A DNA stretch of 64,000 bases, taken from the NCBI GenBank assembly GCA_937770485.1, contig CALJHX010000010.1:33901-97900 (forward strand), in the 5' to 3' direction. The translations under genes were made by a program, and so were the position numbers. The stretch's first letter is position 1. The number at the start of each line of letters is the position of its first letter. The notes under the pieces were generated by a model. The model saw only the letters and a list, made by a program, of their open reading frames with translations, did no database searches and was not told the DNA's origin. Source of the stretch: an uncultured Verrucomicrobiae bacterium. Lineage in GTDB: Bacteria; Verrucomicrobiota; Verrucomicrobiia; Limisphaerales; UBA1096. Shown here in pieces: positions 1 through 64,000 of the stretch.

Positions 1-1
1 G

Positions 2-964
2 TTCAGGATGGAGAACGCCAACCTGCTGAACGACCCGGTTATCCACCGGTACACAGCCACGATCACAGGCCTCGAACCGGATACGACCTACCTGTACTCC
101 GTCGGCGACGGCTCGGACGATGGCTGGTCGGAGATGTCAGAGTTCACCACCGCACCGGGACGCACGGAGCCGTTCTCATTCGTATACATGGGCGACGCGC
201 AGAACGGGCTCGAACGCTGGGGCAGCCTTGTTCAACGCGCATTCCGCCGTCGCCCAGACGCGGCATTTTACATCATGGCTGGCGACCTCGTGGATCGTGG
301 CAACGAACGCGACGACTGGGACAGCCTGTTCCACAATGCGCGCGGAATTTTCGACCGGCGCCCGGTCGTCCCCGCCATCGGCAACCACGAAAACCAGGGT
401 GGCCACCCCGGCATGTACCTCCAGATGTTTGACCTCCCGAAAAACGGCCCGGAAAAAGTTGAACCGGAACGAGCATACACCTACAAATACAGCAACGCTG
501 AGTTCTTCGTGCTAGACAGCAACCTGACCCCAGAAAGCCAATCCGCCTGGCTCGAGAACGTGCTGAAAAACAGCAAGGCCACCTGGAAATTCGCCGTCTA
601 CCATCACCCCGCCTATTCCTCCTCCCCGGATCGCGACAATCCCAGTATTCGTGACCACTGGACACCACTGTTCGACAAATACCACCTCGACATGGCGCTG
701 CAGGGCCACGACCACGCCTACCTGCGCACCTACCCGATGAAGGATCAAAAAAAGGCCGGCACCACCGCCGAGGGCACCGTGTACATCGTCTCCGTCTCCG
801 GCACCAAATTCTACGAGCAGGACCCGCGCGAGTACATCGAGTTCGGCATGACCAACGTCTCCACCTTCCAAGTGCTCGACATCCAGATCAGCGGTAACCG
901 CCTCGTCTACCGCTCCTACGATGCAGACGGCAAACTCCGCGACAACCTCATCATCGAGAAGTAG
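2..964 (+). CDS. Purple acid phosphatase-like metallophosphoesterase with FN3 domain (probably 5'-truncated by window edge)
   Basis: FN3-like 'ITGLEPDTTYLYSVG' followed by calcineurin-like motifs GDAQ, AGDLVD, IGNHE, HHP, GHDH; the frame is open upstream of the ORF-track ATG at 8. Confidence 0.85.
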   Translation, partial: FRMENANLLNDPVIHRYTATITGLEPDTTYLYSVGDGSDDGWSEMSEFTTAPGRTEPFSFVYMGDAQNGLERWGSLVQRAFRRRPDAAFYIMAGDLVDRGNERDDWDSLFHNARGIFDRRPVVPAIGNHENQGGHPGMYLQMFDLPKNGPEKVEPERAYTYKYSNAEFFVLDSNLTPESQSAWLENVLKNSKATWKFAVYHHPAYSSSPDRDNPSIRDHWTPLFDKYHLDMALQGHDHAYLRTYPMKDQKKAGTTAEGTVYIVSVSGTKFYEQDPREYIEFGMTNVSTFQVLDIQISGNRLVYRSYDADGKLRDNLIIEK

Positions 965-1018
965 CCAAAAGACTTGCGCCGCTTGGCCAATCGGAACAGC
1001 CTGCCCCTGTTCGACCCT

Positions 1019-1822
1019 ATGCAAAAACTGCGGCAGAACCGGCTTGGCTTCACACTTATCGAATTGCTGGTGGTGATCGCCATCATCGCGATCCTTGCCG
1101 GCATGTTACTGCCCGCATTGGCCAAGGCCAAAAGCAAGGCCACCGGCGCCAAATGTTCGAGTAATTTGCGGCAGATGGGCATCGGCCTTATCGCGTTCTC
1201 GGATGACTTCGGGCACTACCCAGTCGGCATCAACGGCAACCGTGGTTCCACGTGGATTTGGCCGTCGCAAATCCGCCAATACCTCGGTGGGGCCAGCAGC
1301 AAGAGCACCGAGCTTTTCAAATGCCCCTCGGCCCCCGATAAGGCCCAGTGGAAGGTGAAATTCAGGGGCAGCCAACCGGCCGAGGATGGCTATCTAAAGG
1401 GCGAGGTGCGGCTCATCCCTGGCGGCAGCAGTTTTATGAGTTACGGCTACAACGTCTGGGGCGCCTGGGCGGGTATGATCCCAAACCAGGGCATGGGCGT
1501 CTACAAGGGGCACCCCAACTGGGGCGAAACCAAGCCTAGCCAAGTCAAGGTTCCCAGCGAGATGATCGCGCTCGGTGACAGCAATTGGGATCTCAAGCGC
1601 AAGGGGGACCAAAACTGGAGCGGCTTCATCGGGATGTACGAGGAACGACAATGGCCATTGCCGCTACATAGCGATCGGGCCGAAATTTTGTTCGTCGACG
1701 GCCACGTCACCGCCGAGAAACGCATCGACCTCGCAGCCCAACTCGTCAGAGATCAGGCCCGCAAAGACGCTGCAGCCAAGCGCTGGAACCTCGACAACAC
1801 ACCGCACCACAATCGACAATGA
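1019..1822 (+). CDS. Prepilin-type N-terminal cleavage/methylation protein with H-X9-DG motif (DUF1559-like)
   Basis: G|[24 protein letters not shown]; C-terminal H-SDRAEILFV-DG; start moved from 974 to ATG 1019 to give a short basic leader. Confidence 0.9.
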   Translation: MQKLRQNRLGFTLIELLVVIAIIAILAGMLLPALAKAKSKATGAKCSSNLRQMGIGLIAFSDDFGHYPVGINGNRGSTWIWPSQIRQYLGGASSKSTELFKCPSAPDKAQWKVKFRGSQPAEDGYLKGEVRLIPGGSSFMSYGYNVWGAWAGMIPNQGMGVYKGHPNWGETKPSQVKVPSEMIALGDSNWDLKRKGDQNWSGFIGMYEERQWPLPLHSDRAEILFVDGHVTAEKRIDLAAQLVRDQARKDAAAKRWNLDNTPHHNRQ

Positions 1823-1829
1823 GCCAAAG

Positions 1830-1854
1830 AAAAAGGGAGCCTCTTGGCTCCCTT
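1830..1854 (-). terminator. Intrinsic terminator between convergent genes
   Basis: Stem aagggagcc/ggctccctt with loop tctt; A-run on the left gives a U-tract on the minus strand. Confidence 0.7.
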
Positions 1855-1878
1855 CTATTGAATTGATTCGGTGTCGGT

Positions 1879-2808
1879 TCAGGACAGTTCGTCGCGAACA
1901 GTTTCCAGCAGTTTCTTGGTGGCGAGGACGCCTTCGGCTTCGCTGAGTTTACCACCCTCGTACTCGATTCCGACGTAGCCCCGGTAACCGGCACTGAGCA
2001 CGATCTTCATCATTCGGCGATAGTCGGTGTGCGTCTCGTTACCTTCCTCGTCGAAGTCGTGCGACTTCGCGCTAACCGCCTTGGCGAACGGCATCAACTC
2101 GGCCACGCCCGTGTAACGATCATACATCTTCCCATCGCCGATATTGAAATTCCCAAAGTCCGGCAATGTGCCGCAATTGGGCAAATCAACGATCTTCATC
2201 ACGCCGGCCAGCCAGGCACCGTTGGAAGACAGGCCTCCGTGATTTTCCACTATCACATTGAGGTCAAGCTTGGCCCCATACTCGGACAAACTGCGCAGCC
2301 CGTCGGCGGCAAGCTTCTGCTTCTCCTCAAAACTACCGTTGCCGGTTGTGGCAGCGTTCACCCGAATGGAATGGCAACCGAGGAACCTGGCCGCGTCGGC
2401 CCATTTGTGATGGTTATGAACCGCCTTATTACGTTCGGCCGTGTCGCCGTGGCCAAGCGATCCTTCACCATCAACCATGATCAACAGGCTCTTTACCCCA
2501 TGATCAGCGGCTCGCGAATTCAACTGGCCAAGGTAGGCCTCGTCGTTGGCCTTGTCCTTGAAGAACTGGTTCACGTACTCGACGGCATCAATGCCGAACT
2601 CCTCGCGGGTGGCCTTGGCAAAATCGAGCGCGTCAAGTTTCTTGGCAAACAGTGTCTTGTGCAGCGACCACTGCGCCAGCGAAATGTCGTAGAGCGGCTT
2701 GCCGCCGCGGCCCAAGCTTTGGCACCCAGTCGCCGCCGCCGCGCCCAGCGCGCCCACGGCCAGCGAGGCATTCCTCAAAAACTCACGTCGATTAATTTGA
2801 TTGTTCAT
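1879..2808 (-). CDS. Tat-exported sugar phosphate isomerase/epimerase (xylose isomerase-like TIM barrel), likely lipoprotein
   Basis: NRREFL twin-arginine signal, ATGC lipobox-like; VENHGG, PDFGNF, GIEYEG motifs; start at MNNQINRR (2808). Confidence 0.85.
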
Positions 2809-4168
2809 TGTCTTGATTATTTTCTTTTTTACGCTTGTCACTGAAAAGGAAAACGAAAACCACCATGACTACGGCGGCGAATATCGCCGGCTTACTCCAC
2901 AGTGCCTTCCATTCCAACGCAGCTAGTTCGTCCTGACGAAGTTTCGCTTTTTCCTCGTTCAAGGTTGCCAACTGACCTTTAACCTCTTCGGACGGTTCTC
3001 CCTCGATGCTCTCACTCAGTTTTTTAATTTCGCCGCTCTTGGCCACGACCTGCGCGTTGAGATCCTTTGCTGCCTGCGGGGTGTGCTGTCCTTCGATTTT
3101 ACCGGCTGCCTGCGCGCCGATCATCATGCCCAAGCCAAGCGTCAGCATTACCAACAGGCCCTGAGCCTGTGCGCGGATTGGCTTGGCCGCTTTTTGGTCG
3201 GTGTAAATCTGCCCTGTCACAAAGAAGAAATCGTAGCAAACGCCGTGCAACACTATGCCGATGATGATCATCCATCGAAGCTCATCCGGCGCGCCGATGG
3301 CAAACAAGCCGTACCGAGTCACCCACGCCAGCATCCCGATAGCCAACATCCATTTCACGCCAAGCCGGGCGAAGAAGAATGGCATAACGATCATGAAAAA
3401 GATCTCGGAGATTTGGCCGTATGACATGGTGGTGCCGATAGGCAACTCAACATGCTCCACAACTCGGCTGGCGATTTGGTAGTAGAACGCCAGCGGGATA
3501 CAGATCAGCATCGATGAAACGATAAACACCAAGTACGAGCGATCCTTCAATAGCGACAGGGCATCCAACCCGAGCAACTGGCCGATGGTGACCTTCTCGC
3601 CTTTCACCGGGGGAGTGTCCGGCAATGCAAAACTAAAAAGGCCCAACAGGGCGGCGGCTCCGGCGGTGAGATAAAACATGTTCACATTCGTCTCGAAGCC
3701 TCCGAAGGTCAGGGCGAATCCGGCAGCAATCCAGCCGATGGTTCCCATCACGCGAATCCCGGGAAACTCCTTTTGTGGATTGCTCATGTTTTTCATGGCG
3801 ATCGTGTTGGTGAGTGCGAGGGTCGGGAAATACGTCAGCATGTAGCCGAAGAAAAAGCCCCAGTTCAACACTCTCGGCGACGGCGATTCCTGCTGCATAA
3901 AATTAATCGCTGCGAACATGATCAAGGCGCCCATGAGGTGCAGGATGCCCAGGACTTTTTGAGCGGAAAAAAAGCGATCCGCAACCAAGCCAACAAACAG
4001 CGGAGTGATCATCCCGGCGATCGGGCCAACGGAATAGGTGTTGCCGATATCAGCCGGCTGGAAGCCGATCGTGCCGAGATAGTTTGGCGCGGTGACGTAC
4101 CATGCCCCCCAGACGAAGAACTGGAGGAACATCATTATGGACAATTTAATGCGGATGGATGAATTCAT
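2792..4168 (-). CDS. MFS transporter, nucleoside:H+ symporter (NupG/YegT-like) family
   Basis: [17 protein letters not shown]-terminus, [38 protein letters not shown]; start at MNSSIRIK (4168). Confidence 0.88.
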
Positions 4169-4309
4169 TTGGGAGTTCGTTTGGGTTGTTTCGGGCCACT
4201 TGGCCAAGCGCTTTTTGGGACCTGCCTCGCGGAACGGAGCGCAGCGTAGCCCTTGGCCAAGCGGTGGACAAGGTTTCCTTTTGGCGGCCAAGCGCCTGGG
4301 CATGGGCAC

Positions 4310-4336
4310 AAAAAAGGCGGGCCGCTTGGCCCGCCT
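4310..4336 (-). terminator. Intrinsic terminator of pnp
   Basis: Stem aggcgggcc/ggcccgcct with U-tract on the minus strand, just downstream of the pnp stop. Confidence 0.8.
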
Positions 4337-4363
4337 GAAATGCTTTTTATCGACTGTCGACTT

Positions 4364-6535
4364 TTATTCCTCGGAGTCGTCGCTGGCCGGCTTGTCACCG
4401 TCCTCGTCGTCGCTGAACTCAGCCTTGCGATCCTCCATCGCGGCTTTGCGCGACAGCTTGATGCGGCCTTTGTCGTCCACGCCGATGCACTTGACCCAGA
4501 TTTCGTCGCCGTCCTTGACGATGTCCTCGGTGTTCTTGACGCGGAAGTTGGCCAACTCGCTGATGTGCACCAGGCCGTCCTTGCCAGGCAACACCTCGAC
4601 GAAGCAGCCGAAGTCCTTGATGGAAACGACCTTGCCACGGTAGAGCTTGCCAACCTCGACCTCGGCGGTGATGCCGTCGATGCACTCCTTGGCCACCTGC
4701 AGACCCTCGGCTGACATGGAGTAAACCAACACGCGGCCGTCATCCTCGATGTTGATCTCGCAACCGGACTCCTCGACGATGCGCTTGATGTTCTTGCCGC
4801 CCGGGCCAATCAACTCGCCAATCTTCGACGGGTCAACCTGGATGGTGACGATGCGCGGCGCGTACTGGCTCATCTCTTCACGCTCCTTGGACAAGCAGGC
4901 GTTCATGTTGGCGAGAATCGCGGTGCGGGCCGTCTTGGCCTTGACGATCGCCTCTTCCATGATGGACTGCGGGATGCCGTGCAGCTTGAGGTCGAGTTGG
5001 AAGCCGGTGATGCCCTGGTCGGTGCCGGCGATTTTGCAATCCATGTCGCAGAAGGAATCCTCCCAGCCGATTATGTCGGTGAGCAGTTTGTAATCCTCGA
5101 TTTCGCCGCTGTCGTTGGTGCGCGTGCAGAGGCCGATGCTGATGCCAGCCACGGAGCGCTTCAACGGCACACCCGCGTCAAGCAGTGCCAGCGTGCCGCT
5201 GCAGACGGCCGCCATCGACGTGGAGCCGTTGGACTCCATGATCTCCGCCGTGATGCGAACCGCGTACGGGAAGTCCTCGATGTTCGGTATGACCGGAGCG
5301 ATGGAACGCTCGGCCAATGCGCCGTGACCAATCTCGCGGCGTCCCGGGCCCATGATGCGGCCGGTTTCGCCGACGGAGTAAAGCGGGAAGTTGTAGTGCA
5401 GCATGAACCGCTTCTCGCTCGGGCCGCCGGTGTAGGCGTCGTACGATTGCGTGTCATCGGTCGTGCCGAGCGTGACGAGCGACAGGCCCTGTGTCTCGCC
5501 CCGGGAGAACAGGCCGGAGCCGTGTGTGCGGGGGATCATGCCGGCCTCGCTGGTGAGTTGGCGCATGTCGTCGTAGCCGCGGCCGTCAAGCCGCTTGCCG
5601 TCGTCAAGCACGAGCTTGCGTACGGCCGCCTTTTGGATTGCGTAAAACGCCTCGCCGACCATGAAGCCGGTGATGGCTTCCGCGCCGAATTTCTCGGTGA
5701 GCTTCTCCGCCATCTCATCCTTGAGCGCGTTGCACGCGGCCTCGCGCTCGAGCTTGGCCTGAATGAGCAGCGCGTCGGTGATGCGATCCGAAATGATCGA
5801 CTCCGCCTCCGCCATAACGTCCGGCGCGACCACTCGCGGGATGAACTCGCGCTTGGCTTTGCCAACTGCAGCGCACAATTCATTCTGCGCAGCGATGAGC
5901 GGAGCGATCGACTCTTGGCCGAACTCCAACGCCTTGAGAAAATCGGCTTCCGCGATTTCATCGGCTGCGCCCTCGAACATGACCATGTTCGACTCGTTGC
6001 CGACGTAAATCAGATCGAGGTCGCTCGACTCCATCTGCACGTGGGTCGGATTGGCAACGAACGCGCCATCGACGCGGCCGACTCGAACCGCGCCGATCGG
6101 CCCGGCAAACGGCAGATCGCTGATCATCAACGCCGCCGAGGCTCCATTCATCGACAGGATGTCTGAGTCGTTCTCCCCGTCTGCGCTGAGCAGCAGGGTC
6201 TGGACCTGCACCTCGTTGAAATACCCCTTGGGGAATAGCGGCCGGATCGGGCGATCCGTGACGCGGCAGGTGAGGATTTCCTTCTCGGAGGGGCGGCCTT
6301 CACGCTTGAAGAATCCGCCGGGAAAACGACCGGCCGCGGCTGCCTTTTCACGGTAATCGACCGTGAGCGGGAAAAAGTCCAAACCCGGACGGGGCTTGGA
6401 TGAACCGCAGGCTGCGACCAGGACGATGGTCTCTCCGAGTTGGACGGTTACTGAGCCGTCCGCTTGTTTGGCTATTTTGCCGGATTCAATATGAATCTCT
6501 CCGCCGCCAACTTTGGCGGTTACTTTATGTGACAT
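4364..6535 (-). CDS. pnp: Polyribonucleotide nucleotidyltransferase (PNPase)
   Basis: [45 protein letters not shown] (IGPGGKNIK) and S1 (DGLVHISEL) domains; downstream of rpsO. Confidence 0.99.
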
Positions 6536-6570
6536 GTTTATCTTTCCTTATTGTCACGCCCACCAGCACA

Positions 6571-6727
6571 GAGAACTTCACTCAAACTCCCGATGGCCGG
6601 GTGGCTGAATGAAATGCTCAGAACCAACGAACACGACGATTCACGCGGCTCAGTCTCGGGCAACAGGGGGATCGGGCCGCTATTTCCAATCCGCCGGATG
6701 GACATTTCCCTCCGGCATGGCGTTGCC
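6571..6727 (-). promoter_or_regulatory. Structured rpsO-pnp intergenic leader
   Basis: Long imperfect hairpin at 6571-6619; nested stems ggcaac/gttgcc (6659-6727) enclosing gccgga/tccggc. Confidence 0.45.
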
Positions 6728-6740
6728 AAAAATCTCTTTG

Positions 6741-6762
6741 AAAAGAAGGGTCGAATTGACCC
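6741..6762 (-). terminator. Terminator after rpsO
   Basis: Minus strand GGGTCAATTCGACCC followed by TTCTTTT. Confidence 0.6.
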
Positions 6763-6770
6763 GTACGACT

Positions 6771-7028
6771 CTAGCGCCTCAGCTTGAGGCGCTGGGTCAG
6801 TGATCGATAACGGTTCGCGTCGTGGCGGTGGACATAGTCCAGCAGGCGACGACGGCGACCCACCATCATGAGCAGGCCGCGCCGTGAGGCGTGATCCTTC
6901 TTGTTGCTCTTCAGGTGCTCGGTCAGGTGGTTGATCCGCTGCGTCAACAGCGCAACCTGGACATCCGCAGAACCGGTGTCCGTCTCATGAAGGCGATATC
7001 CTTCTATTGTGTTGGCCTTCTCTTCCAT
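6771..7028 (-). CDS. rpsO: 30S ribosomal protein S15
   Basis: [48 protein letters not shown]; true start MEEKAN at 7028 (85 aa). Confidence 0.98.
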
Positions 7029-7236
7029 TCCTTTCAGTCTTTTTGCCTCTCTTCTCTCCTCGAAAAGGCGAGGAAACTTATCAGCAAAAACCGCGTTGTA
7101 AAGCACTTTAATCGTGTTTTTTACGATTCGGAGATCGATCCGCCCGCTGCACTTGGCTAAGCGAGGCGCGGTTATGCCCTGCGCTTGGACAAAACGCAAC
7201 ATTGACCCCCTCAAAGCGGGTCCTACACTCCGCCCC

Positions 7237-10200
7237 GTGCTATTCAAGCGATTGACACTGTACGGGTTGCTCCTCTTGGCCGTCTCGGCCAAGGGCGAGA
7301 GCCTTGTCTCCGATTATTCCAACTGGAAGTATCTTGAAGGCAAAGCTGAGGCCTCCGCCCCTACCACTGCCTGGCGAGAACTGGCTTTCGACGACGCCCA
7401 CTGGAAAGAGGGCCGATCCGGCTTCAGCATCGGCTATGGTAGATACGATGCCCCCACGACACTTTGGGGAATGATAGGAAATTACCACTCCCTTTTCCTT
7501 CGTAAGAAATTCACGCTACAGGATGAGCAATGGATAAAGTCGCTAGTGATTCGGGTCGATTACCGCGATGGTTTCGTCGCCTACCTGAACGGCACCGAGA
7601 TAGCTCGGCGTGGGTTGGCTGGTGAACTCGGTCAACCGGTTCCATTCAACGCTTTAGCAAGTACTCACTACCGAGGGAATCCAGAGTTGATTGATCTCGA
7701 ACCGTACAAGCAGCTTCTTGTGAAAGGAGAAAACATTCTTGCCGTCCAGGCACATGACGACTCAATAAACAGCAATGGGTTTGCGTTTCACGTTGAGTTA
7801 TTGGCCAATGTCGTACGTGGTCCGATTATCGAAAGCACCACAACGACTGATACCAAGATTGCATGGCAAACCCTCAAGCCTACAACCTCCGTTATCGAGT
7901 ATGGGCTTACTACGACATCACTTGATAAGCGGATCGAGAGCGAAATACTAACGACCGACCATGTGCTGCAGCTCATCGAGCTCGAGCCTAACACAACCTA
8001 CCACTACCGGGTCGGTGGGGTTGCTGGGGAAATCTCGCGTTTCTCGAAAACCGCTTCGTTCGAGACCCTAAAGTCCAGAGGCCCCGTCCAGTTGATGCTG
8101 CTTGGCGACTCTGGCAGTGGAAACCTTCTTCAACACAAGTTCGCCAAGGTGATCCGTGATAATCAACCGGACGCCATCCTACACGCAGGTGACATCGTTT
8201 ATAATTTTAAATCTGGCCCTCCAAACTATTATAATGATTTTCGCCATTTCAGCGCCTTTAAGAATCACATGAAATCGGTCCCTTACTTTACTACTATAGG
8301 GAATCATGAACTCTACCACGGTGACGCAGCCTATCTGAATGCGTTCCATCTGCCAACAAACAATCTACCCACCCTCGGCTTGAAAACTTCAAACTTGGAT
8401 TACCCTTTTTCCGGCACGGAACATTTCTACTCGTTCGATGTCGGCGACGCTCACGTCTCGGTGCTCTACAACCCGTGGTATGCGCACCACAACTTTTCCA
8501 AGGACACCAACCAGCTCCACTGGCTGACCAACGACCTGGCAACCACCTCAAAACCCTGGAAATTACTCCTTGGACACTTTCCGGTTGCATCCTCGGCAGG
8601 TCACGGATGGAGTGATTACGATGGCAACTCGCTTCCTGACGCTGTTGATTTTGGAAACACCATCTACCCAATCGTCGCCAAGTACGGGGTGGACCTGATG
8701 CTGGCGGGACACTCCCACTCGTTCGAGAAATTCAATCCGGTAGCCGGCTGCATCTCGGTCGTCTGCGGTTCGAGTTCTAGCTCATATCCCTTTCACAGAT
8801 TTTCTCCTGGAACTTCACAGTTTTGGGGAGGCTCAAATAACTTCGTAGCACGTATCAACATCAACGGTGACCAACTCAAACTCGATGGCCTAGACCCTGA
8901 CGGCAAGGTATTGGATTGGCTTGTGATAAACAAAAAAACACCCAAACGCGACTGGTGGGACTCGGCTTGGCATTCACCACAGATCGAATCATCCCAAATC
9001 AAAAATGGCGGCAAAAATATTCAGGGGCAGGTATTTGACCTGATTGGCGAATCGATCCCCACCGTCATTGGAGAAAGAGCCAATCTCGGCCAGGTGCGCG
9101 TCAACAATGACCGCACCCACCTGTACATTGGCTTCGAGCAGGCGATGATTGGGCCCAGCCAAAACATATTCCTGTTCATCGAATCACCCAGGCAGGACGG
9201 CGTCGCCAACCTAGCGGGGCTCGGCAACGGCAAGGTGGAATTCAGCGGCGAGGGCGGAGACGGGCTCGACTTCCTTCAAAATCTAGCCTTCACCAACTTC
9301 AAACCAAGTGTTGCGGCAATCCTCGGCGATGAACGGGCCGATAACCAAGCCCGCCACTTTGGCCGTCCGGGATTCACCATCAATGTTCGCAATGGTGAAA
9401 ACCAGGAGGACATTGCCGCGGTATCATTCCCGCTTGGTCAAGGCGTGTTTCAGCTCGACAAAACGTTCAGCGACGTGGCTGGCGCCCATTTTCAACAGTT
9501 CAACCGTTCGCCGCAGGTGTCCCCTCCAAAAGAGTGGTCCGATGCCAACTTCTATGAAAGCGATGCCAACTTCATCGAGTTGGCCATCCCCTACACTGCC
9601 CTTGGTAATCTGCAGCCGGACGACAAAATCACAATTGGAGCGGTCGTCGGCACCGGCGGTATTGATACCCAGCCGCAGTTCCAGTATCGCCAACTCGACT
9701 CGGCATATTTAGGTGAAAACCTGACCCTGAATCAAAATTCTTTTTACCAACTCGAGGGGCTGAAAGTGCGTCTGGCCATCAACCCCGATCCCGATAACGA
9801 CGGACTGCTCACCGCCCGCGAAATAGAACTCGGCACCAATCCGGACAAGCGCGACACCGACGGCGATTTGTTGCCGGACGGCTGGGAAGTCGCCCGCGGC
9901 CTCGACCCGCTCCAGCACGACGGCGACGCGGCGTTGGCGCTCGACCCCGACGGCGACGGCGTCAGCACTGCCGAGGAACTCGCCGCCGGCACCGACCCGC
10001 TCGACGGCGACTCCTATATCACGCTCCAGTTTGAAACGACCAACGGCGGCATCCGCCTCCACTGGCACGCCGTCCCAGGTGCCACTTATCAGGTCATCGC
10101 CGCCAGGGAGGTATCCGGCCCCTACCAGGCGTTTGGCGAGGCGCAAAAACTCGTGGGCGAGGCCGCTGCCGAAATGGAGTTGGCCCTTCCCACCGCTCAA

Positions 10201-10251
10201 CTCAACCAACCGGCCTCATATTACCGGCTGCAATTGACTCCCAAAGAATGA
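7237..10251 (+). CDS. Large secreted metallophosphoesterase (purple acid phosphatase-like) with FN3, DxDxDG Ca-binding repeats and C-terminal beta domain
   Basis: Signal peptide from GTG 7237 ([19 protein letters not shown]); FN3 ([12 protein letters not shown]); GDSG, AGDIVY, IGNHE, GHFP, GHSH; DPDNDG/DTDGD/DPDGDG repeats; ends ...SYYRLQL. Start uncertain. Confidence 0.82.
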
Positions 10252-10787
10252 AAAAGACAAACAAACTTGCCCAAGTGCTTGGACTCGCCGCCCTGCTGTT
10301 GGCCGCCAGTTGCGAGGAGGAAAAACCCGCCATGCCCCCGAGTGCCCCAACACCCGCTCCGCCCGCCAACCCCGTGACAGGCCTGGCACAGCCCCGGCTC
10401 GAGACGATCAAGCTCTACCTCGGCGCTGCCGAGTTGACCGTCGAAGTCGCCGACGAAAACCTCGAGCGCCAGGCCGGCATGATGCACCGGACGACGATGC
10501 CAAAGAACGAGGGCATGCTCTTCGTTTTCCCACGCCCGCATCAGACCGGTTTTTGGATGAAAAACACCACCCTGCCGCTGTCGATCGCCTATATCGACCG
10601 TGCAAGCCGCGTGATTGAGATTTACGACCTACACCCCCTCAACACCCAGCCGGTCGAGTCGCGCTCGGCCCGTGTACAGTACGCGCTCGAGGTTAACCAG
10701 GGCTGGTTCGCCAAAAACGGCATCCAGCCCGGCACGGTGCTCGCCACAGAGCTCGGCTCGCTGGCTGTATCGGTTCGAGCCAAGTGA
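10248..10787 (+). CDS. DUF192 family lipoprotein
   Basis: Lipobox LAASC; VEVAD...GMMHR...EGMLFVF...FWMKNTTLPLSIAYID...ALEVNQG. Confidence 0.92.
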   Translation: MKKTNKLAQVLGLAALLLAASCEEEKPAMPPSAPTPAPPANPVTGLAQPRLETIKLYLGAAELTVEVADENLERQAGMMHRTTMPKNEGMLFVFPRPHQTGFWMKNTTLPLSIAYIDRASRVIEIYDLHPLNTQPVESRSARVQYALEVNQGWFAKNGIQPGTVLATELGSLAVSVRAK

Positions 10788-10834
10788 TCCGCTGACGTTG
10801 ACTTTCGGACGGTTTTAGGTAGATTCAGACCCGG

Positions 10835-11614
10835 ATGATTGACGACATCACTAAAGTCCTACAAAACTGGGACTACCGCCTTGGCCGCGTTGACGCACGC
10901 CGAGTCAAGGGCGAGGATGGTGCGGACAAGCTGCAGTTGCGAATCGACCTCGGTTTGCTGCAGATGAACGCGCAGTGTCGCCCCGACGGCAAGCGGCCGT
11001 TCGGACACCCCACCCTGCTTGACCACTTTGTGAGCCGCCTTGAGGAGTTTCGTAAAAAAAACGACGGCGAGGACAACAACTTCAGCATCAACCCCGACGA
11101 GTGCGCCAAGCTCCAGCAGGAGGCCATACAGTATCATCACCGCAGCATTTGCAACTTCGAGCTTGAGGACTTCGAAGCCGTCGAGCGCGACACAGAGCAC
11201 ATCCTTGAGTTGCTCGACTTCGTGCAGGACTTCGCGGCGCAGGATGATATCGGCCAAAGCTTCCAGCAGTTCCGCCCGCAGACAATTATGATGCAGGTTC
11301 GCGCCGTCGGGACAGAACTTCTCGCCGATGGAAACTACAAGGGAGCCATCGCTGAAATCATCGCTGCGATTGAGGAACTGAACCTGTTCTACACCGAGAT
11401 GGGCCGCGAGGAACTGCTCGACAGCAGCATGGAGGTTCACTCCCTTGGCGAATGGCTCAAGGATGTCGAGAAAGAGGCCGCCGATAAATTGCCTATGACC
11501 AAGCGCGAGAAACTCGAGCATAAACTGGACACTGCAATTGATCAGGAAGATTACGAGAGCGCCGCCAAGCTACGCGACCAACTCAAAAAAATTGGCGCAA
11601 AAAAGAACGAGTAG
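10835..11614 (+). CDS. Conserved protein with C-terminal UvrB/UvrC (UVR) motif
   Basis: LQLRIDLGLLQM..RPDG.RPFG N-terminus; C-terminal LDTAIDQEDYESAAKLRDQL. Confidence 0.8.
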   Translation: MIDDITKVLQNWDYRLGRVDARRVKGEDGADKLQLRIDLGLLQMNAQCRPDGKRPFGHPTLLDHFVSRLEEFRKKNDGEDNNFSINPDECAKLQQEAIQYHHRSICNFELEDFEAVERDTEHILELLDFVQDFAAQDDIGQSFQQFRPQTIMMQVRAVGTELLADGNYKGAIAEIIAAIEELNLFYTEMGREELLDSSMEVHSLGEWLKDVEKEAADKLPMTKREKLEHKLDTAIDQEDYESAAKLRDQLKKIGAKKNE

Positions 11615-11719
11615 GGACGCCTGTCCCCACCCGCCCGCGCTTGCCCAATCCGAAACCCCGCAAGGCCGGCACCGGCAAAACGTTGAACTCCTCCACAGAA
11701 TCCCAGTCACTCTGCAGCG

Positions 11720-12409
11720 ATGAAAATCATCCCCATCCTCCTATCCGCTAGCATCCTCCTATCCGCAAATCTCACTCAGGCCCAAGACACCAGCCCGATC
11801 GATCCGGGTAAATTTGACACCTCCGTCAAAGTCACCTGCGTTGGCGACAGCATCACGCAAGGAGTAGGCGCGAAGCGCGGCAAGTCATGGCCATCTCAAC
11901 TTCAAGAGATGCTCAGTGACAAGTGGGCCGTAAAGAATTTCGGGCGAAGCGGCACGACTCTCATGAACAGCGGCGACAGCCCCTACCAGAAATGCCCGCA
12001 ATTCAAGGGGGCCAAGGAAAACCCCGCAAATGTAGTCATCATCATGCTGGGCACCAACGACACCAAACCGAATAACTGGGCCCACTTCAAAAAGGACTAT
12101 GAAAAAGACTACCGCAATCTCATTTCCCACTTCACCAGCCTACCGAGCAAACCCCGCATCTTCCTCTGCCTCCCACCCTACATCGCCAAAGACGGAAACT
12201 GGGGGATCAACGAACCGGACACAGCCGCGCAAATTCCGATCGTCACGAAGATCGCCAAAGACCTCAATCTGGGGCTCATCGACGTCCATGGTGCCCTCCA
12301 GGGAAAAGACGACCTAATTCCTGACAAGGTACATCCCAACACAGACGGGGCCGCTGTCATCGCCAAAGCCGTCTACCAAGGCCTCACGGGAAAGACCGCC
12401 TCGAAATAG
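11720..12409 (+). CDS. Secreted GDSL/SGNH hydrolase (acetylesterase-like)
   Basis: Signal peptide; CVGDSIT, NFGRSG, MLGTND, DKVHP catalytic blocks. Confidence 0.93.
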   Translation: MKIIPILLSASILLSANLTQAQDTSPIDPGKFDTSVKVTCVGDSITQGVGAKRGKSWPSQLQEMLSDKWAVKNFGRSGTTLMNSGDSPYQKCPQFKGAKENPANVVIIMLGTNDTKPNNWAHFKKDYEKDYRNLISHFTSLPSKPRIFLCLPPYIAKDGNWGINEPDTAAQIPIVTKIAKDLNLGLIDVHGALQGKDDLIPDKVHPNTDGAAVIAKAVYQGLTGKTASK

Positions 12410-12565
12410 TAGGGCTCAAAGTTTCCTCGGCCCCGCGCAATTGCTCTCCGTCTCCCGGACCAACCGGCTCCGGGAGGAGATCGAGGGACCCTGCTCCACC
12501 AGTGAAAAGGGATAGAATAAGGTTCCACGCTCCCGCATCCTTCCTTCGCAATCAAATCAACACCC

Positions 12566-12730
12566 ATGTCCACCCTCTCCCTCCTCGCCCCCGATCTCGC
12601 AAATAGTGCCCTACCCCCACAATCCACGCACCGTCCTCGCGGGCACCAACGGCGAATACCACTTCGACTGCCCTCTCGATAACTTCTTCCTCGGCTTCGA
12701 TGGCATCACCGACGACGACTTCAAAGACAA
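12566..12730 (+). pseudogene. DUF5069-family remnant (frameshift, internal deletion, truncated)
   Basis: MSTLSLLAPDL in one frame, then YPHNPRTVLAGTNGEYHFDCPLDNFFLGFDGI in the next; matches the recalled DUF5069 motif LAGTNGEYH(F/Y)xCPLD. Confidence 0.65.
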
Positions 12731-12918
12731 TCTGCGCGCATCCGCGAAATCTGCGAAGAAAAAATCTAATCCGCGAATGAACGCAAATAACCGGAGGAGA
12801 GTTTTTGATTCCAAAAAAAATCCTGTATCATCCTGTCCATCCATGTTCCGTTTCAACTTCTCCAAACCCGCGTAATCTGTGTCTCTTTTTCGCGCCCGTC
12901 CGCGTCCATTCTCAGTTG
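12730..12918. repeat. Cluster of degenerate short tandem/inverted motifs (REP-like)
   Basis: atctgcgcgcatccgcgaaatctgcg; atccgcgaatgaacgcaaat vs ccgcgtccattctcagtt (imperfect IR); aatcctgtatcatcctgtccatccatgt. Confidence 0.45.
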
Positions 12919-12975
12919 AAAAAACTTGCCCGCTAGTGAGCCTTCCCCGAAGCTTCCCTCCACCTCTTAAGAATC

Positions 12976-13437
12976 ATGAGCGCAGACGCAAAAATAGTGG
13001 AACTCGGGCTTGAACTCCCGCCCGCCCCGGCCCCGATGGGCGTTTACAAACCGATTGTCATCACCGGCAATCTCGCCTATCTCTCCGGCCACGGCCCGGT
13101 GCAGCCCGACGGCACACTGATGACCGGCCGCGTCGGCGACGACCTCGACCTGGACGCCGGGTACCAGTCCGCCCGGCAGGTCGGCCTCACGATGCTCGCC
13201 ACGCTGCGAGCCAATCTCGGCAGCCTCGACCGCGTCCAGCGCGTCATCAAGGTGCTCGGCATGGTCAACTGCACTCCCGACTTCCCAGACCACCCGAAGG
13301 TCATCAACGGCTGCAGCGAATTGTTCGCGCAGGTTTGGGGCGAGGAAAACGGCGTCGGCGCTCGCAGCGCGGTCGGCATGGGCTCATTGCCCGGCAACAT
13401 CTCCACCGAGATCGAGGCCATCTTCGAGATCGACTAA
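12976..13437 (+). CDS. RidA/YjgF family protein
   Basis: YLSGHGP, INGCSELF, GARSAVGMGSLP, TEIEAIFEI. Confidence 0.93.
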   Translation: MSADAKIVELGLELPPAPAPMGVYKPIVITGNLAYLSGHGPVQPDGTLMTGRVGDDLDLDAGYQSARQVGLTMLATLRANLGSLDRVQRVIKVLGMVNCTPDFPDHPKVINGCSELFAQVWGEENGVGARSAVGMGSLPGNISTEIEAIFEID

Positions 13438-13443
13438 ATCCGC

Positions 13444-14553
13444 ATGGCGGACGACTGGCACACGCTCGCCGACCCGGACGAGATACCCTCGCCCGCCCTT
13501 CTCATTTACCCTGAGCGCATCGGCGAAAACATCCGCCGCATGATCGCCACGCTTGGCCAAGCGGAGCGGCTGCGGCCCCACATCAAGACGCACAAGATGG
13601 CCGAGGTCGTGCAGTTGCAACTCAAGGCCGGCATCAGCAAGTTCAAGTGCGCCACCATAGCCGAGGCGGAGATGCTTGGCCAAGCGGGCGCAAAAGACGT
13701 GCTGCTGGCCAACCAGCCGGTCGGCCCCAATATCGACCGGCTGCTTGGCCTGGGCGGCTGGTTTCGCGACGTCCGTTTTTCAACCATCGCCGACGACGCC
13801 GAGGCGGTCGGCAATCTGGCCCAAGCCGCCCAAGCCGCCGGCGTCACCCTTCCCGTCTGGCTCGACCTAGATGTCGGCATGGGCCGCACCGGCATCGCGC
13901 CCGGCCAAGCGGCGGCGACGCTGTACAAACTCATTGGCCAGTTGCCCGGTGTCGAGCCAGCGGGACTGCATCTTTACGACGGACACCTTCACGAGGGCGA
14001 CCCGGCCAAGCGCCTGGCCAAGTGGCAGACGATGATGGACGAGGTGCGCCCGTTCCGGACCGGCCTAGAGGCCGACGGACTGCCGGTGCCGGGCGTGGTC
14101 GGCGGTGGCACACCGACGTTTCCGTTTCACGCGCAACACACCGACCACGATTGCAGCCCCGGCACGACATTGCTGTGGGACTTCGGCTATCGTGACGCGT
14201 TCCCCGATCTCAAATACCAAAATGCCGCCGTGCTCCTCACCCGCGTCATCAGCAAACCCGGCATCGACTGCATCACGCTAGACCTCGGCCACAAGGCGGT
14301 CGCGGCGGAGAACCCGCATCCGCGCGTGCAGTTCATCGGCCTCGACGACGTCGAAACGGTCGTGCACAGCGAGGAGCACCTCACGCTTCGCACGGCGGAA
14401 GCGCGGCGATTCAATGTCGGCGACTGCCTCTACGGCATCCCGAGGCACATCTGCCCGACCGTCGCGCTGTACGACCGGGCGCACGTGGTCCGAGGCGGAA
14501 AACTCACCGACCAATGGCAAGTCACCGCCCGAGCCCGCAAGCTCACTTTTTAA
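13444..14553 (+). CDS. D-threonine aldolase/DSD1 family PLP-dependent enzyme (fold type III)
   Basis: LRPHIKTHK PLP-lysine, KCATIAEAE, DVGMGRTG, YDGH, GGGTP, SEEH, PRHICPTV. Confidence 0.93.
   Translation: MADDWHTLADPDEIPSPALLIYPERIGENIRRMIATLGQAERLRPHIKTHKMAEVVQLQLKAGISKFKCATIAEAEMLGQAGAKDVLLANQPVGPNIDRLLGLGGWFRDVRFSTIADDAEAVGNLAQAAQAAGVTLPVWLDLDVGMGRTGIAPGQAAATLYKLIGQLPGVEPAGLHLYDGHLHEGDPAKRLAKWQTMMDEVRPFRTGLEADGLPVPGVVGGGTPTFPFHAQHTDHDCSPGTTLLWDFGYRDAFPDLKYQNAAVLLTRVISKPGIDCITLDLGHKAVAAENPHPRVQFIGLDDVETVVHSEEHLTLRTAEARRFNVGDCLYGIPRHICPTVALYDRAHVVRGGKLTDQWQVTARARKLTF
13550..13563. repeat. Iterated palindrome CGCTTGGCCAAGCG (one of 5 perfect copies found: 13550, 14637, 30049, 49402, 50944)
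   Basis: Read directly; single-mismatch copies at 980, 4197, 4250, 13673, 25669, 26970, 32333, 41929, 47578, 50865. Confidence 0.9.
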
Positions 14554-14675
14554 CTCAACGATTGAATGGCATGCCTCACAACCAAATAGATATTGAGCGT
14601 TCTCCCTCTCCCGCAGCGGTTGCGACACACCAACCCCGCTTGGCCAAGCGCTGCCCGGATGAATTCTGAAAACCT

Positions 14676-14954
14676 ATGAGTGAATCCTCCAGCGCCGAGA
14701 CACGCAGCTTGCGCCAAAGCCGGCGCGAGTTGTGGCTTATCCTGCTGGCTTGGCTGGGGTGCGCGCTGTGGGTGATCGGCTACAGCGCTGCCAACGGCTA
14801 CAACCTAACGCCGGAAGAGGTGTCGACCGTGCTGGGCTTTCCGGGCTGGGTGTTTTGGGGCGTTGTGGCACCGTGGATGGCCGCGAACTCCTTCACGTTT
14901 TGGTTCTGCCTGCGCGCCCTGAAAAATGACGAAAACGAGGAGGAATCGCCGTGA
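14676..14954 (+). CDS. YhdT/DUF997 family small membrane protein
   Basis: Two TM helices; QSRRELWL..., VLGFPGWVFWGVVAPW; overlaps the start of the SSS symporter as in yhdT-panF pairs. Confidence 0.8.
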   Translation: MSESSSAETRSLRQSRRELWLILLAWLGCALWVIGYSAANGYNLTPEEVSTVLGFPGWVFWGVVAPWMAANSFTFWFCLRALKNDENEEESP

Positions 14955-16804
14955 ACGAGACTACAGCCAACTCGGCCCTCATCACTTTTGCGATTTATCT
15001 GCTCGGCGTCTTTTTCCTCGCTTGGCTTTCGAGCCGGGTGCGGCGAAAAAAAGAGTTTGTCGGCGAATATTTCCTCGGCGGCCGCAGCCTTGGCCTGTGG
15101 GCGTTCGCGCTGACCTTCGCAGCGACCAGCTCGTCCGGCGGCAGTTTCATGGGATTCCCGTCGCTGGTTTACACGCACGGCTGGGTGCTAGCGCTGTGGA
15201 TCGCCAGCTACATGCTGGTGCCGCTCGTCGGCATGGGGCTGCTCGGCAAGCGCGTGAACCGGCTGGCCCGCCAGTCCGGCGCGGTGACGATTCCCGACCT
15301 CATCAAGGCGCGTTTCCGCTCCGATTCAGTCGGGATGATAGCCACGCTACTGGTGCTCTTTTTCATGTTTTTCTATCTGCTCGCCCAGTTCAAGGCCGGC
15401 AGCAAAATCATGACCACCCTGCTGCAGGACGTGGCCATTTATCAATCGGCCGTCAACGCCGTCGGCGGCGCGATCGACGGCCTGCCGTGGATCGGCAACG
15501 CGGAGCCGGACTACGTGCTGTGCCTGCTGGTGTTCGCGTTCTCGGTGATCGTGTACACGGCGTTCGGAGGCTTCCGCGCGGTGGTGTGGACCGACGTGAT
15601 GCAGGGCATCGTCATGGGCGTCGGAGTGATCATCCTGCTGTTCCTCACGCTTGGCCAAGTGGGCGGTTTGACCAAGGCCACCGAGCAATTAAAAGAGATG
15701 ACGCCGCCCGAGACCGGCATCGGCATTGTCACGCTTGGCCCAGCGCAAACCGAAACGACCACACTGCCCAAGGGCGCTTGGCTGCGCCTGGCCGGCGGCG
15801 GCATCGCTCGGCTGGCCGAGCAGGCCAGCTTGGCCAAGGGCGAAATCCAAACCGAAGCCAAGCTGCTCAAGATCACCACCCCGGCTGAAGTCGACCGAAT
15901 TGAACCTACGGATTTCGGCTTCACTGTTACCGCCACATTCACGGCGGACGAAACCAAGGGCTACGGCAGCGGACGCAAGGGCGTTTACGTCAGTGCGCCG
16001 GGGCCGCATCCGGAGAGGGAAGACGGCTTCCTCAACGTTTGGATTGCGATCAGCTTCTTTTTCTTCTGGGCATTCGGCTCCGCAGGTCAGCCGAGCAACA
16101 TGGTTCGCCTGATGGCGTTCAAGGGTACCAATGTCCTTCGTAACGCCATCCTCGCGGTGTCCGTTTATTACACTGTCATTTATTTGCTCTTGGTGGTGAT
16201 CTTTTGCTGCGCTCGCATCCTGCTGCCTGGCATGGAGGTGGACTCGGACCGCATCATGCCAGAGCTCGCCGCCAAGGTCACCAGCGATGCCGGCGTGCCG
16301 TGGCTGGCCGGGTTGCTGCTCGCTGCACCATTCGCCGCCGTGATGTCCAGCGTGGACAGCTTTCTGCTGATGGTCTCGTCCGCCGTGGTGCGGGATATTT
16401 ACCAAAACCGTGTGAACCCCAACGCCAGCGAAAAACGGCTGAAAAGGCTCTCCTACCTCGTCACGGCGGTGGTGGGGATTTTGGCGATGCTGGCAGTGCT
16501 AAATCCACCCCAGTACTTGCAGGATCTTATCGTGTTTGCCACCAGTGGTTTGGCGGGTTGTTTCCTGATGCCGGTGCTGCTTGGCCTTTACTGGCCGCAA
16601 ATAACTGCCAAGGGCGCCATCGCAGGGATGTTGGGTGGTTTGGGCTGTCATTTGTCCCTGTATATCGCCGGTTACGTCATCAAGGGCAAATTCGAGGCCT
16701 TCAAGTTGCTTGAATTTGACCCCTTCATCTGGTCGTTGGTTGTGTCCGGTCTGCTCTGCTGGATCTGCTCGGTTTACAAAGCAAGCCCGACAAAAAAGAA
16801 CTAA
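14951..16804 (+). CDS. Sodium:solute symporter (PanF-like SSS family)
   Basis: EYFLGGRSLG, SGGSFMGFP, GGFRAVVWTDVMQG, AAVMSSVDSFLL. Confidence 0.92.
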   Translation: MNETTANSALITFAIYLLGVFFLAWLSSRVRRKKEFVGEYFLGGRSLGLWAFALTFAATSSSGGSFMGFPSLVYTHGWVLALWIASYMLVPLVGMGLLGKRVNRLARQSGAVTIPDLIKARFRSDSVGMIATLLVLFFMFFYLLAQFKAGSKIMTTLLQDVAIYQSAVNAVGGAIDGLPWIGNAEPDYVLCLLVFAFSVIVYTAFGGFRAVVWTDVMQGIVMGVGVIILLFLTLGQVGGLTKATEQLKEMTPPETGIGIVTLGPAQTETTTLPKGAWLRLAGGGIARLAEQASLAKGEIQTEAKLLKITTPAEVDRIEPTDFGFTVTATFTADETKGYGSGRKGVYVSAPGPHPEREDGFLNVWIAISFFFFWAFGSAGQPSNMVRLMAFKGTNVLRNAILAVSVYYTVIYLLLVVIFCCARILLPGMEVDSDRIMPELAAKVTSDAGVPWLAGLLLAAPFAAVMSSVDSFLLMVSSAVVRDIYQNRVNPNASEKRLKRLSYLVTAVVGILAMLAVLNPPQYLQDLIVFATSGLAGCFLMPVLLGLYWPQITAKGAIAGMLGGLGCHLSLYIAGYVIKGKFEAFKLLEFDPFIWSLVVSGLLCWICSVYKASPTKKN

Positions 16805-16864
16805 AAAAGTTTGCTCTACTTATATTTCAGTGCCAGCATTCTCTCCCTGTTGTTCAGAAATTAG

Positions 16865-17689
16865 ATGAAAAAGCATAAAAAAAGTGGATTTACGCTGATT
16901 GAATTATTGGTAGTTATTGCGATCATCGCAATCCTAGCCGGGATGCTCCTTCCTGCCTTGGCAAAGGCCAAGAGCAAAGCGACAGGCATCTCCTGCCTAA
17001 ACAATAGCAAGCAATTGATGCTGGCCTGGATCTCTTATTCCGGGGATTATGACGGTAACTTGGTACACAACACCCATGGAGGCGAGGCCCAAAGCAACAG
17101 TGCCAACTCCCGATATGCCCAATGGATCATGGGTTGGCTAGACTGGGGCCTGCGTCCTGACAACACCAACGTGCTACATGTCACGGATACACGTTATGCC
17201 AAGTTGGCAGCATTTCAGGGAAACAGTAAAAACTTGGTTTCCTGCCCCGCAGACAAATTCGTTAGCCCCGGTCAGACAAGGAAAGGATGGTCCAAGCGAA
17301 TCCGAACCTTCTCGATGAACTCAAACATGGGAGATGGTAATAATAAGCTCTGGTATGGTGATAGTTATCACCAAATTTACCTCAAAGAGGGTGACATTGC
17401 TGATCCATCCAACAAATGGGTGGTGGTGGATGAGCATCCTGACAGCATGAACGACGGCTGCTTTTTTACCAACATGACTACCTCCAGCCCGAGTTACGTG
17501 GATCTACCCGGCACGATGCACAACAACGCCTGCGGGTACGGCTTTGCCGATGGCCATTCAGAAATCAAGAAATGGAACTCCGAAATGAAGAGTGCAATAA
17601 ACTTCAGTCGTAGTTGGTCCCCTAGGGGTGCCGGAGCCAAAGCGGATTGGTTGTGGCATCAGGAACGTTCGGGGGCACCAAGAAGATAA
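16865..17689 (+). CDS. Prepilin-type N-terminal cleavage/methylation protein with H-X9-DG motif
   Basis: G|FTLIELL...; SCPAD; [10 protein letters not shown]; [12 protein letters not shown]. Confidence 0.92.
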
Positions 17690-17724
17690 AATCCTTATTC
17701 CCTTAACATCCGATATCCTGCATG

Positions 17725-17753
17725 AAGCGCCCCTAATTTGGGGCGTTTTTTTT
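17725..17753 (+). terminator. Intrinsic terminator
   Basis: aagcgcccc-taattt-ggggcgttt followed by a T-run. Confidence 0.8.
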
Positions 17754-17827
17754 GCTTGAAAAAAGATAACTAGAAATCATAATAGCTCTTCCTTCATCTA
17801 GAATACTCTAAATTACGCATTTTTCTT

Positions 17828-18697
17828 ATGAGAAACCAAAAAAAACAAGGGTTTACACTTATTGAACTATTGGTGGTCATCGCGATCATCGCAATTCTAG
17901 CCGGAATGCTCCTTCCTGCCTTGGCAAAGGCCAAGAGTAAAGCAACAGGCATCTCCTGCCTCAACAATAACAAACAACTGGGCTTGGCCTGGCTGATGTA
18001 CTGTGAGGACTACGACGGTTTCATGCCGCCTAACCAAAACGGGGGGGGATCTCGAGGCTGGGTAAACGGTTGGATCACCTTTAACTCCAACGCGCCAGAC
18101 AATACCAATATCCTATGGCTTGTTGGAACACAGAAACAAGTGGGGCGTTTGTATCCCAAACTTGGACCATACTCAATGTCACCTGGCATTTATAAATGCC
18201 CAGCGGACACCTACAATTGCAAAATAGGTAAAAAGACATTGCCACGAGTTCGCAGCAGCTCCATGAATGGGTTCATTGAAGGTGCCGCCTACGGCGGCAA
18301 AAGCGGTAAAAGCACCTGGTATGGCGGACACAAACCTTACTACAAACTGAGTGATATTACCGGGAAGGACCAAGCGGGCCCAGTTGGCGGTGGCGTTACT
18401 TCTCCGACAGATTTATGGGTTTTTGTGGACGAACATCCCGACAGTATCAATGACGGCTGGAACATCATGAATCCGACCACGGACAGCAGTTGGGTTGATC
18501 TGCCTGCCAGTTATCACAACGGAGGCTGTGGTTATTCGTTCGCCGACAACCACGCCGAAATTAAGGTTTGGAAGGACAAAATCCCAAGGACAGAACCGGT
18601 ACGTCAATCCTCTCGGAACGGATTTTCAAACAATGGCAGGCGTAAGGGGTACAACGATTACTGGTGGGTCATTGAACGATCAACATCGAAGCTCTAG
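17828..18697 (+). CDS. Prepilin-type N-terminal cleavage/methylation protein (H-X9-DN variant)
   Basis: G|FTLIELL...; YKCPAD; [10 protein letters not shown]; [12 protein letters not shown]. Confidence 0.92.
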
Positions 18698-18751
18698 GCT
18701 AGAATCAATTTGGGTACAGGCTTGGTACGCAGTTGGTCACCCGAGGGCAAC

Positions 18752-18822
18752 ATGTCGCTCAACGTTCCCATGCCGAACAGCCGGGATTTGTATTGGATGA
18801 TGGAGAAACCCACACCCGATAG
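18752..18822 (+). pseudogene. Orphan 3' tail of a lost prepilin-type gene
   Basis: Translates MSLNVPMPNSRDLYWMMEK, aligning with the neighbouring paralogue's C-terminus [19 protein letters not shown]. Confidence 0.6.
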
Positions 18823-18842
18823 GCCGCCCCTGATTTTAAAGC

Positions 18843-19737
18843 ATGAGAAAAACACAAGCATTCACATTGATTGAATTGTTGGTGGTCATTGCCATCATCG
18901 CCATCCTGGCCGGCCTGCTCCTGCCGGCCCTGGCCAAAGCCAAGACGAAGGCACGGGCCATCACCTGCATGAACGGCAACAATCAGTTGACCATGGCCTG
19001 GCGCTTTTACGCCGATGAAAATGATGGCCGTTTGGTCGGCTCCGGCCGGGGCCAGATGATGAGCGGTAAGCAAATCCCCGAGTGGACCGGCGGAAACTGG
19101 CTGGACAAAAACAACCCGAAAAAGTCCCGACAACTGGGATGTGGACTTCTGGCTTCGTGGAGTCAACAGTAAGGGGAGAAAAATTGCCGGACGAGGCAAT
19201 CTCCTTTACCCGTATGTCGGCAACAGCACTGAGGTTTTCAACTGCCCAGCCGACAACAGCGTCGGAATCAATAACAAGGGGAAAACAGTACCCAGGCTCC
19301 GGAGCCGTTCAATCAACAACTGGGTGGGCGGTCCTGGTTGGGGCGCCTAAACCGGCACCTGTACGACACCAGCGTCAGCGGCAACATTGGAATGGCGCGT
19401 ATTCCACAAGGACACCGACTTTGTTGCTCCAGGCCCCTCCAACACCTTCGTAATGCTGGATGAACGGGAAGACAGCATCAACGACGGCTACTTCGTGGTC
19501 GACATGGCCGGCTACCCCGGCCAGACCATCAAACTGGTGGATTACCCCGCCAGTTACCACAACCGCGCGGCCGGATTCTCATTTGCCGATGGGCACGCCG
19601 AAATCCACAAGTGGCTTGATAAGCGAACCACACCGCCCATGAGCAAGTCCGATCGCCCTCTGAACGTCGGCATGGCAAACAACAAGGACTTGATGTGGAT
19701 GATGGAACACAGCACCCGAAAAGTCGGCAGTCGCTGA
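18843..19737 (+). pseudogene. Prepilin-type H-X9-DG gene interrupted by a frameshift and an in-frame stop
   Basis: Three ORF pieces (18843-19172, 19141-19350, 19387-19737). Removing one A from A5 at 19119-19123 restores NPKSPDNWDVDFW; TAA at 19348-19350 is in frame with the last piece. Confidence 0.8.
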
Positions 19738-19852
19738 CTCGCTTCCTTTTGCCGATCCAAGAAGCCGACCCACAATGGCAGGTTTCTTGGCGACGATTTC
19801 CTTTCCATCGTTGACGCCAGACAAACAAGACTGCAGTCTGCCCGACCAGTTT

Positions 19853-22027
19853 ATGGCTCGTACTATACTGTTCATCTGCACCGGTAACGTCTGCCGCAGC
19901 CCGATGGCCGAGGGCTTGTTCAGGTGTCTTATTGAGGAGAACGCAGCTGACCTTATCGTGAAATCTGCCGGGGTGGGCGCTCAGGACGGCCAAGCGCCAA
20001 GCGGGAATGCGATCCGCGCCATGCAGGATCTCGATATCGACATCTCCCCCCAGCGGAGCCTGATGTTGACCGCCGAACTCGCCGCCGAGGCCGACATGAT
20101 CATCGGCATGACCCACGGGCACGTGGAGATGGTCAACCTGATGTTCCCTCACGCAGCCGATAAAGCCTTTTTGCTCCGTGAATTTGACGGCTCCGTGCCC
20201 CTCTACGACCGGGAAATCTCCGATCCCATCGGCGGTTCCTACGAGGTTTACCGCCAATGCCGCGACCAGATCCGTGAAGGCATCGACTCACTTTTGAACT
20301 CCATACAACAAAACAAAAGCCTGGTTCCCGACTCAAATCAACCGGTGATAGAAATAGCCCTCGGCGCGGATCACGCCGGCTACGGACTGAAGAAAATCCT
20401 GGGCAATTATCTCGGCGAAAAAGGCATCCCATATGCCGACTTCGGGTGCGACTCGGAGGACAAGGTCGACTACCCGGACTTCGCGCGTGAGGTGGCCCGA
20501 ACCGTGGCCAAGGGGCAGAGCCGGCTTGGCCTGCTGATGTGCAACACCGGTATTGGCATGAGCATGAGCGCCAACAAGGTGCCCGGTGTCCGAGCCGCGC
20601 TTGCGCATGACGAGGAGACAGCCAAGCTCACCCGCCAGCACAACAACGCAAACGTCCTCTGCCTCGGGGCCGCGGCCACGGATGAGGCCTTGGCAAAGCG
20701 CATCCTCGACGCATTCATCGAAACCCCGTTCGTGGACGGCGGCCGCCACGAGCGGCGGGTGAACAAGATGGAACCCGCGGGCGCCTCGGGCAAATTCCGG
20801 CTGGACTCCGTTGATCCCGAGATCGCGCAGGTCATCCAAGCCGAGACCGTCCGCCAACAGGAAAACATCGAGCTGATCGCCAGCGAGAACTTCACCAGCC
20901 CGGCCGTCATGCAAGTGCAGGGCTCGGTACTCACTAACAAGTACGCCGAAGGCTATCCGGCCAAGCGCTGGTATGGCGGCTGCGAGCACGTGGACGTGGC
21001 CGAGCAGTTGGCCATCGATCGGGCTAAGCAACTTTTCGGCGCCGAGCACGCCAACGTGCAGCCCCACTCCGGCAGCGGCGCCAACATGGCTGTTTACTTT
21101 TCCACGCTCCAGCCGGGCGACAAGATACTGACGATGGATCTGTCCCACGGCGGACACCTCACCCACGGACACAAGGCCAACTTCTCGGGCCGGTTTTACG
21201 CGGCCACCCACTACGGCGTTAGCAAGGAGACCGAGCAGATCGATTACGACGAACTGGCCCGAGTGGCAGCAAAGGAAAACCCGACCATGATCACGGTCGG
21301 GGCCAGTGCCTACCCTCGCGTGATCGACTTCGAGCGAATGGGACAGATTGCCCGCGAAGTGGGTGCACTTCTTTTGGCCGACATAGCCCACATCGCCGGA
21401 CTGGTCGCCGCCGGCTCGCATCCCAGCCCAATCGGCCATGCTGACTTTGTCACCACAACCACCCACAAAACCCTGCGCGGCCCGCGGGGTGGGCTGATCC
21501 TGTGCGGCGCGGAACATGCCAAGGCAATCGATTCCCAGACCTTCCCCGGCATCCAGGGTGGCCCGCTGATGCACGTCATCGCGGCCAAGGCGGTATGCTT
21601 CAAAGAAGCCCTCCAGCCAACCTTCGCGGAGTATCAGGCCCAGGTCGTAGCCAATGCAGCGGCCCTTGCCAACGGCTTGACCAAGAACGGTTTTCGCCTT
21701 GTCAGTGGTGGCACGGACAACCACCTGATGCTGGTGGACGTCGGGTCGCGCGACATGACCGGCAAGGAATGCCAGGCCGCACTCGACGAGGCAGGCATCA
21801 CGGTCAACAAAAACACCATCCCCTTCGAGACACGTTCCCCTTTCCAAGCCAGTGGGATACGGATTGGTACACCCGCCGTGACCACGCGCGGCATGGGAGT
21901 ACCGGAGATGGCCAACATTGCCGACATGATCAGCGAGGTGTTGCTCGACATAAAAAATGTTGACAAGCAAGCCGCTGTCCGGCAACGTGTCCAGCAACTG
22001 ACCGCAGGATTCCCCTTGCCGTATTAA
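19853..22027 (+). CDS. glyA: Triple fusion: low-molecular-weight protein phosphatase + ribose-5-phosphate isomerase B + serine hydroxymethyltransferase
   Basis: [14 protein letters not shown] and ISDP (LMWP); [35 protein letters not shown] (RpiB); [30 protein letters not shown] (SHMT). Start MARTILF at 19853. Confidence 0.95.
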
Positions 22028-22175
22028 AGGTTCCCCGCTGGACTTCATTCCGTGGGTTTGTTTGTGTTTGTCTTGAACAAGGCAAAGTATTAAAACACCG
22101 ACAAAGTATCCCCCCATACCCTATGAGTTAGCTGGGAATCTCATCCGTTATCCACAGGAGGATTCTTGCCGAAAC

Positions 22176-23618
22176 ATGAAAAACACAGGTAGTAACACCA
22201 AGGGTGCCAAAGGCTCCCGCAAGAAAAAATCAATCAGTTTGGCAGCCACCGAGGCTGCTGCCATTCGGAACAAATACCTCCGCGCCTACGGAGAAACACC
22301 CCCTCCCGAGGGAACACCTGCCCCCGCCGATGAGGAGGCTGTGGAAAAACCCAAGGGAGACCCTGTGAACATGAGCCAGCTGCAGGCACTCGATATGCCT
22401 GAACTGAACAAGATGGCCAAAAAACGGGAAATTCCCAATTATGGCTCTCTGCAGAAACACGAGCTGATTTTCCAACTCCTGCAGCGCAATGCCGAACAAG
22501 CCGGCGTGCTTTACACCGAGGGCTGCCTCGAGATTTTGCCGGAGGGCTTCGGCTTTCTTCGATCCGAGAGTTTCAACTACTTGCCCTGCCCGGAGGATGT
22601 TTATGTTTCGCCGTCACAGATACGCCGGTTCGACCTGCAGACAGGCGACATCATCGCCGGCGAAATCCGGCGGCCGAAGGACAGGGAACGTTTCTTTGCC
22701 CTCGTCAAGGTGGCCTCCGTGGGTCACGAAGAACCGGAGATTGCCAAGGACAAGATTCATTTCGACAACCTCACGCCGCTCTTCCCTGACGAGCGCTTCA
22801 TCCTCGAAAACGACCCGGAGGAATATTCCACCCGTGTGATGGACCTGGTCTGCCCGATCGGCAAGGGCACTCGCGGGCTAATTGTCGCGCCGCCGCGAAC
22901 CGGCAAGACAGTGCTGATGCAGAACCTGGCCAACGCCGTTATCAAGAACAACCCCGATGTGTATTTGTTCATCCTGCTGATTGATGAACGCCCGGAGGAG
23001 GTCACCGACATGATGCGCACCTGCAAGGCAGCCGAGGTGGTCAGCTCCACCTTTGACGAGCCCCCCGAGCGCCACGTGCAGGTGGCCGAGATGGTCATCG
23101 AGAAGGCCAAGCGCATGGTCGAACACAAGCACGATGTGATGATCCTGCTCGACTCCATCACCCGGCTGGCCCGCGCCTATAACACCGTCCAGCCCCACTC
23201 CGGCAAAATTCTCTCCGGCGGCGTGGACGCCAACGCCCTGCACAAGCCCAAGCGCTTCTTCGGCGCGGCCCGGAACGTTGAGGAAGGCGGCTCGCTCACC
23301 ATCTGCGCCACCGCCCTGGTCGACACCGGCTCACGGATGGACGAGGTTATTTTCGAGGAATTCAAGGGCACCGGCAACATGGAGGTGCACCTCGACCGCT
23401 CGCTGGTCGATCGCCGCATCTTCCCCTCGATCAACGTCGAGTTGTCCGGCACCCGCAAGGAGGAACTCCTCTACCATCCGCAGGAACTGCCGCGCATCGT
23501 CACGCTGCGACGCGCACTCACCGGTGTTCCGCCGGTCGAGGGCATGGAACTGCTTCTCGGCAAGCTGAAAAAAACCGAGAACAACATCGAATTCCTCCTC
23601 AAGATGACAGTGGAATAA
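22176..23618 (+). CDS. rho: Transcription termination factor Rho
   Basis: [61 protein letters not shown]. Confidence 0.99.
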
Positions 23619-23636
23619 ACCGCTTGGCCAGACGCA

Positions 23637-25523
23637 TCACTGGATTCGACCGAATTTTTTTTCCAGCTCGAGGTAGTTCATCTCGATGATCGTCGGCCGC
23701 CCATGCGGGCAGGTGTACGGCATCTCACAGCGTCGCAGGTCGTCCACAAGATTCTGCAACTCCTCCTCCCGCAGCGTATCGTTTGCCTTCACCGCGTGGC
23801 GGCAGACGGTCTTGATGATCACATCCTCGCCAAGCCGCAGCGCATTCACGCCCTCGCCGGCGGCCTGCAACTTGTCTACCAACTCGAGGATGAACTTCCG
23901 CGAGTCCGTCGCCTTGACGAACGGCGGCAGCGCGTCGAGCAGAAAGGTTCGCTCGCCAAACTCGTTCAACCCGACGCCAAGCCGGTTGAGCGTCTCCATC
24001 ATCCCGCTGAGGAACTGCGCCTCCCTCGGCGGCAGCTCCACAGTCTCCGGCAGCAGCAGTTTCTGCGAGGCGGCATTGCCCTCTGACTCCATGCGCCGGA
24101 GCATCTGCTCGTACAGCACCCGCTCGTGTGCGGCGTGCTGATCCAGCAACACCAGCCCTTTATCGGACTCAAGCACCACATAAAGTTTACCGACCACGCC
24201 AACGAGACGCAGCGGCACGTGCAGCAACGGCACCGGCGCTCCAACCGCTTGGCCGAGGGGACTTGGCAACGACGTCGCCCGCACCGGGTCTTGTTGCGGC
24301 GCAATTGATTGTGCTTGCCCAAACGAGGCCGGCGACGACTCGTCGCCAAGCTCCTGCTGCGTTGGTATCTCCGACGGCGAAGTGGGCGTCACATCCACCG
24401 CCTCGTATGCCGGCGGAGCCACAGAGGCCGGTTTCCGGCTGTGAAATGCTAACAGCGTTTCCTGAACGGCCTGCGTGAGCAGTCGCCGTACATCCCGCTC
24501 GTGATGGAACTTCACCTCGCGCTTGGCCGGGTGGATGTTGACGTCCACCTCACCCGGATCGATCTCGATGAACAGGCAGCAGAGTGGGAATTGTCCCTTC
24601 ATCAGCGCGGTGTGGTAGCCCTCGATAAGGGCACGGTTAAGGCTGCGATTCTCGATCGGCCGGCGATTCACAAATAGGTGTTGGTTGGCCCGGGTCGAGC
24701 GCGACACACCCGGTGCGCCGATCAACCCCCAGGTGCGCATCGTCGTCTGGCCGTCCCATTGCAGGTCAATCCCGGGGTCGTCCGGGATCGCCTTGGCCAC
24801 GCGGTAGTCGCCGCTGGAATCGACGTTCAACAGGCTTATACCATCGCCGTTCAGCGCCGCCATGCGCTCGCGCACGGCGGTGAGGTGCGATGCCGGGGTG
24901 TCGTCCACCCTGCACGGCGGCAGCTCCCACACCTTGCGCTGGTCGCTTGTGAACACAAACCCCACCGCCGGGTTGGCCAACGCCGCCAGCGTCAGAAAAT
25001 GCTGGATGTGGCTGCGCTCAGTCTCCGGTGTGCGCAGGAACTTGCGCCGCGCCGGCAGGTTATAAAACAGCGAGCGCACTTCGATCGTCGTGCCGCCGGC
25101 GTGGCCGGCCGATTCCACCGCGCGAATCTTTCCGGCGTGAATGTCGATGCGCGTCCCCTCGCCCGTCTCGTTGCCGCTCGCGAGCGTGGTGAGTGCCATC
25201 CGGCTCACGCTGGCAATGCTGGGGATCGCCTCCCCGCGAAAGCCCATCGTGGTGATCGAGGCGAGGTCCTCCACCACTTGAATCTTGCTGGTCGCGTGCC
25301 GCTCAAGGCAAAGCAGCGCATCGTCACGGTTCATGCCGGAACCGTTATCGGCGACTCGGATGAGGCTACGGCCACCGGCCTGGATATCCACGCTGATGCG
25401 TGTGGGCCCGGCGTCGAGGGCGTTCTCGACCAGTTCCTTCACCACGCTGGCCGGTCGCTCCACCACCTCGCCGGCGGCGATCTGGTTGGCGACAATTTCT
25501 GGTAGGAGACGGACGGAACCCAT
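23637..25523 (-). CDS. mutL: DNA mismatch repair protein MutL
   Basis: IAAGEVVERPASVVKELVENALDAG, GFRGEA, DVNIHPAK, DQHAAHER endonuclease motif, CPHGRP. Confidence 0.99.
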   Translation of the reverse strand: MGSVRLLPEIVANQIAAGEVVERPASVVKELVENALDAGPTRISVDIQAGGRSLIRVADNGSGMNRDDALLCLERHATSKIQVVEDLASITTMGFRGEAIPSIASVSRMALTTLASGNETGEGTRIDIHAGKIRAVESAGHAGGTTIEVRSLFYNLPARRKFLRTPETERSHIQHFLTLAALANPAVGFVFTSDQRKVWELPPCRVDDTPASHLTAVRERMAALNGDGISLLNVDSSGDYRVAKAIPDDPGIDLQWDGQTTMRTWGLIGAPGVSRSTRANQHLFVNRRPIENRSLNRALIEGYHTALMKGQFPLCCLFIEIDPGEVDVNIHPAKREVKFHHERDVRRLLTQAVQETLLAFHSRKPASVAPPAYEAVDVTPTSPSEIPTQQELGDESSPASFGQAQSIAPQQDPVRATSLPSPLGQAVGAPVPLLHVPLRLVGVVGKLYVVLESDKGLVLLDQHAAHERVLYEQMLRRMESEGNAASQKLLLPETVELPPREAQFLSGMMETLNRLGVGLNEFGERTFLLDALPPFVKATDSRKFILELVDKLQAAGEGVNALRLGEDVIIKTVCRHAVKANDTLREEELQNLVDDLRRCEMPYTCPHGRPTIIEMNYLELEKKFGRIQ

Positions 25524-25664
25524 GCTACACCGCCACTCTACGGGCAGCGCTTGGCCGCCCCAAGCGTTTTTGCTTTCAAAGACAGGGGTCGCAGATTGGT
25601 ATGATTAAAGGAAAGCACTCAGCCGATGTTCAATTCGAACTTAAAAGCTGACAACTTTAAAAAC

Positions 25665-27056
25665 TCAGCGCTTGGCCAAGCTGGCCAACTTTACGACCTG
25701 GTCGAGGTAGCGCTGGACGCTGTCACGCGGGCGCTTGGCCTGGGCCGACTTGAGTAGCGGCACCGCCTTTTCATACTGGCTGCGGCGCACCAAAAACTGC
25801 GCGTGGTTGATCTTCGCCCGCACCTCGAAATCGTCCAGTTGCTCGGCGCGCTGGTAGAACAACTCGGCCTTCTCGACGGCGTCGTTGCGCCCGTAATAGT
25901 CGGCCAAAAGCAGCAGCGACTCGCCATCCAGCGGATCCCTGTCAATGATCTGCTCGAGCGTCTTGATGGCCTTGGCTTCCTCGCCGTTGGCCAACTGCAC
26001 GCGGGCTTCGAGTTGCAGGATTTTCAACCGGTCGGATTCGTTGAACTGGTCTTTGTGGATCGAGCGTATCTGCGCGAGCAGCGAGTTGCCGCGATCAAAT
26101 TCCCCAACAGAGATGAGAATGTCCGCCGCGCGAATCGACGGGGCAACTTCCCTGCCCTTGTCTGCCGCAGCGGCATCGCGGTACGCCGCGAAGGCGAGGT
26201 CGTACGTGCCTTCGTTGATGTAAATATCGGCGAGTTGATTGAGCACCTTGGCGTCGGCCTTGCCCATGCGGCGGACAACCTCGTAGTTGGTGGCGGCTTT
26301 TTTGGATTGAGCCAAGCCAAGATAGGCGTTGGCCTGATGCAGCCAGTAGTCGGCGTTGTCCGGCTTTGCCTGGATCAGCTCGCCGAACAGCGTCACGCAC
26401 TCGCCATACTTCTGCTGCTGCAACTCGCACTGGGCGATGCCGAGTTTCCAGTCTAGCTTGTCCGGTGAGAAAAGGGAGGCCTTGCGATAGGCCGCCTCGG
26501 CCGAGAGATATTTCTCGCCGATCAAGTGGCAGTAGCCGATGAGGCCATAAATGTTGCCGTCCTCACCGCCGAGCTCGAGCGTGCGCACCAGTTCCTTTTG
26601 CGCCTCCAAATGCTGGTTTAGCTGGATCAGTACCACGCCAAGGTTCATGTGGGCGCGCTGGAAGTCAGGGAACTTTATGATTGCCTGCCGGTATTGCACC
26701 ACCGCCTTGGGGTAGTCGTTCGCCTGCACGTACAGGTTGGCCAAGGTGAAGTCCAGCGCCGCGCTCGACTCGGGAGTGATGGCCTCGATCAACATGACAA
26801 TGGCCTGGGTGGGGTCGGCTTGAATCTGCGGGATCAACTTGTCGAACAGCTCTTTTTCTTCAGCGTTGATCTTCGGTTCCACCTCGGACTTGACGCCGTA
26901 GCTGGCCATGAACTTGTTAATAAACTCGGGGTCTTTCCAAAACTGCCTCGTCGAGGCAAAGCTGGGTTGCGCCTGGCCAAGCGAAGGTGCAAGTAGCCCA
27001 AGCGCCAGTAACAAACCAAGCGCACCGAGTCCTTTTTTGTTCGTGGGTTTCATCAT
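25665..27056 (-). CDS. Exported tetratricopeptide repeat protein (TtpD-like, last gene of TonB operon)
   Basis: Signal peptide; multiple TPR helices; overlaps the tonB stop. Confidence 0.85.
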   Translation of the reverse strand: MMKPTNKKGLGALGLLLALGLLAPSLGQAQPSFASTRQFWKDPEFINKFMASYGVKSEVEPKINAEEKELFDKLIPQIQADPTQAIVMLIEAITPESSAALDFTLANLYVQANDYPKAVVQYRQAIIKFPDFQRAHMNLGVVLIQLNQHLEAQKELVRTLELGGEDGNIYGLIGYCHLIGEKYLSAEAAYRKASLFSPDKLDWKLGIAQCELQQQKYGECVTLFGELIQAKPDNADYWLHQANAYLGLAQSKKAATNYEVVRRMGKADAKVLNQLADIYINEGTYDLAFAAYRDAAAADKGREVAPSIRAADILISVGEFDRGNSLLAQIRSIHKDQFNESDRLKILQLEARVQLANGEEAKAIKTLEQIIDRDPLDGESLLLLADYYGRNDAVEKAELFYQRAEQLDDFEVRAKINHAQFLVRRSQYEKAVPLLKSAQAKRPRDSVQRYLDQVVKLASLAKR

Positions 27057-27703
27057 TGCTTTCCGAAATAGAAGGGTTGAATTTTCCTGACGGCGACCTT
27101 TCTACCGTCTTTCATAGCCGGGCTGAATTTCCATTTCCGGATCACCCGAGTCACTTCCCGCTTGAATTCGTTGTGAGTAAACCGACGCACCTGATGATCC
27201 GTCACCCGGCCCTCCTCATCAATCACGATCGACAGATCCACCCTGCCTGAGACACGGTTCAACAGCAGCTTGGGGGGGTATTGCGGCAGGATCCGCACCA
27301 GCAGACGCGGCTCGCGATCCACTTCCGAGAGGTCAAATATTTTCATCTCCGCGATGGCATCGGTTGACACTTTCGGGTTCAAGCCGGCGTAGATGCCGAC
27401 GCCGCCCGCGCCGGGATTAAGCGCGAGCTCGAGCTGGCTCAGGGTCAGCATCTGCTGCTCCTCCTGCAGCTCCGGTTTTTCCTCTTCTTCCTCCTCCTCG
27501 GGAGGCGGAGGAGGTGGCGGCGGAGGTGGTGGTGGTGGTGGAAGGGATACGTCCACCTTGACGAGAAGGTTTTTCGGGTTCGATCCGGAAAGTTTCTGCG
27601 TAAAAGGCAGGATCAGGAACAGGAGCAGCGAGATCAGCAGACCACCGGTCAAACCCCACAGGACTCCTGTGTTCCTTGTCTCAACCTGAAAAACCTTTCG
27701 CAT
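27053..27703 (-). CDS. tonB: Energy transducer TonB
   Basis: N-terminal TM, poly-Pro/Glu linker, PQYP...GRVDLSIVIDEEGRV...WKFSPAMKDGRKV C-domain. Confidence 0.92.
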   Translation of the reverse strand: MRKVFQVETRNTGVLWGLTGGLLISLLLFLILPFTQKLSGSNPKNLLVKVDVSLPPPPPPPPPPPPPPEEEEEEEKPELQEEQQMLTLSQLELALNPGAGGVGIYAGLNPKVSTDAIAEMKIFDLSEVDREPRLLVRILPQYPPKLLLNRVSGRVDLSIVIDEEGRVTDHQVRRFTHNEFKREVTRVIRKWKFSPAMKDGRKVAVRKIQPFYFGKQ

Positions 27704-27712
27704 GACGTGTGG

Positions 27713-28117
27713 CTACGGCAAATCGGCGGAGAGGCTGATACTCTTGGCACCACCGAGCTTGGATTCATCGATCACCCTCACCACCAAACCGGCGTTGGCA
27801 CCCTCATCCACCTGGATGATAACCGGCATGTCCTCCTTGGTGGTCAGTCGACGGACGATCGCCCTCACGCCGTTCACTCCGATCTCCTTGCCGCCGTACA
27901 CCACCTGCCCCTTGGTGGTCACGGCGATGAGAATGCTGTTTTTGTCTAGCTGCATCGCGGAGGCCGCCTCCGGCTTCTCGACCTCAACGCCGGTTTCCTC
28001 GACAAACACGGTGGTGACGATGAAGAAAATCAGCAGGATAAACACCATGTCGATCAGCGGCGAGATGTTGATGTCCATGGCCTCGTCGGCCCCCATGATG
28101 GATCGGCGTCCCCTCAC
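27713..28117 (-). CDS. exbD: Biopolymer transporter ExbD
   Basis: [21 protein letters not shown]. Confidence 0.95.
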
Positions 28118-28716
28118 GATCCCACCGCCTTTCGTTTGAACTGTTGCAGGGTCAAGCTTTCCAGCCGAACAAGAAACGCCTCGTACTCATCCTTGCGGCG
28201 CTTGATGGCGTAGGCCATGAAGTAGCCCGGCACGGCAATCAGCAGGCCCATCTCGGTGGTGATCAGCGCCTCGGAAATCCCGCTGGCCACCACGTCCACC
28301 AGCTTGCCGCCGCCCACCGAGAGGCCCTTGAACGTCACTAGCATGCCCATCACGGTTCCCAGCAACCCCAGAAGCGGTGCCATGGCCAAGAGGGTATTCA
28401 GAAAAACCAAACGCCGCTCGAAAAACGGCAGCCGGGAGGCGAACACCTCGGAGAAACGACTGTACACTTCGTCCAGCTTCCCCACTTCGTCCTGCGTGTA
28501 ACGGATGATCTCGCCCACTTCCCCCTCGCTCTTCCCGGGTGTCCGCACCCAGTCGATCACCGTTTCATCGTCGAGATGCTTGTATCCGCGCTGCCGGAAG
28601 TTCAACAGCAGGCTCGTGGCCACGGTGTAAATCAACAGCGCCACCAACAGCAACGGCAACATCACCACCCCGCCGGATTGCCATGTTTCAACGATGTACT
28701 CGAGAGTGTCGGCCAT
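28114..28716 (-). CDS. exbB: MotA/TolQ/ExbB proton channel (short ExbB)
   Basis: [26 protein letters not shown]. Confidence 0.92.
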
Positions 28717-28725
28717 CTATCAAAG

Positions 28726-30108
28726 TCAGTTCTTTACCGTCAAGCCGTTTATGAAACCGACCGCTGTCTGCTCCATGCTGGCCAGGATGCCCTTGGACTT
28801 GCGCGATAGCAGCGCAAACAGCAGCAGACATGGCACGGCGATGATCAGGCCGTACTCAGTGGTCACCAACGCCTCCGAAATGCCGGATGACAGGCGCTTC
28901 GGATCGCCGGTGCCGAAGACTGTGATCAACTTAAAAGTGTTGATCATACCGGTCACCGTACCGAGCAGGCCAAGCAGCGGCGACGTCGCCGCCACCAGCG
29001 AGATGAACTGCAGCATGCTCTCCAGCTTCGGCTTGGCATGCAGCATTTTCTCATAGAGAATTTCCTCGATCATTTCCTTGCTCTCCCCGGTGCTTTGAAT
29101 CGCCGTCTCCAGCAGTTCGCCGGCGGGGCCCTTGATGCGCTTGGCCAGGGCCAGGGCTGAGGCCGAGTCGTTGTCGTTCACCCGGTCAAGGATCGATTGC
29201 AAATCGCCGGAACGCACCTGCTGTAGCCTGGCCAACTGCATCCACTTGATCAGCGCGACCAGGGCGGCCGCCAGGCCAAGCGCGAGCAGCGGCCAGATTA
29301 CCACACCGCCCTTGTTGATGTGCTCCCACCACGTTTCCTCCACCTGCTTGATCTTGAGCGCGTTGCCCATCGTCGAGTCGAACGGCAACTGGCCGGTGCC
29401 GCTGCCAGTGACAGCAACGATCCCCGCCTGATAATCCGGGCCAATGTCGACAAGCGTCGCGTCTGTCGAGCCGCGCAACTGCTCGGCCAAGCCGGCCTTG
29501 CCGTCGTTTCCCGCGAACACCACCAGCGGGCCGATCACGGCAAACTTGCCCCGCTCAGCGACGCCCTCTGCGTTTAGCGCCGTGCCTTCGTAAATATGTC
29601 CGCCCAAGAGGTTACCCAACCGGTCGAGCCCCGCCTGCACGACGATAAGCTGCTTGGTGAACACCGACTCGGCCGGGCTGGATGGATTATCATTGGTCTC
29701 ACGAGCCGTCCTGACGATGGCTTGGTACTGCTCCTTCTCGCTGGCATGGATGCGCGTTTCAAAACGCCGAATGTACTCCTCAAGCAGCGTCTTGCGCAGG
29801 TAGTCGTTTTGATCTGTGAACCCCTTCTCCTCCGCCTTGAGCTTGCCCATGTCCACCGACTTGCGGTCCTGCAGGCGCTTGGCCTCCGTGTCCTCACGCC
29901 GCTTGGCAATGACCTCGCTCTCGAGCGTGTTCAACTCGCGGGCCAGCGGGATTTTTTCATCAGCTATTTTTTTCTCCAGCGCGCTCAACTCGGCCAACGC
30001 CTTGTCCAGGTCCGACTTGGCCGAAGCCGCCGCCGCCTCAAAAGTCTGCGCTTGGCCAAGCGCAACTGAGCAAAGAAGCAAGATGGCCAGTGTGAATTGT
30101 CTTATCAT
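28726..30108 (-). CDS. Long MotA/TolQ/ExbB protein with periplasmic coiled-coil domain (TtpC-like)
   Basis: Signal peptide, coiled coil, C-terminal [17 protein letters not shown]...GISEALVTT. Confidence 0.9.
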   Translation of the reverse strand: MIRQFTLAILLLCSVALGQAQTFEAAAASAKSDLDKALAELSALEKKIADEKIPLARELNTLESEVIAKRREDTEAKRLQDRKSVDMGKLKAEEKGFTDQNDYLRKTLLEEYIRRFETRIHASEKEQYQAIVRTARETNDNPSSPAESVFTKQLIVVQAGLDRLGNLLGGHIYEGTALNAEGVAERGKFAVIGPLVVFAGNDGKAGLAEQLRGSTDATLVDIGPDYQAGIVAVTGSGTGQLPFDSTMGNALKIKQVEETWWEHINKGGVVIWPLLALGLAAALVALIKWMQLARLQQVRSGDLQSILDRVNDNDSASALALAKRIKGPAGELLETAIQSTGESKEMIEEILYEKMLHAKPKLESMLQFISLVAATSPLLGLLGTVTGMINTFKLITVFGTGDPKRLSSGISEALVTTEYGLIIAVPCLLLFALLSRKSKGILASMEQTAVGFINGLTVKN

Positions 30109-30117
30109 CCTGATTCC

Positions 30118-30894
30118 CTACTTGATGTTCACCGGGACCGGGACAAATTCCGCGCTCCGCTCGTTCTCGTAAATATCGATGACCTTGCGAATCGTCGAGC
30201 CAAGCTCGGGCTTCTCCTCCCACGTCCAGTCCGTCTCACCCGGCACTCCGACACCGGCAAACGAGCCTCCCTGATCCGCATAATAGGCATGCCCAAGCCC
30301 GAGGTAGAGCGCCTGCACCTGCCGATCTTTCCCTTCAGCATCCTTCCGCACCTCGATCGCCAGTGTGATGGCAGAGTTGAATCGATCCGCCTCATTGAGC
30401 ATAGCCACCACGTTCTGCATTCGCTCAGCGGCGGATCGGCCGCGAAGATCCTTCTTCTCCAGCGGGATGCGTGAGCGGACGTTAGAAGTGCGATCCTTCA
30501 GCGGATCGGGGAAAAGAGCCATCAGCGCCAGCGCCTGACGCTCCATCCCCCACAGGGCGGCGTCCACCACCTTGTTGGCCTTTTTCAAATCCTCCAGGCT
30601 CAGGGTGATCCGTTTTTTCTCGGCATCGGACTCCGAATCCACCTGCTCACTTTTCTCGATCGCCTCCTTGAGCAGGTCAATTTCCCTCTGCAACAGGCCA
30701 ACCGTCTGGCCGATACTTTCCCGCTCCACACGCCAGTCGGCATCCCTCCTGGCGATGAGTTGTCGCGTCTGCACCCATTTCTCAATGTGGGTGCGGGCTT
30801 CCACGAACTTGGAGCCCTGAGCGAAGACGGATCCTGATGTCAGGCAAAATGCAAGCGATGCTGACAAAAGTGCCCCAAACGTTAGGCGATTCAT
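30118..30894 (-). CDS. DUF3450 family periplasmic protein (TtpB-like)
   Basis: Signal peptide, coiled coil, LYLGLGHAYY; first gene of a TtpC-type TonB operon. Confidence 0.8.
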   Translation of the reverse strand: MNRLTFGALLSASLAFCLTSGSVFAQGSKFVEARTHIEKWVQTRQLIARRDADWRVERESIGQTVGLLQREIDLLKEAIEKSEQVDSESDAEKKRITLSLEDLKKANKVVDAALWGMERQALALMALFPDPLKDRTSNVRSRIPLEKKDLRGRSAAERMQNVVAMLNEADRFNSAITLAIEVRKDAEGKDRQVQALYLGLGHAYYADQGGSFAGVGVPGETDWTWEEKPELGSTIRKVIDIYENERSAEFVPVPVNIK

Positions 30895-31207
30895 ATTTTG
30901 TACTGGATCTGGTTACCAGAAATCAACGCCAAAAGAATGGCAAGGAGCGCTTAATGGCTCAGCCGGTAAAGTGGCGCGCAGGTGAAACTGGCAAAACACT
31001 TCAACGGACGCAAGGCCCAATAACAGGAAAACAAAAAAATGAGCGGGACGTGAATGGGACAACCCGATAACCAAGAATCGGACGCAAATTATATTATATA
31101 ATCCGGCAAGAATTAAACTTTAAATTCTTGTCTCAACCAGAAACCGAGAACCGGGCAAAGAAAAACCCCGGCAATGAAAGGCGATGGTTTATTCGAAAGC
31201 TCCGAAA

Positions 31208-32080
31208 TCAAATCGGCTTGTATTTCTTGTGGCGGTATCGCTCGTGTACCCACCTAAAATCGATGTTCTTCGCGGTACCTCCTGACCAATAAAAACTATT
31301 TTTCCCCTGTGAAGAATCACGGCCGGCCTTGAGTGTGGCTGCATCTTTCCAGGTGTGGTTCACGGCATGGCCATCGGCAAAACTGAATGAACTGTCGTTC
31401 CCATGTGCCACGGCAAACGGATCCACCCAGCCGGTCGGGACGTTGATCACCCAGGTGCCCAGATTTTCATTGCGTGGATCCTGTTCCTCAACAAAGACCA
31501 TCGACATAGCTGTGTTACGAATTTCAGTCATCTTTGTGAAATAAGGCTGTGAGCCACCCGTTGCACTCGATCCCTGCCATCCGCCTCCGTTCATCGGGTT
31601 CGCCTTGGAGTAACTCACCCAAGCCCAGAGGTTCAAGTTGCGACCCTGCTTAGCGCGTTGATCTCCCGGGCAGTGATACACCCCCGCGCTGGGACAATAC
31701 TGCCACATCGGACTGGCCATCAACCCGGCTTTTGCACCCTCTTCTTTTTTCTGAAGGGCACTCGCTCCCTTGGAATAACCATCTTTCGGGCGCATAGCAC
31801 CCCTCCAAAAACCACCGCGCCCCATCCCGGCACTGGGGATGATATCGCCCTTCAAATTGGCTGGGCTCATCACCGGAGACGACTCCTTGTGGTCATCAGA
31901 AAACATCACGAAGCCCAGCCCCAACTGCTTCTGGTTGTTCAAGCAGTTGGCACCAAGAGCCTTGCCCTTGGCCTTGCCCAAAGCTGGTAACAGCATCCCC
32001 GCTAAAATGGCGATGATGGCAATCACCACCAGCAACTCAATCAGCGTAAACGCTTTTGAATACGTATAATTTGTTTTCAT
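31208..32080 (-). CDS. Prepilin-type N-terminal cleavage/methylation protein with H-X9-DG motif
   Basis: A|FTLIELL...; YHCPGD; [12 protein letters not shown]. Confidence 0.92.
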
Positions 32081-32343
32081 TTAAAAAAGGTAGAAGAAAA
32101 GAATACCTACATGACCAAGCGTGACAAGCCCTTTCCCCTCCCCTTGGCCAAGTACATGTGCGTTCCATCCCCGCCGCACGCGATTGGCAAAGCGTTCTCA
32201 ACATTTATGGGGTATCGGTTTTCGAGGCACCCTCTTGGATCACGGTTCTATGCACCCCTTTATATAGGGTTCTTGAATCCGTTTCCCCTTTTTAAAGCAG
32301 CAGGAATCGCATCACTCCACGGCGCTTGGGCGCGCTTGGCCAA

Positions 32344-32414
32344 CCGCTAATCAAAGCCACTTTGAACTAAGGAGTCTGTCTACTGTCTTTGACTGCGGGC
32401 TGCAAATCGCGCTC
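32344..32414 (+). repeat. Decayed copy of the 5' end of the ASPIC/UnbV gene at 62375-62444
   Basis: ccgctaatcaaagccactttgaactaaggagtctgtctactg...gggctgcaaatcgcgctc aligns collinearly with ccgATGagcaaagccactttgagttggggcgtctgtctactg...gggctgcaatcgcgctc. Confidence 0.85.
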
Positions 32415-32419
32415 GACAC

Positions 32420-32451
32420 AAAAAAGAGGCCGGGCACTTGGCCCGGCCTCT
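32420..32451 (-). terminator. Intrinsic terminator of giant surface-protein gene copy 1
   Basis: Stem agaggccgggc/gcccggcctct with U-tract on the minus strand. Confidence 0.85.
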
Positions 32452-32483
32452 GGTGTGTGTTCTCTTTTGGTTATTCAACCAAA

Positions 32484-35400
32484 TTACTCTGTCACGGCTC
32501 GTCCGTACTGCTGCGCCTGGTCTGACGGGATCGTCAGCGGGCTTGGTGCATCCACATTCTCCCAAGGACCATTCACCGTCGGCGCCGACTGTAGTGTGCC
32601 TTCAAATGTGATCGTCACCGTGCCGTCTCCGTTGTTCACAACGCTTAGCGCCGGTCCATCTCCACCGCCACCACCGCCGGCAGTCCCGAGCAGTTCGATC
32701 TCAGCAATCTGCATACAGCAGGTGCTCGCTCCCGCTGTTGTCGGGAAGCTCAACTCATAGGTCGTGTAGGCCACATCATTTGCGAAGGATACCTCTTGGC
32801 GCTCGAAACGAGCTCCAAAGGCTGGAACATCTCCCGAGGCTATCTCGGTAAAGGTTGCCCCGCCGTCATTGGATCCCGACAACACAAAGGTCGCTGGGTC
32901 CCTATCCGGCGCATCATTGGCCGATGTCAGCCCCAAACCGCTCACCACTCCACCTCCGGTGGTTATGGTCAAGCCAGATGGGCTGTCATTTGCTCCATCA
33001 AAGTTCAGGTACTTCGTTGACGAGTCGTTATCGATCGCAAATCCGGCATGCTCACCAGCCGGGTGATTATCCGAACTCGGCACAACCGCGTCACCGGCAG
33101 CGCTGATGTCAACTGGCCCTTCAACTACCGGTACCCATGGTGAGAGATAATCTCCACTGATCGGCAGCGCATCTGGAACAATCGCGTCGCCCGTGGTCCA
33201 CGCCACTGCAACGTTGTCTCCTCCGCCACCTTCCTTGTTCAGAATCTCGATGTAGTAGGCCTTGCCTGCTTCCAACGAAATGAACTCAGAGGTTGCTTCG
33301 TCTCCTACCGCCTGATACGCGCGGATCGGCTGCCAACCTGTCTCCTTCGCAATCAACACTCGATTGGAGGGACTCTCATCCGTGCTCAACCACAACTGCG
33401 AGTTGTCATCCGACGCTATGGCAAACTGATAGTCACCAGTAGCTGGCGGATGTAGGAAACCGATCATCTGAACACCGTAGTTGTCCTCCACGTTACCTTC
33501 CGGCTTCGTGTTGATATCTCCAGTCTGCGGCCACTCAATGTAACTCACACTCTCCTCAAAATCAGGAGAATCTGGAAACTTGGAACTAGTAACGAGGTCG
33601 TTGAATCCTCCACTGATACCTTGGTACTGACGCACCGAGATGCTTCCTGCCGCCGTGGCGGGTGCCTTCGTGCCCAGTGTGTAGAGCTCCCATACCGGGA
33701 TCGTGAAGGTCGTCTCAAGCGTCGTCGTCTCGCCTGCGCTATCCTTAAAGGTCGCGCTGACTGTGTGCTCGGTACCCGCTTCAATCGCTCCAGTGCCTGC
33801 AGAGATCGAGTAAGTCTTACCCGACTGCGTCACACCAGAGAACTGTTTGCTCCATGTACCCTCAGATGCCGTTGATTCCAACGCGGCACCACCCAGCGAG
33901 ATCACCACCGAGGCGGCGTCCAGTGTTGTGGCTCCATCTGTCACGTTCAACGTCACTGTCGCCTTAGGATCCATCGAGTTGCCTTCGGCAACACTCACCG
34001 ACGAACTCAGTGCCGACAGAGCCGGTACCGTCACTTTGCCGGCGAAGTACATGCCAGGGATCCCTTCCTGATTTCCGGCCGGGACACTGTCTATATCCTC
34101 ACTCGGCATGCGCCAGCCAACTGTCATCCAGTCGCCTCCACCGCCCTCCTTCAGGATTGCCTCCATGTAGTACTGCTGTCCTTTCACCAGATCCACCGTG
34201 CCCGAAAGGCCTCCGTCGTCCAGCGTGAAGTTTTTGCAGCAACCGTCCTCATGGGCCACCTGAACCGCGTTGGCCGGATCCGTATCGGTGCTGAGCCTCA
34301 ATACGCTAGCGTCATCACTGGCAAGGTAGAACCGGTAGGTACCGCTCTCAGGCGCCGTCAGGATGCCGCTCATCCGACCACCGTAGTTGTCACGGCCATT
34401 ACCATCAAACCCGCCGGCCAACGCTGTGCGCGTGTTCCAACTCGATGCAAACGTCGCCCCATCCGGTGAATCGGGGTAGCGCGCATCGTTGATCAGGTTG
34501 TCAAGGTGTTCCGGGAGATGGCCACCAATGCCGTCCCACCACTCCCATGCGACATGATTATCAAATGTGATTGTTCCATCTCCATTGTTAACCGGACGAT
34601 CCGGCACGCTGATGCTCCAAGCCTTTGAAACCCCATTGTATGAAACATTGGCCGTCGCCGTTCCACTGGCCAATCCGGTCGCCGTACCTGTGATCGTGAT
34701 CGTGGTCCCGTCGGTTGACACCTCGGTGGCAACGTCCTGACCGTTCACGCTCAACTGTGCACCTGTCGCGTCGTCTGCCCTCTTGTAGAGAGTGACAGAG
34801 AGCTGCGCTGAACCGTCTGCAGTAGCCGTGTCAGGCGACGCAGAAACAAAGATCGGATGAGTCGGCGCCGCAGGAAGGATGCTCCTGTCACCCTCGGCCA
34901 GGGCAATGATCTGATCCTCGTCCAGCGCGGAGGCAAACACCGCGAAGTCGTCAATGACACCCCGCAGACTGTTGTTGCCATTCTGGTCACCACCAATGTT
35001 CAGGAAGTTGATGTCGGTCGGCAATGGATTGGTGTTATCTCCATCATGGAAGAGCTCACCATCAATCCAGATCTCCTTCGCGTCCTCGTTCTTGATGAAG
35101 ACGTAGTGATGCCACGTATCGAGCATCTCATCCGTCTCGACGTCACCGTCAACCCATCCACCGATGTCGGCGGCGTTCGCGTTGATCCGCTGTGTGCCGC
35201 CATCGCAACAACCGGCTGTGTCCCAGTAAATCTCGCCGTTGCTCCACGGTACGTGGGCCTGCATCGCACGACCCGGTTCCGCCCAGAAACTAGACGTGCT
35301 CGGGATCGAGTAGTTCTTCTGCCAGAACGCCACCGTCACCGTGTTCACAGATGAAGCAATGTTCAAAAACTCACCAGCGGCAACATGCACATGCTGGTTG

Positions 35401-38400
35401 CCTCCAGCGGTGAAGTCCATCGCCATTCCATCATGCGCGTCATCGGTAAATGCTGCGTCGTTGCGCAGTTCACCCACCAACCCGTACACACTGTCGATCG
35501 TTGTTCCACTTCCCATGTCCAGGTTGAAATCCCAGAACCCTATCGGGTTGGGGCCATCACCAAGTTCATCATGACCAAAGTAGCTCCACGATTTACTCTC
35601 TCCATTCCAGGACAGCGTCACGTTAACCATTCCCTTCGCTCCTCCCGGATTGGCTGTGATCGTCGTGGTGCCCCCATCAGTCGCCAGCGTGTGATCTACC
35701 ACAGCACCATTGACCGAGACTGACACTTCCGTAAAGGCCACTCCACGGTTATTGAACGTCGCCGAAATGCTCGCTGTATCTGCAATCGCCGCCCCAGAGG
35801 GTCCGTTCGAGTTCAGGATCGGTGTACGCGGACCGTCCAGTACTGAGGAGTACGGCGAGAGGTAATCACTTGAAATCGGCAGCGCACCAGGCTCAGGGGC
35901 TGACGGACCATCTTCGGGCAGGCTCCACGCCACCGCCAGGTTGTCTCCGCCGCCGCCTTCATTCACAAAGGCCTCAATGAAGTACACCTGACCCGCTTCC
36001 AGGAAGATCTCCGACGAGGTCGTCTCCGCCCGGTAGTCCCGTACTGGCTGCCAACCACCCTGGCTGGCTATCAACTTCGCGTTGGCCGGACTCTCGTCGG
36101 TCGACAACCACAACTGCCCGTTGTCGTCGCACGCCAGTGCAAAGATATACTCACCGGTCTCCGGCGGGTAAATGTAGCCCATCATGTGCGTACCGTAGTT
36201 GTCACGAACGTTCCCTGCCGGTGGCACCTCAATGTCTCCACTGGCTGGCCACTCAAAGTAAGTCCCCAACGTGCTCACATCCGGTGAATCCGGGAAATTG
36301 GCAGCACCCATGAGTTGGGCAATGCTAGTCCCACCTACACCGTGATACTCGCGAATACTGATCAAACCCTCCGGCTCGGCCGGCACATCACCCGAACGGG
36401 CGTACAATCCCGGCACTTCGAAACTCCACTCGGTCGCACGGGTAATCCCGTTGGATTCCTCAAACGACAAAGAAGCCGTGTGCGCTCCCACCGGAAGCGA
36501 ATCCGGCGAGTAGCTGATCGTCACGATGTCTCCACTCTTGGAGACACTCGCGTCAACCGCTTCGCCGTTCAGGCTCAACACCACCGTGTCCTGCTTGACC
36601 GTCGTGTCCTCATTCTGAACCGTAACTACTACCTCAGAACTCTTGACCATCGTGTCTCCGGGGGTCGGCGATACCGACAACACCTTCGCACGACCAGTCG
36701 TTGCTCGTACCGTCGTGCTCTCATCCACAACCGCACCCTTGATCGTGTAGGCCTTGATCGAGCCCTCCACATCCGGGTCGTTGATCAGCGTCTTCTCGCC
36801 GTTCACATATGAGAATATCTCAATGTTGGCTCCACCGCCGCCTTCCCACCACGCCACGCGATAGGGATACAGTCCCGGCTTGTCCACAAAGATCTCAAAG
36901 TTCGTGTCCGAAGCTCCCCGGCCTCCATTAAACATGCCGACCGTCTGCGCCAGTAGATCACCAAAGTTGGCTCCAAACGATGCGTTGAACCCGTCATCCG
37001 AGTTCACTCCAAACTTGTACGCACCACGTTCCAACTCCAGCAGCGCGATGTACTCAGAGGCGATACCGTCGGTCGAGTCACCCCAGCCAGGGATGCCTGT
37101 AATTGGCTCGTCCTCGTATCCGTTGTCCGCGTTGAAGTTGCCCACCGCACCCGGTGCATCCTGGTTCTGGTTCACCACCTGAACAATCTCAGGATAGTAG
37201 CTCCAGCCCTCAAACGAATCCATGTCCGCCTCGTTCAGGTACTGCTCCTCCGTGTCCACATCGATGTAACCACCGTTAATCTGTTTCTCAGCGTTTACCC
37301 ACTGATTGCCGTGCAGTTCGCCCACGTCCATCTGCCCCACCGAGATCTGCGTCGCGTAAACCAGGAATCCTGACTCACCCTTCATCGAGTCCGGCAGCGC
37401 TACAGTGGTATCAATCGATGTGTAAGGCTTGACCGTGAATTCCTTCTCCAGCTTCGTGCTGTTTCCGTTTGTATCCGTCACAGACACTTTTACGATATGT
37501 ACTGAGTCCGCGGCCAGCAGTTCTGCCGACTCATACGAGACTGCCGTCACCCCTTCGGCCTTCGACTTTGTCACATCGACATCCGCCCCGTCAAAGTTCA
37601 CCGCGATGCTCTCTGGATCCACAGTGGCTCCATCAACATCCTTTACCTGAAAACTAAACCCAACTGCATTGGACACCATTCCGGCCAACCTGGGTTTCGG
37701 AATCGCTCCTCCTGCAGAAATAGTAACGAGAGCCTTGCCGTCCCCACCATTCCAGATCGAGGCAATCTCATCCTCCGTGATCGGGCGATCCCATACTCCG
37801 ACATCGTCTATCATGCCGTGCCAGGTCCTGCCCCGTGCATCGGGGTTATCCCCTATCATCATCGGGAAATCATTGCTTTCAATGCTGGGTGCGCCTGCGG
37901 TTCCTTCAATCTCTCCATCAACATAAAAACGCACCTCGCCGCCGTCCGGATCGCTCACCAATACAATGTGGTGAATCGCCCCATCACTGACATCGGTAGT
38001 GCCCTGTGAGACATCTCCGCTGCCTCCGTTGGCTGTAAAGACACTCTCTCCACCACGACGGTGCACGCGCCACCTGTTGCCTTCGCCCTTGGCAATCAAC
38101 GCCTGCCAGCTCTTGCCGAAGGAATCAACAGTGAACCAAGCCGAGATTGAAAAGCCGGTGCCATCCTGAAAATCAAACATCTCCTCGTTCTCAACCGGTG
38201 TCTCTACAAACTGGTCGACACCGTCAAGGGCGATGCCTTGTCCAAACTGCCCATCAGCGTAGGAAATCTCTTCACCACCCTGACCGGTACCGTGACTGTC
38301 ACCAACGGCGTCATCCAGATCGCCGTCGAATGGCCAGTAGGCTATCAAACCAGGTACTGTCTCGACTGGTCCACCGCTTCCTTCCTCAAGAACGATCTTA

Positions 38401-40414
38401 AAGTTGTCGATGAATTGATTGGCATTGGCTCCGCCTGTCCGTCCCCCGATGGCGATCCGTGCATTTTCAATGGACTCGAAGTCCGGAATGTTGACTGCGT
38501 CATGAATTAATTCGCCATTGTAGGAAATCGTAAGGTCTCCGTCAGGAGTCAGCTCCATTTCCACCGGCCACCAACCTTCGGTATCCAATGTGGATTCGTC
38601 CTGAGTCCCCATCGGCACGGTAGCCACTATCTCTTTCCCCCATTTTATGTCGATCGCGGGTCCTTCCGCAGCGCCATTATCCCAGTTGTCGAAACAGATT
38701 ATCAGCTTTGAACCTCCTGCCCCAGGACCCTCCTCGCCGAATGCCTCAACCGCATCAAAATCATCGGAAATCGACATGCTCAGACCATCGGCCTGGGTGT
38801 CCGTTCCACCGTCAATCAAAATGTCGAAAGTTATTTTGAATTTATCGACTGTTCCGATGTCCTCACTGAGCCATCCACCTAATTGACTATTTTCAGCTCG
38901 CGTTATAACCAAAGCCCCGCTGTCATCAACTCCTTCGTCCTCACTGTGCTCTGCACTCCCGGCTACCTCTGATCCGTCCGGCAAGCCACCGTTGAAATCC
39001 CATGTCACACTTCTTTCCACTGCGACTACAGGTGCCAACTGGACACCATTGATCGGTGCACGAATGCCCTCAATATCCTCTGTCGAGGCAACAAGAACAA
39101 TATTCCTCGCACTCAGACCAGAGAATACCATGTGGGTGCCTTCATCAGCGTGATCCACCCCAGGATCCTCAACATATTCAGTCGGGTTCCTTGGCGAATC
39201 ACCTACCTTTTTCTTGGCCAAAACGTTGCCTTCCGAGTCCTCGATCCAGTAATGACCACCCCGAATAGCTGGTGGCATCTGGTGAGAAGCCACTCCGCCC
39301 AAGGCATACACAATCACGTCGTAGCTCGGCAGTCTGCCGGTATACCGCTAATCGCAACAGTTATCTTAGAGGAATTATTCGTGTCCAGGTAGCCGGTCAT
39401 CATCGTCTTGTCTCCACCGTCTTCGAATTCGATGTTTTCCTCGCCCCACCCGGTCGATGACCATAAGTTTACACTGGACCACTCTACCGTGATCCCCGTT
39501 GAAGATCCGTCGTTTGCTACAACCTCATCAGAGCTTCCAGTCGCACCTGCCAAACTGTTCCAGTTCTGCTGAGCGAAGCCCGGCAGACCGGCCTTGGCCT
39601 CTGCTTCCATTGTGCCTCCGTTGCTGCCATCCGGCGCGTCTGCTCCAAAGTTCAGACCCACGGTTCGGAGCGTAGCATTTTGGGCGGGGATTCCACCACT
39701 GTTCAACGAACCTACCTCATCCGCACTAAGGGCGCGGTCCCATATGGCGATATCGTCAAGCATGCCGTTCCAGTTCTCATTGGCTTGGTCCCCGCCGAAG
39801 TAGAATGGCTGCGGATTTTGGAGTTCACTTGTAAAAGTGCTAGATTCATCCTCTGTGCCATTAGTATAGTGGGTAAATGTGTCCCCTGTCTTGACCACCA
39901 CATGGTGAATCCACTCTCCCTCACTATTGGCCAGATCATCGAATTCGCAGTTCTGTCCACCGCCATCTAGATGAAACTCAAACTTGGTCGGTGTGAACTT
40001 GATGAACTCGCGAGGCGCGAAGTCGACGCCTTCGGGGCCGTAGCGATTACCCAAAACAACATCGTTTGGGCCATTACCACCTGCTTGGTTAATCCAAACT
40101 GACCAGGTAAAGTCGTTATCTTGGGTCATCTGGGGAATCGTTTCCGCTCCTGCATCTGCGTATGCGTCAACCCCATCAAAGGAGAGAACTACTCCCCTGT
40201 CGGGATCATCGACCCACTCCACCCCGTTGTAGAGCTCCGCATCCTCTCCTCCAGCCGAATTGGCGGCGGTGGTCCCGTCGCCTTCATCAAGCGGCCAGTA
40301 ACCTATTAAGCCGTCACTGAGTTGTGCATTCACGCTGGCGATGCCAACGAACATAAATGCCGTCAACATTCCCGCTGCGATAAAGCGACGGGCCGTCATT
40401 AGTTTCTTAATCAT
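32484..40414 (-). pseudogene. Giant secreted LamG/PA14 multidomain surface protein, copy 1, split by a 1-nt frameshift (real lesion or sequence error)
   Basis: ORFs 39314-40414 (signal peptide + LamG) and 32484-39317 join if one base is added at 39331/39332 (GAC-TG CCG AGC TAC GAC GTG = D L P S Y D V); length parity with intact copy 2 also requires +1. Confidence 0.8.
39674..39748. repeat. 75-bp conserved linker between the two variable modules (partner 61295-61369)
   Basis: 74/75 identical; encodes (A)IWDRALSADEVGSLNSGGIPAQNA; flanks differ on both sides. Confidence 0.95.
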
Positions 40415-40698
40415 GGTTTGGTTATAGTTTGGGGTTGGTTTAGGTTTAATAAGTTAACTTCTAAAAAATAAAAATCACAGGTTGTCTGTATATTAACTTT
40501 TTCAAAAAAATATAATTTTTCCTCTAAGTTTAGAATAACTAGTACGTTGTAAGAAAGTTAAATATCTAAAAGCAGGATTTGTCGCAAGCATTTTTTTTGA
40601 ATAAAATTTATTTACATGTTTTTTAGTGGTTTTTCTTAAAAACCATCAAATGTTTAGCCGCCTCACAGTAGGTATTTAGAATTTGCCCTATGCCGACG
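40415..40698 (-). promoter_or_regulatory. AT-rich upstream/promoter region of copy 1, homologous to 62078-62365
   Basis: First ~105 bp almost identical between copies, including palindrome AAGTTAACTT (40451-40460 / 62114-62123); identity decays distally. Confidence 0.65.
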
Positions 40699-41003
40699 CC
40701 CAATCTGGCCAAGCTCAATTTGCACGAGGTGAGGATTCCCAAGGGTTTTGAGCTTGCGAGACTCCCTTTTGGCCAAAGCGGGACATAGAACTAAAGTGAC
40801 ACCCATGGCCAAGTCGGCGACTGCGCTGAGTAAAACGCCACCGTCGGTAACTTCAACGGTCGTATCCATTGCGGCTCCCTTTACTGCAGTAAAAGCCGTC
40901 TTGAGGCCTAAATCAGGCCCAATGGATTTAAAAATTTTGGAAAAAAGGAGAGCCTTCTGATCTGCCCATCTCAACTCCACAGCGAAAACCAAGAACCTAC
41001 AGG

Positions 41004-41828
41004 TCAAGGAGTCTCTACCAAGGCCACACGAAACCCCACGAAGTTGATGCTCATGCCCGGCTCCATCATGAATCGCGAACTGCTCCGTGCGAACTTGGCC
41101 TCATGATACCAACCTCCGCCCTTAAACACCCGGTGTTTCCCCCCCGGTGGCCCTGAGGGATCCACCAGTTGCTCTGCCTTGGGATGTGGGGCGAACCAAT
41201 CCACAACCCATTCCCATACATTGCCGTGCATGTCATACAAGCCATTGGCATTCGGTTTTTTCTGGCCCACCGGGTTGGTTTTGTCGTCGGCATTCTCAGC
41301 GGACCAGGCGTGAGCGTCGGCGTCCGCCTCCGAGTCGCCAAATGAAAACGCGGTTGTGGCCCCGGCCAGGCAGGCGTATTCCCACTCCGCCTCAGTCGGA
41401 AGCCGATAGATCATATTGGTCGCAATGCGCCCCTCCTTTCGGTCACCCTTGGTGAGCGCCTTGCAGAACGCCACCGCCTGCTCAAAACTGACCTTGTCCA
41501 CCGGCAGGGTTTCGCCCTTAAAAAAACTGGGGTTACTGCCCATAAACAACTCGAACTCCAGCTGAGTGACCTCGTGGGTCCCCATCCAGAATCCCCGCGT
41601 GATGCTGACCTGTTGACGAGCATCTGTCACTCGGATGAACTGGCCCGGCTTGAATTCACTCATGCTGATCGAAGGGTTGAACACCACCGGTTTGGGTGCA
41701 ACCGGTGCCGGCGGCGGCGCTTGACCGCCATCGCAACCCGCCATGAAAAAAGCGGATACAACCAGTGCACCCTTGGAAATTGCGGCATAAAAATTGACTG
41801 TGTCTTGGTTACGGCACCACATAATCAT
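41004..41828 (-). CDS. FGE-sulfatase (SUMF1/EgtB/PvdO) domain lipoprotein, probably non-catalytic
   Basis: MAGC lipobox; HEVTQ, YRLPTEAEWEYAC, PNANGLYDMHGNVWEW, GFRV; lacks the FGE catalytic Cys pair. Start uncertain. Confidence 0.85.
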   Translation of the reverse strand: MIMWCRNQDTVNFYAAISKGALVVSAFFMAGCDGGQAPPPAPVAPKPVVFNPSISMSEFKPGQFIRVTDARQQVSITRGFWMGTHEVTQLEFELFMGSNPSFFKGETLPVDKVSFEQAVAFCKALTKGDRKEGRIATNMIYRLPTEAEWEYACLAGATTAFSFGDSEADADAHAWSAENADDKTNPVGQKKPNANGLYDMHGNVWEWVVDWFAPHPKAEQLVDPSGPPGGKHRVFKGGGWYHEAKFARSSSRFMMEPGMSINFVGFRVALVETP

Positions 41829-42090
41829 CTTTGTTTGTGAGCAAAGAAATAAACTGCCACCCCCCATCCGGCCACTCTATTTTGAGGAAAACGGGGCTCT
41901 GCGCGAACAAAAACCTGCGCCCGGCAAGCGCTTGGCCAAGCAGACGTTATCGGTAATGATGGATCGTATGCCGTGTTCCCTCGCTATGCCGATCCACACC
42001 AACGATTGGTGTCACCACGATGTCGAAGCGCTTGTCCCAATTGAAATCCGCCGCCGAAGGGTGCCGGATTCTCGTCCTTGATTGGGCGAC

Positions 42091-42116
42091 AAAAAAAGTC
42101 CGGCTTGAACCGGACT
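42091..42116 (-). terminator. Intrinsic terminator
   Basis: Stem agtccgg/ccggact with A7 on the left (U-tract on minus) downstream of the prepilin-type gene. Confidence 0.75.
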
Positions 42117-42153
42117 CTCATGGGCTAGCTTGGTCAGCTTAAAATAATTTATG

Positions 42154-42957
42154 CTATCGCCGGCCGTACGGAACCGTGGCGCGCGGGCCGAGCCAGTTCT
42201 TCTTGACGGCGGTGGTCTTGGGATCATTCCCAAACTTACTAAAGACAACCTGCTTGGCCTCAGAATGGCCATCGGCAAAAGAGAAGGTCGCCAAGCCGTT
42301 GTGGCTGGAGGCAATCTGGTCACCGGTACCGTGGTCTGGGTAGACGTGAAACCATCCGTCGTTGAGCGTACGTGGTTCCTCGTCGAGCATCACGTAGGTT
42401 TCGCTCGGGTTGGGGATATCACCCATCAACAGGAACTGGCGCCAGCCCGGCGCAAGAGCGTTCTGCGGACCGGGCGCATTCAATACGCCAGCGTCCCCGA
42501 TGAAACAGTTCATGGCGTAGCTGCGCACCCTGGCCTTCCAGCCGGCCGCTCGCTGCTTAGAGGTGAGGAACTTGTCGGAAGGGCACTTGTAGATACCAGA
42601 TGACTTGCCCGTATAGGGGGAGAGCAGTGCCTCCTTGATGAACATTATGTTGGTGTTGTCCTTGGAGAGGAAATGATCCATCACGTTGTTCACCCAGTTC
42701 TGGCGCTTGGCCATTGTCTCACCGATGCCGTGGTTACTGACTAACTTGCCTTGATAATCGTCCGGGTACATCATCCACGCCAGCATCAACTGGCGGGTGT
42801 TGACAAGACAGCTCTGCTGTTTGGCCTTCTCCTTGGCCTTGGCCAAGGCCGGTAACAGCATGCCAGCCAGAATCGCAATAATTGCGATAACCACCAACAA
42901 CTCGATCAGTGTAAACGCCTTAAATGAGGACTTTTCTGAATGCGGGTTAGCTTTCAT
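42154..42957 (-). CDS. Prepilin-type N-terminal cleavage/methylation protein with H-X9-DG motif
   Basis: A|FTLIELL...; YKCPSD; [10 protein letters not shown]; [12 protein letters not shown]. Confidence 0.92.
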
Positions 42958-43012
42958 ACGTGTGTTTGTAAATTTCTCAATTCAAAAAATCAAGCAAAAA
43001 TCATGTTAAATT

Positions 43013-46000
43013 TCAGCGTGTGACGCGGTAGAATCCCTGACCTCCCGCCGAAGTGACTTTGGCCGGGCTGCTGCCGCTGACAGGTGCCCAAGGGCCGTTC
43101 ACGTTGGCGGCTGTTTCCAGTTGGCCGTCGCCATCCCAAGTGATTGTGACGTTGTTGTCTGCCTGTGAAATAGCAAGGATAGCCGGCTCGGGCGGCGTGT
43201 TATCCTTGGCCTCAAGCGAGTAAACTTCAGCCCGCGTGATGTGCGCAAGCTTCGAGCCCCAAGTGGTTACCCCGTATCGGTTTCCGGCTGTCACCTCCTG
43301 GTCGCTCCAGTGCATTTCAGCCGACTGAGCTCCCTTTTTGATCTCGGTGGGTGTTGCGGGGAAATAGCTGTTACGCCACTGGTTCCAGACGTACAGCGGC
43401 TCATGCCCATTGATGACGAGGTGGTAGTTGCCGTTCTCAGACGTGAATGCAACGTCAAAGGGCCTGCCTCGCATATATGAGAAGGAGCGGTCACCCGTGA
43501 TGATATCGTGCCATGTGCCGTCGATCTTCCTACTGACATTGATGCCCCGCGGCAACGTGGAGCCCCCTTCAAGCGCCATGTCCTTGGTGTTTACGAAAAT
43601 GACCCGGGCGAAGTTGTTCTCGTCCTTGTAATCGTAAACAAAACCCATCCCGTCGATGGCGGTGAGATTATCGGTTGCGCTGAATGACTGGAAGCCAAAC
43701 TCGAGTAGGAAGTTCTCACTTTCAATCGCCGGCCCAATGAAAAGAGCCCCGTCGGCATCTGCTTTCAGGATGCTCTTGTTAGTGGGACTGGAGGTGTACA
43801 CGTTATTCATCTGGAAGAAACCACCATGGGCGCTGGATACCCAACCCCCGGCCAATGCCCCTCCCTTGGCGGGATCGGTCCATCCCTTAGGGAGTAGTGT
43901 CTGGTTGTCATGACCGTTCCATGCATCCTCAAACACGACCTTGTTTCCTACAGTGACGGTTACGTCCCTAAATAAGGCCCCTGAACCGACTGGAATATAG
44001 TCAGTGACCGTTGTAGTGGCAGTGGAACCCTGACGAGCAAAACCAACCCCTGCTCGCCCCGATGCCAAGCTGTCATCCTTGAACGACGCAATCTCGGAGT
44101 AATCAGAGTCAAAGTCTTCCAGGTCGATTGGGTCGAACGGGACGGCTTCCACCGTGAACGCGTTGCCCTTGGCTGTAACCTTTAGCTTGATCATTTTCAG
44201 CACGTCATCCTCCGGGTCAGGAGTCAAATAGTTCTCGTTCCACTCGTCATATTCGTCGATCAAGGTATACACCCCATTGACCCTCTTCTGAATGCTCAAC
44301 CCGACCTGCGGCCAGGCAGCACCGGCGTCGTTTCCTGACAGTGAAACACGATACCAGTTTTCCTCATTCTGATAACGGAAATAGAGACAGCTTGTGTTCA
44401 AGTCCCCGACCACAACCGTAGCTTCGTAGGTGCCGTCCTTCCAATCCTCCTCCCAGACCGAATCCTTCAGGATGATCTTTTGCCCCTCCCAGTCGGTATA
44501 TTCATTATCCTCAGAGGCTCCAACGAAGGTGCCGCTATTCTCCCAGATGCCCTTAAATCCATCACCAAAATCAGCCAAACTCATTCGGCCAGCGGTGAAA
44601 GGATTCGATACACTCGTGTTCTCCCAGTTGGATGGGACCGCGTACAACAGCACCTCTGCTGACCCGGGATTAGTGCGGCGGCGATATTCGTCGATGTTGC
44701 TCACACCATCACCGTCACTGTCATCGTCCGCCTTGCCTGCCAGGTCACCGATGTATTTCTTCTCCCAGTCATCATCCATCCCATCACGGTCCGAGTCCGG
44801 GCGAAAGACCGCCGTCAGGTTTAGTGGCTGATTAGTGTAAACTGTCAGTTTTTTATTCTTACTACTCACGCTCCCATACCAACCGTCAAACATGTGACCG
44901 GTACTGGGCAGTGCATTGACGACCAGCTTGGTGCCCTCCTTGTACCACTTGGTACTTCCACCACTGAACTTCCCGCCGCCATCCGCTTCGATGTTGACCT
45001 TGACCTCGGTTTTCCAATTCCATGTGAGCGAAGAGGCCTGCTTGATGACAAAGTTTAACCTCGGGTTCCCCGGTAAAAACCAGATCCCACCCTTTGGAGC
45101 GGAGCCTGTACCACTCCACCCGGTCACCTTCCGCCGATAACCCGGAATATCCTCGATAGGACTCTGGACCGTCGCGACAACCTTTGACCCTGGTTCAAAG
45201 TTGCTCAGGCCAGCGGCAGGACTGGGTTTACCGAAGTCGCTGAACGTCTCGAACGGAATGCCGGAGATCTCCTCCACCTTGATGTGGTGAATGTCCAGCA
45301 AACGCTGGGAGAAACTGAAAAAACCGACCTTCCCAGAATCCACACCCGTGATCTCTATAGGGCCATAGTTAAACACCTTCGCCGCCCCGTTCGGGTCGCT
45401 TACGATGGTGAACTCCACCTGGTTCCCCGAGACTGTCAGAGAGAGATCAAAAGTGCTCTTGTCAGCCTGACCGCTGGGGACGAATTTCTTCGTTGAAAAC
45501 GCGGCTCCTTTTTCCCAGAACACTTCGGACCATTCACCGTTGACAACTTTCTGGATGGACACGCCCTGACGCGGCAAGCCGTCGCCGGGATTCCGACTCG
45601 AAAAGGAAAGCCGATAAAAATTCTCCGGATCCTTGTACCGAAAAACCACCCCATGCCCATTGACCCAGCATCCTGTGAAGGCGCAGTGGGGATAGGGATG
45701 AAGCTTTGTCGAAATGCGGTAGTCCTTCCACTTCGCATCCCCTGTCACCAGCATGCCTGAAGTCCAGTCGATGTTGCTGTTATAGTCTTCATCAGCTACC
45801 TCGATTTCGAGGCCGATCAGGCCGCTATTACTCGATTCACTTAAAATGCCCCCTGCCGATGAATCGCTGGTCACGCCAACGCTCCACAGCGGGTAACCAT
45901 CATTCCCTCCCTCCAGCACATCATTTTCATCGCTATTCAGGGGAATCACTTCTTCCCACCCATCCAGCGGGTTGGGAATTGTGACTGACTTCCCGAGTAC

Positions 46001-46708
46001 CGAGATATCGCTGAAGTGGGATCCGGAAGGGATTCCTCCGCTCTGCTCCCAACTGGCCAGACCTACGTTGCCGACCGCTTCCTCGGCGATTGTAAGGTTG
46101 TTGACCAGTTCATACTCGGTCCCGTCCTCCTCGGGGTCATCCACCACGGTAATGGTTAATTTCTTTCCACTAGCCTTAATCGTTACTTCAAACGGATAAC
46201 CCTGCATGTACATGAACTCCGGATCCCAATCATCAGTGTAATCGTCCCCAGCCAAGCGGACGCCTTTACCGTTCACAACGTGTTCCAGCAACCAGCCCTC
46301 ACCCGGGAATGTGTTGCGCTCCGGTTGCGAGGCAAACATGATTCGGTAAAAGTTCGACGAATCCTTGTAGCCAAACACCAGTCCGATGCCATCGTCATCT
46401 CCGCTTAGCAACAGGGCTTTGTAGCTGAAATCCGCCCCGGTCTTGGCGTCGTTGATCAACATACCTGCCGTGTCAGCGGCCTTGACGTTGCTGTTCTCAA
46501 ATAGAGTGTCGCCCCCAGGACCAACCTGCCAACGGGTGGAGCCATTGAAGGATCCCGGTGGGTTCACCACGGTCCAATCCTCGAAGCCGGAGGAAAAGTC
46601 TTCCTCCAATAATGTCTGGGCTGTCACCGACGAAAAGACGGTCATTAGTGTGGCAAGCGCAAAAAGGCGCAAACTTGCTGTCTTTGTTTTAAGCGTTTCA
46701 GTCATCAT
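43013..46708 (-). CDS. Large secreted protein with repeated lectin-like (thrombospondin C-terminal-like) domains, InlB-B-like repeat, DxDxDG repeats and shared C-terminal domain
   Basis: Signal peptide; four copies of the (G)xVF(G/R/D)Y(K/Q)DxxN(F/W)YR-like motif; DSDRDG/DSDGDG; ends LETAANVNGPW...FYRVTR. Confidence 0.75.
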   Translation of the reverse strand: MMTETLKTKTASLRLFALATLMTVFSSVTAQTLLEEDFSSGFEDWTVVNPPGSFNGSTRWQVGPGGDTLFENSNVKAADTAGMLINDAKTGADFSYKALLLSGDDDGIGLVFGYKDSSNFYRIMFASQPERNTFPGEGWLLEHVVNGKGVRLAGDDYTDDWDPEFMYMQGYPFEVTIKASGKKLTITVVDDPEEDGTEYELVNNLTIAEEAVGNVGLASWEQSGGIPSGSHFSDISVLGKSVTIPNPLDGWEEVIPLNSDENDVLEGGNDGYPLWSVGVTSDSSAGGILSESSNSGLIGLEIEVADEDYNSNIDWTSGMLVTGDAKWKDYRISTKLHPYPHCAFTGCWVNGHGVVFRYKDPENFYRLSFSSRNPGDGLPRQGVSIQKVVNGEWSEVFWEKGAAFSTKKFVPSGQADKSTFDLSLTVSGNQVEFTIVSDPNGAAKVFNYGPIEITGVDSGKVGFFSFSQRLLDIHHIKVEEISGIPFETFSDFGKPSPAAGLSNFEPGSKVVATVQSPIEDIPGYRRKVTGWSGTGSAPKGGIWFLPGNPRLNFVIKQASSLTWNWKTEVKVNIEADGGGKFSGGSTKWYKEGTKLVVNALPSTGHMFDGWYGSVSSKNKKLTVYTNQPLNLTAVFRPDSDRDGMDDDWEKKYIGDLAGKADDDSDGDGVSNIDEYRRRTNPGSAEVLLYAVPSNWENTSVSNPFTAGRMSLADFGDGFKGIWENSGTFVGASEDNEYTDWEGQKIILKDSVWEEDWKDGTYEATVVVGDLNTSCLYFRYQNEENWYRVSLSGNDAGAAWPQVGLSIQKRVNGVYTLIDEYDEWNENYLTPDPEDDVLKMIKLKVTAKGNAFTVEAVPFDPIDLEDFDSDYSEIASFKDDSLASGRAGVGFARQGSTATTTVTDYIPVGSGALFRDVTVTVGNKVVFEDAWNGHDNQTLLPKGWTDPAKGGALAGGWVSSAHGGFFQMNNVYTSSPTNKSILKADADGALFIGPAIESENFLLEFGFQSFSATDNLTAIDGMGFVYDYKDENNFARVIFVNTKDMALEGGSTLPRGINVSRKIDGTWHDIITGDRSFSYMRGRPFDVAFTSENGNYHLVINGHEPLYVWNQWRNSYFPATPTEIKKGAQSAEMHWSDQEVTAGNRYGVTTWGSKLAHITRAEVYSLEAKDNTPPEPAILAISQADNNVTITWDGDGQLETAANVNGPWAPVSGSSPAKVTSAGGQGFYRVTR

Positions 46709-46823
46709 AATGCTGGAATAAAGGGGTTTTTTTGGAGATAATTCGCTTTCGTTACTTTCACCCTAAAAAAGGGGGGAGGCAACACTATTGGGCGTTTTGA
46801 ATCACGACAACCTTTTTTTGAGC

Positions 46824-47525
46824 ATGAATACCATTTTTTTATCAAATCATTTCTTGGTGCCGGCTCTTGCCGGCGCGGCCCTACTCACCGCCGGTTGCTC
46901 CGAAACAAAGGCGCCACAAGCCCCGCGAATGACCAACGGCGTCCCCCTGGCTCTCGACGACGAACTGCAAAACCAGAAAGACGGTAAGTGGTACTGGCGA
47001 GATACCACCAATCTGTTCGCTGGTATCGAAATTCGTCACCACCCTAGCGGATTGGTCATGCAACAGTTGCCTATGACTAACGGCGTCGCCCAAGGGCGAC
47101 GCCTTCGCTGGCATCCCAACGGACAAATGGAGAGTCAAGGTCGGTACGAAAACGGCATGCGTACTGGCATGTGGGTCACGTGGTATGCAAACGGAGTAAA
47201 GGACAAGCAGGGAACATTTCTAAACGGTAAACCCAATGGACCTCAAACTTTTTGGCACACCAACGGGGTCAAGTCAGTCGAGTGGCATTACAAGGAGGGC
47301 TATCCCAATGGCGAAATGAAATCGTACCACGACAACGGCCAATTGAAGCAGCACGGATTCTACGAAACCAACCGGCAACACGGCAAATGGACTGCCTGGG
47401 ATGAAAACGGGAGCAAGGTCAGAGAGGCACTGTTCCAGAAGGGTGACCTGATAAAAGATAAAGAATTTGAAGACTCAACGGAGAACAACGAGGCCAAGCC
47501 GGCGCCTCAAGGCTCCGACGGGTAG
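46824..47525 (+). CDS. MORN-variant repeat lipoprotein (YwqK-like repeats)
   Basis: LTAGC lipobox; repeats WHPNGQ..GRYENG, WYANG..GTFLNG, YHDNGQ; start ATG 46824. Confidence 0.85.
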   Translation: MNTIFLSNHFLVPALAGAALLTAGCSETKAPQAPRMTNGVPLALDDELQNQKDGKWYWRDTTNLFAGIEIRHHPSGLVMQQLPMTNGVAQGRRLRWHPNGQMESQGRYENGMRTGMWVTWYANGVKDKQGTFLNGKPNGPQTFWHTNGVKSVEWHYKEGYPNGEMKSYHDNGQLKQHGFYETNRQHGKWTAWDENGSKVREALFQKGDLIKDKEFEDSTENNEAKPAPQGSDG

Positions 47526-50500
47526 GACAGCACCGCTTCCATCTGGCCAGGATTGAGAGGGACGGTTGTTTTCTTTCCGCTTGGCCAAGCAGCCTCGACC
47601 GCCACCGCCTCCCCTGCCTCCCCCAGCACCTGCGTCGTGCCGTTTGCCGACCGATAACCGGCAACCGCCTGCACCACGCGCACCGGCCCCTTGGTTCCGT
47701 CCGCATAACACAGCCGCAGGCATACCCCCACCCCGTTGGTTTCGCCGTCGATGCGCACCCGCAAGCCTCTGGCCTCCGCTTGGTTTCGGAACAACCGCGT
47801 CTGCGCCCCGTTTTGTGTGACAACCAGATCCACCCGCCCGTCATGGTCGAAGTCCGCCAACGCCGCGCCGCGCTGCTCGCCATCAACTCGCACGCCCGAC
47901 TCGCTTGGCTTAAGCGGCCGAAACGTCCCGTCCCCCCGGCCAAGCATCCACAGCCCGGTGCCCGCGTCGTTCCTCGGATCCTCCGGTCGGACGGCGAAAA
48001 AGTTCTGGCTGAAAAACAAATCGTCATTCCCGTCGGCATCGACGTCGCTGACGCAAACCGCAAACGCCGGTGAGAGTTGAACTGCCATCGGCAGCGGCAC
48101 CGGCTCGAAACGGTCGCCCCTGTTGATGAACAGCGTGGTATCCAAATGGTTGACCTCCATTTTTTTCAGGCGCGCAAACGCCGGCCCGGCGATACCCTTT
48201 ATCCCCGCCCTGACCATTTCGGCGTGCACCGGAAAACGGCTCCCCAAATCCGGCAGCCCCTTTTCCAATGCATGACGGTCGCGCACCGGCAGCCATCTCC
48301 CGCCGACCCGCACGGCCTCCAGTTGCTCGACCGTTCCGTTGCCGTCCACGTCTCCGACGAACAAGGCCAGGCGCGACTCGCCGCCATCCTCGCGTAGTAG
48401 CGTCTCGTAAAAACTGTTGCGGCCCCAGTTGGTGGCGATGATGTCGAGTCGTCCGTCGTTGTTTGCATCGATCATCGCGACGCCGTTCCACCAACCGCGA
48501 TAGTCGGCCAAGCCAAGCGCATCAGTACGCTCGGTGAACAGGCCATCGTCGTTTCGGAACACCCGCACCGGCCCCCACTCGGTGGCCAAGGCCAAGTCAG
48601 CATCACCGTCGCCATCGAGGTCGGCCGCGGCCGAGCCGTTCACCCTCTCCACCGTTTCAAGTGGGTTGGCCCAAGCCGGAACCTCGACCGGTGAACCATC
48701 CATCTTTTTGAACCGGCCAGCTGTGTTGCCAAAAAGTTGGAGCCCACTTTCCGCCACGATGGCCAAGTCCTCCCAGCCGTCACGGTCGACGTCCAGCCAC
48801 GCCACGCCCGGCCCCGCCTGACTGGTGCGGCGCGGCAGCAACGGCTCATCGACGAAATCGCTGACGGGCAACTGCTCATGACGATGGCTGAGTCGCTCAC
48901 TGACATCCTCAAAAATCGGCGTGAGCGCGGTCGTTACGATTGGCTTGGCCTTGGCCTCCGGTTCGTGAATCTCGTACAGTCGGTTGGCCTTCACGTCCTC
49001 CAGAACCGACCGCCCGCCGGCGCGCCAAAGCACCTCGAGCCGGTGCGGCTCGCCCGGGGCCATCGCAAAAACGCGCAGCGGATCGTCGCTGCTCAAGTAC
49101 CGACCGCCGGCCATTATTTCCTGAGACAAGACACTTACCCCGTTGGCCAGGCGAATGCGGGCGCCGATTCCAAACCGGTTGCCGCCTCGCCCGCGCAATC
49201 GCACCGCCACCCTTGGCTTGCTGCTGTCGTTGCGGTACAGCCCCGCCGCCTGGTTCAGGTTGTTGATCACCACGTCCTGATCGCCGTCGTTGTCGAGATC
49301 AGCCAGCGCCATCCCATACGACACGCCCACGTGATCGAACCCCCAGTCGCTCGATGCCGGCGCAAACTTCAAGCCGCCAACGTTGCGGAAGGCGGCGTTG
49401 GCGCTTGGCCAAGCGGGGCGATGTTTACGCAGCCGCTTCAACTCGGCGGTCGGCAGCTTCCTTGCGTTTTGAATCGCCAAGACCCGCTGTTTGCTGTCGA
49501 TGTCCATCGTATCGAAGCTGAACCCGTTGGTGATGAGGACATCCTCAAGGCCATCGAGATCGACATCCATGAACGCCGCGGCCCACGACCAGTCACTCGC
49601 TTCGAGCCCAGCGTAGTTGGCGGCTTCCAACCAGGTGTCGTCTCCTCGTGACACCAACAGCGCGTTGCGATTGTAGCGCGGCCGGCCGTCGAATTTGCCG
49701 ACCACGATCGGGATCGGTTTTTCCTTGTCAAGATGCACCAGCCGCCGCGCCTGCTGTCGGGCGAGCATGTCCAGCAGCAGGAAATCGTCGTGGCCGTCTT
49801 GGTTGATGTCAGCGAAGTCGATGCCCATCGAGGAGCGGCTCGTGTGGCGGACGGCTAGCCTCGGCACCGCCCTGAACCGGCCGCGACCGTCGTTAATCCA
49901 AAACCGGTCGGGACTGCTGAAGTCGTTGCACACATACAGGTCCGGCGCGAGGTCGCCGTTGACATCGCGAAACGCCACGGCCAGGCCCCAGTCGCGTTCG
50001 GCGGCAAACGGCTGGCCATCCTCGTCGGTGAAGCTACCCTGCTCGAACACCATTTTTTGAAACTTGCCGGTGCCGTCGTTCAGGTAAAAACAATCACGCT
50101 CCGGCAGCTCCTTGACCATACCGTCCGGCGTCACGAGGAACCTATCTCGAAACCGCGCCTTAAACGTGGACTGCCCGTTGACGCGAGTGACCACCCACCC
50201 GCCATCCCGCCGCCCCAGCGTGAACCGAGTGGTCAAGTCAGCGATGTATATCACGTCGATGTAATTGGCCACGTACAGGTCGAGGTCGCCGTCGCCGTCC
50301 ACGTCGCTCAGCGCCATGCTCATCGCCGCGCCCCCATTCGCCAAGCCGGTGTCGGCCGGCTCAGAGAACCGGCCCCGGCCGTCGTTCACGAACAACCGCG
50401 TGCCGGCGGTGATCCCGTTGACCAGCAAGTCGGTATGGCCATCGCCGTTGACATCGGCGAACACCGCACCGGTGGAGAGTTGCCCGGCGCAACTGACCCC

Positions 50501-50896
50501 GGACGCATCGGTAATATCAACGAACTTCCAATCTCCGAGGTTCCGGTAAAGTCGATTTGCTCCCTGCAGATTGGCGAAATAAAGATCACACAAACCGTCG
50601 CCGTCCACGTCGGAGGCGGCCACCCCCGCGCCGTTGTGAGCCACGGCATTGGTGAGGAACATTTCGCCGAACAATCGGTTGGTGAAACTCAAACCGGTGA
50701 GTGCCGGCGGCAGGAGTTCAAAACCGGCGGCGCGCGTTCCCGAAACACCTAGCGGGGCGCTTCGATAACCCGGGCCGTTGTCCCATGCCAAGTCGGCTGC
50801 CGGGAGGCCAAGCGGATACAACGCCAGGCAGACAAAACCGGTCAGACACAATGCCGCAAGGGCGCGTTTGGCCAAGCGTGGTTCCGGAAGCGTCAT
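47507..50896 (-). CDS. CRTAC1/ASPIC-UnbV family FG-GAP repeat protein
   Basis: Many DxDGDGxxDL repeats, WSWAAAFMDVDLDG, NRFGIGARI..GGRYLSSD (ASPIC/UnbV); start likely MTLPEP at 50896. Confidence 0.9.
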   Translation of the reverse strand: MTLPEPRLAKRALAALCLTGFVCLALYPLGLPAADLAWDNGPGYRSAPLGVSGTRAAGFELLPPALTGLSFTNRLFGEMFLTNAVAHNGAGVAASDVDGDGLCDLYFANLQGANRLYRNLGDWKFVDITDASGVSCAGQLSTGAVFADVNGDGHTDLLVNGITAGTRLFVNDGRGRFSEPADTGLANGGAAMSMALSDVDGDGDLDLYVANYIDVIYIADLTTRFTLGRRDGGWVVTRVNGQSTFKARFRDRFLVTPDGMVKELPERDCFYLNDGTGKFQKMVFEQGSFTDEDGQPFAAERDWGLAVAFRDVNGDLAPDLYVCNDFSSPDRFWINDGRGRFRAVPRLAVRHTSRSSMGIDFADINQDGHDDFLLLDMLARQQARRLVHLDKEKPIPIVVGKFDGRPRYNRNALLVSRGDDTWLEAANYAGLEASDWSWAAAFMDVDLDGLEDVLITNGFSFDTMDIDSKQRVLAIQNARKLPTAELKRLRKHRPAWPSANAAFRNVGGLKFAPASSDWGFDHVGVSYGMALADLDNDGDQDVVINNLNQAAGLYRNDSSKPRVAVRLRGRGGNRFGIGARIRLANGVSVLSQEIMAGGRYLSSDDPLRVFAMAPGEPHRLEVLWRAGGRSVLEDVKANRLYEIHEPEAKAKPIVTTALTPIFEDVSERLSHRHEQLPVSDFVDEPLLPRRTSQAGPGVAWLDVDRDGWEDLAIVAESGLQLFGNTAGRFKKMDGSPVEVPAWANPLETVERVNGSAAADLDGDGDADLALATEWGPVRVFRNDDGLFTERTDALGLADYRGWWNGVAMIDANNDGRLDIIATNWGRNSFYETLLREDGGESRLALFVGDVDGNGTVEQLEAVRVGGRWLPVRDRHALEKGLPDLGSRFPVHAEMVRAGIKGIAGPAFARLKKMEVNHLDTTLFINRGDRFEPVPLPMAVQLSPAFAVCVSDVDADGNDDLFFSQNFFAVRPEDPRNDAGTGLWMLGRGDGTFRPLKPSESGVRVDGEQRGAALADFDHDGRVDLVVTQNGAQTRLFRNQAEARGLRVRIDGETNGVGVCLRLCYADGTKGPVRVVQAVAGYRSANGTTQVLGEAGEAVAVEAAWPSGKKTTVPLNPGQMEAVLSYPSEP

Positions 50897-50979
50897 CGCC
50901 CCCATCAAGCCCCAAACCGGGGCCAAGGCCAACGCAAAAGCGCCGCTTGGCCAAGCGGATGGAGGGCCCACTGCCCTGC

Positions 50980-53741
50980 TCACCTCGCCTCAAACACTTT
51001 CAGCTCCGCATCGTTTACGGTCACGACAATATCGAGCTTAGAGTCCCCGTTAAGGTCGATCAGTGCAATCCTCCGGGCATCCCCGGGCACGACAAGGCCG
51101 GACTCACGGGGCCAGACGGGATAAAAGCCCCCCAAGCCGTCGACCTTGAGAAGCAGACTGACGCCCCCATCCATGTTGCCGGTTTCTCGCTGCGGGCTAC
51201 CTGAGTTGCCGACGATGTAGATGTCCGGTTTGTCGTCGTTGGTCAAATCATGAACGACGATGCCGCTTACGGGAAAGGCTTGGGCAATGCGGGGTAGCTG
51301 CACAAAAGAGAAACGGCCATCGCCATCGTTCATAAAGATGCCGGACACCAGCGTGTTCGCCTCGTAACGGCACGCCTTGTCCAGACGGGATTGCGAGTAA
51401 ATGGATTCGAGTGATTTGATCGCAAAAGAGTGGAAGGTCGGCAACTTGGCCCTCAAGCCTGGCATGGCATGGTTCGAGCAACTGTAACCACGATGGGGGA
51501 AACAGACTTCACCTTCGAACTTGGCCTCGAGGATTCGCTGCGTGCCCGTCCCGTCAAAATCACCGTAGAAAAGCAGCTCGGGCTTGGAAACAGTGGCCTT
51601 GTATTTCGTATTGAGACCGGTGTTTCCAGCGACCAGATCAATATCACCGTCGCCATCCAAGTCACCGGCAGCTAGGCTGCTCCACCAACCGGTAACTTTT
51701 TCCATACCCGACCCGGCCGAAACCCTGCGCAGGCTACCTTGAACATTTTGGATGACCTCGACCGGACCCCATTCAGTGGTCACGACCAGTTCCGGCCAAG
51801 CATCACCATTGGTATCTGCCCAGACGGCGGCTGTAACCATCCCCAACTCCCCAAGCCCAGCACCCGGCGCAATATCACTGAATCGCACAATGCCGTTACT
51901 GGAGTCGTTGCGGAGCAGGCAACTGCGCGGTGTCTCGGGATATTTGCCGGGAACAACTCGGCCGCCGACGAAAACGTCAAGATCCCCATCCTTGTCATAA
52001 TCAGCCACCGCAGCAGGGCCACCACTCGCCGAAACACCGGGCAGTGCATTATTTGGGGCCGCTGAAAAGTTGCCATTCCCGTCGTTCAAGTAGAGACGAT
52101 CCTTGAATACAGGTGAGCCCGCGCTGCCCTCGACGCCCCCGCTGACGACGTACAGGTCCGAGTCACCGTCATTGTCAGCATCAAAAAAAAGGGGCGTGAC
52201 ATCCTCGCATTCAGCGTGCTGCCTGAACGGACCCAAACCTCGCAACTCGAAAAGGTTTCCGGTTTTTCCCGGTTTAGACCTGCGAAAATAGATTCGCCCC
52301 GCGGTGCCTGCCGCCTGAGCGAGATAGAAATCCTCCAGACCGTCACCATCAACATCTGCAAAGGCAATGCCGGGGCCAAGCTGAGAATGTTTACCGGGGA
52401 GTAGCGGCTGCCGGGAAAAGTCGTCGAAAGGACGCTCACGATGGCGAACCCCTTTCAAACGATCAACTGCCACGAACAGGGATCTCCTTTCCTGGGATAG
52501 TTTCTCCTCCACTGAAACGGTAGCCGGCTCGGTGATTGTGTACCGCCTATTCGCCTTCAGGCTCTCAAAGGACTGATTGCGGCCGCTGGGCCATGTTACT
52601 GTCAGCGATTGGATTTCCTTTTGGTTGCCCAGGCCAAAGTGCAGGGCCGGCTCCGGGCAGGACATGAAGCCGCGAGCCGAGGTGAGATAGCGGGTCAATT
52701 TTTGATCCGTATTTACCAACCTAACTGCCACGGTGGAACCAATGCCAAACCGGTTGCTTGCCGTCCCAACAAGTTGCACAACAATCCGATGACCTGATGC
52801 ACCGGTGTTCTCGAAGATCGATGGAGGGCCGTCGAAGTTGTTCACCACCACATCTAGGTTTCCGTCCCCGTTCAGATCCGACAAAACGGAACCGAAACTA
52901 ACACTTTTACTGCCCAACTTCCACTCGGTAACACTCTCCCGCATTTTCAGCCCGGCCTGGTTTCAAAATACCCGGTTGGTTTGGAGAAGAGGTTTCTGCG
53001 CATACCAGAAGTCGTAATAACGATCCCAACCGTCCTTCGAGGGTGCCCTTGCACGGAGATCGCTGTTCAACCAGTCGCGGCTCAGGGAAAACGGTTCGTT
53101 GAGCAGCGAATCGGGGGCAGGAAGCCGGTTTGTAACAAGGAACAGATCCAGGTCACCATCCGGATCATAGTCCGCGAACGTGCCCACAATGATCGCTCCG
53201 CTAAAATCCACGCCAAGGTCATTGGCGCTTTCGACGAGTACACGCCCACCACCCTCAGGGCGGTTCAAATAGAGCCGGTTTGGACAGTCAAAACCGCACA
53301 CATAGAGGTCAAGCCAGCCGTCATTATCGACATCCGCCCATGAAGCACGGGTCGCCCAATTACCCGCGGGCGCTGGCGGTTTCAGAAGAGTCGATCTATT
53401 GGCAAACTGGAATTGCCCAGATTCCTGAATAACTGCCCGCCGTTGGTTTAACCTCAAATGAACAGATCAGGATAGCCGTCCTGGTCATAGTCTCCGGCAG
53501 CCACACCCGCCCCGGAAAAGGCATTCGTAAGCTGATCCCTGTGTTTCGCAGGCGGATTCCATCGGTGAACAAAGTCTATACCTGCTCCAGAGACATCAAT
53601 CGGCCGGAAAAGCTTCGAATGCTTTTGGCCAGTACCACCCATTTCGAGAGCTCTCTCCTGAAGTTGAGCGAACGGGTTTTGTTCGCCCGCGACAAGAAGG
53701 CTCAAAACGACGAGCTCAATGGAGCGCAAACGAGCTAACAA
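50980..53741 (-). pseudogene. Decayed CRTAC1/ASPIC-UnbV gene
   Basis: Three pieces; in-frame TGA at 52963-52965 (F*NQAGLK); two stops after GYPDLFI (53454 region) then TNGGQLFRNLGN and a frameshift; apparent internal deletion near 53080. Confidence 0.85.
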
Positions 53742-53867
53742 CTCGTGAGTGTAATCAAGTCACTTTCAAAAACAACCGATCAGTACCCCGTGGCGCAAAA
53801 ACTACATACCGACCCTGCGCCTAGCAAATGGTGAAGGATTCAGGCCTTCACCTTGGCTTCATGGGGG

Positions 53868-54060
53868 TTACTTCCTGACTCGACCAAACCAGGCCCCATC
53901 GTCAGCCGTTATTTGCATCGGGCTTTCGCCGTTTACATCGTTCCACTGGCCGTTAACAGTCGGGGCAGACTGCAATGTGCCGTCAAATGTAATCGTCAGC
54001 GGACCGTCAGCGTTATTGACAACGACAACGGCGGTAGGAACTTCCGCCAGCGGAGACAAG
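53868..54060 (-). pseudogene. Orphan C-terminal domain of a lost secreted protein
   Basis: VVNNADGPLTITFDGTLQSAPTVNGQWNDVNGESP...WFGRVRK aligns with the giant protein's C-terminus; hairpin ggtgaagg/ccttcacc at 53830-53852 follows the stop. Confidence 0.75.
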
Positions 54061-54084
54061 CCTTCTGCGATTTTTTGATCACAA

Positions 54085-54163
54085 CCGCTAATCAAAGCCA
54101 CTTTGAACTAAGGAGTCTGTCTACTGGAGCGCTCTGCTTGACTCCGGGCTGCAAATCGCGCTC
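54085..54163 (+). repeat. Decayed copy of the 5' end of the ASPIC/UnbV gene at 62375-62444
   Basis: Same as 32344-32414 with a net 8-bp insertion after ctactg. Confidence 0.85.
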
Positions 54164-54168
54164 GACAC

Positions 54169-54200
54169 AAAAAAGAGGCCGGGCACTTGGCCCGGCCTCT
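54169..54200 (-). terminator. Intrinsic terminator of giant surface-protein gene copy 2
   Basis: Identical to 32420-32451. Confidence 0.85.
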
Positions 54201-54232
54201 GGTGTGTGTTCTCTTTTGGTTATTCAACCAAA

Positions 54233-57200
54233 TTACTCTGTCACGGCTCGTCCGTACTGCTGCGCCTGGTCTGACGGGATCGTCAGCGGGCTTGGTGCAT
54301 CCACATTCTCCCAAGGACCATTCACCGTCGGCGCCGACTGTAGTGTGCCTTCAAATGTGATCGTCACCGTGCCGTCTCCGTTGTTCACAACGCTTAGCGC
54401 CGGTCCATCTCCACCGCCACCACCGCCGGCAGTCCCGAGCAGTTCGATCTCAGCAATCTGCATACAGCAGGTGCTCGCTCCCGCTGTTGTCGGGAAGCTC
54501 AACTCATAGGTCGTGTAGGCCACATCATTTGCGAAGGATACCTCTTGGCGCTCGAAACGAGCTCCAAAGGCTGGAACATCTCCCGAGGCTATCTCGGTAA
54601 AGGTTGCCCCGCCGTCATTGGATCCCGACAACACAAAGGTCGCTGGGTCCCTATCCGGCGCATCATTGGCCGATGTCAGCCCCAAACCGCTCACCACTCC
54701 ACCTCCGGTGGTTATGGTCAAGCCAGATGGGCTGTCATTTGCTCCATCAAAGTTCAGGTACTTCGTTGACGAGTCGTTATCGATCGCAAATCCGGCATGC
54801 TCACCAGCCGGGTGATTATCCGAACTCGGCACAACCGCGTCACCGGCAGCGCTGATGTCAACTGGCCCTTCAACTACCGGTACCCATGGTGAGAGATAAT
54901 CTCCACTGATCGGCAGCGCATCTGGAACAATCGCGTCGCCCGTGGTCCACGCCACTGCAACGTTGTCTCCTCCGCCACCTTCCTTGTTCAGAATCTCGAT
55001 GTAGTAGGCCTTGCCTGCTTCCAACGAAATGAACTCAGAGGTTGCTTCGTCTCCTACCGCCTGATACGCGCGGATCGGCTGCCAACCTGTCTCCTTCGCA
55101 ATCAACACTCGATTGGAGGGACTCTCATCCGTGCTCAACCACAACTGCGAGTTGTCATCCGACGCTATGGCAAACTGATAGTCACCAGTAGCTGGCGGAT
55201 GTAGGAAACCGATCATCTGAACACCGTAGTTGTCCTCCACGTTACCTTCCGGCTTCGTGTTGATATCTCCAGTCTGCGGCCACTCAATGTAACTCACACT
55301 CTCCTCAAAATCAGGAGAATCTGGAAACTTGGAACTAGTAACGAGGTCGTTGAATCCTCCACTGATACCTTGGTACTGACGCACCGAGATGCTTCCTGCC
55401 GCCGTGGCGGGTGCCTTCGTGCCCAGTGTGTAGAGCTCCCATACCGGGATCGTGAAGGTCGTCTCAAGCGTCGTCGTCTCGCCTGCGCTATCCTTAAAGG
55501 TCGCGCTGACTGTGTGCTCGGTACCCGCTTCAATCGCTCCAGTGCCTGCAGAGATCGAGTAAGTCTTACCCGACTGCGTCACACCAGAGAACTGTTTGCT
55601 CCATGTACCCTCAGATGCCGTTGATTCCAACGCGGCACCACCCAGCGAGATCACCACCGAGGCGGCGTCCAGTGTTGTGGCTCCATCTGTCACGTTCAAC
55701 GTCACTGTCGCCTTAGGATCCATCGAGTTGCCTTCGGCAACACTCACCGACGAACTCAGTGCCGACAGAGCCGGTACCGTCACTTTGCCGGCGAAGTACA
55801 TGCCAGGGATCCCTTCCTGATTTCCGGCCGGGACACTGTCTATATCCTCACTCGGCATGCGCCAGCCAACTGTCATCCAGTCGCCTCCACCGCCCTCCTT
55901 CAGGATTGCCTCCATGTAGTACTGCTGTCCTTTCACCAGATCCACCGTGCCCGAAAGGCCTCCGTCGTCCAGCGTGAAGTTTTTGCAGCAACCGTCCTCA
56001 TGGGCCACCTGAACCGCGTTGGCCGGATCCGTATCGGTGCTGAGCCTCAATACGCTAGCGTCATCACTGGCAAGGTAGAACCGGTAGGTACCGCTCTCAG
56101 GCGCCGTCAGGATGCCGCTCATCCGACCACCGTAGTTGTCACGGCCATTACCATCAAACCCGCCGGCCAACGCTGTGCGCGTGTTCCAACTCGATGCAAA
56201 CGTCGCCCCATCCGGTGAATCGGGGTAGCGCGCATCGTTGATCAGGTTGTCAAGGTGTTCCGGGAGATGGCCACCAATGCCGTCCCACCACTCCCATGCG
56301 ACATGATTATCAAATGTGATTGTTCCATCTCCATTGTTAACCGGACGATCCGGCACGCTGATGCTCCAAGCCTTTGAAACCCCATTGTATGAAACATTGG
56401 CCGTCGCCGTTCCACTGGCCAATCCGGTCGCCGTACCTGTGATCGTGATCGTGGTCCCGTCGGTTGACACCTCGGTGGCAACGTCCTGACCGTTCACGCT
56501 CAACTGTGCACCTGTCGCGTCGTCTGCCCTCTTGTAGAGAGTGACAGAGAGCTGCGCTGAACCGTCTGCAGTAGCCGTGTCAGGCGACGCAGAAACAAAG
56601 ATCGGATGAGTCGGCGCCGCAGGAAGGATGCTCCTGTCACCCTCGGCCAGGGCAATGATCTGATCCTCGTCCAGCGCGGAGGCAAACACCGCGAAGTCGT
56701 CAATGACACCCCGCAGACTGTTGTTGCCATTCTGGTCACCACCAATGTTCAGGAAGTTGATGTCGGTCGGCAATGGATTGGTGTTATCTCCATCATGGAA
56801 GAGCTCACCATCAATCCAGATCTCCTTCGCGTCCTCGTTCTTGATGAAGACGTAGTGATGCCACGTATCGAGCATCTCATCCGTCTCGACGTCACCGTCA
56901 ACCCATCCACCGATGTCGGCGGCGTTCGCGTTGATCCGCTGTGTGCCGCCATCGCAACAACCGGCTGTGTCCCAGTAAATCTCGCCGTTGCTCCACGGTA
57001 CGTGGGCCTGCATCGCACGACCCGGTTCCGCCCAGAAACTAGACGTGCTCGGGATCGAGTAGTTCTTCTGCCAGAACGCCACCGTCACCGTGTTCACAGA
57101 TGAAGCAATGTTCAAAAACTCACCAGCGGCAACATGCACATGCTGGTTGCCTCCAGCGGTGAAGTCCATCGCCATTCCATCATGCGCGTCATCGGTAAAT

Positions 57201-60200
57201 GCTGCGTCGTTGCGCAGTTCACCCACCAACCCGTACACACTGTCGATCGTTGTTCCACTTCCCATGTCCAGGTTGAAATCCCAGAACCCTATCGGGTTGG
57301 GGCCATCACCAAGTTCATCATGACCAAAGTAGCTCCACGATTTACTCTCTCCATTCCAGGACAGCGTCACGTTAACCATTCCCTTCGCTCCTCCCGGATT
57401 GGCTGTGATCGTCGTGGTGCCCCCATCAGTCGCCAGCGTGTGATCTACCACAGCACCATTGACCGAGACTGACACTTCCGTAAAGGCCACTCCACGGTTA
57501 TTGAACGTCGCCGAAATGCTCGCTGTATCTGCAATCGCCGCCCCAGAGGGTCCGTTCGAGTTCAGGATCGGTGTACGCGGACCGTCCAGTACTGAGGAGT
57601 ACGGCGAGAGGTAATCACTTGAAATCGGCAGCGCACCAGGCTCAGGGGCTGACGGACCATCTTCGGGCAGGCTCCACGCCACCGCCAGGTTGTCTCCGCC
57701 GCCGCCTTCATTCACAAAGGCCTCAATGAAGTACACCTGACCCGCTTCCAGGAAGATCTCCGACGAGGTCGTCTCCGCCCGGTAGTCCCGTACTGGCTGC
57801 CAACCACCCTGGCTGGCTATCAACTTCGCGTTGGCCGGACTCTCGTCGGTCGACAACCACAACTGCCCGTTGTCGTCGCACGCCAGTGCAAAGATATACT
57901 CACCGGTCTCCGGCGGGTAAATGTAGCCCATCATGTGCGTACCGTAGTTGTCACGAACGTTCCCTGCCGGTGGCACCTCAATGTCTCCACTGGCTGGCCA
58001 CTCAAAGTAAGTCCCCAACGTGCTCACATCCGGTGAATCCGGGAAATTGGCAGCACCCATGAGTTGGGCAATGCTAGTCCCACCTACACCGTGATACTCG
58101 CGAATACTGATCAAACCCTCCGGCTCGGCCGGCACATCACCCGAACGGGCGTACAATCCCGGCACTTCGAAACTCCACTCGGTCGCACGGGTAATCCCGT
58201 TGGATTCCTCAAACGACAAAGAAGCCGTGTGCGCTCCCACCGGAAGCGAATCCGGCGAGTAGCTGATCGTCACGATGTCTCCACTCTTGGACACACTCGC
58301 GTCAACCGCTTCGCCGTTCAGGCTCAACACCACCGTGTCCTGCTTGACCGTCGTGTCCTCATTCTGAACCGTAACTACTACCTCAGAACTCTTGACCATC
58401 GTGTCTCCGGGGGTCGGCGATACCGACAACACCTTCGCACGACCAGTCGTTGCTCGTACCGTCGTGCTCTCATCCACAACCGCACCCTTGATCGTGTAGG
58501 CCTTGATCGAGCCCTCCACATCCGGGTCGTTGATCAGCGTCTTCTCGCCGTTCACATATGAGAATATCTCAATGTTGGCTCCACCGCCGCCTTCCCACCA
58601 CGCCACGCGATAGGGATACAGTCCCGGCTTGTCCACAAAGATCTCAAAGTTCGTGTCCGAAGCTCCCCGGCCTCCATTAAACATGCCGACCGTCTGCGCC
58701 AGTAGATCACCAAAGTTGGCTCCAAACGATGCGTTGAACCCGTCATCCGAGTTCACTCCAAACTTGTACGCACCACGTTCCAACTCCAGCAGCGCGATGT
58801 ACTCAGAGGCGATACCGTCGGTCGAGTCACCCCAGCCAGGGATGCCTGTAATTGGCTCGTCCTCGTATCCGTTGTCCGCGTTGAAGTTGCCCACCGCACC
58901 CGGTGCATCCTGGTTCTGGTTCACCACCTGAACAATCTCAGGATAGTAGCTCCAGCCCTCAAACGAATCCATGTCCGCCTCGTTCAGGTACTGCTCCTCC
59001 GTGTCCACATCGATGTAACCACCGTTAATCTGTTTCTCAGCGTTTACCCACTGATTGCCGTGCAGTTCGCCCACGTCCATCTGCCCCACCGAGATCTGCG
59101 TCGCGTAAACCAGGAATCCTGACTCACCCTTCATCGAGTCCGGCAGCGCTACAGTGGTATCAATCGATGTGTAAGGCTTGACCGTGAATTCCTTCTCCAG
59201 CTTCGTGCTGTTTCCGTTTGTATCCGTCACAGACACTTTTACGATATGTACTGAGTCCGCGGCCAGCAGTTCTGCCGACTCATACGAGACTGCCGTCACC
59301 CCTTCGGCCTTCGACTTTGTCACATCGACATCCGCCCCGTCAAAGTTCACCGCGATGCTCTCTGGATCCACAGTGGCTCCATCAACATCCTTTACCTGAA
59401 AACTAAACCCAACTGCATTGGACACCATTCCGGCCAACCTGGGTTTCGGAATCGCTCCTCCTGCAGAAATAGTAACGAGAGCCTTGCCGTCCCCACCATT
59501 CCAGATCGAGGCAATCTCATCCTCCGTGATCGGGCGATCCCATACTCCGACATCGTCTATCATGCCGTGCCAGGTCCTGCCCCGTGCATCGGGGTTATCC
59601 CCTATCATCATCGGGAAATCATTGCTTTCAATGCTGGGTGCGCCTGCGGTTCCTTCAATCTCTCCGTCAACATAAAAACGCACCTCGCCGCCGTCCGGAT
59701 CGCTCACCAATACAATGTGGTGAATCGCCCCATCACTGACATCGGTAGTGCCCTGTGAGACATCTCCGCTGCCTCCGTTGGCTGTAAAGACACTCTCTCC
59801 ACCACGACGGTGCACGCGCCACCTGTTGCCTTCGCCCTTGGCAATCAACGCCTGCCAGCTCTTGCCGAAGGAATCAACAGTGAACCAAGCCGAGATTGAA
59901 AAGCCGGTGCCATCCTGAAAATCAAACATCTCCTCGTTCTCAACCGGTGTCTCTACAAACTGGTCGACACCGTCAAGGGCGATGCCTTGTCCAAACTGCC
60001 CATCAGCGTAGGAAATCTCTTCACCACCCTGACCGGTACCGTGACTGTCACCAACGGCGTCATCCAGATCGCCGTCGAATGGCCAGTAGGCTATCAAACC
60101 AGGTACTGTCTCGACTGGTCCACCGCTTCCTTCCTCAAGAACGATCTTAAAGTTGTCGATGAATTGATTGGCATTGGCTCCGCCTGTCCGTCCCCCGATG

Positions 60201-62077
60201 GCGATCCGTGCATTTTCAATGGACTCGAAGTCCGGAATGTTGACTGCGTCATGAATTAATTCGCCATTGTAGGAAATCGTAAGGTCTCCGTCAGGAGTCA
60301 GCTCCATTTCCACCGGCCACCAACCTTCGGTATCCAATGTGGATTCGTCCTGAGTCCCCATCGGCACGGTAGCCACTATCTCTTTCCCCCATTTTATGTC
60401 GATCGCGGGTCCTTCCGCAGCGCCATTATCCCAGTTGTCGAAACAGATTATCAGCTTTGAACCTCCTGCCCCAGGACCCTCCTCGCCGAATGCCTCAACC
60501 GCATCAAAATCATCGGAAATCGACATGCTCAGACCATCGGCCTGGGTGTCCGTTCCACCGTCAATCAAAATGTCGAAAGTTATTTTGAATTTATCGACTG
60601 TTCCGATGTCCTCACTGAGCCATCCACCTAATTGACTATTTTCAGCTCGCGTTATAACCAAAGCCCCGCTGTCATCAACTCCTTCGTCCTCACTGTGCTC
60701 TGCACTCCCGGCTACCTCTGATCCGTCCGGCAAGCCACCGTTGAAATCCCATGTCACACTTCTTTCCGGCGTACCGGAAGAAGTTTGACGAATGATCAAG
60801 CCACTAACACCACCGGTGTTGTCTTCCAGGTGCATATACCAGAGAGGTTCACCCGCTCCCACATTCACCTCGACTGTGGCACTGCCCTGAGCGAAGTTGC
60901 CCGTGTTCTCTTCTTCAGGCTCTTCACCGGTCCAGATCTTGGCAACCTGATTGTCATCCGTCGTCCGGCCTTCGAAAACCGTAACCTTGTAGCTGCCTGC
61001 TGGCAGACCATCAAATCGCATGCGTGCTGTGGTTCCGGCTGTATCGGCAATCTTGAAGAAGTAATCATTGCGAGCCTCCTGCGGCACGACTACCCCATCG
61101 TATTCAGCTCCCTCGCCTGGCTGGGCAGGGTTGTTTGGGTTAAATCCATCGTCGAGCGCGGTCAGCGTAGCGCCGCCTCCCAAATCTACAGTTTCATCCA
61201 TCACGAGGTTGTCGAACGTGATCCACGGGTCTGGTGACGCGCCGGCTGAATTAGCGGCTGCGCCGCCGAAGTCGATGAGAAAACTTGCTAGCGGAGCATT
61301 TTGGGCGGGGATTCCACCACTGTTCAACGAACCTACCTCATCCGCACTAAGGGCACGGTCCCATATGGCTACGTCATCGATCACACCGGTCACCCAGTGC
61401 GACGCATTGTCACGTAAAATTCCGCCTATTGTTGTCGCGTTTATGTCGTCCCAACCAGATTCTGGCTTCGCTGCAATCTCCAAATCATCGAGTACTCCGT
61501 CGACATAAATGCTACGCTCGAGATCCTCCTGCACAAACACCACGTGATGCCAATCACCATCAAACGGTTCCGCGGTAGAGAAAATGTGGCCGACCGTCGG
61601 CCCTGCCCCACGGATGTAAATATCGATTGTTCCATCCGAACCGTTATTCTTGGTTCCAATATTAAACAAAGGGGTATTATTACCCTCTGTATTGGACTCG
61701 GAAAATACGCGCAGATCGCTCTGGCCATTCCCGTCCAACTGGGACCAGAACGAAATGGTGAACGAATCATTCTTGTTCGCCGGTAGGGCATCCCCCTCCT
61801 CGTTCTTGCGCCACAGAAGTGTCTGATCGGCATTAGAAAAGGAAATCGCATTTCCGTAAATGCCCTCCACTACATTGTCAGCGGTCATGTTGTCGACGTT
61901 CATGTCGTAGCCGCTCACCACGTCAGGCGTGGTTTCACCGTTTATCTCATCCAGCGGCCAATGGGCCACCAGACCTTCCGTAAGTTGCGCATTCACGCTG
62001 GCGATGCCAACGAACATGAATGCCGTCAACATTCCCGCTGCGATAAAGCGACGGGCCGTCATTAGTTTCTTAATCAT
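54233..62077 (-). CDS. Giant (2614 aa) secreted LamG/L-lectin/PA14/discoidin-like multidomain surface protein, copy 2 (intact)
   Basis: Sec signal MIKKLMTARR...VNA|Q; three LamG-like (WPLDE/WPFDG/FWDFN...IDD.A), four PA14-like (SDD/CDD...EGGGG), Ig-like spacers, F5/8C-like AIDNDSSTKYLNF, Gly linker and C-terminal domain; very acidic. Confidence 0.9.
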   Translation of the reverse strand: MIKKLMTARRFIAAGMLTAFMFVGIASVNAQLTEGLVAHWPLDEINGETTPDVVSGYDMNVDNMTADNVVEGIYGNAISFSNADQTLLWRKNEEGDALPANKNDSFTISFWSQLDGNGQSDLRVFSESNTEGNNTPLFNIGTKNNGSDGTIDIYIRGAGPTVGHIFSTAEPFDGDWHHVVFVQEDLERSIYVDGVLDDLEIAAKPESGWDDINATTIGGILRDNASHWVTGVIDDVAIWDRALSADEVGSLNSGGIPAQNAPLASFLIDFGGAAANSAGASPDPWITFDNLVMDETVDLGGGATLTALDDGFNPNNPAQPGEGAEYDGVVVPQEARNDYFFKIADTAGTTARMRFDGLPAGSYKVTVFEGRTTDDNQVAKIWTGEEPEEENTGNFAQGSATVEVNVGAGEPLWYMHLEDNTGGVSGLIIRQTSSGTPERSVTWDFNGGLPDGSEVAGSAEHSEDEGVDDSGALVITRAENSQLGGWLSEDIGTVDKFKITFDILIDGGTDTQADGLSMSISDDFDAVEAFGEEGPGAGGSKLIICFDNWDNGAAEGPAIDIKWGKEIVATVPMGTQDESTLDTEGWWPVEMELTPDGDLTISYNGELIHDAVNIPDFESIENARIAIGGRTGGANANQFIDNFKIVLEEGSGGPVETVPGLIAYWPFDGDLDDAVGDSHGTGQGGEEISYADGQFGQGIALDGVDQFVETPVENEEMFDFQDGTGFSISAWFTVDSFGKSWQALIAKGEGNRWRVHRRGGESVFTANGGSGDVSQGTTDVSDGAIHHIVLVSDPDGGEVRFYVDGEIEGTAGAPSIESNDFPMMIGDNPDARGRTWHGMIDDVGVWDRPITEDEIASIWNGGDGKALVTISAGGAIPKPRLAGMVSNAVGFSFQVKDVDGATVDPESIAVNFDGADVDVTKSKAEGVTAVSYESAELLAADSVHIVKVSVTDTNGNSTKLEKEFTVKPYTSIDTTVALPDSMKGESGFLVYATQISVGQMDVGELHGNQWVNAEKQINGGYIDVDTEEQYLNEADMDSFEGWSYYPEIVQVVNQNQDAPGAVGNFNADNGYEDEPITGIPGWGDSTDGIASEYIALLELERGAYKFGVNSDDGFNASFGANFGDLLAQTVGMFNGGRGASDTNFEIFVDKPGLYPYRVAWWEGGGGANIEIFSYVNGEKTLINDPDVEGSIKAYTIKGAVVDESTTVRATTGRAKVLSVSPTPGDTMVKSSEVVVTVQNEDTTVKQDTVVLSLNGEAVDASVSKSGDIVTISYSPDSLPVGAHTASLSFEESNGITRATEWSFEVPGLYARSGDVPAEPEGLISIREYHGVGGTSIAQLMGAANFPDSPDVSTLGTYFEWPASGDIEVPPAGNVRDNYGTHMMGYIYPPETGEYIFALACDDNGQLWLSTDESPANAKLIASQGGWQPVRDYRAETTSSEIFLEAGQVYFIEAFVNEGGGGDNLAVAWSLPEDGPSAPEPGALPISSDYLSPYSSVLDGPRTPILNSNGPSGAAIADTASISATFNNRGVAFTEVSVSVNGAVVDHTLATDGGTTTITANPGGAKGMVNVTLSWNGESKSWSYFGHDELGDGPNPIGFWDFNLDMGSGTTIDSVYGLVGELRNDAAFTDDAHDGMAMDFTAGGNQHVHVAAGEFLNIASSVNTVTVAFWQKNYSIPSTSSFWAEPGRAMQAHVPWSNGEIYWDTAGCCDGGTQRINANAADIGGWVDGDVETDEMLDTWHHYVFIKNEDAKEIWIDGELFHDGDNTNPLPTDINFLNIGGDQNGNNSLRGVIDDFAVFASALDEDQIIALAEGDRSILPAAPTHPIFVSASPDTATADGSAQLSVTLYKRADDATGAQLSVNGQDVATEVSTDGTTITITGTATGLASGTATANVSYNGVSKAWSISVPDRPVNNGDGTITFDNHVAWEWWDGIGGHLPEHLDNLINDARYPDSPDGATFASSWNTRTALAGGFDGNGRDNYGGRMSGILTAPESGTYRFYLASDDASVLRLSTDTDPANAVQVAHEDGCCKNFTLDDGGLSGTVDLVKGQQYYMEAILKEGGGGDWMTVGWRMPSEDIDSVPAGNQEGIPGMYFAGKVTVPALSALSSSVSVAEGNSMDPKATVTLNVTDGATTLDAASVVISLGGAALESTASEGTWSKQFSGVTQSGKTYSISAGTGAIEAGTEHTVSATFKDSAGETTTLETTFTIPVWELYTLGTKAPATAAGSISVRQYQGISGGFNDLVTSSKFPDSPDFEESVSYIEWPQTGDINTKPEGNVEDNYGVQMIGFLHPPATGDYQFAIASDDNSQLWLSTDESPSNRVLIAKETGWQPIRAYQAVGDEATSEFISLEAGKAYYIEILNKEGGGGDNVAVAWTTGDAIVPDALPISGDYLSPWVPVVEGPVDISAAGDAVVPSSDNHPAGEHAGFAIDNDSSTKYLNFDGANDSPSGLTITTGGGVVSGLGLTSANDAPDRDPATFVLSGSNDGGATFTEIASGDVPAFGARFERQEVSFANDVAYTTYELSFPTTAGASTCCMQIAEIELLGTAGGGGGGDGPALSVVNNGDGTVTITFEGTLQSAPTVNGPWENVDAPSPLTIPSDQAQQYGRAVTE

Positions 62078-62377
62078 GGTTTGGTTATAGTTTGGGGTTG
62101 TTTTAGGTTTAATAAGTTAACTTCTGAAAAATAAAAATCACAGGTTGTTTGTATATTAACTTGTTCAAAAAAATATAATTTTTCTTTTAAAGTTCGATCT
62201 ACAATACTTTGAGAGACGGGTTGATATCGAAAAGAGGGTGTTACCTCAAGCTTTTTTTGAAAAAAAATTATTCACATGTTGTTCTCATTTTTCGGTTTTT
62301 ATGAACCATCAGACTATCTCGCTGCCTCACTGCAGGCATTGACAATTCCTCTCCAATGCCCGACGAATTCCCAGCCG
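62078..62377. promoter_or_regulatory. AT-rich divergent promoter region
   Basis: Between divergent ATGs at 62077 (-) and 62378 (+); homologous to 40415-40698. Confidence 0.65.
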
Positions 62378-64000
62378 ATGAGCAAAGCCACTTTGAGTTG
62401 GGGCGTCTGTCTACTGTTTTTGACGGTGGGCTGCAATCGCGCTCCCCTTCCCTTCACGGAACAGTCAGATTCGGCACCCATTGTTTCCGAGCCGCTGCGT
62501 GAACGGATCGCCCGGGAGGAAGGCGCGCCGTTGTTTGAACGTCTTTCAACAGGTCATACCGGTGTCGAGTTCTCTCAACGGCTCGCGAAGGATCACCGGC
62601 TTAGCAGACTCAACAGTTCCGGCTTTGTCTGTGGCGGGGTCTGCATTGGCGACTTCAATGGGGACGGCCGGCCGGATCTTTTTTTGGTCAACGGCCCGGA
62701 CAAGAACAGTCTATTTCTCCAGAAAGACGATTTCCGCTTTGAGGATGTGACCCAACAGGCCGGGGTTGACGGGGAGGATGCCTGGGGGGCCGGGGCGGCG
62801 GCGGTCGATTTCGACGGGGACGGCGACTTGGACCTGTATGTTTGCAACTACGATTCGCCCAACCAACTTTTCATCAATGACGGCACCGGAAAGCAGTTCT
62901 CCGACGAGGCAGAAGCGCGGGGACTGGCGATGGTCGATGCCTCTCTGACGCCGTCGTTTGTCGATCATGACCGGGATGGCGATCTAGACCTGTTCGTCCT
63001 GACCAACCGCTACTACCGCCCTGGCGGGCGACCCTCTAAAGAGCCCTTCTTCATGGACAACGGCCGCCCGAAAATCCTCCCTAATTTCGAGAAATACTAC
63101 GACCTGCGTAAGGTTGGGCCGTCGAACTACACCATCGACACTTGCGGCCGCCCGGATCGCCTTTTCCAGAATGACGGTACGGGGCATTTCACCGATGTCA
63201 GCGAGAGCGCCGGGATCACGGAAAAAGGTCATGGTCTCTCGGCGACGTGGTGGGATCACGACCGGGACGGATGGCCCGATCTGTACGTAGCCAACGATTT
63301 CACCGACCCGGAGCACCTCTACCGCAATAACGGCGACGGCACGTTCACCGATGTGCTGGAGCAGGCGATGCCGTACACGAGTTGGTCCTCGATGGGGGCG
63401 GACTGCGCCGATCTGAACAACGACGGGCTGCTCGACCTGTTTGTCGCCGACATGGCCGCTACGACACACTACAAGTCCAAGGTCACCATGGGCGACATGG
63501 GCGACCGGCGCTGGTTCCTCGAGAATGCCTGGCCGCGCCAGATCATGCGCAACAACCTCTTCCTCAATACCGGCACGGCGCGCTTCATGGAGACAGCCTT
63601 CCTCTGCGGACTAGCCGGCACGGACTGGACCTGGGCCATTAAGCTGGCCGACTTCGACAACGACAGCCGCGTCGATGTCTTCGTCACCAACGGCGCCTCG
63701 CGCATGAATACCGACGCCGATTTTCCGGTCACCGCCAACATGCTTGTCGGCAAGACTGAGTGGGAACTGTGGAAGGAACAGCCCACAATGAAGGAGGTCA
63801 ACCTCGCCTTCCAAAACAAGGGCGATTTGCAGTTCGAGCAGACATCCAAGCAGTGGGGCCTTGACCACGAGGGCGTAAGCTACTCCGCCGCCTACGGCGA
63901 CCTCGACGGCGACGGCGACCTCGACCTCGTTGTGGCCAATATCGACGAGCCGACGAGTATCTACCGGAACCTCGGCCATGAAGGCCACCGCATCGTCGTC
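62378..64000 (+). CDS. CRTAC1/ASPIC-UnbV family FG-GAP lipoprotein (3'-truncated by window edge; absent from ORF track)
   Basis: Hand translation: MSKATLSWGVCLLFLTVGC lipobox; GDFNGDGRPDLF, DFDGDGDLDLYV, DHDRDGWPDLYVAND, DWTWAIKLADFDND, GDLDGDGDLDLVV; frame stays open to the end. Confidence 0.92.
   Translation, partial: MSKATLSWGVCLLFLTVGCNRAPLPFTEQSDSAPIVSEPLRERIAREEGAPLFERLSTGHTGVEFSQRLAKDHRLSRLNSSGFVCGGVCIGDFNGDGRPDLFLVNGPDKNSLFLQKDDFRFEDVTQQAGVDGEDAWGAGAAAVDFDGDGDLDLYVCNYDSPNQLFINDGTGKQFSDEAEARGLAMVDASLTPSFVDHDRDGDLDLFVLTNRYYRPGGRPSKEPFFMDNGRPKILPNFEKYYDLRKVGPSNYTIDTCGRPDRLFQNDGTGHFTDVSESAGITEKGHGLSATWWDHDRDGWPDLYVANDFTDPEHLYRNNGDGTFTDVLEQAMPYTSWSSMGADCADLNNDGLLDLFVADMAATTHYKSKVTMGDMGDRRWFLENAWPRQIMRNNLFLNTGTARFMETAFLCGLAGTDWTWAIKLADFDNDSRVDVFVTNGASRMNTDADFPVTANMLVGKTEWELWKEQPTMKEVNLAFQNKGDLQFEQTSKQWGLDHEGVSYSAAYGDLDGDGDLDLVVANIDEPTSIYRNLGHEGHRIVV

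Follow-up and report, generated by a model that had tools for sequence, protein, structure and literature searches.

The window analysed here, a stretch of 64,000 nucleotides from an uncultured Verrucomicrobiae bacterium, raises the question of how two giant genes for surface-type proteins came to share an almost identical body and to carry unlike N-terminal modules, and whether a dedicated system exchanges these modules. Based on BLASTN and a base-by-base comparison, the two minus-strand genes, 32484-40414 (copy 1) and 54233-62077 (copy 2), are a mosaic of matching and unalignable blocks (Table 1), which reproduced the layout described in a first-pass annotation made from the sequence alone. 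Common to both are a promoter-proximal stretch with the signal peptide, an anchor of 75-80 nt and a 6.7 kb body with its terminator. An entire transcription unit is duplicated, reaching from roughly 107 nt 5' of the ATG to 143 nt beyond the stop codon, terminator included, and the two units lie 21.7 kb apart as direct repeats. A scan of the copy 1 promoter-proximal stretch (40415-40521) found no sigma-70-like promoter site on the minus strand.

Table 1. Coordinates of the twin genes and their blocks in the window.
Feature	Position	Strand	Remarks
Copy 1 gene	32484..40414	-	2643 aa in public runs; window version split into two ORFs
Copy 2 gene (P0001)	54233..62077	-	Intact, 2614 aa
Promoter-proximal / 5' UTR stretch, copy 1	40415..40521	-	~96% identity to 62078-62184
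Promoter-proximal / 5' UTR stretch, copy 2	62078..62184	-	Counterpart of 40415-40521
Signal peptide (putative), copy 1	40322..40414	-	31 aa; protein sequence same in both copies
Signal peptide (putative), copy 2	61985..62077	-	31 aa; protein identical to that of copy 1
Module A1	39749..40321	-	Main part of LamG_3 domain; Pfam E 1.7e-21
Module A2	61370..61984	-	Main part of another LamG_3 domain
Anchor, copy 1	39669..39748	-	Last conserved strand and helix of LamG_3, plus linker
Anchor, copy 2	61290..61369	-	78/80 match to copy 1 anchor
Module B1	39019..39668	-	~218 aa; without Pfam family; holds window-private frameshift at 39330/39331
Module B2	60768..61289	-	175 aa; without Pfam family; predicted beta-sandwich
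Body, copy 1	32484..39018	-	2178 codons
Body, copy 2	54233..60767	-	2 synonymous differences from copy 1 body
Shared 3' UTR, copy 1	32341..32483	-	Terminator-like hairpin 32425-32451
Shared 3' UTR, copy 2	54082..54232	-	Hairpin 54174-54200; 8-nt insertion 54127-54134

The body together with the 3' flank (32341-39018 and 54082-60767) is 99.835% identical over 6686 columns. The coding body of copy 1 (32484-39018) differs from that of copy 2 only at 36543 (G/C) and 37917 (A/G), and both changes are synonymous, since the two proteins show 100% identity across residues 438-2614 of copy 2. The earlier description of a body with just two synonymous differences is thus correct for the coding part, but it omitted the 8-nt indel and the three mismatches at 32385-32395 that distinguish the 3' UTRs; the insertion in copy 2 (54127-54134) was not seen in the runs X1, X2 and X4. 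The anchors (39669-39748 and 61290-61369) have a perfect core of 60 nt, and for 39674-39748 we obtained the same count of 74/75 as had been given before. A recount likewise returned the two mismatches noted in the signal-peptide coding part (2/95 nt). Upstream of the ATG, about 107 nt are approximately 96% identical, and the similarity fades farther upstream. Modules A1 and A2, previously described as divergent LamG-like domains, are both matched by Laminin_G_3 and share 30% amino acid identity across about 100 residues, and neither BLASTP nor profile comparison found similarity between B1 and B2, for which no clear similarity had been reported. The four internal block boundaries are all abrupt. 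They had been placed at domain edges, which applies to three of them, at domain or linker edges; the A-to-anchor breakpoint falls inside LamG_3, as the Pfam match of copy 1 ends at residue 234 and the anchor begins at residue 223. The 5' UTR, signal peptide and anchor, 292 nt in all, contain 8 mismatches compared to 2 in the 6535 nt of the body (Fisher p = 4e-10), and the signal-peptide and anchor blocks have diverged about 90-fold more (2.7%) than the body (0.03%). Two age strata can be distinguished within the gene pair.

Copy 1 had been treated as one continuous gene. In the window, however, a 1-nt deletion in B1 splits it into the ORFs 39314-40414 (366 aa) and 32484-39317 (2277 aa). All four public runs examined have an additional A behind 39330, which gives a single frame of 2643 aa, and the deletion is private to this assembly. 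For genome scanning, the lesson is that such a frameshift would make copy 1 pass for a pseudogene. The presence of at least one private 1-nt deletion in the window, at 39330, also favours an artefact, i.e., a strain chimera or repeat polishing in a composite MAG that made the twins or the near-identity of their bodies, as does the source MAG (3.3 Mb, 83% complete), which is 4.3% contaminated and has many inter-contig near-duplicates at 90-99.9%. We consider this explanation extremely improbable. The two loci have different unique flanks, and every junction type was seen in independent runs: loose ends at 39018, 39669 and 40320 in other runs are copy 2 sequence at 60768, 61260 and 61953, and the one ahead of 54082 is the copy 1 3' flank at 32311. 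Moreover, in three DNA runs from three studies the depth of the body contigs was about twice that of A1/B1 and the flanks (19.6 vs 8.4-10 in X1, 12.4 vs 3-6 in X2 and 56 vs 24-25 in X4), and the body formed single contigs of 1.4-2.3 kb that were unbranched, without a bubble. An independent 20-kb JGI contig (L025) covers the entire copy 2 locus with both flanks, and another (L024) covers the copy 2 tip and ends 53 nt into the body. Both loci are real outside this assembly, and the possibility of a single mis-assembled locus, raised at the outset, is rejected by the independent junctions, the doubled body depth and L025.

Each gene is predicted to encode a secreted protein of about 2600 aa made solely of lectin-type modules, with CBM-like B modules; the lectin/adhesin character proposed previously agrees with the LamG_3, PA14 and CBM-like families that were found. 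By eye, the N-terminus has the basic start, hydrophobic core and Ala-x-Ala-type end of a putative Sec signal peptide. In copy 2, it is followed by LamG_3 (A2), B2, a weak L-type-lectin-like module, LamG_3, a module without assignment (871-1310), PA14, LamG_3, two further PA14, a weak F5/8-type-C-like (discoidin-like) module and a 58-aa C-terminal domain. Laminin_G_3 (188 bits) and PA14 (106 bits) exceeded the Pfam gathering scores, each in three stretches, and the copy 1 ORFs likewise match both families. No family of catalytic domain was found in the twin proteins by the Pfam and NCBIfam scans. The predicted fold of B2 has weak similarity to CBM35 and to the YxiM N-terminal domain (TM 0.3-0.53), and the AF2 model of B1, with a pLDDT of 49.5, was too low for use. 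Both proteins may be attached to the cell surface, and their domain families suggest the binding of carbohydrates or other ligands. With two tips on the same stalk, a broader set of glycans or particles could probably be bound.

Judging from paralogs, relatives and metagenome proteins, A1, A2, B1 and B2 are members of a wider module pool that is arranged in many orders. Other large ORFs of the same genome carry B2-like, A2-like, F5/8-like and C-terminal-domain modules: a B2-like module (82.5% nucleotide and 80% amino acid identity) lies C-terminally in a paralog of 1901 aa (contig C16), and a paralog on contig C2 has two tandem A2-like LamG modules (64% amino acid identity to A2) with a 642-nt perfect tandem, a very recent module duplication. 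A1 and B1 have no other close copy in the genome. Close relatives of A1 (77-97%) are placed in other architectures; in P0162, A1 at 97% is attached to other modules, and in P0006 an A1-like LamG is joined straight to the start of the body without a B module. In P0123, the shared signal peptide leads to another LamG, which is followed by B2 and the start of the body. P0021 contains a tandem pair of B1-like modules, and such modules are also present in G021 and G011. In P0123, P0162 and P0043, the same slots after this signal peptide hold other LamG or B modules, and the peptide itself, at 80% identity or more, was found in six non-self proteins, where four different first modules follow it. The module order varies in the same-genus MAGs and in the metagenome proteins, some of whose architectures may be assembly chimeras, since short-read assemblers are misled by repeated modules. 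Together, these comparisons clearly point to module shuffling across relatives. More cassettes or other pairings had been set beforehand as a test, and both were found in relatives (P0123, P0006 and P0162). The view that the N-terminal modules were moved by recombination gains from this shuffling as well as from the block mosaic.

We consider it probable that the twin genes are paralogs that were shaped by ectopic recombination and module shuffling, with a stalk homogenised by conversion or recent duplication. In a large lectin-like family, modules would have been reshuffled via ectopic recombination between paralogs and between lineages, with breakpoints that often coincide with linkers, the conserved signal peptide or the conserved motif that ends LamG, and the A and B blocks would have been drawn from different members of the module pool. 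In a very recent step, the body would have been made identical, most likely by gene conversion between the loci, with a tract that halted at the B/body edge, where homology runs out. The near-identical tract between the separate loci has abrupt edges (6686 nt at 99.84% beside unalignable blocks). The result would be a stable pair of co-expressed proteins that share a stalk but differ in their distal binding modules. Alternatively, the whole gene, from the promoter-proximal region to the terminator, may have been duplicated recently without conversion and the 5' part of one copy swapped later, which is possible, if unlikely. This part (5' UTR, signal peptide, A, anchor and B) would have come from a diverged family member in one or two events. 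The identical unit is indeed a complete transcription unit with abrupt edges, the imported part could have brought along the 2.7% by which the signal peptide and anchor diverge, and the genome has other very recent module duplications, such as the perfect tandem in the C2 paralog. Moreover, duplication followed by one-step replacement with a diverged allele would leave the same strata as conversion. Hence, of the earlier claim that gene conversion homogenised the stalk, it stands that near-identity was kept or made, but conversion is unproven. Evidence against the duplication comes from the copy 2 ortholog on L025, whose flanks are 98.5-99.4% and whose A2, anchor and B2 are 98.4-100% identical to the window, yet whose body is a mosaic (99.6, 98.9, 97.4 and, over 54933-56500, 89.8%) without the 453-nt F5/8-like module. 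These differences mean that at least one more body-wide event is needed since that split. The bodies of the paralogs differ by 0.03% compared to 0.4-10% for the body segments and 0.6-1.5% for the flanks of the ortholog, a comparison for copy 2 only, as no copy 1 ortholog was found from the L025 lineage. In addition, the twofold body depth in runs of three studies indicates a widespread twin state rather than a recent, private event. We infer gene conversion rather than recent duplication.

The first-pass annotation had proposed a domain-cassette exchange system, in which RecA-type recombination at the anchors changes the tip; the suggested benefit was an altered ligand range or escape from phages or grazers. 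A dedicated system of this kind, with frequent swaps of tips between the loci or from a cassette store, would fit the conserved blocks that flank every variable block, the other LamG and B modules that relatives place behind the same signal peptide (P0123, P0162 and P0043) and the presence of both tips in RNA contigs. We nevertheless regard it as highly unlikely. The anchor search of the genome and relatives recovered both window copies and no further genome copies, and there were no promoterless or silent cassettes in the 3.3 Mb genome, which is 83% complete, so that missing ones are possible. The B2-like and A2-like copies sit inside other long full-length ORFs, B2 even C-terminally. In 24 of 25 other genomes of the genus, and in its other species, the anchor was unconserved as DNA. 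The same junction sequences were present in four runs of four studies (2017-2023), and the tip-junction loose ends in four runs were copy 2 sequences only, among the loose ends listed. No recombinant A-B pairing was found within the species, where A and B were phased from the window and from two JGI contigs spanning the copy 2 anchor (both A2-anchor-B2, apparently from sister samples), as the perfect core of 60 nt defeats phasing with Logan contigs. Crossing-over between the genes, which are direct repeats, would delete 21.7 kb instead of swapping tips. That each gene keeps its own promoter-proximal region and has RNA contigs was also counted against this system. About 33 other ORFs of the window gave no match to a recombinase, integrase, transposase or reverse transcriptase, which confirms the reported lack of a recombinase. 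The same scan found no reverse transcriptase family for a diversity-generating retroelement; a target of such an element was rejected, as it is whole modules, rather than point substitutions, that set the variable blocks apart. The pair is likely an ordinary result of paralogous surface-protein genes recombining with one another, rather than a dedicated device for switching. It is quite unlikely that this marine Verrucomicrobiota genus runs a lineage-wide combinatorial lectin repertoire, in which the 5' UTR, the signal peptide and the LamG end motif would be recurrent joints and pool modules would be placed onto a conversion-homogenised stalk. If it did, the twin genes would be one snapshot of the process, and closely related strains would show different glycan-binding tips that track the diversity of algal polysaccharides or phage pressure.

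That paralogous adhesin genes recombine is not new in principle. For programmed antigenic variation, Neisseria pilE/pilS, Borrelia vlsE and Anaplasma msp2 rely on one expression site, promoterless cassettes and high-frequency switching. There, too, variable blocks lie between conserved ones, at which homologous recombination takes place; however, neither silent cassettes nor high-frequency switching was found for the twin genes. Helicobacter pylori babA, babB and babC are adhesin paralogs at separate loci with near-identical segments and a divergent ligand-binding part, with gene conversion from locus to locus as the accepted mechanism. The twin genes similarly have near-identical segments beside a divergent putative binding part at separate loci. 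The bab genes are outer-membrane protein genes of about 2 kb in which conversion changes which gene is expressed, whereas both twin genes are present in RNA contigs, their shared segment is 6.7 kb, and population data showed no inter-locus exchange. The FLO proteins of yeast have an N-terminal PA14-type lectin on a repetitive stalk of serine/threonine-rich repeats, whereas the stalk of the twin genes consists of distinct lectin-type domains. Ectopic recombination between FLO paralog loci is reported to yield chimeric alleles with new adhesion properties (PMC3512402), and the twin genes would resemble them as paralogous surface-type genes recombining between loci. Unlike the eukaryotic, subtelomeric FLO genes, the twin genes are bacterial and vary in their LamG and CBM-like modules. 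Giant1-5 of Apilactobacillus kunkeei are reported to be neighbouring genes for very large extracellular proteins with N-terminal binding domains that evolved by intragenic and intergenic recombination, and their near-identity is tied to recombination tracts (PMC12863079). These are consecutive Firmicutes genes with beta-solenoid domains (PMC12863079), whereas 21.7 kb separate the two copies of the twin pair, in which whole modules were replaced. Full-text searches found no paper on paralogous-adhesin recombination in this Verrucomicrobiota group. For an uncultured bacterium, the locus documents recombination or concerted evolution that is recent and spans 6.7 kb. It offers a clean natural case of one stalk with two different sets of lectin-type tip modules and a convenient starting point for work on the ligands of such giant proteins in marine Verrucomicrobiota.

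The organism was found in marine metagenomes of 15 studies, and RNA contigs cover both tips. In the metatranscriptome X15, the sole RNA run examined, the contigs of both twin genes were far deeper than those of their neighbours: the depth, a poor measure of expression, was 370 for A1, 168 for B1 and 350-590 for the body compared to 0-104 for the neighbouring genes, with zero in several bins. The tip junctions of copy 2 were also present in this run.

In the window (C10:33901-97900), which belongs to a 3.3-Mb MAG (G000; 46 contigs, completeness 83%, contamination 4.3%), twin long minus-strand genes that are separated by 21.7 kb were compared block by block. The first-pass annotation had described them as alternating between conserved and different blocks, and this map was reproduced using BLASTN and a base-by-base comparison, with abrupt edges at all four of the internal boundaries between the shared and variable blocks. 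Its two differences in the coding body were confirmed at 36543 and 37917; both are synonymous because the copy proteins are identical across residues 438-2614. The 3' UTRs of the two copies differ by three mismatches and one 8-nt indel, the coding part of the signal peptide by 2 of 95 nt, and the copies are approximately 96% identical for about 107 nt 5' of the ATG, a likeness that fades farther upstream. The shared unit, which spans from the promoter-proximal region through a terminator-like hairpin to 143 nt beyond the stop, is therefore a whole transcription unit, and a scan for sigma-70-type promoters upstream of copy 1 revealed no site on the gene's own strand. The anchor encodes the last conserved strand and helix of a LamG domain plus a linker. 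The breakpoints had also been placed at domain edges; this fails for the boundary between module A and the anchor, as the Laminin_G_3 match of copy 1 ends at residue 234, while the anchor begins at residue 223.

Features of the twin loci and their neighbourhood (window coordinates)
Feature	Position	Strand	Remark
Copy 1 gene	32484-40414	-	in the window two ORFs, 39314-40414 and 32484-39317, with a 4-nt overlap
Copy 2 gene	54233-62077	-	open frame, 2614 aa
Body and 3' flank, copy 1 / copy 2	32341-39018 / 54082-60767		99.835% identity over 6686 columns
Anchor, copy 1 / copy 2	39669-39748 / 61290-61369		78/80 identity, perfect core of 60 nt
Terminator-like hairpin, copy 1 / copy 2	32425-32451 / 54174-54200		inside the shared unit
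Insertion in 3' UTR, copy 2	54127-54136		8 nt
C-terminal domain, copy 2	54236-54409		about 55-58 aa
F5/8-like module, copy 2	54429-54881		453 nt
Dispersed repeat	32007-32050		about 45 bp, directly downstream of copy 1
ORFs with FG-GAP/ASPIC-UnbV repeats	47507-53457	-	three successive ORFs (1158, 654 and 164 aa)
Composite ORF	19775-22027		750 aa

Both loci are real. The first-pass annotation had raised a mis-assembled single locus as a possibility, and two loci are upheld by the junctions in public runs, the doubled body depth and a long metagenome contig. In the public runs, contigs that leave the window sequence at 39018, 39669 and 40320 continue exactly into the copy 2 sequences at 60768, 61260 and 61953, and the one that leaves before 54082 continues into the downstream flank of copy 1 at 32311. 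The body contigs are approximately twice as deep as those of A1, B1 (the variable modules of copy 1) and the flanks in the DNA runs X1 (19.6 vs 8.4-10), X2 (12.4 vs 3-6) and X4 (56 vs 24-25). The body contigs of 1.4-2.3 kb are unbranched; therefore, the near-identity of the bodies is no polishing artefact. The anchor was found in two JGI metagenome contigs: L024, which is 99% identical and ends 53 nt into the body, and L025, a 20-kb contig that covers the entire copy 2 locus plus both flanks. The MAG seems to be a composite of closely related strains, which does not account for a pair of loci whose flanks differ. Many pairs of its contigs have 7-14 kb in common at 90-99.9% identity (e.g., C2/C26, C8/C44, C3/C25, C24/C35 and C14/C32), and some of the near-duplicate pairs span whole contigs. 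The departures at 54456, 54817 and 54820 were rejected as locus variants, their sequence being that of a paralog on C19, and five other such strings had no match among the sequences compared. In X1 and X4, contigs also connect 40521, where the shared 5' stretch of copy 1 has its outer edge, with 50307 on the opposite strand; the shorter side measures just 31 nt, and the join may reflect a short repeat or a rearrangement in a strain.

The break in the reading frame of copy 1 is private to the window's assembly. It lies in module B1 in a sequence that is not a homopolymer, and when run contigs were compared with window 38001-58000, an extra A behind 39330 was present in every covering contig of all four runs, three of DNA and one of RNA, each from a different study. 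With this base, copy 1 is a single frame of 2643 aa; the 1-nt deletion is an error of the assembly or else a rare variant. All four runs also have C>T at 39353 relative to the window, and the 8-nt insertion in the 3' UTR of copy 2 is missing in X1, X2 and X4. In the metatranscriptome run X15, contig depth, which is a rough measure, was 370 for A1, 168 for B1 and 350-590 for the body, and the junctions into A2 and B2 (the modules of copy 2) were present there too. The neighbouring genes had depths of 0-104 with several empty bins, which makes DNA carry-over unlikely as the source; transcript ends are not readable from the contigs.

The shared blocks are of two ages: the 5' UTR, signal peptide and anchor are mismatched at 8 of 292 nt compared with 2 of 6535 nt in the body (Fisher p = 4e-10). 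In L025, which comes from a sister strain, the flanks of the copy 2 ortholog are 98.5-99.4% and its tip modules (A and B) 98.4-100% identical to the window, and its body is a mosaic with identities of 99.6, 98.9, 97.4 and, over 54933-56500 (approximately 1.6 kb), 89.8%; it lacks the F5/8-like module. The simplest reading is that an older duplication or tip exchange came first, and that a recent gene conversion between the loci then homogenised the body over its full length in the lineage of the window. Alternatively, a recent duplication may have been followed by the import of a diverged 5' part; no copy 1 ortholog from the lineage of L025 was found. The twin genes are well supported as a real feature, and the principle behind them is already known and unsurprising. 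Recombination of paralogous adhesin genes is established and is reported to produce chimeras and near-identical tracts; published cases are the yeast FLO genes (PMC3512402), Giant1-5 in Apilactobacillus kunkeei (PMC12863079) and the bab genes of H. pylori (PMC4552749, PMC5483490). A full-text literature search found no paper on recombining paralogous adhesin-type genes in marine Verrucomicrobiota.

The first-pass annotation had gone further and proposed a domain-cassette exchange system in which tips are swapped at the conserved anchors. The evidence is against such a dedicated switching system. Searching the anchor, as had been suggested, revealed only two copies in the MAG, and its DNA was not conserved in 24 of the 25 other genomes of the genus, so that a role as a DNA joint across the genus was rejected. 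No promoterless cassettes were found in the MAG, and the junction sequences among those listed were the same in four runs dating from 2017 to 2023. The phase of A and B cannot be read from the Logan contigs, which break or overlap by 30 nt inside the perfect core, and it was A2-anchor-B2 in both of the spanning JGI contigs. Moreover, the twin genes are direct repeats, and crossing-over between them would therefore delete the interval rather than swap the tips. Recombinase, transposase and reverse transcriptase families had no match among the approximately 33 other window ORFs that were scanned, which agrees with the earlier remark that the window holds no recombinase.

The modules themselves occur widely. 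The first-pass annotation had named more cassettes or other pairings as support for its model, and relatives do hold other modules or orders at the tip positions (P0123, P0006 and P0162). Partial matches with differing module orders were found in all 40 relatives, 13 of 25 genomes of the same genus have A1-like and B1-like modules in other settings, and the best-matching records are named as Verrucomicrobiia/Verrucomicrobiae MAGs. Within the MAG, a 1901-aa ORF on C16 ends, at its C-terminus, in a B2-like module (82.5% nt and 80% aa identity), the F5/8-like module occurs three further times on C19, and a 1086-aa ORF on C2 (C2:62921-64252) has two tandem A2-like LamG modules with 64% aa identity to A2. 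These 642-nt units are 100% identical to each other, a further case in this MAG of a module that was duplicated or converted very recently. The module library was placed on 165 proteins, i.e., the copy 2 protein (P0001) and 164 from protein database searches. Six non-self proteins share the signal peptide at 80% identity or more, and four kinds of first module come after it. In P0123 (2661 aa), the same signal peptide leads into a different type of LamG, which precedes B2 (92%) and the start of the body; an A1-like LamG (89%) in P0006 and an A2-like one in P0132 are joined straight to the body start without a B module; in P0147, B2 immediately follows the signal peptide, and P0021 carries a tandem pair of B1-like modules. 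P0162 shares the signal peptide (100%) and A1 (97%), diverges mid-anchor into other modules and has body parts that are 97-100% identical; it was ruled out as the ortholog of copy 1 in the L025 lineage, as the bodies are only about 80% alike. Chimeric assembly may explain some of these architectures, and many recur across several multi-member clusters.

A Pfam scan by segment gave the order of the copy 2 protein as signal peptide, LamG_3 (A2), B2 (no family), a weak L-type-lectin-like module, LamG_3, a 440-aa module without an assigned family, PA14, LamG_3, PA14, PA14, a weak F5/8-type-C-like module and a 58-aa C-terminal domain, with no catalytic family in the scans. The C-terminal domain is conserved, had no Pfam family and by eye no transmembrane stretch, and may act as a signal for sorting or anchoring. 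Four or more further large ORFs of the MAG also terminate in it. It was seen at ORF ends on C3, C12 and C16, and in L035, P0021, P0123 and others, which are large secreted proteins. The B2 model, from an eight-row alignment, is a beta-sandwich (pLDDT 75) with weak Foldseek matches to CBM35 modules and the YxiM N-terminal domain (TM 0.3-0.53). The AF2 model of a B1-like module, from four rows, was too poor to use at a pLDDT of 49.5; an Atlas search with B1 returned unnamed clusters only and, below the 0.9 line, the YxiM/agarase galactose-binding-like family (0.85) and malectin (0.84), which are leads only. B1 and B2 had no detectable relationship (profile comparison probability 0.1%).

The neighbours encode prepilin-type N_methyl/DUF1559 proteins, an FGE-sulfatase-like protein, FG-GAP/ASPIC proteins and a TonB/ExbB cluster. 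The three successive FG-GAP/ASPIC-UnbV ORFs may represent a tandem family or, alternatively, one or two genes that assembly indels have broken up; two runs have one more A behind 51093, which does not fuse the adjacent ORFs. About 20 other MAG contigs match the dispersed repeat at 84-96%, often more than once, and it may be a REP-like or terminator-like element. The composite ORF joins a low-molecular-weight phosphatase/ArsC-like part, RpiB and serine hydroxymethyltransferase, and could be a fusion, or else adjacent genes called as one ORF.
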